Part shown: positions 1 through 64,000 of the stretch, in pieces
How the letters are laid out: every line of letters starts with the position of its first letter
Numbering within the stretch: the first letter of the stretch is position 1
NCBI RefSeq assembly: GCF_006345805.1
Contig: NC_042999.1
Location: 149,296,001 to 149,360,000, forward strand
Source: Octopus sinensis
Taxonomy: Eukaryota
Direction of reading: 5' to 3'
DNA length: 64,000 bases
Notes under the pieces: generated by a model
The model's database searches: none
Seen by the model: only the letters and a program-made list of their open reading frames with translations
What the model was told of the DNA's origin: nothing
Position numbers and translations under genes: made by a program

Positions 1-814
1 GCAGTATCATATATTTGCGGATAAATCAGAGAGTAGGGGATGTGCAGTGGGTGACAGTGGAGGATTGGGAGAATGATGAACTGTGGCAAAGATGTGGATC
101 ATAGGCACATGAGACTGGCTTAAGTGAATGGAGTAACAAAGGCAGAGAGAGGAGGTGTCAATAGTGGATATGAGGTGTTGAGAATGATGGCAGATGAGAG
201 AGGTGTTAAGGATGAGACATGGTGGACCTAAGACGTAGCTCAGAGAGCAGGGAGAGATTACTGAAAGGCACAGAAAGTTGGGTGAATCGTGGAAGGTGAT
301 ATGGACAGAGATGATGAGTGAAGTTACTGGTACTACCAAAGGTGGAAGGATGAAGTATGACGAGCTGATTCTGATCTCAAATGATCGCCCCAGCTGAATA
401 GTACCTTTGTTAGAAGAGTGATGGAGGGATGAACATTAGGAAGATGAAATGATGGGGGAGGGGGTATGTTTGGTGGGGCACAGTTACACGTGTGTGTGTG
501 TGTGTGATAATCTAACTTTCCAGTTGTCGTTGTTTAGGGCCAATTTAGTCTTACAATAAAATACATTACAACCATGATCATATCATTTAATATGTCCTTC
601 TTTTCTAATACAGTAAGGGATGACTTCAAAGAGATTTCACTACTATTTCTAGCACTAATAAGTTTAGCAGTGATGTATAGCAGTAAATCCCTGTCTTCTA
701 CCCCACCCCACCACCATTACTTTATGTACATTATTCATTTGTTTTACTTCATTACTGGCCACACTCATCCTCTTTAAACACCATGGAAACTGAGATAATC
801 ATGTATGTATCTGT

Positions 815-846
<32 letters not shown>

Positions 847-1049
847 AGCCTTGTCTTGGCATCACATGATGGTTATGAACGAGCATCATCAACACACAGA
901 TATTGTTGTCCAGTCCCTGTTTACCATGAAAAACACAACTGTCCATGGGTGAAAAGGGTCAAGGTTGGTGACAGGAAGAGCATCCAACTGTAAAAAATCT
1001 CTCTCAACAATTTCCGTCTGTCACATGGAAACATGGAAAAATGGACATT

Positions 1050-1300
1050 ATGTCTCACTACCATGCAGCATTGCAGTCTCAACTCAAGCATCGTACAATC
1101 TGCCCTTCACTCTGGGGAAAAAGACCTTGTTGCCATCAGTGGTAGTAGCTCCCTGAACTTTTTCCAGCCCATTCTTACTCTGACTACTATACTTTCAGAG
1201 CAATTACTTCCCTTGCTGATGACATCTTTCAGGTAGCAAAAGCTATCAACTACTTCCAGTGAACCATCCAGGCATTCAAGGGGTTCTATTTCTGGTATGT
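1050..1300 (-). mobile_element. RTE-clade LINE fragment (RT C-terminal region), decayed
   Basis: Minus strand reads LECLDGSLEVVDSFCYLKDVISKGSNCSESIVVRVRMGWKKFRELLPLM, then after a frameshift KGRLYDA*V..AMLHGSET. This matches the RTE pattern 'V..F.YLG..I ... R...GW..F ... MLYG.ETW'. Confidence 0.85.
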
Positions 1301-2110
1301 TCAGTTCATGGAACATTCCAGTGTATTTATCATATTTGAATCTTATGTTCTCCGATAGTCTGCTTGTGGTTTCACTACATCTCTAGTGCATGTGTGCGTG
1401 CATGTGTGTGTGTGTGTGCATTTGTGTGTAAACGGTGGAAGTCTAATAGCAAGAAACCATTGACGAGAGGACGGCAAACTTGTTAAGCAACAATAGAATC
1501 AGGTTACAGGATCGAGCAATCAGACATTGAGTAGAGAGCTTAGGTGAACACTTTTTTTCTCTTTTAAACAACTATGCACATACCAATGGCACGAAAAGCA
1601 AACCCCCGCCACACACAAACAAACACACACACACACACAAACTGCTAACTGCATTTTTATGAGTTTAGTTTGTCTTGTTTTTTTTCTTCATTTCTTAGTT
1701 TTATGTTGTAATTACATATTTACTAAAACCAACTGGAGAACCATCAATTAGTTTAAGAACAGCGGTAAGGCATGTATAGTTACAGATGTATTGGTCGGCA
1801 GGAAGGAAAAAAAGAATACCATCTATTTCAATATACTTTCTTTCTTGCTCTTCAATCCAGACTTGCATATTAAGTTGTCTACATAGCTATTAATGCATAA
1901 CAGCCAGAAAACATGAGAATTTCAGTAATCTCACACACATATCATCATATATTCAACCATTGAAGTTAGAGCTATTTTATTGCATGGCAAACCCTCAACT
2001 TAAATCACAAAGTGCCATACTTTATTTTCTAATCAAATTACTTCTCAACACAGCAGTCACCAATGAACTTCTGCAGTAGTTGATAAATCAATCATTATTA
2101 TTATTATTTA

Positions 2111-2930
2111 AGGTGGTGAGCTGGGAGAATCGTTAGCATGCTGGGCAAAATGCTTAGTGATATTTTGTCTGCCGCTATATTCTGAGTTCAAATTCCACTG
2201 AGGTCAACTTTGCTTTTCATCCTTTTGGGATTGATTAAATAAGTACCAGTTGAACACTGGGGTTGATGTAATCGACTCAACCCCTCCCCCAAATAGCTGC
2301 CCTTGTGGTAAAATTTGAAACCATTATTATGATTATTATTATTATTATTTTTAAGGTGGCAACCTGGCAGAACCATTAGCATGCCAGGCAAAATGCTTAG
2401 TGGCATTTCATCCATTTTTATGTTGCGAGTTCAAATTCTGCTGAGGTTGACCATTCATCCTTTCAGGGTCAATGGATTAAGAACCAGTTGAGCACTGTGG
2501 TTGATGTAATTGACTTAATCCACATCCCTGAAATTGCTGTCTTTGTGCCAAAATTTGATGCCATTATTATTAATGTGGTGAGCTGATAGGATTGTTAGCA
2601 GGAGAAAATGGGCAGTAACATTTCTTCTTATTACATTATGTTCTGAGTTCAAATTCCACTAAAGTTGACTTTACCTTTCATCCTTTTGGGGTTGATACAA
2701 TAAATACCAGCTGAGCATCGGGGGTGGGGGTCAATGTAATTAACTTAGCTCTCCCCTCAAAACTGTTGGCCTTGTACCAAAATTTTTAAAGAATTATTAC
2801 TGCAGTATTTAGTTACAGCAATTTATGTCCTGAGTTCAAACCTTGCCAAGGTCAACTTTACCTTTCGTCTCTCTGGGGTTGTTACAATAAAGTACCAATG
2901 TAGAACTGGGATAGATTTAAATAACTGTTT
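2111..2930 (+). mobile_element. Head-to-tail array of about 4 copies of SINE family B with (ATT)n tails
   Basis: Repeated unit ggtggtgagctggcagaatcgttagc...gagttcaaattcc (B-box-like)...gcctttcatcctttcggggtcgataaaataagtaccag...aaaatttgaaaccattattat. Copies start at about 2111, 2354, 2574 and 2810. Confidence 0.85.
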
Positions 2931-3516
2931 TCTGCTGTTAAATCTAGGGTCACAAGCCTTGTATTAATTTACAATGTAGTAACTGCTCAAATTAAGACAC
3001 TGCCAATTATTGGTTATGTGGCATATCTGTTACCAGGCAAATTCTAGTGATAATTGACGATAATAATCTTCTTTGGTTGGCTGATGTTAAAGTACAATTA
3101 GCTTCTGTGTTATGCACATAACTTTGTTATAATCTGCATCTTCGAAAAATTCTCTGTTGTTACTTGATCTATTTGAAATAGCAACTAAATCTCAAATTAT
3201 CACAACATGCTCTCTTATAAAGAAAAAATAATGTACACATTGGACAATATAGTCCTAGATACACAAAAGATGGGATGGTTGTGGCTGGAGTGCTTTTGAG
3301 GTTTGATCAGGACTAACTTGGGTGAAACACCAACAACACTAACCCTTTTTATGACAACATGGAAATGAAAAAATAACATATATATTAAATGTTATTTTTT
3401 GTATAATTTTCAAAACTTTTCATAAATGTAGGTATGGTTGCATGATTAAGAAGCTAGCTTTGCAATCATGGGTTCTAATAAAATAAATATACACAGATTA
3501 TAAAAATAATATAAAA

Positions 3517-3700
3517 AATATTGGGCCTGATGGAGGTAAAGTGGCTGAGTTCCTTTGAAGCATTGGGCCTGATGGAGGCAAAGTGGTTGAGTTCCTTTCA
3601 AGTGTTGGGTCTGACGGATGCGAGGTGGTTGAGTTCCTTTTGAGCACTGGGCCTCATGGAAGCAAAGTGGCTGAGTTCCTTTATAAGTATTGGGCCTTGA
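3517..3700 (+). repeat. 42-bp tandem repeat (4+ copies) at the 5' junction of an RTE 3' end
   Basis: Unit aagcattgggcctgatggaggcaaagtggttgagttcctttc at about 3517, 3559, 3601 and 3643. The last copy runs into RTE-like ttgggccttgagtaggcaatgaccaagatctttggcgttatg and then the family 3' UTR to about 3990. Confidence 0.85.
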
Positions 3701-5125
3701 GTAGGCAATGACCAAGATCTTTGGCGTTATGTTGAGCATGAGAAGATGACCCATCAAGTCAAGCAAAATCGTAGTTATGGCAGACACCAGTGACACGCAA
3801 ATGGCACTTGTGTTGGTGGCACGTAAAAGCACCTGTTACACTCTTGGAGTGGTTAGCTTTAGGAAAGGCATCTAGCTTTAGAAAACCATGCCAAATCAGA
3901 CCGGAGCCTTGTGCATCCTTCCAGTGTTCCAGCCCAGTCAAATTGTACAACCCATACCAGCATTGACAACAGACATATGATGATGATGAGTACAATACTG
4001 TTTCTACTTCATGGATTTTCATTTACAGCGGGAGGTTTCTGAACCTAACAACCGCGATAGTCAAGAGATTACTGTATATCTGTTATAAGGTGGCATGTAG
4101 GCAGAAGTGCTTGCACACCGAGCAAAATGCTTTATGGCATTTCATCCATTTTCACATTCTGAGTTCAAAATCCATCAAGGTCGACTATACCTTTAATTCT
4201 TTTGGTGGTGGTGGTGGTGGGGGGGCTCAATAAAATAAGTACCAGTTGAACACTGGGGTCAATATGATCGACTTAGCCACCATCCCCACCTTCACAGCAA
4301 AATCGCTGGCCTTGTGTCAAAATTTGAAGCCAGCATATTCTTTTACTCGTTTTGGTCATTGACAGCAGCCATGCTGGAGTACCCCCTTGAAGTGTTTTTG
4401 ACAAACAATTTGACCTCAGGACTTCTTTGCAAGCCTGGTACTTATACATAAACACACCAGCACCAGGTGTTAAGCAATGATGAGTGGGGGGGGGGGTCAA
4501 ACACAGACACACACATATGACAGGCTTCTTTCAATTTCCATCTACCACAAGGCTTTGATTGGCCTGAGTCTAGTCTATAGTAGAAGACATTTGCTTAAAG
4601 TGCCATGCAGTAGGACTGAACCTGGAATCATGTAGTTGGGAAGCAAGCATATTATCACACAGCCATGCCTGATTTTGTTTTTTATATTTTCATGTTATAG
4701 AATGAAGATCACAATGCACTGCCTGGTCTGGGAATTGAAATCACTATCTTAGAACAATGAATTAAATACCCAAACCATTAGGTTACACACCTTCACGTGA
4801 TTTTATACAACCAGGTTAAATAGGAAAAAAAAAAAAAAAAAAAAAATTTCAAAGCAGGAAATTGCTCAAATTTCATTACAGATTCTGATGTTTATAAGTT
4901 TATCAAAGATAAGTTTAAATAAAAACAGATTTTTTTTCTTCTCTATTTCAGATTGTTAAAACAGGAATGAATTAGATACTCCTTGAAATAAATTTAGCAT
5001 TTATTTTGCTTGTCTCCCACATAGAGATAGATTCCCCTCCCACATTGAAATAGTTCCTAATCTAATTATTATTATTATTATCATTATTACTATTATTATT
5101 ATTATTATTATTATGATGATGATGA

Positions 5126-5298
5126 TGGTGAGCTGACAGAGCCTTTTAGCATGCTAGACAAAATGCTTAGCAACATCTCATCAATCTTCACGTTTTGAGC
5201 TCAAATTTGGGATCAAGTACTGGGGTCAAAGTAACTGAATTATCCCTCCTCTCAAAAACTGCTAGCCCCGTGCCAAAATTTGAAACCATTATTATTAG

Positions 5299-5329
<31 letters not shown>

Positions 5330-6600
5330 AGACGCTGTACAGTATACAATATCATGAGGTTGTTGATTGAGGATATTGTGTCTACTGGGGGTTTGTACTA
5401 TTTGTTAAGTCATAACAAGGACCTCAGACAGACAGTACTTTACACAATATGCGTGCAATTCCAAGTAATGCCGACTTTTGCAATACACCTAGATTGTAGG
5501 GTATCTCTAAGGTTTTCAGATGTTTTTTCAGGTTGAGTTGTATTGAACCCAATACTCTGATGATAATAGGATGACAATATTATTATTATTATTAAGGTGG
5601 TGAGCTGGCAGAATCGTTAGCAAGCTGAATGAAATGCTTAGCGGTATTTCGCCTGTCACTATGTTCTGAGTTCAAATTCCACTGAGGTCAACTTTGCTTT
5701 TCATCCTTTTGGGATTGATTAAATAAGTACCAGTTATGCACTGGGGTCAATGTAATCAACTTACCCTCTCCCCACAAATTTCAGGCCTTGCACCTATAGT
5801 AAGAAGGATTATTATTATTATTACGGTAGTGAGCTGGCAGAATCGTTAGCACGCTGAACGAAATGCTTAGCAGTATTTCACCTGTCACTACGTTCTGAAT
5901 TCAAATTCCGTCCAGGTCGACTTTGCCCTTCATCTCTTTGGGAGTCAATTAAGTAAGGACCAATTACACATTGGGGTTGATGTAATCGACTTACTTCCAC
6001 TCCTAACATTTCTGTCCTTGTGTCTATAGTAGAAAGGCTTATTCATCATCATCATCATTTAACGTCTGTCTTTCATGCTAGCATGGATGGGATGGTACCA
6101 CAAGAGCCGACTAGGCCAAAGCCTGCACATAACATCTGTGTCTGTTTTGGCAAGATTTTTACAGCTGGATGCCCTTCCTAACACCAACCACTCAGGCTTT
6201 GAGATGGCAGAATCTTTAGCATGCTGAGCAAAATGCTTAGCAAACATTTCATCCATCTTAATGTTCTAAGTTCAAATTCTGCCAAGGCTGACTGTGCCTT
6301 CCACCCTATTGGGGTCGATAAAATAAGTACCAGTCAATACTGGAGGCAATGTAATTGACTTACCTCACCCCTGAAATTGCATACCTTGTGCCAAAATTTG
6401 AAACCATTATTATTATTTTTATTAATGTGGCAATCTGGCAGAACCTTTAGCATGCTGGACAAAATGCTTAGCGGTATTTCATCAATCTTTATATTCTGAG
6501 CTATTGGGGTTGATGAAGTAAGTACCAGTGAAATGTAACTGACTTACCCTCTATCCTGAACTTGTCGTCCTTGTGCCAAAATCTGAAACCATCATCATCA
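5126..6600 (+). mobile_element. Second cluster of SINE family B copies (about 5) with nested insertions
   Basis: Copies start at about 5126, 5595, 5825, 6200 and 6426, mostly after (ATT)n tracts. They share the body seen at 2111-2930. Confidence 0.85.
5330..5577 (-). mobile_element. 3' end of an R4/Dong-like RLE non-LTR retrotransposon with (TAA)n tail
   Basis: Minus strand reads PIIIRVLGSIQLNLKKHLKTLEIPYNLGVLQKSALLGIARILCKVLSV*. This is the 'P.IIGALG...LQK.ALLG.A.IL..VL' C-terminus of R4/Dong-type ORFs, followed by a short UTR and (TAA)n. Confidence 0.8.
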
Positions 6601-6811
6601 TCGTCAAAGTAATCACTCGCCATATTGCAGTTTACCTATTGCACCCTCAGTACATTGTGGGTTTTTCTGGCTAATATATGTAAATTTATATTGTAGACTC
6701 CTCAGTATATCACAGGTTTCTGCAGCTGATAGGTATTTATATTTTTTTTAGATTTTAATTATTTCTGTCGTAAAATAAGCATTTCCATGCCTAAAAATTA
6801 ATAAATTGATA

Positions 6812-7177
6812 AATAACAAGAGCACTCAGAGAGCGCAAACCTCTGCCAAGGTAATGCCAATATCCTCTCAATGGAGATGATTTTTAAAATGAGAATATCT
6901 GAAATAAACTTGACTGCTCTCAGAAATGAGAATACTAAAAATGAACCTGACCGTTCTCAAAAATTAAGTAAGAAAAAACAGGAAAAATAATCCAGAATCT
7001 TTGTCTGGTACCAGATCGATCCTAAAATCTAATCAGTTTGTGCCAGTCATGAGGCCAAACATTCCTGAAAGTTTCATCAGAACCCATCCAGTGGTTCTTG
7101 AGTTATCTTGTCCATGGACAAATGAACAAAGACAACTGAAAACAATACCTCTGCCTTCGCTAAGGCAGAGGTAAAAA
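6812..7177 (+). mobile_element. Helentron/HINE-like non-autonomous rolling-circle element
   Basis: Starts aataacaagagc. Subterminal acctctgcc (about 6839) is repeated in a terminal hairpin tacctctgcctt-cgct-aaggcagaggta (7146-7173). Contains an internal aagtttcatcag motif and has A/T-rich ends. Confidence 0.65.
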
Positions 7178-7439
7178 TAGATACAGTACTGCACTGTATA
7201 ACACATTAATTAAAATATAAAAAAAATACATAGAGTACCGTAGATGAGTAAACAAAGAATTGTACATACTGTATGGAAAGCAAAACTCAGAAGGTGAGTG
7301 TGTGATGTTGTTTTGCTTTTATAATAAATAGATATTTGATAGGTGAACCATGATGTACTGAGGGAGCGATAGGTGAACTGTGATAGGGTGATTGATTACT
7401 ATGATGATGATGATAATAATAATAATAATAATGGTGGTT

Positions 7440-7855
7440 TCAAATGAGGGAAAGTGAAATGGCAATTTTGAGAAGGACGGAGAGAGCAATATGTGGTGTG
7501 AAACTACTGGATAAAAAGAAAGCTGAGGACTTGATGGGGATGCTGGGGTTGGAGGAATTGGTGGAACAGCTGGCAAGGGCAAATGGAGTGTAGTGGTATG
7601 GACATGTGTTGAGGAGGGATGAGGATCATGTACTGAGGAGAGTGCTTGAATTTAAAGTGAATGAACCGTGAAAGCGAAGTCAACCAAAGAAAATGTGGAG
7701 GGGATGGGTGGAGGAGGAGATTGGAAGGGTTGGCTTAAGGAGAGAGGACGCCCAAAACCAGGTGAGATGGTGTGAGAGTGGTTGCTGTAAGAGTAAGGTA
7801 GATCGGGCCACCTCTGTTGACGGGGCCAAACCTAGATTTAAATTATTGGAATTCA
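7440..7855 (+). mobile_element. RTE LINE 3' fragment (second subfamily)
   Basis: Reads MAILRRTERAICGVKLLDKKKAEDLMGMLGLEELVEQLARANGV*WYGHVLRRDEDHVLRRVLEFKV...QPKKMW, containing the RTE 'W.GHV.R' motif. In-frame stops are present. Confidence 0.85.
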
Positions 7856-8966
7856 TCATCATTTTATAAATTATAAAAATAATTAAAAAAATATATACAT
7901 AGGTGCATTGCTTACCAACCACATGGTTCCGGGTTCAGTCCCACTGCATAGCACCTTGAGCAAGTGTCTTCTACTATAGCATTGGGCCGACCAAAGCCTT
8001 GTGAGTGGATTTGGGAGATAGAAACTGAAAGGAGCCTGTCATATATATGTGTGTGTGTGTATGTGTGTGTGTGCGTCTGTGTGTGTGTATATGTTTGTGT
8101 CTGAGTTTGTCCCTCCACCATCGCTTTGACAACCGGCATTGAGATAGATCCAGCCACGCCCTATTAATGGGAACAAAACTCAGATTTAAAACACTGGATG
8201 ATGATGATGATATATGGGTTAACAAGGACATCAAGGAGTAGAAACCATGCCAAAACAGACATTTGGATCCTAGTACAGCTCTCGGTCTTTCCAGCTCCTG
8301 TTAAATTGTCCAACCCATGCCAGCATGGAAAACAGATGATGATGATGTTTCTTTTCTAGAAAACATTTTTTTGATTTACTGTTCTGTTTTAAACAGTTGC
8401 TTATACTTCTAGGTTTCATAATAGGGTAACACCAGGATGTCAGAAGGTATATAAGGTAAGAAGGGGGAGACAAATAAACAAAGAGCGTTTACATAACCCC
8501 AATAGCTCTCATGACAAGAGAGCAAGGGTAGGTAATCGATAGCATTGCCCACCACACCTCATCCAGTGTTCTTAGGTAACACCCAAATGTTTGTATAATT
8601 TTTAAAAAATATAAAATAATATTAGATTCATCGAAAGACAAGATTTCATTAGTAAAACTATTTTTTGTAAGGCGGGAGGATAAAACCCAGTAGAAAGCAA
8701 ACAAGCATAAATTTAGTGGAGGGGAGGGGGGAGAAACTTATTAATAAACTCTTGCACAGTGACACCTTATGGTAGTAATAGCAGGAAGCCCTCAAGTTTT
8801 AAGTCTCTCGAATCAAGTAAAAGGAGAGGATTTGTACTAATAACATTTGTAGCCCACCCAGAATGGTGAAATTAATATGGCTGATTCTCAGAATGAATGT
8901 TTGTAGGAAAAAAAATATGTAAGAGAAGGACAGGTCTGAATGCTTTAAGCAGAGTGAACTCCAGTA

Positions 8967-9227
8967 AATGAACCCATGGATTAGGGAGCAGTGTGTTAAA
9001 TGGGGGTTATGCTGTTATGTCTATCGCGTTTCCGTTTCTAGGACAATGGAAAGGAAAAAAATAATAATTGCAAACAGGTTAAAGAGGTACAGATGTAACT
9101 GAGTGGTTAAGAAGTTTTAGGTTCAGTCCCATTGTGTAGCACCTTGTGCAATTGTGTTTTATTAAAAGCCCTGGGCCAACCAAAGCTTTTGTGTGGATTT
9201 GGTAGATGGAAACTGAAAGAATCCCAT

Positions 9228-9267
<40 letters not shown>

Positions 9268-9894
9268 TGTGTATACCCTTGTCCTGATGTCACACAATGG
9301 TCATGAATGAACCCATGGATTAGGGAGCAGTGTTAAATGGGGGTTATGCTGTTATGTCTATTGCTTTTCCATTACAAAGACAATGGAAAGAAAAAAAATA
9401 ATAATTGCAAACAGGTTAAAGAGGTACAGGTGTAACTGAGTGGTTAAGAAGTTTTAGGTTCAGTCCCATTGTGTGGCACCTTGTGCAATTGTGTTTTATT
9501 AAAAGCCCTGGGCCAACCAAAGCTTTTGTGTGGATTGGTAGATGGAAACTGAAAGAATCCCATCATGTGTGTGTGTTGTGTGTGTGTGTGTGCGTGTTTG
9601 TGTATACCCTTGTCCTGATGTCACACAATGGTCATGAATGAACCCATGGATTAGGGAGCAGTGTTAAATGGGGGTTATGCTGTTATGTCTATTGCTTTTC
9701 CATTACAAAGACAATGGAAAGAAAAAAAATAATAATTGCAAACAGGTTAAAGAGGTACAGGTGTAACTGAGTGGTTAAGAAGTTTTAGGTTCAGTCCCAT
9801 TGTGTGGCACCTTGTGCAATTGTGTTTTATTAAAAGCCCTGGGCCAACCAAAGCTTTTGTGTGGATTGGTAGATGGAAACTGAAAGAATCCCAT

Positions 9895-9936
<42 letters not shown>

Positions 9937-10702
9937 TGTGTATACCCTTGTCCTGATGTCACACAATGGTCATGAATGAACCCATGGATTAGGGAGCAGT
10001 GTTAAATGGGGGTTATGCTGTTATGTCTATTGCTTTTCCATTACAAAGACAATGGAAAGAAAAAAAATAATAATTGCAAACAGGTTAAAGAGGTACAGGT
10101 GTAACTGAGTGGTTAAGAAGTTTTAGGTTCAGTCCCATTGTGTGGCACCTTGTGCAATTGTGTTTTATTAAAAGCCCTGGGCCAACCAAAGCTTTTGTGT
10201 GGATTGGTAGATGGAAACTGAAAGAATCCCATCATGTGTGTGTGTGTGTGTATACCCTTGTCTTGATGTCACACAATGGTCATGAATGAACCCATGGATT
10301 AGGGAGCAGTGTTAAATGGGGGTTATGCTGTTATGTCTATTGCTTTTCTGTTTCTAAGACAAAATGGAAAGAAAAAAAAAGAATAATAATTGCAAACAGG
10401 TTAAATAGGTACAGGTGTAACTGAGTGGTTAAGAAGTTTTAGGTTCAGTCCCATTGTGTAGCACCTTGTGCAATTGTGTTTTATTAAAAGCCCTGGGCCA
10501 ACCAAAGCTTTTGTGTGGATTTGGTAGATGGAAACTGAAAGAATCCCATCATGTGTGTGTGTATACCCTTGTCCTGATGTCACACAATGGTCATGAATGA
10601 ACCCATGGATTAGGGAGCAGTGTTAAATGGGGGTTATGCTGTTATGTCTATTGCTTTTCCATTACTAAGACAATGTAAAGTAAAAAAAGAAAAATAATTG
10701 CA
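8967..10702 (+). repeat. Tandem array of a 310-339 bp unit (5 full copies plus 1 partial), each carrying a decayed SINE
   Basis: Unit start aatgaacccatggattagggagcag at 8967, 9306, 9637, 9975, 10285 and 10596. Length differences are mostly in the internal (GT)n. Confidence 0.97.
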
Positions 10703-11280
10703 GCTAACTGTCACATGACACTATCTAAACTTCAACTGACCAACAGAGGGGAAGGACGTGTAGTTCTGGCCCACGCCCTCTCTAAACTTACCTTCCAATA
10801 GCGTCGTGTTAGTTTCAGTCACTTTCTGCCAAACTGCTTGGTTAAAGAACATAAACAGACTAACATCGGTTTTCAAGCAATGGTGGAGAAACACAGACAC
10901 ACATATATGATGATTTTCAAATGGTTTCCATCTACCAAATTCACTGACAAGGTGTTGGTCAGCTTGGGGTTATAGTAAAAGATGCTTGCCCAAAATGCCA
11001 TGCAGTGAAACTGAACTGGAAATCACATGGTGGCAAAGCAACCTTCTTAACCACATAACCATATCTGCACCTCGCTATTTCAAAAATTGGAACATTTGAG
11101 TGAGATGTGGTCGTCTGACCCATCTAAGAGGGCAGTAACTCCAAATAAGAACTGACTTTACGGTGTCATAAGCATCCAAACCAAGCCAGGATGGTAAAAC
11201 AAACATGAGGATGAATATGATGATAATAAAGATGACAACGATGGTAAAGATGATGACAAAAATGATGATGATGATGATGG

Positions 11281-11730
11281 TATAATAATAATAATAATAA
11301 TAATGAAATTATTGTATACAGTGCTCAGGTGCACCACAACTTGTCAGAAAGTGCATATAAAGTATATGCAGTAATGTACAAATGTCTGAAAAGCGAACAA
11401 TGTATGAGTCAGATACATGCTTGCGTGTGTATGGAGGGGAGAAAATCAGGTGTAGTGTTGGCGAATCTCAGAAAGCATGGAAGTTTTGAAGGATGCAGTG
11501 CTCTGACAACTAACAACTGATGCTGGCAGTTTGTTCCATGCTTCAGCAACTCTCAGCATGAAAAAATGTTTCCGAAAGTCATGGGAGCTGTGCTGTTTTC
11601 TGACTTTGTAAATATGTCCACGGGTGTTAGACAGGTGGAGTTTGAAAAGGTGCTCAGAGTTATTGTTTGTAAGATGGCTAATAATTTTATGGGTGTCTGC
11701 CAAGTCAGCTGCCAGACGTCAGAGTTTCAA
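11281..11730 (-). mobile_element. CR1-clade LINE 3' end, 5'-truncated, (ATT)n tail
   Basis: Reads LAADLADTHKIISHLTNNNSEHLFKLHLSNTRGHIYKVRKQHSSHDFRKHFFMLRVAEAWNKLP, with the CR1 'TRGH..K...R..FF..RV...WN.LP' motif. Near-identical to the 3' part of 53020-53775. Confidence 0.92.
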
Positions 11731-12957
11731 TGATGATAAAGATGACAAGAATGAGGATGACAGTGATGATGATGATGATGATAATGACAATGATGATGAT
11801 AATGACAAAGATGATGATGACAATGATGTGATAATATAATCATAAAATTTAATAATGTTTTCAAATGCATTAGCTGTGAAGTTAAGTCGCCACCATTGTC
11901 TAAGGATTATACCACAAATAGTCTATTCTATTACTGATGTCAATTAACTCCAGGCTAAACCTGGATTTATGATCCAAGATTTATGATCAAAGGTATTCCG
12001 GTGGTGACCGTCCTGTGATTGTTTAGGCTAAGTAAGGCTACATTATCTTACATAACCTTCCATCTTAAGATGGTAAGCTGTGATCTGAGCAATACGTAGC
12101 TGTTATTTCTAGCATGTTGAGTAACCATACAGAGGCTCCCTTGATGGGTTGCTATTACAGGAAGTAAGGAGATTAGTGAAAAGTACATAGCATTGGAGAA
12201 TGGAAGTTGAGACAGAGTTAATTAGAAATCAGCTGAGTCACATCACCGACTGGATCAGCAGCTTACAGTGACTGCATCTATAGTCTTTATGTAATGTAGG
12301 GAATGTCAGCTGGGTGGAGCTATCATCTGTCTAGCTATATATATATATATATATGAATGTGTGTGTATGTATACACATATACACACACACACACAGATAT
12401 ATTGGTGTAGGAGTTGCTGTGTGGTTAAAAAGCTTGCTTTTCCATCACACGGTCTTGGGATCAGACCGCTGCATGGCAACTCAACTTGGCACTTATTTTA
12501 TTGGTCTCTTTTGCCAAACTGCTAAGTTACAGGGATGTAAACAGACCATCACCGATCATCAAGCTGTGGTGGGAGACAAATACACACACACACACACCCA
12601 TACACACATACATCTGGCACCTTGCTGTACTCAAGTAGATGTGTCCAGCACAGCAGAATTGATACAAGTGCTGGTGCCATGTAAAAAACATTGGTGCTGA
12701 TGCCACTTTAAAAGTACTGTTGCTGGTGGCACACAAAGAGCACTGATGCTGGTGCCACATTAAAAGCACTTAGTACACTGTAAAGTGGCTGGCATTAGGA
12801 AAGGCATCCATTAACAGAAATCATGCTAGAACAGGAAATGGGGCCTGGTGCAGCCCTCGGCCTTACCAGCTTTTGTCAAACCATCCAACCTGTGCCAGCA
12901 TGGAAAATGGGCATTAAATGATGATGAAGATGATGTTGATGATGTGTGTGTGTATAT

Positions 12958-13123
12958 GTCCCTTCCTTGGACCTTTCCTTTTTCTATGTTTCTGACGAAG
13001 AGCTCTGCTCAAAATGTTAAATCCTCCTTCTTTCTTTCCTTTCCTGAGCATCCAATAACACTATACTGGTTCCACATCCTCACGTCGTTGTGTTTCCTCT
13101 TTGTTCATGTTAGGATTAACTAT
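12958..13123 (+). mobile_element. Short element with a degenerate minimal hammerhead motif (same family as 38537-38750)
   Basis: gttt-CTGACGA-agagc.tct.gctc-aAAA-tg-TT-aaat at 12988-13022. The downstream sequence aligns with the reverse complement of 38537-38680 and ends in a (TA)n tract. Confidence 0.7.
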
Positions 13124-13554
13124 AGATATATATATATATATGTATATCTATTTATACACATACACGCATATATACAACAGGCTTCTTTTCAGTTTCCATC
13201 TATAGTAGAAGACATTTGCCCAATGTGTCACACAGTGGGACTGAACCTGAAGCTGTGTGGTGTACATTTTTGATCATAGCTCCACTTGATCAGACAGAAC
13301 TATCCTAGAGCTAAACAACAACAACAGTTTGTTATAAGAGGACCAAAAAAAAACAATAGAACACAAAATATGCACTAATTTATACCCGGCTCCTGTTGTG
13401 CAAGATATTTGCAGGAAGGAATGAGTCACTGGCTCCTGTTACTTATATCATGTGAAGACCAAGTTAAGTGGATTGTGTTACTTCATTGATAAATAGTTGA
13501 CCCCACCACCATTGCCTTCCTCTCTCTTTCATTTACTGATGAAGGAACGTTTTT

Positions 13555-13799
13555 ACTACACACATATGCAGGTGCATGCATACACACACACATACATGCA
13601 TAGGCACACATTTACTACCTACCTACAAATATGTGTGTGTGTATATATAGCGATACATATACATATATATCTAGATACATATGCACACACACAATACACA
13701 CATATATAAATACATATGCACACACACACATACATATACATACACATGCGCACACACATGTACATACATATAAATACACACATATATGTATATACATAT

Positions 13800-13896
<97 letters not shown>

Positions 13897-13910
13897 AACA
13901 CACACATATA
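13555..13910. repeat. (CA)n/(TACA)n microsatellite-rich tract
   Basis: Pure (CA)n at about 13801-13890 within a degenerate CA/TA tract. It explains the overlapping HTHT/CVCV ORFs. Confidence 0.97.
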
Positions 13911-14647
13911 GGCTTGAAAGAAATGAAGCCAACATGATGTGCTGAATGTGTAACGACAGAGTGTAAGTGCCCTAAAAGAAAAGTTGGGTATAAGAAGCAT
14001 CAAATGTGGTGTGCAAGAGAGGTGACTGTACTGGTATCATCATGAGTTACGCATGAATGAAGACAGCTGCGTGAGGAAGTGCCACTCCCTAACTGTGGAA
14101 GGAACCTGTGGAAGAGGTAGACCCAGGAAGACATGGGATAAGGTGGTGAATCATGGCCTTCAAATATTGAGCCCCACAGAGGCAATGACAAGAGATCGGG
14201 ACCTTTGGAGATATGCTGTAATTGAGAAGACCCAGCAACTAAAGTGAGATCGAGTCACGCATGTCCGGTCCTGTTAAGAATACCCTGATGCGTCAGACAA
14301 TGTGATATGCTTGAGAAGACCTGTTGAGTCAAGTAAAACTAATACCATAGCTGGGGCTAGTGCTCATGGCTGGCTCCCATGCTGGTGGCACATTAAAAGC
14401 ACCATCCGAACGTGGTCGATGCCAGATCCACCTGACTGGCCACTGTGCCAATGACATGTAAAAAACACCAACCGAACGTGGCCAATGCCAGTACCCCTTG
14501 GAGTGGTTGGCGTTAGGAAGGGCATCCAGTTGTAGAAACATTGGCAGATCAGATTGGCATCTGGTGTAGCTGCTGGTTCTCCAGATCTGTCAAACTGTCC
14601 AACCCATGCCAGCATGGAAAGCGGACGTTAAATGATGACGATGATGA
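13910..14647 (+). mobile_element. RTE LINE 3' end: ORF terminus plus 3' UTR and (GAT)n tail
   Basis: Reads RLERNEA...EKLGIRSIKCGVQER...RMNEDSCVRKCHSLTVEGTCGRGRPRKTWDKVV..TRDRDLWR (RTE 'RGRP...W' motif). It continues into the ubiquitous gtggttggcgttaggaagggcatccag...catggaaagcggacgttaaatgatga repeat, identifying that repeat as the RTE 3' UTR. Confidence 0.9.
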
Positions 14648-15682
14648 TATATCTACATAGATACGTATTTGTGTGTGTGTGTGTGTATTTATTCTTGTAG
14701 ATTTTTTATCTTTTTAGCCTTACCACCAGTAAAGTAGGTAGGTAAAAGTCACACCTGGCCATCTTAAAAATAAACAAATAAATAAAATGGGTACAACAGG
14801 TTGGATAATATTGTCTTAAATGAAAAGATGTGATGGTCATGATTGGAATACCAGCACTAAGCAGGGACTTGAAGAATAAAAATTCAGTTCCTTAAATTCA
14901 AACCTAACAAAAAATAGCTGTCCATGTTTTATTGAAAACAGGTATAATGGAAAGAGGAGAGAAGTCAGGTGAAATTTATGATTCAGAGTAAATTAGCATA
15001 AAATAATTGGAAATCATAAAATGAGCAGTAAAGAATGTGTGTGTGTTGGGGGGGGGGTGATGATGGATACATGTGCCTGCATGTGATGTTTAACCCCAAG
15101 TCAGTCATGATCAAGTAAATCTATGATCAACTGTACTCTGGCAGTGATCATCTAGTATTTTTTTTTTAGTTATTTTTAAACTTTTATTTCAGTGACAAAA
15201 ATTCTATTACCCAATGTTTGCTTTGTTATTCAAGATAGTAGAGGGTTATTTAAGGGAAATTTGGCTGCTATTTCTAGTTAGTTATGCATCTATGCAGAAG
15301 CTTCCTCCTTGTGTGTGTGTGTATATATGTGTGTATGTAGGGTCATGTTTGTATGTACCTGCATTTGATACTGTTTAGCCCCAGGTCAACTATGACTGAA
15401 TATCTTCTAGCTGTCATCATCCAGCATTTTTGTATCTGAGAGACTAAAATTATATATTACCAAATGTAACCTTTGTGATTCAAGTGAAATTTGGCTGCTA
15501 TTTCTAGTTGGCCATGTATCCATGCAGAAGTTTCCTCTTTGTGTGTGAGAGTGAGTAGATGGTGGTGACTAATACAAGCAATGATATAACTGAGATTACA
15601 TGCTAACATTACCAACTAAAATATGTACTATGATTATTTATTGCTTATTCTACCTCATTATAATTGACTTAGCTGTTACCAC

Positions 15683-16260
15683 TCATCATCATCGTTTAAC
15701 ATCCGCTTTCCATGCTGGCATGGGTTGGATGGTTTGACTGGGGACTGGCAAGCCAGGAGGCTGCACTAGGCTCCAATCTAATCTGGCAAGGTTTCTACAG
15801 CTGGATGCCCTTCCTAATGCCAACCTCTCTGAGAGAGTAGTGAGTGTCTTTTATGTGCCACTGTCACAGGGAGCCAGTCAGGCAGCACTGGCATCAACCC
15901 ACACATGAATGGTGCTTATTGCATGCCACCACATGAGAGCCAGTCAGACGGCACTGGCATCGGCCACATTCGGATGGTGCTTTTTACATGCCACTGGCAC
16001 GGGGAGCCAGTCAGGCAGCACTGGCATTGACCCACACATAAATGGTGCTTATTGCGTGCCACCAACATGGGAACCAGTCAGGCAGCACTGGCATCGGCCC
16101 ACACATAAATGGTGCTTATTGCGTGCCACCAACATGGGAACCAGTCAGGCAGCACTGGCATCGGCCCACACATAAATGGTGCTTATTGTATGCCACCAAC
16201 ATGGGAACCAGTCAGGCAGCACTGGCATCGGCCACAACTGCAATTTCCATTTTGATTGAG
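15683..16260 (-). mobile_element. RTE 3'-UTR repeat with an internal 67-bp tandem array (about 5-6 units)
   Basis: Begins catcatcatcgtttaacatccgctttccatgc. Unit ccagtcaggcagcactggcatcggcccacacataaatggtgcttattgcgtgccaccaacatgggaa at about 15874, 15941, 16007, 16074, 16141 and 16208. Confidence 0.9.
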
Positions 16261-16732
16261 ATTCTGATTATTATTATTGCAGAATCATTAGAGTCAGACA
16301 AAATGTCTTGCTCTATTTCTTTTGGTTCTTTACATTCTGAGGTCAAATACTACCAAGATCAACTTTTCTTTTCCTCATTTTGGGGAGATAAAATAAAAAT
16401 AGCAGTCAAATACTTGGGGTCAATTGAATCAACTGAGCTTACTTTTGTCCACTCCAGCCCCAAACTTGTGGTCTCATGCGTACATTACAAGTGATTATTT
16501 TGTGTTAATATCAAATCTATTTTCTTTAAGCAGTCTCAGACACTCCACCTCCAACCAAAGAACAAGAAGAATCTAACAGTAAAACAGCAGGTTACTCATG
16601 ATTGTTGACCTGTGCCATAATCACAAAAAGGGGATTCTATATTCTGTTCCCATTTCACTTTGCTGTTATAGAGTTAACTATGACATTTCCTCATGTTACA
16701 TATGTGGACTCAGAACACTTTGATAAATATTC

Positions 16733-17433
16733 CAACCCCTTTTAGTACCAACCCACCTGATACTGCCCCTGTTCTATTATATAAATTTCCTGTTTAGAAG
16801 GATCTGTATTAAAAGGGTCCACAATTTCTTTTAGCTTTGTTATGTAATATGTAATTAAGCAACATTCTAAACATCAACATAACCTTTTGACATTCAAATT
16901 ACTCTGTTTCTTTGCATAATGAACTGTAAATAACCAATATATTTACTGGAAATATATTTATTTACCCTTTAGCATTCAGATTGTTCTGTCAAATGTCATC
17001 ATCATCATCATTTAACGTCCACTTTCCATGCTAGCATGGGTTGGACAATTTGACTGAGGTCTGGTGAACCAGACTCCAATCTAATCTGGCAGACTTTCTA
17101 CAGCTGGATGCCCTTCCTAATGCCAACCAGCTGTAGAAACTCTGCCAGATCAGATTGGAGTCTGGTTCGCCAGACCTCAGTCGAATCGTTGAATTCAAAT
17201 GGTTGAATTAATTATGAGGCTTCAATGATGTGATTGCTTATTTTTAGAGTGACATTGTAGGGTAGGCATGAGAAGATGGATGTGGCCAGTTTTAACACAA
17301 AACAGGTAGAATATATGGCCAGTTTAAATGCTAAAGGCTTCAGAACGACAAAGACATTTTACTAAATTCTTCATTATTTTAAAAATTACTAAAAACCAGT
17401 ATTTCAACAGAAGTATGGTAACAAATGGGTTAA
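16733..17433. mobile_element. Nested piggyBac-like MITEs containing a fold-back RTE 3'-UTR insertion
   Basis: Outer ends are aacccctttagtacc... and ...ggtaacaaatgggttaa. Inner ends are cccttt(a)gcatt (about 16965) and aatgctaaagg (about 17330). The RTE piece spans 16996-17189. Confidence 0.65.
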
Positions 17434-18576
17434 GTAGATACAAATTGGCCAGGTAGATAAAATTTGGACACCAGCCCACAGGTAAGAAGTTTCAAATCTA
17501 ACGCAAGAATAGATGCAAGTCATTGTGCAATTATTTTAGCAGTGCACATAATTTTAGCTTCATATTACATCGCTGCGAAGAACAGGAATTAGATCTGCTG
17601 GGAATGTTACTTGCAATAGACTGATACCCCACTCAAGGGTAAGTTTATCGCTCATGGGCTGAACGCCATGAAACTAGAGCTAAACACTAGATTATATAAG
17701 ACCCTCAGAGCTTTGGAAATATTTACATTTGTTTGCTCTGCTCTTCTGACTTCGCTAGTGAAATATTTCTCCAAACAAAAATGATACGCTTTACATACTT
17801 TTACACTTGCTGACACCTTAAGTGTATGTATGTGAGCATCTGTGTGAGTACATGTATGTGTGAATTAGAGCATGTGTTCATGAGAGTATATCACCTGCGT
17901 GTGAAAATGCGTGTAGATGTGGGAGAGAGAGAGAGTGAGAATGTGTGTTTGAGAGAGACAGACAGACAGAAAAAGTGTGTGTGTGTGTGTGAGAAAGAGA
18001 GACAGACTGAGAAAGTATGTGTGCGTGTGTGCGTTTCTCAGTTCCTCTCTTTCTTTCTCTTTTTCTCCACAAGGCCACCTACAAAGCTAATCTTCACCAC
18101 ATCACAACAAAACCACAGACATAGTTTCAAAATTGTTAGGTAGATAAAAGATAAATATCTCTCTGGATAGAATACCATGTCTATCTCAGGATGCTTCCCA
18201 GTAAGAAGAATTCAACTAAGCCTTGTTGTTATTCCACCAATCTATATATTACCCCCCCCCCACCAACACACACACACACAGAGCATATTTCCCTTCAGAG
18301 ATTAACAAACAAAATATCGGTAATATACTAGGATTGGGTTCAATGACTATAAACAACTCCGGTGTTCTTTAGTTTGTTACAGCAATCATTGCTCAGACCA
18401 TTCTGGAGTAGCTATGTCTTTATGAAAAGTAATGCAATGAATATAGAAAAAAAGAAAGGCCCTCCTTTTAGTCAATGAAGAGGGCCTCCGATGGATCAGA
18501 GAGCTAGTAAAGTAATGCGGCAGGAATTAGTATGGACCTTGAAAAAGTTGAAACTTTACATAAAGAAGAACTGAGA

Positions 18577-19025
18577 ATGTCCTCCAGTTCTCTTGAACTA
18601 TTTTTATAATACTTATGACTCAAGTTGTCATGAATCTATTTTTACAATATCCATAACTCCAGCTCTCATGAATCTATTCTTATTATACCCTTGACTCCAG
18701 TTTTCTTGAGTCTATCCTTACACTAAACATGACTCTAGCTCTCATAAGTCCTTCATTACAATAGTCCTGATGCGAGCTCTCACTAATCTATCCTTATGAT
18801 ACACAACTCCAGCTCTTCTGAATATCTCCTTACAATACACATGACTCCAGCTGTCATGAATCTATCCTCACAATACCCACGACTCCAGCTCTTACAAATT
18901 TATCTTTGTATAATACCAATGACTCCAGCTCTTCTGAATCTCTCCTTACAATGCTTATGATACCAACTATCACAAATATATTCTTATGATATCCATGACT
19001 CCAGCTCTCATGAATCTATATGACT
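18577..19025 (+). repeat. Degenerate 38-bp minisatellite, about 12 units
   Basis: Consensus atgactccagctctcatgaatctatccttacaataccc. Units start at about 18577, 18615, 18653, 18691, 18729, 18767, 18803, 18841, 18879, 18919, 18957 and 18995. Confidence 0.9.
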
Positions 19026-19882
19026 ATAGTTTGAACAGTTCTAACACAATAATCTGATGCCCACCATCTCCAACCATGTAGTCACTTGACCCGATCTGTT
19101 TATTATTGAAAACAGCTGTTATTGTTACAGACATAATATGTTTCTTTTCCTCTTTCTCACTCATCCACTCCGTGCAACCACACAGACTGGTTTAGATTTC
19201 AAACTACAAGTATTACATGAAGGGTAAGGAAAATAAAAGTATTACAGGGATTGGCAGGAATTAACAACAATAACAATAAAATCATTCTTTGAATAACTGA
19301 ATAGTAAAGTTATAAATAATCTGTTTATACAGATCCAAATATTCAATGCCTAAACAAGATTAAGGTAGTCGATATATTGACTGGAGATCAGAAGAAAATG
19401 TAGGTTATATAGACAGAGTAATAACATCTTATTGGTAGAACATACATCTTGAGACACAATTAGACTTAAATAAATTTAACAGTTAATTTTTTCTGCCATT
19501 TCATTTACTTAAATGAATCAGAACACAGACAGTTTAAACAAACTAATGTAGGTCAAGTGTTTCACTGACTTCAATATATATATGTGAAAAACTATGTCTC
19601 TAATCTCATATGGGAATAATGGAATTCTTGAAGATTTCTTCTTCACATAAGGCACAGGGTTGGTTGTGTGGTTAAGAAACTCACTTTCCAGTGATGTGGT
19701 TTCAGTTCAATCCCACTGTGCACCACTTTGAGCAAGTGTCTTCTACTAAAGCTTTTAGCTGACCAATGCCTTGTGAATGAATATGACAGATAGAAACTGT
19801 GCAGAAGCCTGTCATATGTGCACACTTGTGTGTCTATATATAAGCCTGGTGATGCAAAGAGGAAAATAGAACTATGAGTATA

Positions 19883-20107
19883 CAGTAATCTCTCGCCATA
19901 TCATGGTTTACCTATCGTGGTTTATTATGTAAGATTACGTTGATTCCTCTGTGGTGTTGTTTTGCATTTATAATAAAATAAATATATACAAATTATAGAA
20001 ATAATAAAAAAAAATATATACAGTACAGTACTGTTTCTACTTCATGGATTTTTACCTATCGCAGGGGTTTTTGGAACATAACACCTGCGATAGTCAAGGG
20101 ATTACTA
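19883..20107. mobile_element. Tigger/pogo-like MITE (about 225 bp)
   Basis: Imperfect TIRs cagtaatctctcgccatatc... / ...gatagtcaagggattacta flanked by TA. Partial relatives lie at about 3990-4075 and 6607-6720. Confidence 0.7.
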
Positions 20108-20222
20108 TATATATTTTATTATTAATAATTGGCAGAAGTTACAGAGTGACTCAAGAGCCAGGAACTTTGCACATTGATTAGTGCCAATGTATGAGATTCT
20201 TGCTGACTATAAATAATAAAAA

Positions 20223-20830
20223 TAACATCAAAATAATAAAAAATCAAATGGATATTGTAGTTGTGATACCCATGCCGGTGGCACATTGGGCCTCACAGAG
20301 GCAATGACGAAAGACCAAGACCTCTGAGATATGCTGTGACTGTGAAGACCCAACAAATGAAGTTAGTTCATGGCTCGCAGGACGGCATGCTATGCTAACC
20401 TTGGATCGTAGGGTGACCTGCTATGCTTGAGAAGACCTATTGAGTCAAGTACATCAACATCAAAATAAAAATCAAATGGAAATTGTAGTTGTGATACCCG
20501 TGCCAGTGGCACGTAAAAAGCACCATCCGAATGTGGCCGATGCCAGCGCTGCCTTGACTGGTATCCGTGCTGGTGACACGTAAAAAGCACCAACTGATCG
20601 TGACTGTTTGCCAGCCTCCTCTGGCCCCCGTGCCAGTGGAATGTAAAAAAACACCCACTACACTCACGGAGTGGTTGGCATTAGGAAGGGCATCCAGCTG
20701 TAGGAACACTACCAGATCAGACTGGAGCTTGGTGCAGCCTCCTGGCTTCCCAGACCCTTGTCGATCCGTCCAACCCATGCTAGCATGGAAAATGGACGTT
20801 AAACGATAATGATGATGATGATGATGATGA
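20223..20830 (+). mobile_element. RTE 3' end with 3' UTR and (GAT)n tail
   Basis: ttgggcctcacagaggcaatgacg (LGLTEAMT) followed by the family 3' UTR and gatgatgat tail. Segment 20223-20285 duplicates 20456-20512. Confidence 0.85.
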
Positions 20831-21861
20831 TACATTGTGTGTGTGTGTGTATGTGTGTCTTTGTGTCTGTTTCACCACACTGCTTAACAACTGGTGTTGG
20901 CTTGTTTACATTCTCATTAAGTGGTGCAACCAAAAATACCAACAAAATAAGTATCAGACCTTAAAAAATAAGTACTGGGATTCATTTGTTCATCCCAAAC
21001 CCTTCAAAATGATGCTACAGTATGATCACAGTCCAATGAAGGAAAAAGATGAAAGAAAATATTCATACAGCAAATCATCTTGGCAGAATCGACCTAACAT
21101 GAAGCTGTTTCAACACCTTGAGTTCATACTGGTATTAAATGCTAACAAAACACTCATCAATTTTAGTGCTGCCACTATTTACAGTACAGAAGCGATTTTT
21201 TACCCCGTATAACCTATTTATACCAGGTAAATTACGAAGGTAGTTGACTCTCAAATGATCTGGCTAACACAAATATGGACCAAATCATTTTGACAATTAA
21301 CTTGGCAAAAGGACATAATACCAAGGAAGAGATACGAATCACAAACTTTCCAATTGGCTGATCAAGTCCCTTATTAATTCCTATGATCTCTTAACCTCTT
21401 ACTAGTTGTCCCTATACACTCAGCTATAATGCACAAAGAATGATTAAAGTTGGATAGAAGACAAATAGAAGTTAGCAATGGGTTGTCATTCTGAATTATG
21501 CTAACAACATAGTATTATTTACATCAACTCATTTGAATGAACAAACAAATGTACATACATATGCATGTACATACATACATGTATACAAAATAGGTACTGA
21601 ACAGACTCAGTAGAATTTACTTTTTCCTTCACCTGAAAGATTGTGTATAGAAATTATGAGTAATGATACAGAGAAACCTTCAAATATATATATCATCATC
21701 ATCATTGTTTAACATCCATTTTCCATGCTGCATGGGTTTTATGTATACATATATATATGTAATGTTTATGTATATAAGAAGTTAAAAGCCAAAACACTTG
21801 CCAGAGTGGGGTTTCTTCTCTGAAGATCTGCTGGTCAGCTGTCCTGAGACTTTCTTATGCC

Positions 21862-21903
<42 letters not shown>

Positions 21904-22497
21904 TGTAGGTTTGGTAGAATAAACAAGAGAAACAAAACACAGCACACAGACTATATATATACTCTTTTTTGACTTTTTAATCAACAGGAAGTTGTGAAAG
22001 CGGTGTGCTTGCAGCTTTCACTCCTTGAGTCACTTTTGAAACTTTCTACCGGTTAAAATATCACACACACACATGCATATATATTAAACAAGGCTTTGGT
22101 CAGTATGAAGTTATAGTGGAAGACACTTGCCCCACACAGTGGGACTGAACCTGGGACCATGTGGTTGGAAAGCAAACTTCTTATCACATAGCCATGCGGA
22201 GAGATTAGTGTTAGGAAGGGCATCCAGCCATAAAATCCCTGCTAAAACAGACAGTGGCCTAGGGTAGCTTTTCTACCTGGCCGGCTCCTACCAACAGTTC
22301 TACCCATGCATACATGGAAGATGGACATTAAATGATGATGACTATATATATATGCATTCTAATATATGACCTACAATGTTGGACTCCTCATTCGCATAAT
22401 CACCGATCCTGAAACTTAACTATAGTCTGTCCATAGCACTTACTCGGCATTACCTGACACATTGGGGTCTTCTTGACACCATTACCTCTCATAACCT

Positions 22498-22542
<45 letters not shown>

Positions 22543-25170
22543 TATATGATGAGGGGAGAGAGGGGAAAGAGAAGAGAGGGGAAAGGGAAGAGAGGGGAAA
22601 AGAGATGAGGAGTGGTGAAGGGAGGAAGATATAAGATTTTATTTTTAAAATAATAAACTGAGATAAAAATTGATTAGTTGAAAATTCTGAGTTGTTCAGA
22701 TCAGGTAAAATAAGCAACGAATCCGTTTTAGATCTTTCTCTTAATGATAAAAAAAGGACAACTTTTATACTCACCAACATATTAATAGATGTGAATGCCC
22801 ATCCATGATCAGTTATCATATTATATTAACTTGTATTAACAATTATATTTCGGATACAATAGTAAAATCCAGATTAATTTAGGGTTTACAGATGTATTTG
22901 GAAACATTCAATATACATATATATATATATATATGTAGAGAGAGAGAGAGAACAGAAAGAGCAACTGTTATAATGTCACACATAGCACTGTGATGACCAA
23001 TGATAACAGCAACCAATAAAATGTCTTTTCTAAAAGGCAAATAGGATATGTTTTTAGATAAACCCAAAATACAAGGTCAAATTAAACAGCAATACGTGTT
23101 TTAGTATAGTTACTAAAGATATGAGAACACATTAGGAATTCATTCCATTTAAAGAGTATTTTATCATAAGTTAATAATAAGTATTACAAGGAAAAGACTA
23201 TTGTAATTAACTTGAAGCACTGTAATATGTAAATGATATTATTGCTTTTAAAAAAATGAAAAATTTCAGGAATGCAGCTGAGAATTTAGGCAAAATATGT
23301 AAGGTGTTGCCAATAAATAAAATAAAGAAAAGAAAGTGTATTACTGTGAATATATTGTTTAATGTTTCTGTAATATTTCGGGAAAGATTTCCCTTGTCAA
23401 ATACAAGAATGAAAATAATCCAAGAGTTCAAAGACAGTGTTATTATTGTGAAGCTTTCTTGAAATATTACAGAAACATTAAATAACCTATGAAATTCAAT
23501 ATCTTCTCTTTATATGTTCTTTGGCATCACTTTACAAATTATTTCTATTTTCTCACCTGATTGTTTGAAAGGTTTTTAAAAATTGACTTCTAACATAGGC
23601 ACAAGGTTACAAATTTGGTAGTGGGAGGTATGGCTGTGTGGTTCAGAAGTTTACATCCCAATCGTGTGGCTTCAGGTTCAGTCCTACTACATGATACATT
23701 CAACGAGTGTCTTCTATTATAGCCTGCGTACTAGATCCTTATGAGTAGATCTGACAGATGGAAACTGAAAGGTCTATTTGTGTGTGTAAGTATGTATATA
23801 GATGTGTGTATGTGGTTTGACATTACATGAGAGTTCTACATGAGTGTCCCTACAATACAAATGATGCTATTTGATTCCGATATTCTATGAAAATATGTCT
23901 AACTATGGAGAAATGTTATCTTGCTTCAAAAGGAGTGAAAGTTGGCAACAAGAAGGGCATTTGGCTGTAGAAAATCTGCTACAGCTAATTCTGTCTGATC
24001 CATGCAAGTATGTAATAGTGAAAGATAAAACAGTGATGATGGTGGTGGTAGTGATGGTTCTTATGATGATGATGATGATGAGCTTATAAACAATTAAATC
24101 AACACCAGTACTAGACTGGTACAACCTCAGCATGTATCAGAGCAACAACAACCACAGTATACTGACCCCGCCTTGCAGAGGGCATTGGTGAAAAATGGAC
24201 TGTTTGACCAGTGGAATGTGTCCTTTCCATAAGAGACAAAAATGTAGATGTTCAAATCTCATCAGATAGGGGCTGGAACAAAGCATAATGGTTATAAGGT
24301 AAGCTATGATGGAGGTGATGAAGGCATTTGGCACCTCTGCTCACCCTTTCAAGTATAGCTTCCTCTTAGCCCATTTCTGGGTGAAGATGGTCAAATTGTC
24401 ATCAAATTGTAACCTTGTTCCAGTTCCTGTCCACCCCAAGCAGTTTAAACAGTCCTCTCTGTCCAGTGACCAATGATACCTTCAATAGCATAGACTTGTC
24501 TCTCCAGACCAACATTGATTTAAATGTTGTCTTTGTAATAGTTTTTACTCATCTAAGTTCTTTTACCTCAGAGAATACCTGAACTGTATTAAACAAAAAT
24601 GAGTCAGTGACTACTACTACTGGTAAATATTTTTATTGTCCCATTTTGCAAGTCTACAGAAACTTAAAAGGAGCCAGTAACCTGGTTTCATTAACATGCT
24701 GCTAGCAGAGGACAAAGAACTTATCTAATCTAGCCTAACACTTTAGAAATGTGACAATATAATATTTATAAATGTCATATCTTTTCTATAAATGGTAATC
24801 CTCACAGCTATTAATTATTCCCGAGTTGTACTAAGTGACAAAATTCTTTCCAGAACCAACAGTCTGGTCACATTTTCTTAACTTGAAATGTTTGTGATTG
24901 ATTAACTTAAATTGCTTTGATAATTTTAAGACATGCTATAAAAACCTCATACATCAAAGTGAGTTGTTAAGCTTTTATTAAGGAGATACAACACCTAACA
25001 CCTGGTAAATTGAGTTTATTTTTAAATGAGAAGTTTTATATAATAAAATTTACCTTCTGCTAAAAGATAGGTAAAAAACATTATTACAATAATGTATTTG
25101 AATAAGGAGGTAAATAGCAGAATTGATAGAGAGCCTGACAAAATGTCTTGTTGACTTTAGTTATATCCCT

Positions 25171-25396
25171 TTAACCCTTTTGTTACCATATTTCTGTTGA
25201 GATGTTTTGTGTTTCTTTCAATTACTTTAAATAGAACAAAGAATTTAGTAAAACTTAGTTGTCATTAAGCAAGTATTAGGAACATAAATTGTGACTAAGG
25301 TTTGATGGAAGATTTTAATTCAAAACTTATGAAAACAAGACATTTGTACTACAGAACCAGGGGCTGTTTCAGCTGGGTTGGTATCAGAAGGGTTAA
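25171..25396. mobile_element. piggyBac-like MITE (TTAA-flanked, about 225 bp)
   Basis: ttaa-cccttttgttacc ... ggtatcagaaggg-ttaa. Further copies lie at about 30032-30367, 35439-36119 (three in tandem) and 48875-49080. Confidence 0.8.
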
Positions 25397-26865
25397 ATTC
25401 AGACTTCAAATCCTGTTAATTACTGGAGTCATTTTAAACCTTTTATACCAAACTGCCTTAGACTGCTTTTGGTTTTAAAGTGATCGAAATTAAAACATTC
25501 TTTCTAAATTTCATGTTAATTTATCTTCCAAATACCAGCCTAATAATGACAATTGTTTTTGTGCACTTTCCATACTGGCTGGCATGTGTAGGAAAGGTCA
25601 TTACAAATTGAATTAGTTCTTATTTAGAGAGAGTGCTCTCATAGGTAGGTCAGAAAGTTACATATCACTTGTATATTTCATTTTTGGCTTGATTTTCATG
25701 GTTGTATGCTTTTCCTAATACCAACCACATTACATCATTTGTGAGGTAATTAAAATTGGTTGCAGGTGTATGTTTACTAATTATATGTGTATTTTTGTCC
25801 TAGTATAAAATTTTCTGAATCTAAAAATGAAATCATTTAATTTTAACCTTAAATTTCATCATCATCGTCGTTTTTAGTGACCGCTTTTCTCTGTCCACAT
25901 AAGATGGATGGAGTCTACTGAGGCTGATTTTCTACAGTCACATGCCTTTCCTATCACCAATTCTTAACTGTTTCCAAGCAAGGTAATATTTCCCCATGGC
26001 TAGACATACTTTTGCACTGATGTTCATTTACAGTTATCACACAATGTCAAAACAAATTGACACATGCACACTCATTCACACATTTAAACTGGGCTTCTAC
26101 CAGTTTCCATCTACCAATTCAACTCACAAGGCTCTGGTTGCCCAAGGTGCCATGCTGTGAAACTAAGCTCAAAACCATGTAATTAGGAAGCAAGCTTCTT
26201 TACCACACAGCTACAGATTCACATCTTAATATCTGCTCTTAAGGTGGTGAGCTGGCAGAAGCATTAACAGGCCAGACAAAATGGATAGTAGCATTTCGTC
26301 CAGCTTCACATTTTGAGTTCAAATTCTGCCAAGGTCAGCTTTGCTTTTCATTCTTTTGGGACTGATAAAATAATAGGCTTATCCCCAATCCTGAAATTGC
26401 TGGCCTTGTACCAAAATTTGAAACTAATATTTACTTTTATTATAGAGGTTGTTCAGTATGTATATTAAAACACATTAAATGAAAACTGCTTGCCATACAT
26501 TTTAGTGTATATCTTTGTATAAAATTAAGAGTAGATAATAGAACTTAATTTGTAAGTTATAATTTAATATAAATAAACTTCATTTATTGGGAAATGGTTA
26601 TTTTTGCTGTAATTTGGCCCCTGATCAGGAACAATCAAGCATCCTTTCAGCCAAAGAAGTCCTAGCCATGAACCAGCCAAATCTTCAATTCCTTTCAATA
26701 TTTTACAATATATTTCTTTTTTGTGTGTGTGTGTTCCCTAAAGCAGTAGTTCCAAGACTTTTTCAGGCCACATTCTTAGTGCCCCTACCACAAATATAGA
26801 CCCCTTTCTGCAACAAATTCAAAAGAACGGTATTTCACTAATAAAACTTAAACCTAATTAACCTA

Positions 26866-27266
26866 GGTGCAGGGGTGGCTGTGTGGTAGGTAGCTTGCTT
26901 ACCAACCACATGGTTCCAGGTTCAGTCCCATTGCGTGGCATCTTGGGCAAGTGTCTTCTACTATAGCCTCAGGCCAACCAGAGTCTTGTGAATGGATTTG
27001 GTAGACAGAAACTGATAGAAGCCCATCGTATATATGTATATATGTGTGTTTGTGTGTCTGTGTTTGTCCCCCAACATCGCTTGACAACAAATGCTGGTGT
27101 GTTTATGTCCCCATAACTTAGCAGTTCGGCAAAAGAGACCGATTGAATAAGTACTAGTCTTACAAAGAATAAGTCTTGGGGTCGATTTGCTCGACTAAAG
27201 GCGGTGCTCCAGCATGGCTGCAGTCAAATGACTGAAACAAGTAAAATAGTAAAAGAGTAAAGAGAG
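26866..27266 (+). mobile_element. Full-length tRNA-derived SINE family A
   Basis: Head ggtgcaggggtggctgtgtggtag (A-box-like)...ggttcagtccca (B-box-like), an internal TA/GT microsatellite, and 3' end gcagtcaaatgactgaaacaagtaaaa(gag)n. More than 15 whole or partial copies occur in the window. Confidence 0.9.
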
Positions 27267-27919
27267 TATTAATATTTTTTTTTTACATCTATCACCCCAT
27301 TTTGGCCATCCCATGTATCATCCCACTTTTCTTCAATGCTCCTTTGGATCCCCCCCGCCCCACCAAAGGGGTAGTATTTCCCACATTGAGAACTACTGCC
27401 CGAAAGCACTTTACTTTTATTAACTTGTTATTTACATTAGATATCCTGAAATGTAGTAGGGTAGCCCTACAAATCTCATCACCTCATTAGACACCTATCT
27501 GGAGCAGTAATCTTCTTAAAGGTGGCTTTACCTTGAATATATTAACAAGTTGCAGCATGAATACATTTTCTCATCAACTCCATTCTAATCTAAACAAAAT
27601 GAAAGCTAATCTAAACAAAACTGTCAATGTCAGGGAATTTTCTTTATTCCTTCTTTTTTTTTTCCCTTTATTTTATTTCATTTCAGAAACAAAAAAATAA
27701 ATCAATCAAAAAAAAAAAAAAATCAACATTGCCTCAAATATTTCTCCATGCAAACTTTACTTTGTTAAATGAGCCCAAACATGGAAAGCATTTTGTTTGT
27801 TAAATTTCATTTCTTTCAGCAAAGTTGGTATTGACCTATGACCAGAAATGGGAAGGACATTTCACAATTGCTTTTGTTATTGCTTTCTTCTTTGTCTGTT
27901 TGTGCATGTGTGTTTGTGT

Positions 27920-28325
27920 GTGTGTATCTATGTCTGTCTATCCATCTGTCTATCATTCCATCCATCCATCTGTCTGTCAATCTGTCTATCGTTCTATCTA
28001 TGTCTGTTTATTGTTCTATCTATCATTCTATCTATCATCATACTATCTGTCTATCTATCTATCTATCTATCTGTCTACCTATCTATCTATCTGTCTGTCT
28101 GTCTACCTATCTATCTATCTGTCTACCTATCTATCTATCTGTCTGTCTGTCTACCTATCTATTTATCTGTCTGTCTACCTATCTATCTATCTGTCTGTCT
28201 GTCTGTCTACCTATCTGTTTGTCTGTGTCTACCTATCTGTCTGTCTACCTATCTATCTATCTATTTATCAATCTATATCTATCTATCTGTCTGTCTGTCA
28301 GTCTATCCATCCATCCATCCATCAG
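27920..28325. repeat. (CTAT/CTGT/CCAT)n tetranucleotide tract
   Basis: Seen directly in the sequence. It explains the three overlapping YLSI ORFs. Confidence 0.97.
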
Positions 28326-29532
28326 CTAGCATGTTGTCCATACTTAACATGGGTTAGATGGTATGACAAGAGCTGGCAAGCTAGTGAGCTGCACCAAGCT
28401 CCAATTGTTTTTTAGCCATAGTTTCTACAGCTGGATACCCTTCCTGACACTAACCACTTTACTGAGTATACTGGGTGTCTTTTACAAGGCACCGGCATGA
28501 GTGCATTTTACATGGCACCAGCACGGGTAAAGAGAGAGAGAGAGAGGGAGAGAGATACAAGAAATTACTATAAACACATTTATATTATTTGTTTCTCCAC
28601 ACATATCCCCATTGTTGTTATCTGGAACTTCAGCATTGGATGATCCAAGTACAATTGGGTGTGTAACCACAACGCATCATCAGGGAACCACTTTATTGCA
28701 TTATGTTACAGGAAACTAATGTTGTGGTTAAGCATTCAACTGCACTTGGAAACATCCAAAGCAGAGTTTCAAAGAACCACAGTGGTAAAACGTACACAGG
28801 AACAAATGGTGTATTATTCTGTTTATCATAATTTCTCCGCATTTGCTTAGTATATCATAAATAATAAGACTACTCAATAGCAACTTAACCACTATACTGA
28901 AAGCAGACTGGATGATGATAATCTAGGTGGAGCTCTGAACTTAACAGTAGCAACTATTGAAAATTTAAATATTTATGAAAATATTTTCATAAATAAACTG
29001 AAGAGGAGGAAATAAAATAAAAATCATCATCATCGTTATTTAACGTCTGCTGTCCACACTGGCATGGGTTGGACGTTTTGACTGAGGGCTGGTAAGCCAG
29101 AAGGCTGCATCAGGCTCCAATCTGATTTGAGAAAATTTTTATAGCTGGATGACCTTCCTAATGCCAACCACGCCAAGAGTTTAGTGGATGCTTTTTACAT
29201 GCCACCAGCATGAGGGCCAGTCAGGCGGTAGTAGCATCAACCATGCTTGAATAGTGCTTTTTACATGTCGCTGGCACAGGAGCCAGTCAGGCAGCACTGG
29301 CTATGACCATGCTCGAATGGTGCTTTTCTAAGTGCCACCAGTTTGGGACCAGTCAATCAAGAACAAAATGTGTTCAAAAACTGAAATTAGCATTCAATTA
29401 AAACAAAAATAAAATTTGCTATAGAAATGTATTATTTCTATTTTTGAAATCAGTGAATGCATGTCACTAGAATAATCATTATATGTTTAGAAGGGCTAGA
29501 TAGGTATCTCCAACTAGCAAGTCATGCTACTC

Positions 29533-29571
29533 CAGACTGAAGACGAGCAACGACTCAGAAACTAGTCTCTG
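29533..29571 (+). ncRNA. Minimal type I hammerhead ribozyme, intact core
   Basis: caga-CTGAAGA-c.gag.caacga.ctc.a-GAAA-ctag-TC-tctg. Stem I is caga/tctg, stem II is gag/ctc, stem III is palindromic (ACUAGU), and the cleavage triplet is GUC. Confidence 0.75.
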
Positions 29572-30624
29572 AATGCTGGCTTAGCTGGGTGGAGGTGCTT
29601 ATCTCCCCCTTGTAAACATAAGGACACAGGAAATATGTCAAGGCTGACAAAGAGCAGTGCTGCTTCCTCAGGCTAAATAGCAGTAGTATTATTCCCTTCA
29701 TTGGGACTGTCACATTAAATTGACAGCATACAAAATTTGCTGTTTTACTAATTTGCATTAAATTACAGTTTTTGTTTTAACCTTTTTAATACTAACCCTA
29801 ACCACTCCTGGTTCTATGATACAAACTTCTTGCTTTAACCCTCTAACATTCAGATTACTCTGTCAAATCCATGTCTATTTATTCACATTGGTTTGAATTA
29901 ATCAGGCATTATTGGATAATTTTGAAATATTGGATGATGTGACTATTTTTAAAATTGTAGGGTTGGTGAGAGGCCAGATCTGACCAGTTTGAACATAAAA
30001 CATGTTGAAAATAGGGGCCAGATATGGCCTTTTAACTCTTTCATTACTGTATTAATTTTGAGATGTTCTGTGTTTCTTTCAATTAAATATAACAAAGAAT
30101 TTAGTAAAATAACTTAGTTATCATTCAGCTAGTGCTAGGAACATAACTTGCAATTAAGGTTTGGTGGAAGATTTTAATTTAAAACTTATGAAAACAAGAC
30201 ATTTGTACTACAGAGCCAAAGGCGGTTTCTGCTGGGTTGGTATCAAAAGAGTTAAGAATTGCTTCTCTATTATATATTTTAACCCTTTTGTTACCATATT
30301 TCTGTTGAGATGCTCTGTGTTTCTTTCAATTAATTTTAAATATAACAAAGGATTTAGTAAAATAACTGCAAGGTTTCTACAGCTGGATGCCCTTCCTAAT
30401 GTCAACCACTCTGAGAGTGTAGTGGGTGCTTTTTACCTGCCACCGGCATGAGGGCCAGTCAGGCGGCATTGGCATCAACCCCACATAATAATAGTAGTAA
30501 TAATATGTGCCTAGTGTACTCTTATCAGATGGGTAGTCATGATGGGTATATTGGACTTCATATATTTTACCCCAGTGTCACTTTGATGGCATGCACTGCT
30601 CTCTCACTCAATAATAATAATAAT

Positions 30625-31045
30625 CATAATGATAATTTCAAATTTTTGCCACAAAGGCAGCAATTTTGAGGGAGGGGATGAGTCGATTACATCAACCCCA
30701 GTGTTCGACTGGTACTTATTTTATCGACCTTGGAGGAACTTGAACTCAGAATGTAGCGATGGGTGAAATACTTCTAAGCATTTCATCCGGTGTGTTAACG
30801 ATTCTGTCAGCTCGCCGTCTTAATATCAAAATAATGATTTCAAATTCTAGAACAAGGTCAGCAATTTAGGGAGAGGGGTTAAGTTGATTTCACTGACTCT
30901 CAGGGAATTAACTGGTACTTATTTTATCAACCCCGAAAGGATGAAAGGCAAAAATCAACCCCAGCTGAATTTGAACTCAAAACAAAGACAAATGAAATGC
31001 CGCTAAGCATTTTGTCTAGTGTGCTAATGATTGCGCTAGCTCACT
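30625..31045 (-). mobile_element. Two tandem SINE family B copies (reverse strand)
   Basis: Reverse complement of the 2111-type unit: tttcaaatttttgccacaaagg...ctggtacttattttatc...ctaagcattt...agctcgccgtc. Confidence 0.85.
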
Positions 31046-31391
31046 GCCTAGCCCAGGAATTGAACCCATAATCTAGCGATCATGAGTACAACACCCTCAT
31101 GACTAGGCCATGTGCTGTCACATACAATAATAACAATGGACATCAAAGAGAGTCTGTTTTCTGCCTAGTCCAGAATTGAACCCACAATTTAGTGATCATG
31201 AGTACAACACCCTCATGACTAGGCCATGCATTGTCACATTCAATAATAATAATGGACATCAAAGTGAGTCTGTTTTCTGCCTAGTCCAGGAATTGAACCC
31301 ACAATTTAGCGATCATGAATACAACACCCTCATGGCTAGGCCATGCGCCTTCACATACAATAATAATGGACATCAAAGAGAGTTTGTTTTC
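31044..31391. repeat. Tandem triplication of a 116-117 bp unit containing a reverse tRNA-like SINE head
   Basis: ctgcctag.ccaggaattgaaccca...gactaggccatg...aatggacatcaaagagagtctgtttt at 31044, 31161 and 31277. Confidence 0.93.
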
Positions 31392-32044
31392 AGTAGTAAT
31401 ACTGATAAATACGTTAGTCCCTGAAGCTCAGTTTGGCATTAAGGAAAATAACAGTTGTGACATCAGGTTATAGAGAAAGTTATGCAGGCGCGCTTACATT
31501 AAGAAATAGCCCTCAGCAATCTGCAATTTGAAAGCAGTGAAATATTTCAGGTACATTTCAGCTGGTTAATTGTTTAACGGATCAAATTCCTTTGTGAGCC
31601 ATCAACACAATAATTATAGTAGGTGCAGAGAGAGATTATGGATAGCAAGAGGGAGGTGGGGGTAAGGAATGGGAGTTGTAGGTGGAGAGGAAGGAAAGAG
31701 AGAGTGGCAACGAAGTGGCAAAATGGTGGTGGTGGAGTTGGTGGTAGCGGTGTGATGGGGTGGGGGTGTAATATACTTGTAGCAGTGGTGGTGGTGGTGG
31801 AGACATTATTGTGAGTAGTAAAGGTGGGAAAATGGTAGTGGCTAATGATGGAGGTGGTGGTAGTAGTAGCTGTGGTAATGATAGTGGTGATGGTGGCAGA
31901 GGGGGAGCACAATTAACTAACAGAGGGAAAAATAAATCAAAACAAAATCACACAGTTTTTATTTTCAGTGTGTGTGTGTGTGCATGCCTCTATGTGTGTG
32001 TGCATGAGGGAGAAAGCAAGAGGAAGGTAGATAGAGAGGGGAGG

Positions 32045-32066
32045 GATAGATAGATAGATAGATATG

Positions 32067-32156
<90 letters not shown>

Positions 32157-32165
32157 TATAGATAG

Positions 32166-32196
<31 letters not shown>

Positions 32197-32201
32197 GATA
32201 T

Positions 32202-32256
<55 letters not shown>

Positions 32257-32445
32257 TATAGATAGATAGATAGATAGATAAATAGATAGAGAGAGTATTT
32301 GTGTGTGTAACAGATACAGAAAGATTGAGAAAGGGAGGTGAATGAGGTGATAACTACAAAGTAAATGATATCTTTCATGTCTAGTATAGAAATGATTAAA
32401 CTTGAATTTAGACACAAAATAGAACTGACAATTTTAAGATATCAA

Positions 32446-32540
<95 letters not shown>
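32045..32540. repeat. (GATA)n (about 32045-32290) and (GA)n (about 32449-32540) microsatellites
   Basis: Seen directly in the sequence. Confidence 0.97.
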
Positions 32541-32544
<4 letters not shown>

Positions 32545-33305
32545 TATTATGATTTGGATTTTGTTCAATACATCAGCCAAATCTTTCTGAGTTGACCTTC
32601 CTATTTCATTTTTTTCCAAGAAAAACTCTGCTTTAATGAGAGTAGAAGGTTTCCCCATGCCGGTGGCACGTAAAAAGCACCATCTGTCCGTGGCCGTTTG
32701 CCAGCTCCGTCTGGCTCCTGTGCCGGTGGCACGTAAAAAGCACCCACTACACTCACAGAGTGGTTGGCGTTAGGAAGGGCATCCAGCCGTAGAAACACTG
32801 CCAGATCAGACTGGGCCTGATGCAGCCTTCTGGCTTCACAGACCCCAGTTGAACCGTCCAACCCATGCTAGCATGGAAAGCGGACGCTAAATGATGATGA
32901 CGATGATGATGATGATCGCCAAGGTCTTCATTCATGCTCTTCAGTAAAAAATGGGACCACCCTCAAATCACACACTTCTGAAAGGAAGGACACATTAGAT
33001 AATGTAATCCCAGATATACTGTGTTTGAAAAGACAGACAAGATGGTCAGGGATGGAACACCTTTGATTGTAGGTCTACTTCATTGGGGCTGATCTGAGGT
33101 TAAGTGACAATAACATCAAAATATACATAGGTAAGTATGTGTGTGTGTGTGTGTGTGTGTACATACAAGCTTCAACATGGTTTCCATCGTCTCAAATTAC
33201 CCACAAGATATTGATCAGCCAATGCCATAGAAGACACTTGCCCTAGGTACTGCAAAGCTACATAGTTTGTAAAGCAAGCTTCATAACAACACAGCCATGC
33301 CTGCA

Positions 33306-33343
<38 letters not shown>

Positions 33344-34641
33344 AAACCCATAAGCTAGGCCCTTGAGCTACTGTTACTCTTGACTCTGTCTTCATATCAT
33401 GTGTCAAGAGGAGAGCAATATGGCAAAGATTATAGGCCAAAACCTGAAAAGCCAGGCACAACAAAATGACATGGCTAAACTGTGAACAGAATCTGATGTG
33501 AAGATTTAGCTAGGCTGTGTATTAACAGCACTCCACAGGTATTAGGATAATATAGATAGTTTTCTCCTTAACTATGTGGTTTAGCGGTTCAGTTCCCACA
33601 GAAGTACCATTGTACGAGTAAGTGGCTTCTACGATAGCCCCAGATCAACCAAAGCCATGTTAGTGAATCTGGTAGAGAGAAACTGAAAGCAACCTATTCT
33701 TTTGAAGTATTAACAAATTATGAAGATTCTAAGACTATGATAAATAGACAAATATTATAGGTGTAAGAGAGTAGAATGGTGGAGTGGGTTATTTACTGTG
33801 TTAAATTTGGTATCAAATCATGCCAGAACCTTTCTCCATAACAAAATAATAACATTCTAAGCACTGGTGATAGTGCCACCTGAAAAGCACTGGTGATGGT
33901 GTCACTTTGTAAAGTGGTTGTTATAAAGGAAGGGCATCCAGCTATAGAAACAAGGCTAAAACAGACTATGGAGCCTGGTGTGGCTTCTGGCCTTGCTAGC
34001 TCCTCTCAAACTGTGCAACACATGATAGCATGGAAAACGGACATTAATGATGATGACAATGACGATGACAATATTAGGGAAAGAAATTAATTTTATATGT
34101 TTTGTTTGTCAACAAAGCATATTGGTATACAGTGGCTGATGCCAGTGCCGCCTGACTGGCTCCCATGTCACTCTCGGAGTGGTGGGCATTAGGAAGAACA
34201 TCCAGCTGTAGAAACGCTGCCAGATCAGACTGGAGCCTGGTGTGGTCTCCTGGCTTGCCAGTCCCCAGTCAAACCATCCAACCCATGCCAGCATGAAAAA
34301 CGGATGTTAAACAATGATGATGATGATGAACATTTTGTCTAGAAGTTGTATGCTAAGGAGTATATGCTTGAAGAAAGATCTAAAAATTCACCCCCGCCCC
34401 ACACATACATATAGGTAAAAAACAAAAAAAAAACGATCCAGTTAGATAGTTGGGGGTCTATATGAGCAAGAATAATTGTATTTAACAACAAAATTATTTA
34501 AGTTGATAAGCTCTAGATAGGGGAAGTGTTGGAAACTTTCCCTCAAATCAGTGTCACAGCATGGCTGCAGTCCAATGACAGAGAAAAGTAAAAATAGAGT
34601 ATAAAGATACATACATACATACATACATACATACAGACAGA

Positions 34642-35140
34642 CATGGGATAGAGAAGAGAAACTTTACACAGTTGTGGAAATTAGCTGCCCAGCAGATGTT
34701 AACAAAGCTGAAGATCAGTGAAAAGGAGAACACCTATGTTGAACTGTTGAGAAATCTGCAGTTACTCTATCCAGATTACAAGTTCACGTTTATACCTGTA
34801 ATTATTGGGGCCCTGGGATATATAACACACTGCCTAAATACCAATCTTGAGAAATTAGGCTTCTGAAAACCAGAAAGGAGAAAGCTAATTCGAAGGCTAC
34901 AGATCCGGAACTGTTAAAATCTGTAAAACTTTCCAGAAGTTCATTTAAATATATATGAGCATATCTAGATAAGTAACTCTATGCATGAGAGTACATACAT
35001 AAAACACAAATCTGCACATACATGCATACATACAAACATACCCTGTTGTTAATGTTGAAATTCTAATGAAGGAACCTTGGATCTAGGATAGAAACCAGTT
35101 CTTTATTGGAAAGAAGTCTTGAAATAAACTGAATAATGAC
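34642..35140 (+). mobile_element. 3' end of an RLE-type (R4/Dong/NeSL-like) non-LTR retrotransposon within (ATAC)n
   Basis: Reads WDREEKLYTVVEISCPADVN, then after a frameshift KLKISEKENTYVELLRNLQLLYPDYKFTFIPVIIGALGYITHCLNTNLEKLGF*. This matches the RLE motifs 'E.SCP...N...EK...Y..L...P.IIGALG'. (ATAC)n flanks both sides. Confidence 0.85.
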
Positions 35141-35438
35141 ATACATGCATACATACATACATATGCTGTATAAGCTTGGCTTTATAAATTAATGTAATAA
35201 ACCTAAATACATAAAACAGAGTACTTATGTTTTTTATAAACCAAAGAAATGCAGCAAGTCAATGGTCATGCATGGTGGCATCTAATCAGTGTTGTGACAT
35301 TCTGTTGTGTAACACACACAAGCAATGGGTATCTTGAGGTTTTAAATTTGAATAACATGACTAACTCAAAAAATGTGTCAAGAAGGTGGTTTCATACCTT
35401 AAATGTAGGGAGATAGAGTGGTGAAGATTATAGAAGCA

Positions 35439-36119
35439 TTAACCCTTTTGTTACTGCATTTATTTTGAGATGCAGTGTGTTTCATTCAATTACTTTAAAT
35501 ATAATGAAGAATTTAGTAAAATAACTTAGTTATCATTAAGCTAGTGTTAGAAACATAAATTGTGACTAAGGTTTGGTGGAAAATTTTAATTCAAAACTTG
35601 TGTAAACAAGACAGTTGCACTACAGATCCAGAAGTGGTTTTAGGTGGGTTGGTATCAAAAGGGTTAAATTAATAATTTGTTAACCCTTTTGTTACCATAT
35701 TTCTGTTGAGATGCTCTCTGTTGCTTTCAATTTATTTTAAATGTAACAAAGAATTTAATAAAATAATTCAGTTATCATTAAGCGGGTATTAGGAACATAA
35801 ATTGCGAGTAAGGTTTGGTGGAAGATTTTAATTCAAAACTTATGAAAACAAGACATTTGTACTACAGAGCCAAAGGCGGTTTCTGCCAGGTTAGTCTCAA
35901 AAGGGTTAAGAATTGTTTCTCTATTATATATTTTAACCCTTTTGTTACCATATTTTTGTTGAGATACTCTGTGTTTCTTTCAATTGATTCTAAATATATG
36001 TTAGGAACATAAATCGCAACTAAGTTTTGGTGGAAGATTTTAATTCAAAACTTATAAAAACAAGACATCTGTACTCAGAGCCAGAGGTGGTTTCAGCTGG
36101 GTTGGTAATGAAAGGGTTA
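35439..36119. mobile_element. Three tandem piggyBac-like MITEs
   Basis: ttaacccttttgttac...aaaagggttaa units at 35439-35667, 35680-35909 and 35933-36119 (the last is internally deleted). Confidence 0.85.
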
Positions 36120-36454
36120 AACACCATAGGTTTAGTGCTTCCTGAGTGCACTTATCAAGTGTGTGTAAATTGGGATGCCAAAGGAATAAACAATTATTTG
36201 TCATCTCAATTTCTTATGAAGCTCTGTACTCAATTGATGTTTTGTTCTAAAACTTATGTATAGGGAGTTCCAACACCAGGTTGTTAGAATTGGTGTGCCA
36301 ATAGGAAGTTTTTTTATTCTTTTATTTGTTTCAGTCCTTACACTGCGACCATGCTGGAGCACCACCTTTGCCAAACCGCTGAGTTGCAGGGACGTAAACA
36401 TAACATCATGTGTCAAGCATGAGTGGGGGCACAAACACAAAGACATAAACATAT

Positions 36455-36502
<48 letters not shown>

Positions 36503-36722
36503 TATATGTATATTCTTTTATTTGTTTCAGTCATTTGACTGTGGCCATGCTGGAGCACTGCCTTTACTCGAACAAATTGACCTCAGGACTTATTCTTTGT
36601 AAGCCTAGCACTTATTCTATCAGTATTTTTGCTAAACCGCTAAGTTACGGGGACATAAACACACTGACATCGATTGTCAAGCGATAGTGGGGGGATAAGC
36701 ACAGACACACAAACATATATAT

Positions 36723-36771
<49 letters not shown>

Positions 36772-36940
36772 AAAAAATGACTAGAGATGGCTTCTGGGGG
36801 ATATAGTTTTTATTTTAATGATAATGTTTACAGTTACTTTAATGAATTTTGAGCTTTTCTATAGCTGTTTTCAAACTGAAATTCTGTGGTTTAAAAGGTT
36901 GTTTATATAGCAAAAGATTTTTTCTTACAAGTATATAAAT

Positions 36941-36985
<45 letters not shown>

Positions 36986-37204
36986 TATACATACACATGT
37001 ATAAATCTGTCCATCTCATGATAGCATAGAAAGTGGACATAAAGTGGTGATGATCATATCTCAACTATATCTGTATCTATCTACCTATCCATATGCACAC
37101 ACACACACACATCAACTAGTACATACATTTGTCCAAACTTTGCTAACATGATGAATAGCAAACATGAAATAATGGCAGTTTTTTTTTTTTTTTTTCCTCT
37201 CCGA

Positions 37205-37278
37205 TGGCCGGATAGCTGAAGAGATAGCGGCGTGGATTTCCACCCCGACATCCGAAACTCGGAGTTTTATCATGGCTA
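37205..37278 (+). ncRNA. Type I hammerhead ribozyme, intact core, extended stems
   Basis: tggccg.gatag-CTGAAGA-gat.ag.cgg.c.gtgga.tt.tccac.c.ccg.ac.atc.c-GAAA-ctc.g.gag-TT-ttatc.a.tggcta. Stem I has 11 bp with a bulge, stem II is long, stem III is palindromic, and the site is GUU. CpG-rich, followed by (TA)n. Confidence 0.85.
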
Positions 37279-37306
37279 CCAAATGATTGTCACATATTAC
37301 ATTTAC

Positions 37307-37353
<47 letters not shown>

Positions 37354-37356
37354 ATT

Positions 37357-37389
<33 letters not shown>

Positions 37390-38393
37390 ATATATAGATA
37401 GATATATAGGAAATGGAGTGTGGAGGACACAATCAGTGGATCACTGGACAAACTAATTTGTGGTATCTGGTTTTGTCCTTTTATGTTCTGATTTCAAATT
37501 CCACTCAGGTTCATTTTGCTTTTCACTCATATGGGCTCAATAAAATAGATATAATAGTTGTTGGAATCGATTGTACTCTCACAAGGTGTTGCCCCAGTAT
37601 GGCCATAATACAGTGACTGAAACCATCTTTTACTTATCTTGGTCATTAGACTAAAACAAGTAAACAAAATGCTGGGGCTTCGCCTTAAAAAATTTTTAGT
37701 CGAATGAATTGACCCAATCCTTAGTTTTTTTTTTTAAAGCTTACTACTTATTCTACCAGTCTCTTTTGATGAACTACTAAGTTATGCGGGACATAAACAC
37801 ACCAACACTGGTTGTCAAAATGGTGGTGGACAAACACACACACACACACACACACAAAGGTTTCATTTCAATTTCTGTCTACCAAATCCACTCAAGGCTT
37901 TGGTTGGCCTGAAGCAAGGCGCCACACAGTTGGATTGAACCTGGAACTATGTGGAGGAGAAAGCTTCTTACCACTCAGCCATGCTGTTGAAGGAAAAAGG
38001 GATGAAAAAATTCAAACAAATACTTAGAGATCAAACCCAGCAAACTAAATTGTCCAGGAAATGCCACAGTAACTTATGTGGGTTGTAAATACACTTTCTG
38101 CCACCAGTTCAGTTCTTGGTGGTGTCACAGAGGCATTACAATGCGTATTGAGAAATTTTAGATGTGACAGAACCCATTTCTCCCTAGGTCCATCAATTAC
38201 CGATTTCTTAAAGAAAGGAAAATAGGCAGAAATTTCAAAAAAACAACAAAAAAAAACAGGAAAATAAATCCGAGTACAGATTTGGGAGTTTATCAACATC
38301 GAAATGATGACAGAGAAAGTTGGCCTTGGTGAAACATGAATTCAGAATGCAGAGCGTCAAAACAATTACCACAAGACAATCTACACACACACA

Positions 38394-38427
<34 letters not shown>

Positions 38428-38447
38428 TATTTTGTTTGAGTCAGTTT

Positions 38448-38495
38448 CTTGCTACTCTGAGTTTCATCAATATGTGCACAGGATCTTCAGACAAG
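38448..38495 (-). ncRNA. Minimal type I hammerhead ribozyme, intact core
   Basis: Minus strand: cttgt-CTGAAGA-tcctgtgcacatattgat-GAAA-ctc.a.gag-TA-gcaag. Stem I is cttgt/gcaag, stem III is palindromic, the site is GUA, and stem II is imperfect. It lies in a ~78-bp island between two (TA)n tracts. Confidence 0.75.
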
Positions 38496-38500
38496 TTACA

Positions 38501-38536
<36 letters not shown>

Positions 38537-38541
<5 letters not shown>

Positions 38542-38750
38542 ATCCAAACAAGAAAGCACAAAAAAACACAACAACGCGAGTATGTGGAACAAATATAGTA
38601 TTATTGGACGCTCAGGAAAGAAGGAAAGAAGGAGGGTTTAACGTTTCGAGCGGAGCTCTTCGTTGGAAACATAGGAGAAGGAAAGATCCAGAGAAGGGAA
38701 GACAGAGGAAAAAAAATCGCCAACGGTACACACAAGGTCACATTTTGAAA
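38537..38750 (-). mobile_element. Short (TA)n-embedded element with a variant hammerhead motif
   Basis: Minus strand 38670-38636: gttt-CCAACGA-a.gagc.tcc.gctc-GAAA-cg-TT-aaac. Homologous to 12958-13123, with (TA)n on both sides. Confidence 0.7.
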
Positions 38751-38899
38751 TATATATATATATATATTTGAGACCCCATGGTTGTAACCTCAACCGTGAT
38801 TTTTCTGTTGTGATTTTTGCTACCCAGGTATCGGTTATAATTTGAATAATCCGTAACAAGATAATTCATTTATCCATTTCAATAAATATATATATATAT

Positions 38900-39470
38900 A
38901 TCAAGTGTTATGAATCCAAACAAATACAGGAATAGAAGAAAAGAAGATGAAAATGCACAGAGTATATATAAGAGTTAATTAGGATTTAAGTATATTTTAC
39001 AATATAAGAAAACACTTGACCAGTTTCATATTAGATTTTCGAAGGTGTATAGTGTTTGGAGTTGTGACGCAAATTATGTCTATTCTGGCCATTGTTATAA
39101 AAATAGTTTGTTTTTAAAGTAGGAATATATATGATTTTAATTAAGGATTTAGAAGCACTTCATAAAATAACGTTTTCATTGTCAAACTTTAAAATTTCTG
39201 AAGTTTCTTGCATAAAATTATAACAAAAGTTTTAAGTTATGATATGAATATTTAAAAATGAGACACTGAAGCAGTTTTAGCCGGGATGGTACCAAAAGAA
39301 GCTATTGGTATTAAAAAAAAAAATTCTTCAAATTTTCAAAGAATTATAGTATTTTTTAAATTACTTCTTTTAATTAAGATGTGAAAATCAAGACAATAAA
39401 CCTGATAGTTCAATTTTTTTATATATATACTAAAAAGTTTTTAGTAATCTATAAAACATTTACAGACACA
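38900..39470 (-). mobile_element. Possible decayed Penelope-like element end
   Basis: AT-rich and (TA)n-flanked. Minus strand 39228-39160 reads FCYNFMQETSEILKFDNENVIL*, loosely like the PLE GIY-YIG C-terminal 'C.LC..EK..I......LLN'. A degenerate hammerhead-like ...GAAA-ctgg-TC-aagtgt follows at 39049-39012. Confidence 0.4.
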
Positions 39471-40424
39471 TTATACTATAATACAAATACGTATAAATAT
39501 ATATATACATATACGCATATGTAAAATATGTATATATATATATATGATGCATGTATATTAGATGTACCTGGAATAAAGAGTGCCAAATTATCAATAAATA
39601 AATATATGTGCAATATAAATATATATATGAATGAATATATAAATAAAGGAGAAAGTAGAAAAACAATGAATTACCATAGGGTGCTATTTGAAATGAGAGT
39701 GGGGGGAGGAAATAAGGGTTTCACCTCAAATGGAAGGTAAATATCTCACCTCTTACACTTCAGTTGATAGAGGAAAAGTTGATGTGGACACAGGAGACAA
39801 CAGCTGCTGCAGTAGGTGTGTTGTTGCAAGCACACCTAAATGGCTGAGCGTGTCATTAAGAGATTATTACTAAAGAAGCTAGGCGCTTGTACTACAGTGT
39901 AGCATGTCTGAGCTTTGTAGTGGAGGGGAGGGAGAAGGGAGAGAAGGTGAGTTAGTGGCTATGGGAAGAGGAGGAGTTAAGAAGAGGAAAGAGCTAGAAG
40001 AAGAAGCTAAGAAGAAAAAGCTAAGAAGAAGAATCTAAGAAGAAAAAGCTAAGAAGAAGAAGCTAAGAAGAAGCTAAGAAGAAGAAGCTAAGAAGAAAAA
40101 GAGAAGTAGAGAAAAAGAAGCTAGAAGACCAAGGAAAAGAAGAGAAAAAAGAAGAAATGGTGGATAAGGGAAAGAAATTGAGAGACAATGAGAGTGAGGA
40201 GAAGTAAGAGGGGAAGAGAAAAAAAAAAAAGCAATAAGACAAAAGGAAAATAGTAAAAGGTATAAATGGAATTAATTTTTAGTTGTTGAGAAATGCTGCT
40301 GTCTGGCTGTGTAACTGTAGATATATGTAAAGATAGGGCTGAGTGGTTAAGAAGATCATTTTGCAAATCACCAGGTCCCAGGTTCAGTTCCACTGTTACA
40401 TCTTGGACAAGTGTGTTTTTATTA

Positions 40425-40915
40425 TGCCACTTAAAAGCACCCAGTCAACACTTTAAAGTGGTTGGTGTTCGGAAGGGCATCCAACTGTAAAAACCTTGCC
40501 AAAACTGACCTCACCTGTGCCCTGTGCTTGTGTCACGTAAAAAGCACTAAGTCCACTCTGCTGAGTGGTTGGTGTTAAGAAGGGCATCCAGCTGTAAAAA
40601 CTTTGCCAAAACTAACCTCACCTGTGCTTGTGTCATGTAAAAAGCACTAAGTCCACTTTGCTGAGTGGTTGGTGTTAAGAAGGGCATCCAGCTGGAAAAA
40701 CCTTGCCAAAACTAACCTCACCTGTGCTTGTGTCATGTAAAAAGCACTAAGTCCACTCTGCTGAGTGGTTGGTGTTAGGAAGAGCATCCAGCTGTAAAAA
40801 TCTTGCCAAAACAGTCACAGAAGTCTGGTGCAGCTTCTACCTGACCAGCTATTGTGAAACCATCCCACTCATGCTAACATGGAAAGGGGATGTTAAACGA
40901 TGATGATGATGATGA
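40425..40915 (+). repeat. RTE 3'-UTR copy with a 100-bp tandem array (about 3.5 units)
   Basis: gtggttggtgtt..gaagggcatccagctgtaaaaa...aaaagcactaagtccactctgctga at 40458, 40565, 40665 and 40765. Confidence 0.92.
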
Positions 40916-42070
40916 CTTGAAGTCAATCCAAGACTTGTGATTGAAATTAGGTTAAGGGAAATAGTGGAAGCTTATCAGGAATGCTTCGCAACCATGTGGT
41001 CTTGGGTTCAGTTCCACTGAGCAACACCTTTGGTAAGTGTCTTCTACTATAGCTCCAGACTGACCAATGAGTGTCTTTGGTAGGTAGAAACTGTGTGGAA
41101 GCCTTTCACATGCGTGTATGTGTGTGCGTCTAAGCATGTGTATTGTCGTGTTTTTGTTTGTCCTCCTCCACTGCCTGACAATTGGAGCTGGCTTGTTTAC
41201 ATCCCCATAACTTAGTGGTTTAGCAAAAGAGACTGATAAAACAAGCACCAGACTTTAAATAAAAAAGACAGACAAAATAAAAAAAACCTGAATACTGGGA
41301 TTGATTTGTTTGACTTAAACCCTTCAAGGCAGTGCCCCAGCATGGCCACAGTCTAATAACTGAAATAAGGTAAATGGATAAAGAAGAGAAAGATACATTG
41401 TTGTTGTAATTCAAAGAGTCAATTTTGTGATGCCCTGTGTTATACTGATTCTACCCGCAGATTATGCATTAAGAGTAAGAGTATATATGTCTATGGAATA
41501 CTCAGCCACATAGATTATATTTCAATCACATTTCAATTAGTAGGTAATTCAGTAACAGAACTAGAATACACATTGTTGGAAGTAGAAGAGATCTATTTAC
41601 ACTGTGTTTCTTTGTGTGTCCTTTCAATTTTATTCTTCGATTCTTTTACCTGTTTCAGTCAGTTGGTTGAGGCCATGCTGGAGCACTACCGTAAAGAGGC
41701 GTTTTAGTTGAACAAATCAACCCCAGGACTTATTCTATCATTCTCTTCTGCTGAACTGCTAAGTTATGGGGGATGTAAACACACCAACATCGGTTGTCAA
41801 GCGACGATGGTGGGGATGAATATTAACTAGCTGCCATTTGCCTAAATTCTTCTTTGAGAATTTTAACTCCTGCACTCCTCTCTCCATCATTTATGACAGT
41901 TGATGGTTTATATCACTTGCATTGGCTAAATCATCATAATACTTTCCAACCTTCTAATGTATGTAGTTGGCTGACCAAACAAAACTACATTTTGGGTGAT
42001 GTAATCCTCTCTATTCCAATATAAATTAGCATATATTATACTCTGCATACTTGCACAGAAACTTATATTC

Positions 42071-42433
42071 TCTCTTTTACTTGTTTCAGTCATTTGACTG
42101 CGACCATGCTGGAGCACCGCCTTTAGTCGAGCATGTTGACCCCGGGACTTATTCTTTGTAAGCCCAGTACTTATTCTATCAGTCTCTTTTGCCGAACTGC
42201 TAAGTGACGGGTCAAGCAATGCTAGGGGGACAAACACACACACACACACACATATATATATACATATATACGACAGGCTTCTTTCAGTTTCCGTCTACCA
42301 AATCCACTCACAAGGCATTGGTCGGCCCGGGGCTATAGCAGAAGACACTTGCCCAAGATGCCACGCAGTGGGACTGAACCTGGAACCATGTGGTTGGTTA
42401 GCAAGCTACTTACCACACAGCCACTCCTGCGCC
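42071..42433 (-). mobile_element. SINE family A, young CpG-rich copy with an internal deletion
   Basis: Reverse complement of the 60375-60787 type. Ends ...ccacacagccactcctgcgcc. Confidence 0.92.
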
Positions 42434-44590
42434 TATATTGTTTATTTTTATGTTCTTGTACCACAACAAAAACTATATATGCTTAGATATCATGCAAAGT
42501 TTGAAGTGTATGTGTATATATCACCATCAAGATCCTTCCATGCTGGCATGGGTTGGATGGTTTGGCAACAGCTGGTAAATCAGAAAACTGCACCAAGCTC
42601 TACTGCCTGCTTTCAAATGATTTCTATGGCTGGATGTCCCTCCTAAAGCCAACCACCTTACAGAGTGCACTGGGTGCTTTTTATGTGGCACCAATAGCAG
42701 TGAGGTCACCAAGCATCTTGCAAGACAGACCCCTCAACTGAGGGGATCAGGGAGTAGTATTGAGGGAGGTGGCTTTTGTGCCAGGTGATGAGAACTTATA
42801 TATGAATAGAGGGAGAGAAATAGGGGTCTTGTAGCAGAGGAGATAAATGGCTACTTCAGCTGGAGAGAAAATGGAGAGAGAGTGGAGTGAGAGAAGAGAG
42901 AGATAAGATGAAGAAGTGATAGGGTCAAGTTAAAAGGAGGTGTATAGAGAAGTGGATCGGGGATTGGATAGGGTAAATTTATAAGGTTATGAAAGGAGAA
43001 TGGAAGGTGGAGGAGAGGGGGATGTAATGAGTAGGTAGAGGTGGGGACTGTTAGGAGGATATATTGTGGGGAAGAGATTTGACAGGGACATAGTGTGCAG
43101 GTAGGTTCACAAGGGAGAGTGGGAGACAGAAGGGAAGGGAGAGGTTATGGGAAAATGGAATATGAGGGAGAGGTTTGTCAGGGACAGATTGCATGCAGGG
43201 GCATGGACAGAAGGACATATCATTATGGTCTCAATTTTACTTGGCTAGATGGTTGAGCACAGTAAACTGCCAGTTGTCTTTGTCATTTATCATTTTCTAT
43301 CAGGCTCAAAATCTGAAGCTCATTTTCATAACTTTGCCCCTTGTCTTTCTCTTCTAGAAGTTAACTTCACATTTAGAGATTGAAACGTTTTTATGCAGCT
43401 GTTCTCATCCAAATGCACATTACATCTGATACCTCTTATAACCAATTTTACTCTCAAAACACTAGCTCTTTGTTATACCTGCACACTGACATTGCATATC
43501 CAATGGAGCATACTGACTTCATTTCTTTCAAGCTATCACAGCCCCTGTTTCATTACCATGTTGCAAACTAGTTTGTATACAGGCATCATACAATCTGCCT
43601 TCCACTCCGACAGAGAGGCTGTTTGTTACCAACAAAGGTAGCAGCTCTCTGAACTTTACCCAGCTCGTTCTTATTCTAGCAACAACACTTTCTAGAAAAG
43701 GGGTGGTAAGAAAGTAGATGTTAGAGTAAAAAAAATAGAATAATTAAGAAGTAAACACAGGACAAACATAGAATATACCTCATTAAAGGGCTACAAATTG
43801 TTAAAAACATTTGAATACACTTTATAAGAAACAGTGTGATCATTAGTTCAACTTACCTTAGATTTATTAACAAACATGGTTTTAGGCACAAGTCTTTGAG
43901 GCTGTGTCTCATCGGTTACTCCGGCACTTACTTTCCTCTGTTTTATTAATACCTGTACACATTGGAAAAGAGGGAAATTAAGGTTTTTTGCTTTTGTTTT
44001 TGGTAATGTATAGTGAAGGTTCAAGACATCTTACTCCCTCACACAAATGCATATATTCAAAGTTATTCTAACCTTTAGCATACTGAAGGCAAATCATCTC
44101 ACCCTACGAGTTTTCTCCCCTCAAAATGAAATTCAATTTGACTGTAGCTACAAGGAAGAAAACTTGTACAGAAAGATGATTCACCTTGAGAATGCTAATG
44201 ATTAATGAGCTAGTATAGATGCATAGATAGATGCTACCTGAAGTTAATTATGGATATGCATAGGTTCTATAATATACAAGAAATATTAGTATACACATGG
44301 GGTTACAAACTGCATAAAAAGGATTTAACACATATTGTAAAGTTTATTCATTTAGGCTGAGTATTCACAATGTCTGCTCCAATGTGTTTGGCTTGAAGAT
44401 ATCAAGAGCTTCTCTCTTCCTCCTACCATTCCAGGGGGCATTGCAAAGAGATCACTGGAACAATCTTTGTCCCACTGAGTAAGCTATAAAGCAGGGACCA
44501 GCAAATTTATTATATCATTGACCTCTTCATGAAATCAGTAATAATTTATTGACACCACATTCCTGATGTATATTTCTAAAATAAAATTAA

Positions 44591-44807
44591 AAAGCAATTG
44601 CAGCATGGAAGGTGTTTATAAACCATTTAAAAACATACAAAAACTGTTAGATTCATTTCAACATTTAAATTTAATTTGTCAACATATTTTTGTCACTTTG
44701 AGACCGTGGCCTGTTCATTGACAAATTAAATTTAAATGATGAAGTGAATCTAACAGTTTTTGCATGTTTTTAAATGGTTTATAAACACCTTCACGCTGCA
44801 ATTGTTT
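44591..44807. repeat. Inverted repeat with ~90-bp arms and ~35-bp spacer
   Basis: aaagcaattgcagc...tttaatttgtcaa (44591-44682) versus ttgacaaattaaa...gctgcaattgttt (44718-44807). The spacer on the minus strand has a degenerate hammerhead-like layout. Confidence 0.9.
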
Positions 44808-45342
44808 CTGTTTCAGCACACAATCTAAGATCAGGTCACTTGCTATGCAAGTACAATAATCAAAGAGTGATTATTAAAAAAATTTCTTGATTTAAAAGCA
44901 ATAATTCCTTCATTCTCTTATGTCTTTCCTGCATTTTAATAAGAAATATTTAGAGAAACTGAATAAAAACACTAACAAAATTGATAGAGAACAATAAAAA
45001 TTCAAATACATGTGGTCCCCTAACAGTCACAGCTAAACTAAGGGAGATAATCATTTCATCACAAAAATTTAGTCATATATGAATATAGTCAGAATATATA
45101 ATGTGAAATATGCATTTGGTGAATACTAGTTATTAGTTGATAAGTGGCTGGAAAAATTAGTGAGTTCTAGCCTGGAATAACTGATTCAGATTGCTAATAA
45201 TTCAGCACTCTTAATGCTCAAAAGCGTTTCAGATGTTTTATTGACCCCCTTGAAAAATCACACAGACTACCAATCCCCAGAAGTCAATATTGATCACTTT
45301 ACAATTCCCAGCTAAAAAGGAAAGATGTGTGAACTGATGAAT

Positions 45343-45681
45343 CATCATCATCATCGTTTAACGTTCGCTTTCCATGCTAGCATGGGTTGGACGATTTGAC
45401 TGAGGACTGGTGAACCAGATGCTGCACCAGGCTCCAATCTGATCAGGCAGAGTTTCTACAGCTGGAGGCCCTTCCTAATGCCAACCACTCCGAGAGTGTA
45501 GTGGGTGCTTTTATGTGCCACTGGCACGAGGGCCAGTCAGGCGGTACTGGCAACAGCCACGCTCAAATGGTGCTTTTTATGTGCCACTTGCACAGGAGCC
45601 AGTCCAGCTCCTGTGCAGGTGGCACATAAAAAGCACCATTTGAGTGTGGCCATTGCCAGTACTGCCTGACTGGCCCTCATG
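45343..45681 (-). mobile_element. RTE 3'-UTR copy ending in a 75-bp fold-back inverted duplication
   Basis: Arms at 45525-45599 and 45607-45681, with spacer cagtcca. Confidence 0.9.
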
Positions 45682-45703
45682 AAGGGCAACATATCTGAAG
45701 TTC

Positions 45704-45752
<49 letters not shown>

Positions 45753-47419
45753 TATATTTCAAAGGAATGTTCTTCATGTCATCATTTGATGACCAATTTT
45801 CTATGCTGGCATGGTTTGAGCAGTTTGACAGGATCCAGTAAGCCACAAGAACATGTTGAGCTCCGATGTCAGCTTTGGCATGATTTCTACAGTTAAATGC
45901 TCTTCCTAATGTCACCCTTTTTACAATGTGTACTGGGTGCCTTTTTGTGTCACTGTCACTAGTGAAGTCACAAGTAACTTGCAAGACAAAGAAAAGAAAA
46001 AGCCTCCTTGAGTTAGTGAAAATGTATTAGAGAAGAGGGAAGTTGGTTTATAAAATGCTAAATTATGATAGAGAGACAATCACAGCAGGTAGAGGAGGTA
46101 CACGACTACCTTACATTATATAAGAATGGGAGGAAATAAGTAGGAAGAAGATAAAGATGGTGGTTATGAAGTGCCATATAAATATTGGTATGGTATCCTA
46201 TATATGTTATATAATGACTTAAAACAGTTCAATGAAATGAGATTATTCAAGCCATTATTTCATTAAAAAATGCTTACTAGGAGCATTTAAAATCTAAAAC
46301 TAAGGGAGATAATTCCAATAAGATCAGTTGATGGAAATAGTTGAGCAAAGCCAATTACAATGGATCAAATTTTTCCAAGCATTTGGTTAAAGTAACAAAT
46401 GTTTCACTTATATGATCTCTTGAATGATGCATGTATTACTCAGTTGGAAAGACTAGGAGTTATCATCACCATCATCATATGCAGAAATACAGGCAATGAA
46501 ATGACAGTGATTATAAATATGACCAATATGGCTGAAGAAAATGAATATGATCAAAGTTTTCAACTTATATTACATAAATGAATTTCTACCGTGTTTATGT
46601 TTAATATGGAGAACACTACCCTGAAGTAGCTTTTCTGCAGCTGGATACCCTTCCTGTCACCAAGCCTCACATGTTCCCAAGCAAGGTAATATTTCTCTAT
46701 AACCTGACATGTTCTCACATGACACTGTTTGTAAACCGATCATTCTTAATCACACTATGTCAAGACACACACACCCAAATGACACAAGAAATAACAAGAA
46801 ACTTAGCATCTGTAACTTTTGCACAAGTAATCACACAAACACACATGTACAAAATGTCCTTATCCAGTTCCCATCCACTCAAAGGCTTTGGTTGCTTTGG
46901 GTCAATAGTACAAGACATTTGCCCAAGGTCCTGCATAGTGGAACTGAATGAGAAACTAAGTGGTTGGGAAGTGAATTTGGTGTGTACGTAAGTGTGAATG
47001 TGTTAATTGTTTTTACTTTTGCAAACATAGTAGAAAATGCCTTGCTGAAGAGACCTAATAAGACAGGAACATGTCCAATGCTTTCACTGTCAACTGATCT
47101 TATTGAAATTATCTCCCTTGTTGATTTTATAATTTAGATACTTCAAGAGGGAGATTTTGCCAACTAATTGTATGTGTGATTAAGACGTTCACAACAATGT
47201 GGTTCCAGGTTCAATCCTACAGAAAGGTACCTTAGGTAAATGCTTTTGGTAAATGTCAGGTTGATCAATAATTTGTGAGCAAAATTTGATAAAAATGAAA
47301 CTGTGAATAAGTCAGCCACATGTATATATACATAGGTATCAATATATGTATAAATGTAAGCATATATATACATGCACATGTAGGTACATATGTATATTCA
47401 AACATGCTTTGAATATATA

Positions 47420-47785
47420 TAATAATAAATATTAGGGAATAAATCCAAACTTACAGGGAAAAATCAGATTTAGGATTGAATCCAATTTTATAGTAAAATA
47501 TTATATTATATTAAATTAGAGACAAAACCACTATTAGGCAAATCATACAATGAAAAACTTAAGCCAATACATAAGATTATTTAATTTATATTATTTAAAT
47601 AACAAAATTATTAAAAAAATATAATTAATATAACACTACGATCGTTTCATTGCTGTTAATTTCTTTAAATTTTCGAGTTACAGTCATTCATCAGGTGTTT
47701 TAAATATTTTTCTTATGTATTGGCTTAAGTTTTTCATTGTATGATTTGCCTAATAGTAGTTTTGTCTCTAATTTAATACAATATA
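47420..47785 (-). mobile_element. (TA)n-flanked element with ~70-bp inverted repeats enclosing a hammerhead (Penelope pLTR-like)
   Basis: Arms at about 47505-47576 and 47711-47782 (attaaattagagacaaaa...ccaatacataaga and its reverse complement). The hammerhead lies between them. Confidence 0.75.
47632..47699 (-). ncRNA. Minimal type I hammerhead ribozyme, intact core
   Basis: Minus strand: aacac-CTGATGA-atgactgtaactcgaaaatttaaagaaattaacagcaat-GAAA-cgatcg-TA-gtgtt. Stem I is aacac/gtgtt, stem III is palindromic (ACGAUCGU), and the site is GUA. Confidence 0.85.
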
Positions 47786-47797
47786 TATATATATATT

Positions 47798-48440
47798 GCC
47801 GAGTCCCCAAAACATGTACCAAGGGTGATAAAAATCAAACATTCAGTCAACATCATGGTGTTTGGAGTAATCACTAATGATGGTGATATTATGCCTCCAT
47901 TCATCTTCCCACATGGCCTCAGACTCAACACGGAAGCCTACATCAGGGGCCTGGAGGTAGTGCTGTTCTGGGTCAATAGGGTGGCTGCCAGAAGACGCTA
48001 TGTCTGGCAACAAGACTCTGTACCATGCCACACAAGCAGGAGTACTCAATAATGCCTGTCTGACAATTTCTGCAACCACATCACTCCTAACATCTGGTCA
48101 CCTAACTCCCCAGATTGCAACCCCCTTGATTATGTGTGGGGTGCAGTTGAGTGAGAGATCAACAAAATTCCATGTAACACCAAAGATGAACTGAAGGCAA
48201 GAATTATGGCAGTTTTCACCAATTTAAACAAGGAGACCATCTAGAAGAGTTGCAGGAGATACCGAAGTTGTCTGGAGGCTGTGGTTGAAGCCAATGGCAA
48301 TTTTATTGAATAAATTTATTCTTTAGTATTTCAAGATATTTTTATGTAATTTTGGTAAAATATATCTGTTAAAATGAGATGACAGTGTTATTTTCAGTTT
48401 TGTATAATTTAGACAACAATTTATTCGCCGCAACCTATAT
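47798..48440 (+). mobile_element. maT-type (DD37D) Tc1/mariner transposon, 3' half, pseudogenised
   Basis: Reads IMVFGVITNDGDIMPPFIFPHGLRLNTEAY...VWQQDSVPCHTSRSTQ*CLSDNFCNHITPNIWSPNSPDCNPLDYVWGAVE*...LEAVVEANGNFIE* (ends 48313). There are 37 residues between QQD and PLD. A TIR-like end lies at about 48415-48438. Confidence 0.9.
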
Positions 48441-49646
48441 ATTGCATGCATACACACATGTATGTACACACATATATATGCATGTGTATATATGGGTATA
48501 TGTATGTAAATATGAATGTATGAGTGCAGGTATTTATGCATACATATATATGCGCACACATATATATATATACATATATATATATACATGAATTCATTTG
48601 CATATGTATACATGTGTATACATATGTGTGTATGCACGTATGTTCCACCCCCAGCTCATGATTTTTTCAATCAGTCAACTTCAAGAGAAATATAAAGAAT
48701 ACTAGTAAACTATTACTTAGCTGTTAATCTCTTGACTAAACTGTGTATTCTTATTACTAGCATCCAGTTAACAGGGTCACTTGATATGCTAGAATTAGTA
48801 GCCAAAATCTACTTTATATCACACTTTGCTAACTTAAAAAGAAGGAAGCAACAGAGATATATCTAGGCCTTTATTTAACCCTTTTGTTACTATATTCCTG
48901 TTGCAGTTGCTTTTGAAATAAGGAAAAAATTAGTAAAATAACTGTCATTATTAAGCTAGTATTTGGAACATAAATTATCATGAAAATTGTGATGAAAGCT
49001 TTAATTGGATTTACTTTAAAGCAGGAAGTGTGCATCACAGAACCAAAGGTGGTCTCAGGAGAGTTGGGATCAAAAGGAGAGCAATATGGTGCATGTGTGA
49101 AAGTGTGTGGGATTTCATTGCTATTTCTTGCAAAGTGAATGGCCACATAGAGACTCCCTCCCAAAACAACGAACTTCACAATAAACAAATTTTGTGAGAC
49201 CATGACCTATGAGACAGGGTATTTGTGCTAAGTAAAAAAAAAAAAATCAGTTATTATTCATATCAACAATAGTGTAGAGATTTGGTTTAGGTGATCGAGT
49301 ACCTTTCAGACTCTACCCTTGCACTTCTAGATTCTCAATACAAATGTTTTCAGGTTTTATTTTGCTTTCCACCCCTCTGGGGTCAAAACAACTAAATACA
49401 TGAATCCTTGTTCATGTACAATATGTAACTATAGTTCATATATGTGAATGATAGTTCATTCTCTATATTTCCCCTTTAAATGTGTACCTCTACTCTTTTG
49501 TTTTACGTGGGAAAATGCCTAGACAGGTTTAGTCAACTATTTATAAGTCTACTAGTTATTGTATCAGTATTTTTTGCCAAACCACTAAGTTACAGGGGAA
49601 TGTAAACTAACACTGATTGTCAAACATTTTTGGGATACAAACACAA

Positions 49647-49955
49647 GTGGAGGCACATGGCCTCGTGGTTAGAGCAGCGGACTCGCAGTTGAGGGATCAT
49701 GGGTTCGAATCTCAGACCAGGTGATGTGTGTTTATGAGTGAAACACCTAAGCTCCACACAACTCCGGCAAAAGGTAATGGGGAACTTCTGCTGACTCTTT
49801 CGCCACAACTTTCTCTCACTCTTTCCTCCTCCTGCATCTAGCAGCTCACCTGCGGTGGACCAGCGTCCTGTCTAGGTGGGGAACCTATATGCCAATGAAA
49901 CTGGGAAACTGGCCCTTATGAGCCAGGCATAGCTCAAGAAGGAACAAACAAACAT
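49647..49955 (+). mobile_element. tRNA-derived SINE family C
   Basis: A-box tggcctcgtggttagagc, B-box ggttcgaatctc, body with cctgcggtggaccagcgtcctgtctagg, and an (AAAC)n tail. It is inserted into a family A SINE. Confidence 0.8.
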
Positions 49956-50562
49956 AACAATCAAGGATACACACATGCACGCACATGTGCACACACACAC
50001 ACACACACGATGATCTTCCTTTCAGTTTCTGGTTAATAAATCCCCTGACATAGCTGTGATTGTCCTGGAGCTATAGAAGACAACACTTGCCCAAGGTGCC
50101 ATGCAGTAGGATTGAACCCAAGATCACATAGTTGGGAATCAAGCTTCTTAACCTCACAGACATACCTGGTGTATAAAATTTTTATTCTACAAGACTTTTG
50201 TCAAATTTTACTTACTCCATGTGGGGTTTTTTTAGACTCTTTCTCCTTAATGAATGCAAGCGTCCGGTTGCCTCTATCTGAAAAACAACAACAAAGAATT
50301 AGATGTATTGCTTTTTTTTTTCTTTCAGTCAAGAAATACATGTAAATAAATTATAAGAGTGTGTGCACGCGTATATAAATTCTGAAATGAGAGTAAACGG
50401 ATAGTCAATAGAAAACTAAAGCTTAGATATGTTTATTTGAAACTGAAGATTCCTTTTAATGCTACTCAGAGCTTTATACCACATTTTCCGTCATACAAGT
50501 TGGACTGTTCAGGCCAAACTGTACAACCAAAACACAAGGTCCGACTTACACACCAAGATAAA

Positions 50563-50735
50563 TTTGAATGATTAAAATTTCTATGTGAAATACAGGATTG
50601 TAAAGATAGTGATAATGTTTGAATGATTAAAATTTCTATGTGAATCACAGGATTGTAAAGATAGTGATAATGTTTGAATGATTAAAATTTCTATGTGAAT
50701 TACAGGATTGTAAAGATAGTGATAATGTTTGAATG
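50563..50735. repeat. 55-bp tandem triplication
   Basis: tttgaatgattaaaatttctatgtgaaatacaggattgtaaagatagtgataatg three times, near-identical. Confidence 0.95.
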
Positions 50736-50751
50736 TTTACACCACATGTTT

Positions 50752-51197
50752 ATTGGAGCGATAAGAGTACCATACGAGTGAGATCGTTGCCAGAGCAACA
50801 AGCTGGCCTTTGTGCCGATGGCACGTTAAAAACACCATTCAAGTGTGATCGTTACCTGCATTGCCTTACTAGCACTTGTGCTGGTGGTACATGAAAAAAA
50901 AGCATTTGAGCGAGGTCATTGCCAGTGCTGCTGGACTGGCTCCTGTGCAGGTGGCACATAAAAAGTACCATTTGAGCATAGCCGTTGCTAGTACCAGCTA
51001 ACTGGCCCTCGTGCCGATGGCACATAAAAGCACCCACTACACTCTCAGAGTGGTTAGCATTAGGAAGGGCATCCAGCTGTAGAAACTGCCAGATCAGATT
51101 GGAGTCTGGTGCAGCCATCTGGTTCGCCAGACCTCAGTCAAATTGTCCAAGCCATGCTAGCATGGAAAGTGGACGTTAAATGATGATGATGATGATG
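50752..51197 (+). mobile_element. RTE 3'-UTR copy with (GAT)n tail
   Basis: Family sequence. A closely related copy in the opposite orientation lies at 51781-52225, inside a family A SINE. Confidence 0.88.
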
Positions 51198-51259
51198 ACT
51201 ACAATGACTTAGATGCCAGAAAATAGTGCATTAGCAGGCATGAAAACAAGAAAAGAAAT

Positions 51260-51600
51260 TTCAAGGGCTACTATGAAGAAGGAAGAGCATGGATTGGCCA
51301 CAACATAAAGAGCTATGGAAAGATCTACACTAGGAAGATCATTGTGAGAGCATATATAAAGTGGAATAAATGATGTGATATCAGGGTACTGAAAGCAAAA
51401 GTTTCACTGGGCTGGTCATGATGCAATGGTCACAGAGAACAGGTGGACCTGTGCAGTTGTATCCAAGAGATTAGAAAGGCAACTTGGAAGACCTTTACAA
51501 TGATAGAAAGATGATTTAGGTAAACGATTTGGGCCAATATAGAAAAGAAGGGTGATTTCATCAAAGAACTGGAAGCACACTGAGACAAGTGGTGTATAAC
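51260..51600 (+). mobile_element. Old RTE LINE fragment (third subfamily)
   Basis: Decayed translation includes ATT*RAMERSTLG...KQKFHWAGH...ENRWT...LGRP, matching the RTE 'RAMER...WAGH..R....RW....GRP' pattern. Confidence 0.65.
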
Positions 51601-52659
51601 AACATATGATAGTTTGATCAATGCAGGTTTTGTGTGGTAAGTAGCTTGCCTACCAACCACATGGTTCTAGGTTCAGTCCCACTGTGTGGCACCTTGGACA
51701 AGTGTCTTCTACTAAAGCCTTGGACTGACCAAAGCCTTATTAGAGGATTTGGTAGACAAAAACTGAAAGAAGCCTGTTGTCATCATCATCATCGTTTAAT
51801 GACACCTTTCCATTCTGGCATGGGTTGGATGATTTGCCTGAGGTCTGGCGAACCAGATGGCTGCACCAGGCTCCAATCTGATCTAGCAGAGTTTCTACAG
51901 CTGGATGCACTTCCTAACACCAACCACTCTAAGAGTGTAGTAGGTGCGTTTACGTGCCACCAGCATGAGGGCCACGCTCAAATGGTGCTTTTTACGTGCC
52001 ACCTGCACAGAAGCCAATCCAGCGGCACTGGCAATGACTTCGTTCAATTTTTTTTTACGTGCCACCAGTAGAAGTGCCAGTAAGGCAACACAGGTAATGC
52101 TTACACTCGAATGGTGCTTTTAACGTTCCACTGGCATGGTGGCCAGCTTGTTGCTCTGGCAACGATCACACTCATATAGTACTCTTAGCACTCCACTAGC
52201 ATAGATGCCAGTCATCGAATTTGTTTTCTTTTAGATATATATATATATATATTTGTGTGTATCAGTGTTTGTCTCCACACCATCACTTGAACAACTGGTG
52301 TTGGTGTGTTTATATCCCCGTAACTTAGCGGTTCAGCAAAAGTGACCGATAGAATAAGTACTAGGCTTACAAAGGATAAGTCCTGGGGTCAATTTGTTCA
52401 ACTAAAAGTTGTGCTCCAGCACGACCGCAGTCATATGACTGAGCCAAGTAAAATAATAAGAGTTATTGGTGAGGGATTTTCAAACCAGGCAAAATACTTC
52501 ATAAGCTCTGTTTGCACACCAGGCTAACAATATTGTATAGATTAGCAAAGAACTCCAAGTGTTCTTGTGGCAGGGTCAAAGGTTATAGTTCATCACCATT
52601 CTAAATTGTGAATCCATGCAAGACAAAGTATAAATAATGGACATTACACATTTTCCCCT

Positions 52660-53951
52660 TATCCCTTGTGACATATTCAGAAAACAATGTTGAAAAGCAT
52701 CAAGAAATTAGGGAGGCATTCCATGTTTCAACATGATCCTAAATACACTTCAAAAACGATGACCAAGTTTTTATCAGATAAAAAGATAAAGGTATAGAAT
52801 ATCTGTGGTGTGTTTTGAAAAGGAAGGTTGAGGAGAAAATACCCACACTGTAACACAGATGAAAGACATTATTCAGGATGAATGGAGGTTGATTTCATCG
52901 GTCATATGTGGAAATTTAGTTGTCTCTATGCCCACAAATCTTAATGCGGTCATTGAAATCAAGGACGGTAATACCAAATATTGAATATAGCAAATAACCC
53001 TTTAGAGTGTACATATTTTTGTGTGAACGTGACCTGGGTGTTATTGTTGACAGTGATTTGCGTTGGACAAAACACATCACTAAAATTGTCAAGAAGGCTG
53101 AGGGTGTCTTGGCATCACTCACCAAATCCTTTGTGAGCCGCTCTCCAACTATCTATCTGCGGCTTTATATAGCTATGGTAAGACCTCACCTGGAATTTGC
53201 ATCACCGGTCTGGAACCCCTATCTTTCCCAGGATATCAATCATCTGGAAGCCGTTCAGTGACGTGCAACCAAAAGAATACCCTCCATCAGGCATTTGCCA
53301 TATTCTGAATGCCTTACTTTCCTGGGTATGGACACATTGAAACTCCGACATCTGGCAGCTGACTTGGCAGACACCCATAAAATTATCAACCATCTCACAA
53401 ACAATAACTCTGAGCACCTTTTCAAACTCCACCTGTCTAGCACCCGTGGACATATTTACAAAGTAAGAAAACAGCACAGCTCCCATGACTTTAGGAAACA
53501 TTTTTTTCAAGCTGAGAGTTGCTGAAGCATGGAACAAACTGCCGGCATCGGTTGTTAGTTGTCGGAGCACTGCATCCTTCAAAACTTACATGCTTTCTGA
53601 GATTCGCCAACACTACACCTGATTTCCTCCCCTACATACACACGCAAGCATGTATCTGACTCATACATTGTTCGCTTTCCAGACATTTGTACATTACTGC
53701 ATACACTTTATACGTACTTTCTGACAAGTTGTGGTGCACCTGAGTACTGTATACAATAATTTCATTATTATTATTATTATTATTTCATTAATATCTTTGA
53801 AAATGTTTATTGTTTTGTATTCCAAATTTGTATAATATTTGCATGTGTAATATAATTTACTCAGAATAAATTTTGTTTCATTTCCTTCAATATTATCAGA
53901 GTAATGACAATTTTCTTGAAATTTTTTAGGGGTATACATACTTCTGAGAAT

Positions 53952-53957
<6 letters not shown>
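52660..53957 (+). mobile_element. Tc1-type transposon remnant interrupted by a CR1 LINE
   Basis: Reads MLKSIKKLGRHSMFQHD..PKYTSK...IEYLWCVLKRKVEE...IQDEWRLI...NLVVSMPTNLNAVIEIKDGNTKY* (to about 52984). Related motifs agagtgtacatattttt (about 53003) and aggggtatacatacttct (about 53928) suggest a right TIR split by the LINE. Confidence 0.75.
53020..53775 (+). mobile_element. CR1-clade LINE, 5'-truncated RT C-terminus plus 3' UTR and (ATT)n tail
   Basis: Reads ERDLGVIVDSDLRWTKHITKIVKKA...LYIAMVRPHLEFASPVWNPY...LEAVQ*RATKRIP...TRGHIYK...WNKLP. Contains one stop and a frameshift. Confidence 0.95.
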
Positions 53958-54004
<47 letters not shown>

Positions 54005-54102
54005 TAAAGAGTGGTCACTATGTGGCTCACTCTAGCACTAGAAATAGATCCAATAGGTTTCAACCACAAAATAAATGTATCTAATTCTCTCACCCTTATT
54101 AA

Positions 54103-54135
<33 letters not shown>

Positions 54136-54143
<8 letters not shown>

Positions 54144-54638
54144 ATATAGAGGGCATTATACATACATGCCAGGAGCATTCTACATACACGCCATAACGCT
54201 AAGAGGGACAATCAGTCATTTCTACCAAAAATATTACTAATCCCACCGAATGCAATTTTTCAAAGAAAGACATTTAAAAATATATAGACCTGCATCACAG
54301 TGATTTCATACTTACGCAATCATCAGCAGGCCTGAATATACTATAAATAAACAACGACCCTGCCTCGCTTAAGTCGATCAGCTACTGGTTAGCTGATCGA
54401 CTTAAGCGAGGCAGGGTCGTTGTTTATTTATAGTATATTCAGGCCTGCTGATGATTGCGTAAGTATGAAATCACTGTGATGCAGGTCTATATATTTTTAA
54501 ATGTCTTTCTTTGAAAAATTGCATTCGGTGGGATTAGTAATATTTTTGGTAGAAATGACTGATTGTCCCTCTTAGCGTATGGCGTGTATGTAGAATGCCT
54601 CCTGGCATGTATGTATAATGCCCTCTATATATAAATTA
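54136..54638. repeat. Near-perfect palindrome with ~249-bp arms and a 5-nt loop, each arm with a hammerhead-like motif
   Basis: Centre ...aagtcgatcagcta-ctggt-tagctgatcgactt... (loop 54385-54389). I saw only two 1-bp indels between the arms. The motif lies at 54441-54488 (+) and 54286-54333 (-). Confidence 0.95.
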
Positions 54639-54753
54639 ATATGTTCAATAAGAAATAATTATTTTCGAAATTTTTTCTCTTATGAGGTTTTTACGCTATC
54701 TACCTGACAATTTCTTGTTAAGTTTTCCTTATTAAGTAGTTGTCCTTAATTGC

Positions 54754-54786
<33 letters not shown>

Positions 54787-55099
54787 ACACACACACACAA
54801 AATTATTTGAAACATAATCCATTAATCAGAGGTTAAAAGATATTTCTAAATCAATGAGAAACACAGCTCTTACTGCAACTGTGTTAACAGGGCCTTAAAT
54901 GTCAAGTAATTCACATACACACACAGACTTTACATTAAAGTCTATATAGCCACTGACAATAGCTACAGTATCAAACATATGTTTCAAAATTCTATTTGAC
55001 TTTTCCCTTGTATGTCAGTCAGTAGACAAGTCTGACTAACATTTCATTTTCTTAATCAAACAAATTTAAACAATGGTGATTTACAAATGTGACACAAGC

Positions 55100-55665
55100 A
55101 AATGACAGAGGTGGAGGTGGAGGAGGAGGAAGTAAAAGAAGTAGCTAGAGGGAAAAAGAAAGAGAAACAGTTAAATGGTGAAGGAGAAAGAGCTTAGAGG
55201 AAAAAAGATGAAGGTAGGGAGAGAGTAAGAGAGGGAGAGGGAGAAAGAACTAGAATGAAAAGATGGAGTTGAGCGATAAGAAGAAGAAGGAGCTAGAAGA
55301 AAAAGAAGCTAGAAGAAGAAGAAGAAGGGGGGGAGAAGAAGCTGGAGTGGAGAAGAGGAAGAAGGGGGAGGAGAAGAAGCTGGGGTGGAGAAGAAGAGGA
55401 AGAAGGGGAAGAGGAGGAGAAGTAGGGAGAAGATGAGGAGGAGAAGAGGAAGAAGAAGAAGGGGGAGGAGAAGAAGCTGGGGTGGAGAAGAAGAAGAGGA
55501 AGAAGAAGGAGAAGTAGGGAGAAGAAGATGGGGAGGAGGAGAAGAAGAAGAGGAAGAGGAGAAGAAGAAGAAGAAGAAGAAGAAGAAGGAGAAGGGAGAA
55601 GAAGAAGAAGTTAGAAGAAAAAGAAGAATCTAGAAGAAAAAGAAGAAGCTAACAGAAGAAGCAAC
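55100..55665. repeat. Purine-rich (GAA/GGA)n low-complexity tract
   Basis: Seen directly in the sequence. A similar gaagaagcta-type tract lies at about 39985-40130. Confidence 0.9.
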
Positions 55666-57189
55666 AAGAGCATTCTATGAGAACTAGAATGGCTATAACA
55701 AATGTAGAATGGAAAGATGTGTGGATCTTTGTTTTTGTATTCTTGTCCCCAACTCACTCCATCCCTGCCACCATGGATGAAACAGCTTGCTTGACCTCAT
55801 TTATCCTAACACAGTTGTAACAAATTGTTTATTGTCTTTTTTTATTTAAAGATAAGATAAATAAAAAAAGTTTTCTTTTCATTTTTTTTTTTATTTTGTT
55901 TCACCTGCTTTAAATCAACTGACACAAAGAGAAAATGAAAGAAAATCAATAACTTATAATTGTTGTTGTTGTTGTTGTTATTGCTGTTGTTTTAGTGCAC
56001 AGCCCACCTGTCCCTGGAGGCAGACCCCCCCCCCCACCACCACCACCACATACTCCCAGGCCTTTATATTTTGTTTAGTTTCTGAACGCTAAGTTTGGAG
56101 AAAGTGAAATGCTGATGGCATTTGCAGCCACCACTACAGCTGCCACCGCCGCCAGAACCACCACCACCACCACCACCGCCACCTCCACCACCACCACCGC
56201 CACCCTGTTGACCAGCGATGTTTGGCTTAAACTGTTGTTGCAAGTTGACACTTGTAAGGAAAAACATGACCATGGAAAGAGTTTCTGATGCAACAGATCT
56301 ATTATTAGAAGCATTCCAGCCATGACCATCTAAACTTTTTTTCAGGCATACAGTATCTTGTAAACACTACTCATTAGATTCTTTTTTTGTTTTTTTTTAA
56401 GGTATTAGCTACAATGTCAGGAGAGGATTGGAGTTGGCTGCTATTTCCAGCAGACTGAGCAACCACATAGAGGCTCCTGTGGTAGCTTGTGATGATGGTG
56501 TTGGTAATATTGAGTATGACCTGTGAGCAAAGTTATTCCAAATTTTTCTTTTAGGCATTATAGGTGCAGGAATGGTTGTGTGGCAAGAAATTTGCTTAAG
56601 AAATTTACTTCTCAACCACCTGCTCTCTGGTTCAGTTCCACTATGTGGCACCTTGGCTAAGTGGCTTTTACTATAGCCCTAGGTCAACCAAAGCCTCATG
56701 AGTGGTTTTGTTTCAACAAAAACTGAAAGAAGCCCATCATAAAACTTTTTTTTACTTGTTTCAGACATTTGACTGTGGCCATGCTGGGGCACCATCTTGA
56801 AGGGCTTTTAGTTAAGCAAATTGATCCTGGACTTTTTTTTTAAAGCTTGGTATTTATTCTATGGGTCTCTTTTGCCAAACCAATAAGTTACAATAATGTA
56901 AACACACCAACACCAGTTGCCAAGTGGTGATGGAGAACAAACACAGGCACATGCATACATATATTATTTAAAAAAACACCAATATATGTTTTTATGTGCT
57001 AATATTAGTTTCATGTAATGAAAGCATGTCAGACAGTACTTTTTAACATGTCTGGTGCCTTACTACAATCTTCAGGCACCAGACATATTAAAAAATACTA
57101 TCTTTCATTGCATAAAACTAATGTTAGCACATAAAAACATAAAAAAACCTGTCTCAGTGGTGTCAGGATTCAGATTTTTCTTTGTCTCC

Positions 57190-57472
57190 TCATCTGATCA
57201 AAGGAACAGCTTGCTCATGAGATTAACATGCAAGTGGCTGAGCACTGCACAGACACATGTACCCTTAACACAGTTCTCAGAGGTTCAGTGTGACACAGAA
57301 TGTGACAAGGCTGGCCATTTGAAATACAGGCACAACTCATTTTCGCCAGCTGAGTGAACCGGAGCAATGTGAAATAAAATGTCCTGCTTAAGAACAAAAT
57401 GCGCAGCCAGGAATCCAACTCCCGACCCTACGATCGCAAGCCGAATACCCTAACCAAGCCACGTGCCTTCAC
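57190..57472 (-). mobile_element. tRNA-derived SINE family D
   Basis: Minus head gtgaaggcacgtggcttggttagggtattcggc...gagttggattcc and body ...tttatttcacattgctccggttcactcagctggcgaaaatgag. A second copy lies at about 61900-62195. Confidence 0.8.
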
Positions 57473-57759
57473 GATGTATCTAATAAGCACCTGGGTTACG
57501 TCATGTAAAAGCACCCAGCACACTCTGTAAAGTGGTTGGTGTTAGGAAGAGCATCCAGTAGCAGAAACCATGCCAAATCAGACTGGAGTCTGGTGCAGCT
57601 CCCAAGCTCTGGTCAAACCATCCAACCCATGCCAGTATGTAAACTGGACATTAAAAGATGATGACAATGATGATGATAATGTGTATGTGTGTGTATAAGT
57701 GTACAAGTGTGTGTATGTTTGTCTCCTCATCTTGACATTGCACAATAGTTGTAAACGGA

Positions 57760-57995
57760 TGGCTAAATATGTAGGTTTACAGGTAAACGTGTGTGCTGTG
57801 TTTGTGAGTGTCTCTTTGCTTTGACTTTATGCTACGGTTGTAAACAGGTGGATAAGCATGTAGGTAAATGCGTGGGTGTGTGTCTCTTTGTTTTGACTTT
57901 ACACTATAGTTGTCAATGGATGGATAAGTATGTAGGTATGTAGGGAAATGTGTGGGTGTGTGCCTCTTTGCTTTGACTTTACGCAATAGTTGTAA
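57760..57995. repeat. Degenerate ~70-80 bp tandem repeat (about 3 units)
   Basis: gtgtctctttgctttgacttta....tagttgtaaa..g.tggataag.atgtaggta repeated at about 57808, 57880 and 57960. Confidence 0.8.
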
Positions 57996-58403
57996 GCAAG
58001 CATCACTGTAATATATAAAATCTCATTTTTTTCCAATTTTCTATGAAAAAGATGTCCAGCTGGCCATAGGAAATGTACCTCAATGAATTCCAGCTAAGAC
58101 ATGGAAGAGTGGATGTTAAAAAAAAACCGATGAAGATGAGAAGGATTAATGATGCATAAGGATTAACTCAAGTGCTAAAGATTAGAAGGTTAGTTATACT
58201 TTGAAGAATAATCATTATTCAACATCCATTTTCCAAGCTGTCATGGGTTGGACAGCTTGACAGGAGCTGGTAAGGACAGGATCCACACTAGGTTCCATTT
58301 ATGTTTTAGTATGTTTTCTATGGCTGGATGCCCCTCCTAACACCAACTACTTTATGGAGTGCACTAGCTATGTTTTACGTGGCACCATTACCAGTGCTTT
58401 TCA

Positions 58404-59030
58404 CAAACCACCATCACCAATGCTTTTCATGTGGTACCAGCACCAATGCTTTTCATGTGGTACCAGCACCAATGCTTTTTATGTGGTACCAGCACCAGTG
58501 CTTTTCATGTGGTACCAGCACCAGTGCTTTTTATGTGGTACCAGCACCAGTGCTTTGCATGTGGTACCAGCACCAGTGCTTTTCATGTGGTACCAGCACC
58601 AGTGCTTTTTATGTGGTACCAGCACCAGTGCTTTTCATGTGGTACCAGCAGCAGTGCTTTTTATGTGGTACCAGCACCAGTGCTTTTCATGTGGTACCAG
58701 CACCAGTGCTTTTTATGTGGTACCAGCACCAGTGCTTTTCATGTGGTACCAGCAGCAGTGCTTTGCATGTGGTACCAGCACCAGTGCTTTGCATGTGGTA
58801 CCAGCACCAGTGCTTTTTATGTGGTACCAGCACCAGTGCTTTTCATGTGGTACCAGCACCAGTGCTTTTCATGTGGTACCAGCACCAGTGCTTTTCATGT
58901 GGTACCAGCACCAGTGCTTTTTATGTGGTACCAGCACCAGTGCTTTTCATGTGGTACCAGCACCAGTGCTTTTCATGTGGTACCAGCAGCAGTGCTTTTT
59001 ATGTGGTACCAGCACCATTGCTTTTTACAT
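58404..59030. repeat. 26-bp minisatellite, about 23 units, with a degenerate continuation at 59505-59660
   Basis: Unit gtggtaccagcaccagtgctttt(c/t)at. It grows out of an RTE 3'-UTR copy (58215-58400) whose gtgcttttta.gtg.cacc motif it resembles. Confidence 0.97.
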
Positions 59031-59101
59031 GATACCTTCACTAATGTAAGTATAACTAACCTTCCAATTCTTGGGACTTGAGTTAATCTTTTTGCATCAT
59101 A

Positions 59102-59503
59102 GATGTAGAAGTGGCTGTGTGGTAAGTAGCTTGCTTACGAACCACATGGTTCTGGGCTCAGTCCCACTGCATGGCACCTTGGGCAAGTGTTTTCTACTAT
59201 AGCCTTGGGCTAACCAAAGCCTTGTGAGTGGATTTGGTAGACGGAAACTGAAAGAAGCCTGTCGTATATATGTATATACATATATGTATATATGTGTATG
59301 TCTTTGAGTGTCTGTGTTTGTCCCCCCAACATCGCTTGACAACTGATGCTGGTGTGTTTACGTCCCCATAACTTAGCAGTTTGGCAAAAGAGCCTGATGC
59401 AATAAGTACTAGGCTTACAAAGAATAAGTCCTGGGCTCAATTTGCTCAACTAAAAGGTCGTGCTCCAGCATGGCCACAGTCAAATGACTGAAACAAGTAA
59501 AAA
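59102..59503 (+). mobile_element. Full-length SINE family A
   Basis: Same head, body and tail as 26866-27266. Confidence 0.92.
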
Positions 59504-60374
59504 AGTGCTTTTCACATACCACCATCACCAGTGCTTTTAATGTGGCACAAGCACCACTGCTTTTTACATGGCACCATCACCAGTGCTTTTCATGTGGCAC
59601 AAGCACCAGTGCTTTTTATGTAGAACAAGCCCCAGTGCTTTTTACGTAACACCAGCACTTATTATTATTGTATACTGAAAATCCCTTAGTTAAGCTTCAT
59701 GCAAGCTATATTTCTCAGATGATCTGGTATACATCCACAGAGATGTTCCTGGCCTTGTAGGAAGTGTGAGTGTGTGTGAGTATGGGGTCTTTCAACACTT
59801 GACTTCTTTGCCTTGTTGATGCACAAAAAAAAAAAAAAATTGAGGGAGGGTGTACCAATTACATTGACCCCAATGCTCTATTATTATTTTCTCAACCCCA
59901 AAAGGACAAAAAGTAAAGCTGACCTCAGTGTAATTTGAACTCAAAACAAAGACAGACGAAATGTTGCTAAGCATTTTGTCCAGCATCCTAATGATTCTGC
60001 CAGCTTGTAGCCTTAATGTAATTATCAATAATGACAGCAACTTACGTAACATAATTATCAATAATCAATAACAGTCATTATATAACATAATTATTAATGT
60101 TTAAGAATGGCTGTTATAATCACATAATAATCACATGATGATGATGATGGTGGTCACACCCGTCGATTTCAAGGTCTGAGTGTTTGAATAAAAGAATTAA
60201 CAACAATAGAAGCATCATCCATTTGCGATGGATGTGAGATTGTAATTTGAGTCCAGGAATGGATTGAGTCACAATGGGGATAATGATGGTTTTGATTTTG
60301 CCTGGGATGGGACAAATGCGTCTGTTGATTGCAAGATATAATTCTTTTATGATGATAATAATAATAATAGAATA

Positions 60375-60787
60375 GGCGCAGGAGTGGCTGTGTGATAAGT
60401 AGCTTGCTTACCAACCACATAGATCCGGGCTCAGTCCCACTGCGTGGCACCTTGGGCAAGTGTTTTCTACTATAGCCTCGGGCCGACCAAAGCCTTGTGA
60501 GTGGATTTGGTAGATGGAAACTGAAAGAAGCCCGTCGTATATATGTATATATATATATATGTGTGTGTGCGTGTGTGTTTGTGTGTCTGTGTTGGTCCCC
60601 CTAGCATTGCTTGACAACCGATGCTGGTGTGTTTATGTCCCCGTCGCTTAGCAGTTCGGCAAAAGAGACTGATAGAATAAGTACTGGGCTTACAAAGAAT
60701 AAGTCCCGGGGTCGAGTTGCTCGACTAAAGGCGGTGCTCCAGCATGGCCGCAGTCAAATGACTGAAACAAGTAAAAGAGTAAAGAGA
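60375..60787 (+). mobile_element. Full-length SINE family A, young CpG-rich copy
   Basis: ggcgcaggagtggctgtgtg...gactgaaacaagtaaaagagtaaagag. Confidence 0.93.
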
Positions 60788-61245
60788 GACAGCACATCAG
60801 AAAGTGATAAGTACAGAATCTGTGGACAAAACGGTGAAACCGTTTGGCATATTACCAGCCAATGTATGCCACTAGCCCAGAAGGAATATAGGAGACATCA
60901 CGACAATATAGCCAGGCTTGTCCATGGGACACTTTGCAACAAGTATGGACATGACAGAGCGAAAAATTGGTACGACCACAAACCTGAAGACATTGTCGAA
61001 AATAAAAATTCTATTGGATTTTATGATTCAGTACGACCATGAGATTTTTAATAGGAAGCCGGATATAGTCTTAATTGAGAAAGAAAACAAACTATGCTGG
61101 AACATTGATATAGCATGCGCAACTGACAACAAGGTGTGCAATAAGGAAGAAAGAAAAGTTGAGAGATATGACAGGTTAGCTTGGGAAGTTAAGCAGTTGT
61201 GGTCGATGAAAAAGATAGCAGTAGTACCAATAATTGTTGGAGTCA
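60788..61245 (+). mobile_element. R4/Dong-like non-LTR retrotransposon fragment: CCHC knuckle plus RLE nuclease
   Basis: Reads DKYRICGQNGETVWHITSQCMPLAQKEYRRHHDNIARLVH..LC, then after a frameshift LDFMIQYDHEIFNRKPDIVLIEKENKLCWNIDIACATDNKVCNKEERKVERYDRLAWEVKQLW...VVPIIVG. It shows the RHD, PD..D and K..KY..L motifs. Confidence 0.92.
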
Positions 61246-61709
61246 ATGGACATTAAATGATGATGACGATGAGATATATATATATATATATATAGCTGTA
61301 AGATCTAATTTATACTTATATTTATATTTACTTGTATTTATATATATTCTACTTATTATACAACATTACTCTTTTATGTACACTTTTTTATGTACATTCC
61401 TTTATGTCCATTGATTTGTTCTGCTTTTTATATTTAACCCTACAGTCTCTTATGTGGTGGTTTAATAAAGTATGTGATTGAGTATTATCTGGTAATTGAT
61501 ATTTGATTTAGATGTATTTCTCCAGTTTCTTATCTTGTATTAGTAATTTGTGATAAATCATTTTACCTTTGCCCATATAATACAGTAAATGAATTGATTG
61601 CATCGCAATCATTAACATTTATGTATTAACTTTGTTGGGTACTTCACTAGCAGTATATTGGATATACGTTATCCCATAGAGGGTTGCATTTACAACCCCT
61701 ATCTCAATT

Positions 61710-61745
<36 letters not shown>

Positions 61746-61827
61746 CACATACATACACACACAAAATGTATGCACATATATGCATACAAAATGACTAATA
61801 CTCAGTCCCCTGCTATTCCACAACCCC

Positions 61828-61867
<40 letters not shown>

Positions 61868-63689
61868 AATCTCATACATACAACTGACACTGTCAGGTAT
61901 GAAGACAAGGCTTCCAGTTGATCTGATCAATGGAACAGCCTGCTTGTGAAATTAACGTGCAAGTGGCTGAGTACCCCATAGACACATGTACCCCTAACAT
62001 AGATCTCAGGGAGAATCAGCGTGATACCAAGTGTGACAAGGATGGCCCTTTGAAATACAGGTATAACACATTTTCGCCAGCTGAATTGATGGGAGCAATG
62101 TGAAATAAAACTCAAGGACATAATACGCTACTGGGAATTGAACTCATGACCTTACAACTGTGAGCTGAATACCCTAACCACAAAACCACGTGTCTTCTCT
62201 CACTCACACAAAGCCACATAGAGAAAGACAAATACACAGACATTTAGTTTCACACAGGGACATGCTTTCTCCCTCCCCGCTCACACACACAATCATGCAG
62301 TCACCTTCTCACAATCTCCCTCCCTTATTCACCCAATCCCTTTGTACTTTCAAAAACAAAAACAAAAAAAAAATATTAATTCTAAAACTAACGAGAGAAA
62401 AATGAAATGTTAGTTTCCATCACTGAAACTAACTGGTCAAATACTTCACCAATATCCCTTCCTTTAAACTTTCAAACTAACAATGCCATACAGTTTGTTC
62501 TACATTGTTCCCAAACAGCCAGCCACAGATATCTCACGGTTATTAGGAAGGTTTTCTCAATAAAATCCATTGTCAGCTAGGCTTCCAGGGATAAGAGAAG
62601 AATGGCGATATTATTGTACACATGACCACAACAAATCTTTTAATCTTTAGGCACAAATGACTTTCTGAAAATATTATTGACACAAAGATATTTTGTCTTC
62701 TGATTGTAATGCTCTGTTTTGTTAGTCACTTCATGTGTTGTTCAGGAAGTATTTCAACAATTTACAATGCTTTCACCCTACCGGCCATATATATATTGCA
62801 GAGTTGAGATGGTTCTGTGTTGATGCTCACCAAGCTACTAAACTCTAGTAGCGACAAAGGGCATAAATGTTTGTACTTTACTTTTATATTGTGTACTTCT
62901 TTCTTCTTGTTTGCATGTGTGTGTGTGTGTGCATATATAAATACACACACTCACACAAATATACACACGCATATGCATACATGCACACACACACACACAC
63001 TCATATTATATGAGCACAATGATGATAATGATGAAGATATATATACACACACACATCATCAGCATCACCACCACCATAATCTAACACCCATTTTCCATGC
63101 AAGTGTGAGTTGGACGGTTTGACAAGAGCTGGTCAACTAGAGTGCTGTGCCAAATTCTATTACCTATGGTTTCTACAGCTAGATACCCTTCCTAATACCA
63201 ACCACCTTACAGAGTGTACTGGGTGCTTTTTTTTTTCATGGCACAAGAACTGTGGGGTCACCAAGTAATTTGCAAGACAAAGTCTCCACAACTGGGAAGG
63301 GATGGAGGGATGTGGCTTTGTGCCAGGTGATGAGGGGGTTAGAAAAATAACGGAGGGATAGAAATAGGTGTCTTACTGTAGAAAAGATACAAAAATATCC
63401 CAGTTGGAGGAGGAGTCTTAAAGAGAAAGATAGAGATGGTGGTAGATATGTGTCAGGACATACCCTCAAGGTACAGTGAGGAGGGGTGTGATTATAGGCG
63501 AAGTGATACAGTATATTGGTATGAGTGAGGGGGCTGGGGAACAGAGGGTAAGTTTCATAAGAATGTGAGGGAAGATGGTCAGATGAGACAGATGTGTCTA
63601 TATACACACATCTATCTATCTATCTATATATATATAGATAGATAGATAGACAGACAGATGTGACTATACACACACACACACACATTTTG

Positions 63690-63982
63690 AGAAGACTCAT
63701 CAAGCAAAATCACAGTCGTGGCAGATACCAGTGTCATGCAAATTGGCACCTGTGCTGGTGGCATATAAAAACACCCTGGTGTCACGTAAACAGCACCCAT
63801 GCTGGTGGCATATAAAAGCACCCATTACACTCTCGGAGTAGTTGGCGTTAGGAAGGGCATCAAGTTGTGGAAAACCATGCCAAATCAGACTGGAGTCTGG
63901 TGCAGCCTTCCAGTGTGCCAGCCCGGTCAAACCGTCCAACCCATGCCAGCATGGACAACGGATGTTAAATGACGATGATGAT
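63690..63982 (+). mobile_element. RTE 3'-UTR copy
   Basis: Family sequence ending catggacaacggatgttaaatgacgatgatg. Confidence 0.88.
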
Positions 63983-64000
63983 ATAGACATATATACATAC

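Follow-up and report, generated by a model that had tools for sequence, protein, structure and literature searches.

Hammerhead ribozymes have been described in the pLTRs of metazoan Penelope-like elements (PLEs), where they show a type I layout, a palindromic helix III and a short helix I, and where one genome holds many unrelated families, mostly as single truncated copies with some opposite-strand pairs (Cervera and de la Pena, 2014; PMC4209133). These traits recur in the octopus DNA analysed here, as do the U3–A8 variant and, in several families, an extra base between 9 and 10.1. Non-LTR retrozymes resemble part of our material: their tandem units lack ORFs and each contain one type I hammerhead, GC is low, self-pairing is strong, and they co-occur with PLEs (Cervera and de la Pena, 2020, PMC7229834; Li, Clavereau and Pollet, 2026, bioRxiv 10.64898/2026.07.22.740005). 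In its accessible part, the latter preprint bases the link between retrozymes and PLEs on co-occurrence and sequence trees, not on insertion ends, and reports cleavage of one of nine Xenopus dimers. EN+ PLEs of the Neptune/Nematis type, which our elements also resemble, encode an RT followed by a C-terminal GIY-YIG domain with a CX2-5CxxC linker, target (TA)n, and have an inverted truncated copy at the 5′ side, a tail at one end and two RT start sites (Craig et al., 2021, PMC8557442; Frangieh et al., 2024, PMC11167929). Natural core variants include U3–A8 covariation, a U10.1–U11.1 mismatch and a stem II of one or two pairs, all found here too, and a U4C change that a viroid tolerates in vivo (Perreault et al., 2011; PMC3088659).

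The motifs in the window (the whole 64-kb stretch of Octopus sinensis DNA that was analysed) are very probably type I hammerheads of nine families, likely representing the 3′ ends of Neptune/Nematis-type PLEs and of short ORF-less units that are likely moved by PLE protein.

Hammerhead motifs and repeat families in the window

The initial annotation listed twelve hammerhead sites, giving each minus-strand motif by its low end. Eleven of these are type I motifs (Table 1), and they fall into nine repeat families where at least six had been proposed. The remaining site, 50480(−), is unsupported, as seven relatives stop short of the proposed GAAA/helix III, where a different repeat ends. The four reported intact C3–G8 cores were recovered, and the self-complementary helix III claimed for them is palindromic or near-palindromic in all four; the stem II of each has a mismatch or decay. 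The type I core (C3 U4 G5 A6 N7 G8 A9 / G12 A13 A14 A15.1 / U16.1 H17) is present in four window copies and in the majority sequence of the 481-nt family, and family majority sequences come closer to the hammerhead than the window copies. The three-helix layout is open at helix I, with helix I (3–8 bp) and helix III paired in all nine families and a helix II of 1–8 bp, often with a mismatch at its start. As monomers, none of the four intact-core window motifs reaches the full hammerhead fold in the energy model, a result expected of dimer types and also of dead ones.

Table 1. Hammerhead-bearing insertions in the window
Feature	Position	Strand	Motif and context
C4-core family copy, decayed	12959..13120	+	Motif 12988-13022, G12 and helix III decayed; ends in (TA)n; family unit length about 275 nt (270–280 nt implied period)
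Copy of circularly permuted ~350-nt unit	29422..29733	+	Hammerhead 29533-29571, intact C3–G8 core, helix III ACUAGU, C17; flanked by short AT-rich direct repeat, not (TA)n
Truncated element end	37200..37308	+	Hammerhead 37211-37271, intact C3–G8 core, branched stem II, helix III ACUCGGAGU, U17; ends in (TA)n
Older family copy	38425..38498	−	Hammerhead 38448-38495, intact C3–G8 core, helix III ACUCAGAGU, A17; two flanking (TA)n runs; 78–87% identity to relatives
C4-core family copy	38540..38767	−	Motif 38636-38670 reads CCAACGA, helix III ACGU; loss of G5 consistent with CpG decay
PLE 3′ end, U3–A8 core (39040 family)	38900..39129	−	Motif about 39010-39050; family helix III ACCGGU, stem II of one pair; relatives with RT/GIY-YIG remnants upstream
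G3–C8 family, head-to-head insertion	44591..44855	−	Decayed motif 44675-44725; short end on sense arm, long end on other arm; family core GUGAACA, stem II GUCGC/GCGAC, helix III AAUAUU, U17
Decayed canonical motif	47039..47081	+	One core mismatch; two relatives found, with helix III ACAUGU
Head-to-head insertion in (TA)n	47413..47796	−	Hammerhead 47632-47699, intact C3–G8 core, helix III ACGAUCGU, A17; tail on sense arm, absent from inverted arm
481-nt retrozyme, left arm	54131..54384	−	Motif 54287-54332; ends at monomer position 161 in (TA)n; G17 and stem II change private to locus (family A17)
481-nt retrozyme, right arm	54390..54764	+	Motif 54442-54487; ends at monomer position 283 in (TA)n; G17 and stem II change as in left arm

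Core variants and the 3–8 pair

The cores labelled variant or degenerate do depart from the canonical sequence, but not as private damage: most departures are family-wide variants plus later decay. The proposed pairing of 12988(+) with 38636(−) was upheld, both being decayed copies of one family with the common core CCGACGA (C4), while 39012(−) is a decayed member of a U3–A8 family and 44676(−) of a G3–C8 family. G3–C8 cores occur in two families that differ in stem II, and an A3–U8 family outside the window lies behind a PLE endonuclease. Genome-wide, multi-copy families exist for all four Watson–Crick pairs at the 3–8 position; for two of the four, no natural example in print was found in the literature. 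The family diversity suspected from the window was confirmed, and motif clusters numbered 35.

A Watson–Crick 3–8 pair is kept in 26 of these 35 clusters (18 C–G, 5 U–A, 2 A–U, 1 G–C) despite wholly different stems, compared with 1.7 paired matches among 7.3 in total in the shuffle control. Double changes that keep the pair, to G–C in two families and to A–U in 27 of 28 copies, are not predicted by chance decay, and C3G/G8C partly restores cleavage of a PLE hammerhead (PMC11167929). These observations argue against the proposal that the hammerheads, above all those with G3–C8, A3–U8 and C4 cores, are catalytically dead passengers of elements that spread without cutting. That proposal is nonetheless a serious one, which may be correct even though we do not favour it: insertion in vitro did not need hammerhead cleavage (PMC11167929), the U4C change makes hammerheads less active in vitro (PMC3088659), min-HHRs cleave poorly (PMC4209133), and in the large G3–C8 family no tandem unit was seen that would provide a dimer in cis.

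PLE proteins and ORF-less units

The genome contains 149 GIY-YIG matches. Two open frames, 780 and 775 aa long, encode RVT_1 followed by GIY-YIG, with a CX4CX2C linker of the Neptune/Nematis CX2-5CxxC form, and in both full PLEs examined a second, overlapping frame lies upstream. A U3–A8 hammerhead is located downstream on the same strand at 12 of 30 GIY-YIG loci and an A3–U8 hammerhead at a 13th; the autonomous elements seen carry mostly U3–A8, A3–U8 or C4 hammerheads. The EN+ PLE arrangement of RT, GIY-YIG and then a hammerhead-bearing pLTR was found in elements at other places in the genome as well as in 39040-family relatives. Within the 64-kb window, no RT/GIY-YIG ORF was found, and the frames at 60605–61253 have no significant Pfam match. 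The anticipated linkage to PLE RT/GIY-YIG ORFs was seen in the 39040 family, with same-strand remnants in 7 of 19 relatives, and was not seen in seven families, in which two Neptune-type queries found no PLE ORF adjoining any copy examined. The description of the elements as largely ORF-less holds overall, with the exception of the 39040 family, a truncated end of ORF-bearing PLEs.

Truncation of this kind accounts for the 39040 family and for the A3–U8 family (ORF remnants in 9 of 20 loci, two of these being one duplicated locus), and PLE copies are usually truncated (PMC8557442). It is nevertheless unlikely that all islands are 5′-truncated ends of autonomous PLEs, with no self-standing non-coding units among them, since the 481-nt unit, which bears a single type I hammerhead, builds arrays without ORFs that reach about 20 monomers. 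In two more families the tail recurs upstream of the motif, giving partial tandems with periods of about 350 and about 275 nt, and the longest G3–C8 copies start in simple repeat, and 26 copies have no unique sequence in common upstream. No tandem units were seen in the G3–C8, 47694, 37216 and 38490 families; a 369-nt repeat at one G3–C8 locus proved to be a duplicated whole insertion.

Insertion anatomy and the 481-nt retrozyme

The mirror pair in the window had been taken to share sequence outside the core, and it does so as the two arms of a young 481-nt tandem retrozyme insertion. The 481-nt family comprises roughly 670 monomers, and the monomer has a stable predicted fold (z = −7.1; none of 100 shuffles was as stable). 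Single arrays carry variants common to all monomers and both arms (e.g., 11/11, 14/14), and 6 of 13 arrays contain mixed variants, which a single circle leaves unexplained.

In 30 of 31 two-armed insertions of the 481-nt family (14/14 in the first set, 16/17 in the position-ordered set), each arm ends at its own fixed site. The same two-end signature was found in 33 of 36 G3–C8 pairs (25 of 28 once nine sharing one junction were collapsed) as well as in 16 of 19 head-to-head pairs in the 47694 family and 11 of 12 in the 37216 family; the references used were uninformative for the 29537, 38666, 38490 and 39040 families. Two fixed ends, one per arm, are the PLE “tail” signature, and the EN+ PLE feature of an inverted truncated copy with a tail at one end only was seen in four families. 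This anatomy agrees with that of PLEs in PMC8557442 and with the report of two RT start sites and of nicks in both strands (PMC11167929). The suggested preference for (TA)n, also a Neptune/Nematis feature, is borne out by the 7 of 10 window insertions that adjoin it. The window arms are 100% complementary across 189 nt, as a long-read fold-back artefact of assembly would be, but such an origin for the mirror pair and the other inverted pairs is largely refuted and highly improbable, given that the arms end at different fixed sites, that the flanks are not mirrored, and that the opposite strands are also joined in public contigs from other samples.

Abundance of the motifs

A strict descriptor gave four matches in the window, against shuffle means of 0.07–0.17 (6 × 150 di-, tri- and tetranucleotide shuffles; maximum two; none of 900 reached four). 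A 400-kb genome sample gave 12 strict matches against 0.58 in shuffles, which extrapolates to roughly 8e4 in the whole genome. Eleven of the 12 lie on the plus strand, clustered in eight stretches, a strand bias that was treated as chance; two, with a long, non-palindromic helix III, are probably chance matches. Chance matching in AT-rich repeat DNA, true for 50480 and probably for those two, is refuted for the other 11 window sites by the shuffles and by the better fit of the family majorities, and has next to no likelihood there.

The high copy number claimed for these elements was confirmed, each queried family having many genomic relatives (164–2,649 first-look candidates). Exact pattern counts in the genome were 1,255 (one of the two G3–C8 families), 672 and 4,969 (the C4 family, the most abundant found), with reversed-pattern controls at zero. 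Poor annotation had also been suspected, rightly: an Rfam scan is blind to these elements, its 83 matches at E ≤ 1 including no hammerhead.

A-to-I editing

Contigs from sequencing runs whose RNA label is a guess, and which are blind to circles and RNA ends, show A>G and T>C clusters on the 481-nt unit, which points to transcripts of both strands. Array-level changes in the 481-nt family, with polarity set by one reference monomer and the editing idea itself prompted by the window copy, comprise 8 A>G and 3 T>C as counted (p = 0.037), 8 and 1 once two calls that stem from misalignment of a hairpin in the window copy are dropped (p = 0.005), 6 and 1 with the window’s two sites excluded (p = 0.023), and 3 and 1 when only the position-ordered set is counted (p = 0.20). 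Among single-monomer changes there are 2 A>G and 6 T>C. The counts hint faintly that A-to-I edits may have been captured into genomic 481-nt copies. One degenerate pattern, which demanded G at one site, found no genomic copies with further A>G changes. Captured editing as a general force was rejected on seven older families (A>G 160, T>C 217; expected share 0.437, p = 0.64).

Proposed mechanism and significance

As to which element moves which, cleavage and circles, we infer the following. A PLE RT/GIY-YIG protein would nick a (TA)n or AT-rich target on both strands, and two cDNAs would be primed from a pair of fixed positions inside the element RNA, extended for variable lengths and joined head to head, resulting in inverted pairs with the tail on one arm only. 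In tandem transcripts, by analogy, two hammerheads could pair through their palindromic helix III and cut as a dimer, releasing unit-length RNA (481, about 350 and about 275 nt) that may form circles and, through repeated copying around them, arrays. The majority of genomic copies would be dead and decaying neutrally.

More speculatively, and with considerable doubt on our part, the genome could be a natural mutagenesis screen of the hammerhead core, with tens of thousands of motifs, more than 30 families and all four 3–8 pairs. The G3–C8, A3–U8 and C4 motifs would then be working ribozymes, the 481-nt retrozyme would be a circular RNA copied round and round by PLE protein from two fixed starts, one per nicked (TA)n strand, and A-to-I edits would sometimes be written into the genome, as in the A17-to-G copy in the window.

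The compensated natural cores, apparent selection and high-copy families provide test material on whether PLE hammerheads need to cut. The two-end signature does the same for how animal retrozymes move, as it connects a tandem retrozyme with PLE chemistry and points to two candidate RT start sites of the 481-nt retrozyme. The repeat class is large and is missed by Rfam and by CUGANGA-only descriptors.

Comparison with described systems

Relative to the PLE hammerheads of Cervera and de la Pena (2014), helix III is longer in the octopus families (4–12 nt from 15.1 to 16.1), and 10.1–11.1 is often U–U or C–A, not G–C; U–U at the base of stem II is shared with axolotl HHR_Amex2. The accessible text and supplement alignment of that study include no G3–C8, A3–U8 or C4 family, and no cephalopod is among its listed organisms. 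The 481-nt unit is above the 170–400 nt range of Cervera and de la Pena (2020) but inside the 51–972 bp range of the Li preprint. Insertions here lie head to head in (TA)n and have two fixed ends, whereas non-LTR retrozymes are flanked by long target duplications. The likeness to Neptune/Nematis-type PLEs rests on element features, not on an RT tree; tails here are about 60, 75, 100 and 122 nt, compared with 30–40 bp in those elements, and the overlapping upstream frame is a further difference. Finally, the natural core variants of Perreault et al. (2011) are rare single cases, whereas C4, G3–C8 and A3–U8 are here the common state, in hundreds to thousands of copies. The kind is known, that of PLE/retrozyme hammerheads, and the departure lies in multi-copy families with all four 3–8 pairs.

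Hammerhead abundance in the window and the genome

The window is AT-rich and crowded with microsatellites and SINE-like repeats. Under a strict type I hammerhead descriptor (exact core, helix I of at least 4 bp, helix III of at least 3 bp), its only matches are the same four sites that the initial annotation had listed as having intact cores. Six shuffling schemes of 150 shuffles each gave means of 0.07–0.17 matches, and four was never reached. An Rfam search of the window returned no hammerhead, in line with the poor annotation suspected earlier. In a genome sample of 40 evenly spaced 10-kb stretches (399,900 bases), the strict descriptor found 12 matches within 8 stretches, two of them suspected to be chance, against 0.58 in 12 shuffles. 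Extrapolation to the 2.72-Gb assembly gives about 78,000 strict matches (about 29 per Mb, variant and decayed copies excluded), with a Poisson range of 38,000–139,000 that is too narrow because matches cluster. A family-based count in the same sample gave 28 matches, a few of them doubtful.

Dispersed families with compensated cores

Genome searches, in which 40 candidates were scored per query, placed each intact window site as one copy of a dispersed family, bearing out the proposed high copy number. Family majority sequences fit the hammerhead, and the window copies depart from them through decay. The sites initially called degenerate divide accordingly: 39012 belongs to a family with a U3-A8 pair in place of the canonical C3-G8, 44676 belongs to a G3-C8 family, and 47040 departs from the canonical core at one position and matched two relatives, while 50480 was rejected as a hammerhead and belongs to the end of a small repeat (see table).

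The family of sites 12988 and 38636 has 4,969 exact genome matches to a 34-base pattern. Among the first 100, C4-G5 occurs in 79, so C4 is the common state of this family. C4 is also the core found downstream of a 775-aa open frame, and a third family has it too. The remaining matches are U4-G5 (16) and C4-A5 (5), a difference (p = 0.027) where CpG decay alone would give equality; the U4-G5 excess possibly reflects a canonical subfamily or reversion.

The 44676 family has 1,255 exact genome matches. When positions 3, 7 and 8 were left free, 89 of the first 100 matches were G3-C8 and none was C3-G8. These copies are not all independent, since nine examined loci with one common junction are passengers inside another repeat. 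Another G3-C8 family, older and distinct in its stem II, yielded 231 candidates, with most matches at 75–83%; its aligned copies all keep C8 and most keep G3. Elsewhere in the genome there is a young A3-U8 family (1,269 candidates, 96–99%); 27 of 28 copies conserve the pair, and Penelope-like element (PLE) ORF remnants lie upstream of the hammerhead in 9 of 20 loci. Across a query-biased set of overlapping stretches (1.71 Mb), 26 of 35 motif clusters have a Watson-Crick 3–8 pair; shuffles gave 7.3 matches per replicate.

Coordinates of features in the window and in other stretches of the assembly (L-numbers, own coordinates)
Location	Feature	Details
L274, L275, L276, L291, L293, L294, L295, L299, L300	Head-to-head G3-C8 insertion	Recurs at many places with identical junction and flanks
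L115:2895-2930	Second G3-C8 family motif	Minus strand; stem II loop differs
L230:2066-2103	A3-U8 hammerhead	Directly behind PLE GIY-YIG domain
L243:1441-2334; L244:3976-4818	Frames preceding the long PLE frames	Overlapping, in another phase; 297 or 280 aa
Window 50472-50560	Small repeat	Terminus presumably resembles Tc2/pogo-type inverted repeats
Window 52900-53784	3′ remnant of a LINE, which we take to be CR1/L2-like by motif	Inverted copy (95–96%) 42 kb off, at 11284-11732
Window 60605-61256	Two frames, presumably resembling the restriction-like endonuclease end of an R4/Dong-type LINE	Pfam search: nothing significant
Window 8967-10702	SINE-derived tandem array	331/316 bp; 93–94% matches
Window 58410-59025	26-bp minisatellite	24 copies

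Coding PLEs linked to hammerheads

The GIY-YIG endonuclease domain gave 149 scored matches among 150 of the 5,029 candidates in the genome. At two loci a long open frame (780 aa in one, 775 aa in the other) encodes RVT_1, which passes the Pfam cut-off in one case and falls just short of it in the other, together with a CX4CX2C linker and GIY-YIG; this is the domain layout described for Neptune/Nematis in PMC8557442. The frames preceding them are basic and Asn/Lys-rich, a Pfam search of them found nothing, and they could represent a conserved frameshift, an intron or a second ORF. A U3-A8 hammerhead with palindromic helix III lies downstream in 12 of 30 GIY-YIG loci. The linked PLE ORFs that the initial annotation had proposed looking for are present as same-strand PLE remnants in 7 of 19 relatives of the 39012 family; its description of the elements as largely ORF-less also holds, as two PLE queries found no attached ORF in the other seven families. 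One ORF match within a C4-family locus comes from an adjacent element.

Insertion ends of a 481-nt retrozyme

The mirror pair at 54441(+)/54286(-) forms the arms of one head-to-head insertion of a young, ORF-less 481-nt unit, with best copies 98–99% alike and 672 exact genome matches to a 34-mer. Its arrays reach about 20 monomers and always lie within (TA)n; every unit carries a single hammerhead, in which position 17 is A. One arm ends at monomer position ~161 and the other at ~283 in all 14 two-armed insertions of a first set, which also included five one-armed insertions and one array that ran off both ends, and in 16 of 17 two-armed insertions among 20 loci taken in positional order (three one-armed). 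Each arm is able to carry either end, and the same short-plus-long pattern is seen in three further families. The fixed two-end pattern is the PLE tail; two more families repeat their own tail ahead of the motif, at intervals of ~350 and 270–280 nt. Many arrays have private changes common to all monomers and both arms, as expected if one template was copied repeatedly; some are mixed. Genome-wide, the stem II change of the window copy is present only in its own two arms.

Beyond the observed motifs, families, counts, ORFs and insertion ends, the PLE protein would use nicked (TA)n to prime two cDNAs, starting from a fixed pair of sites in the RNA. In vitro, PMC11167929 reports that both strands are nicked and that the reverse transcriptase has two start sites. 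Tandem hammerheads would cut as dimers via palindromic helix III, releasing units that may circularise. Predicted helix III self-duplexes range from -0.2 to -10.1 kcal/mol, with no stable monomer hairpin. Cleavage dispensable in vitro (PMC11167929), one active dimer of nine (Li et al. preprint) and the low activity of minimal hammerheads (PMC4209133) argue against cutting being required.

Signs of possible A-to-I editing

Compared with the 481-nt unit, three putative RNA runs have A>G plus T>C at 20 of 23, 38 of 56 and 25 of 39 changed places. The corresponding counts are 2 of 3, 3 of 7 and 0 of 3 in three small runs, 1 of 8 in a fourth run, and 8 of 25 in a DNA-like run of high depth. Seven sites changed in the RNA-like run X4 show the change at zero depth in the DNA-like run. 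Because the DNA-like run carries the code of another organism and the two run comparisons used different settings, the signal amounts to a hint that transcripts crossing head-to-head insertions form fold-backs in which both strands undergo A-to-I editing, also at adenosines of the core. Capture of edits into genomic copies is weakly suggested for the 481-nt family and finds no support in older families.

Comparison with known systems

Published counts are about 9,000 hammerheads in Xenopus tropicalis (PMC4209133) and >6,000 in coral and 126,247 in axolotl (PMC7229834), all with other descriptors, and 235 Rfam hammerhead matches in the giant squid (PMC6962438). Among the papers listed for Penelope hammerheads in Octopus or cephalopods, none studied these motifs. 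No natural G3-C8 or A3-U8 hammerhead was found in the literature searched, which lacked most subscription papers; G3-C8 (C3G+G8C) appears in its accessible text as laboratory variants and mutants. PLE hammerheads, retrozymes, U3-A8 and U4C (the C4 core) are already in print. The initial annotation correctly picked out elements of a known kind. Real additions to it are the compensated cores shared across whole families and an insertion signature tying a tandem retrozyme to PLE chemistry.
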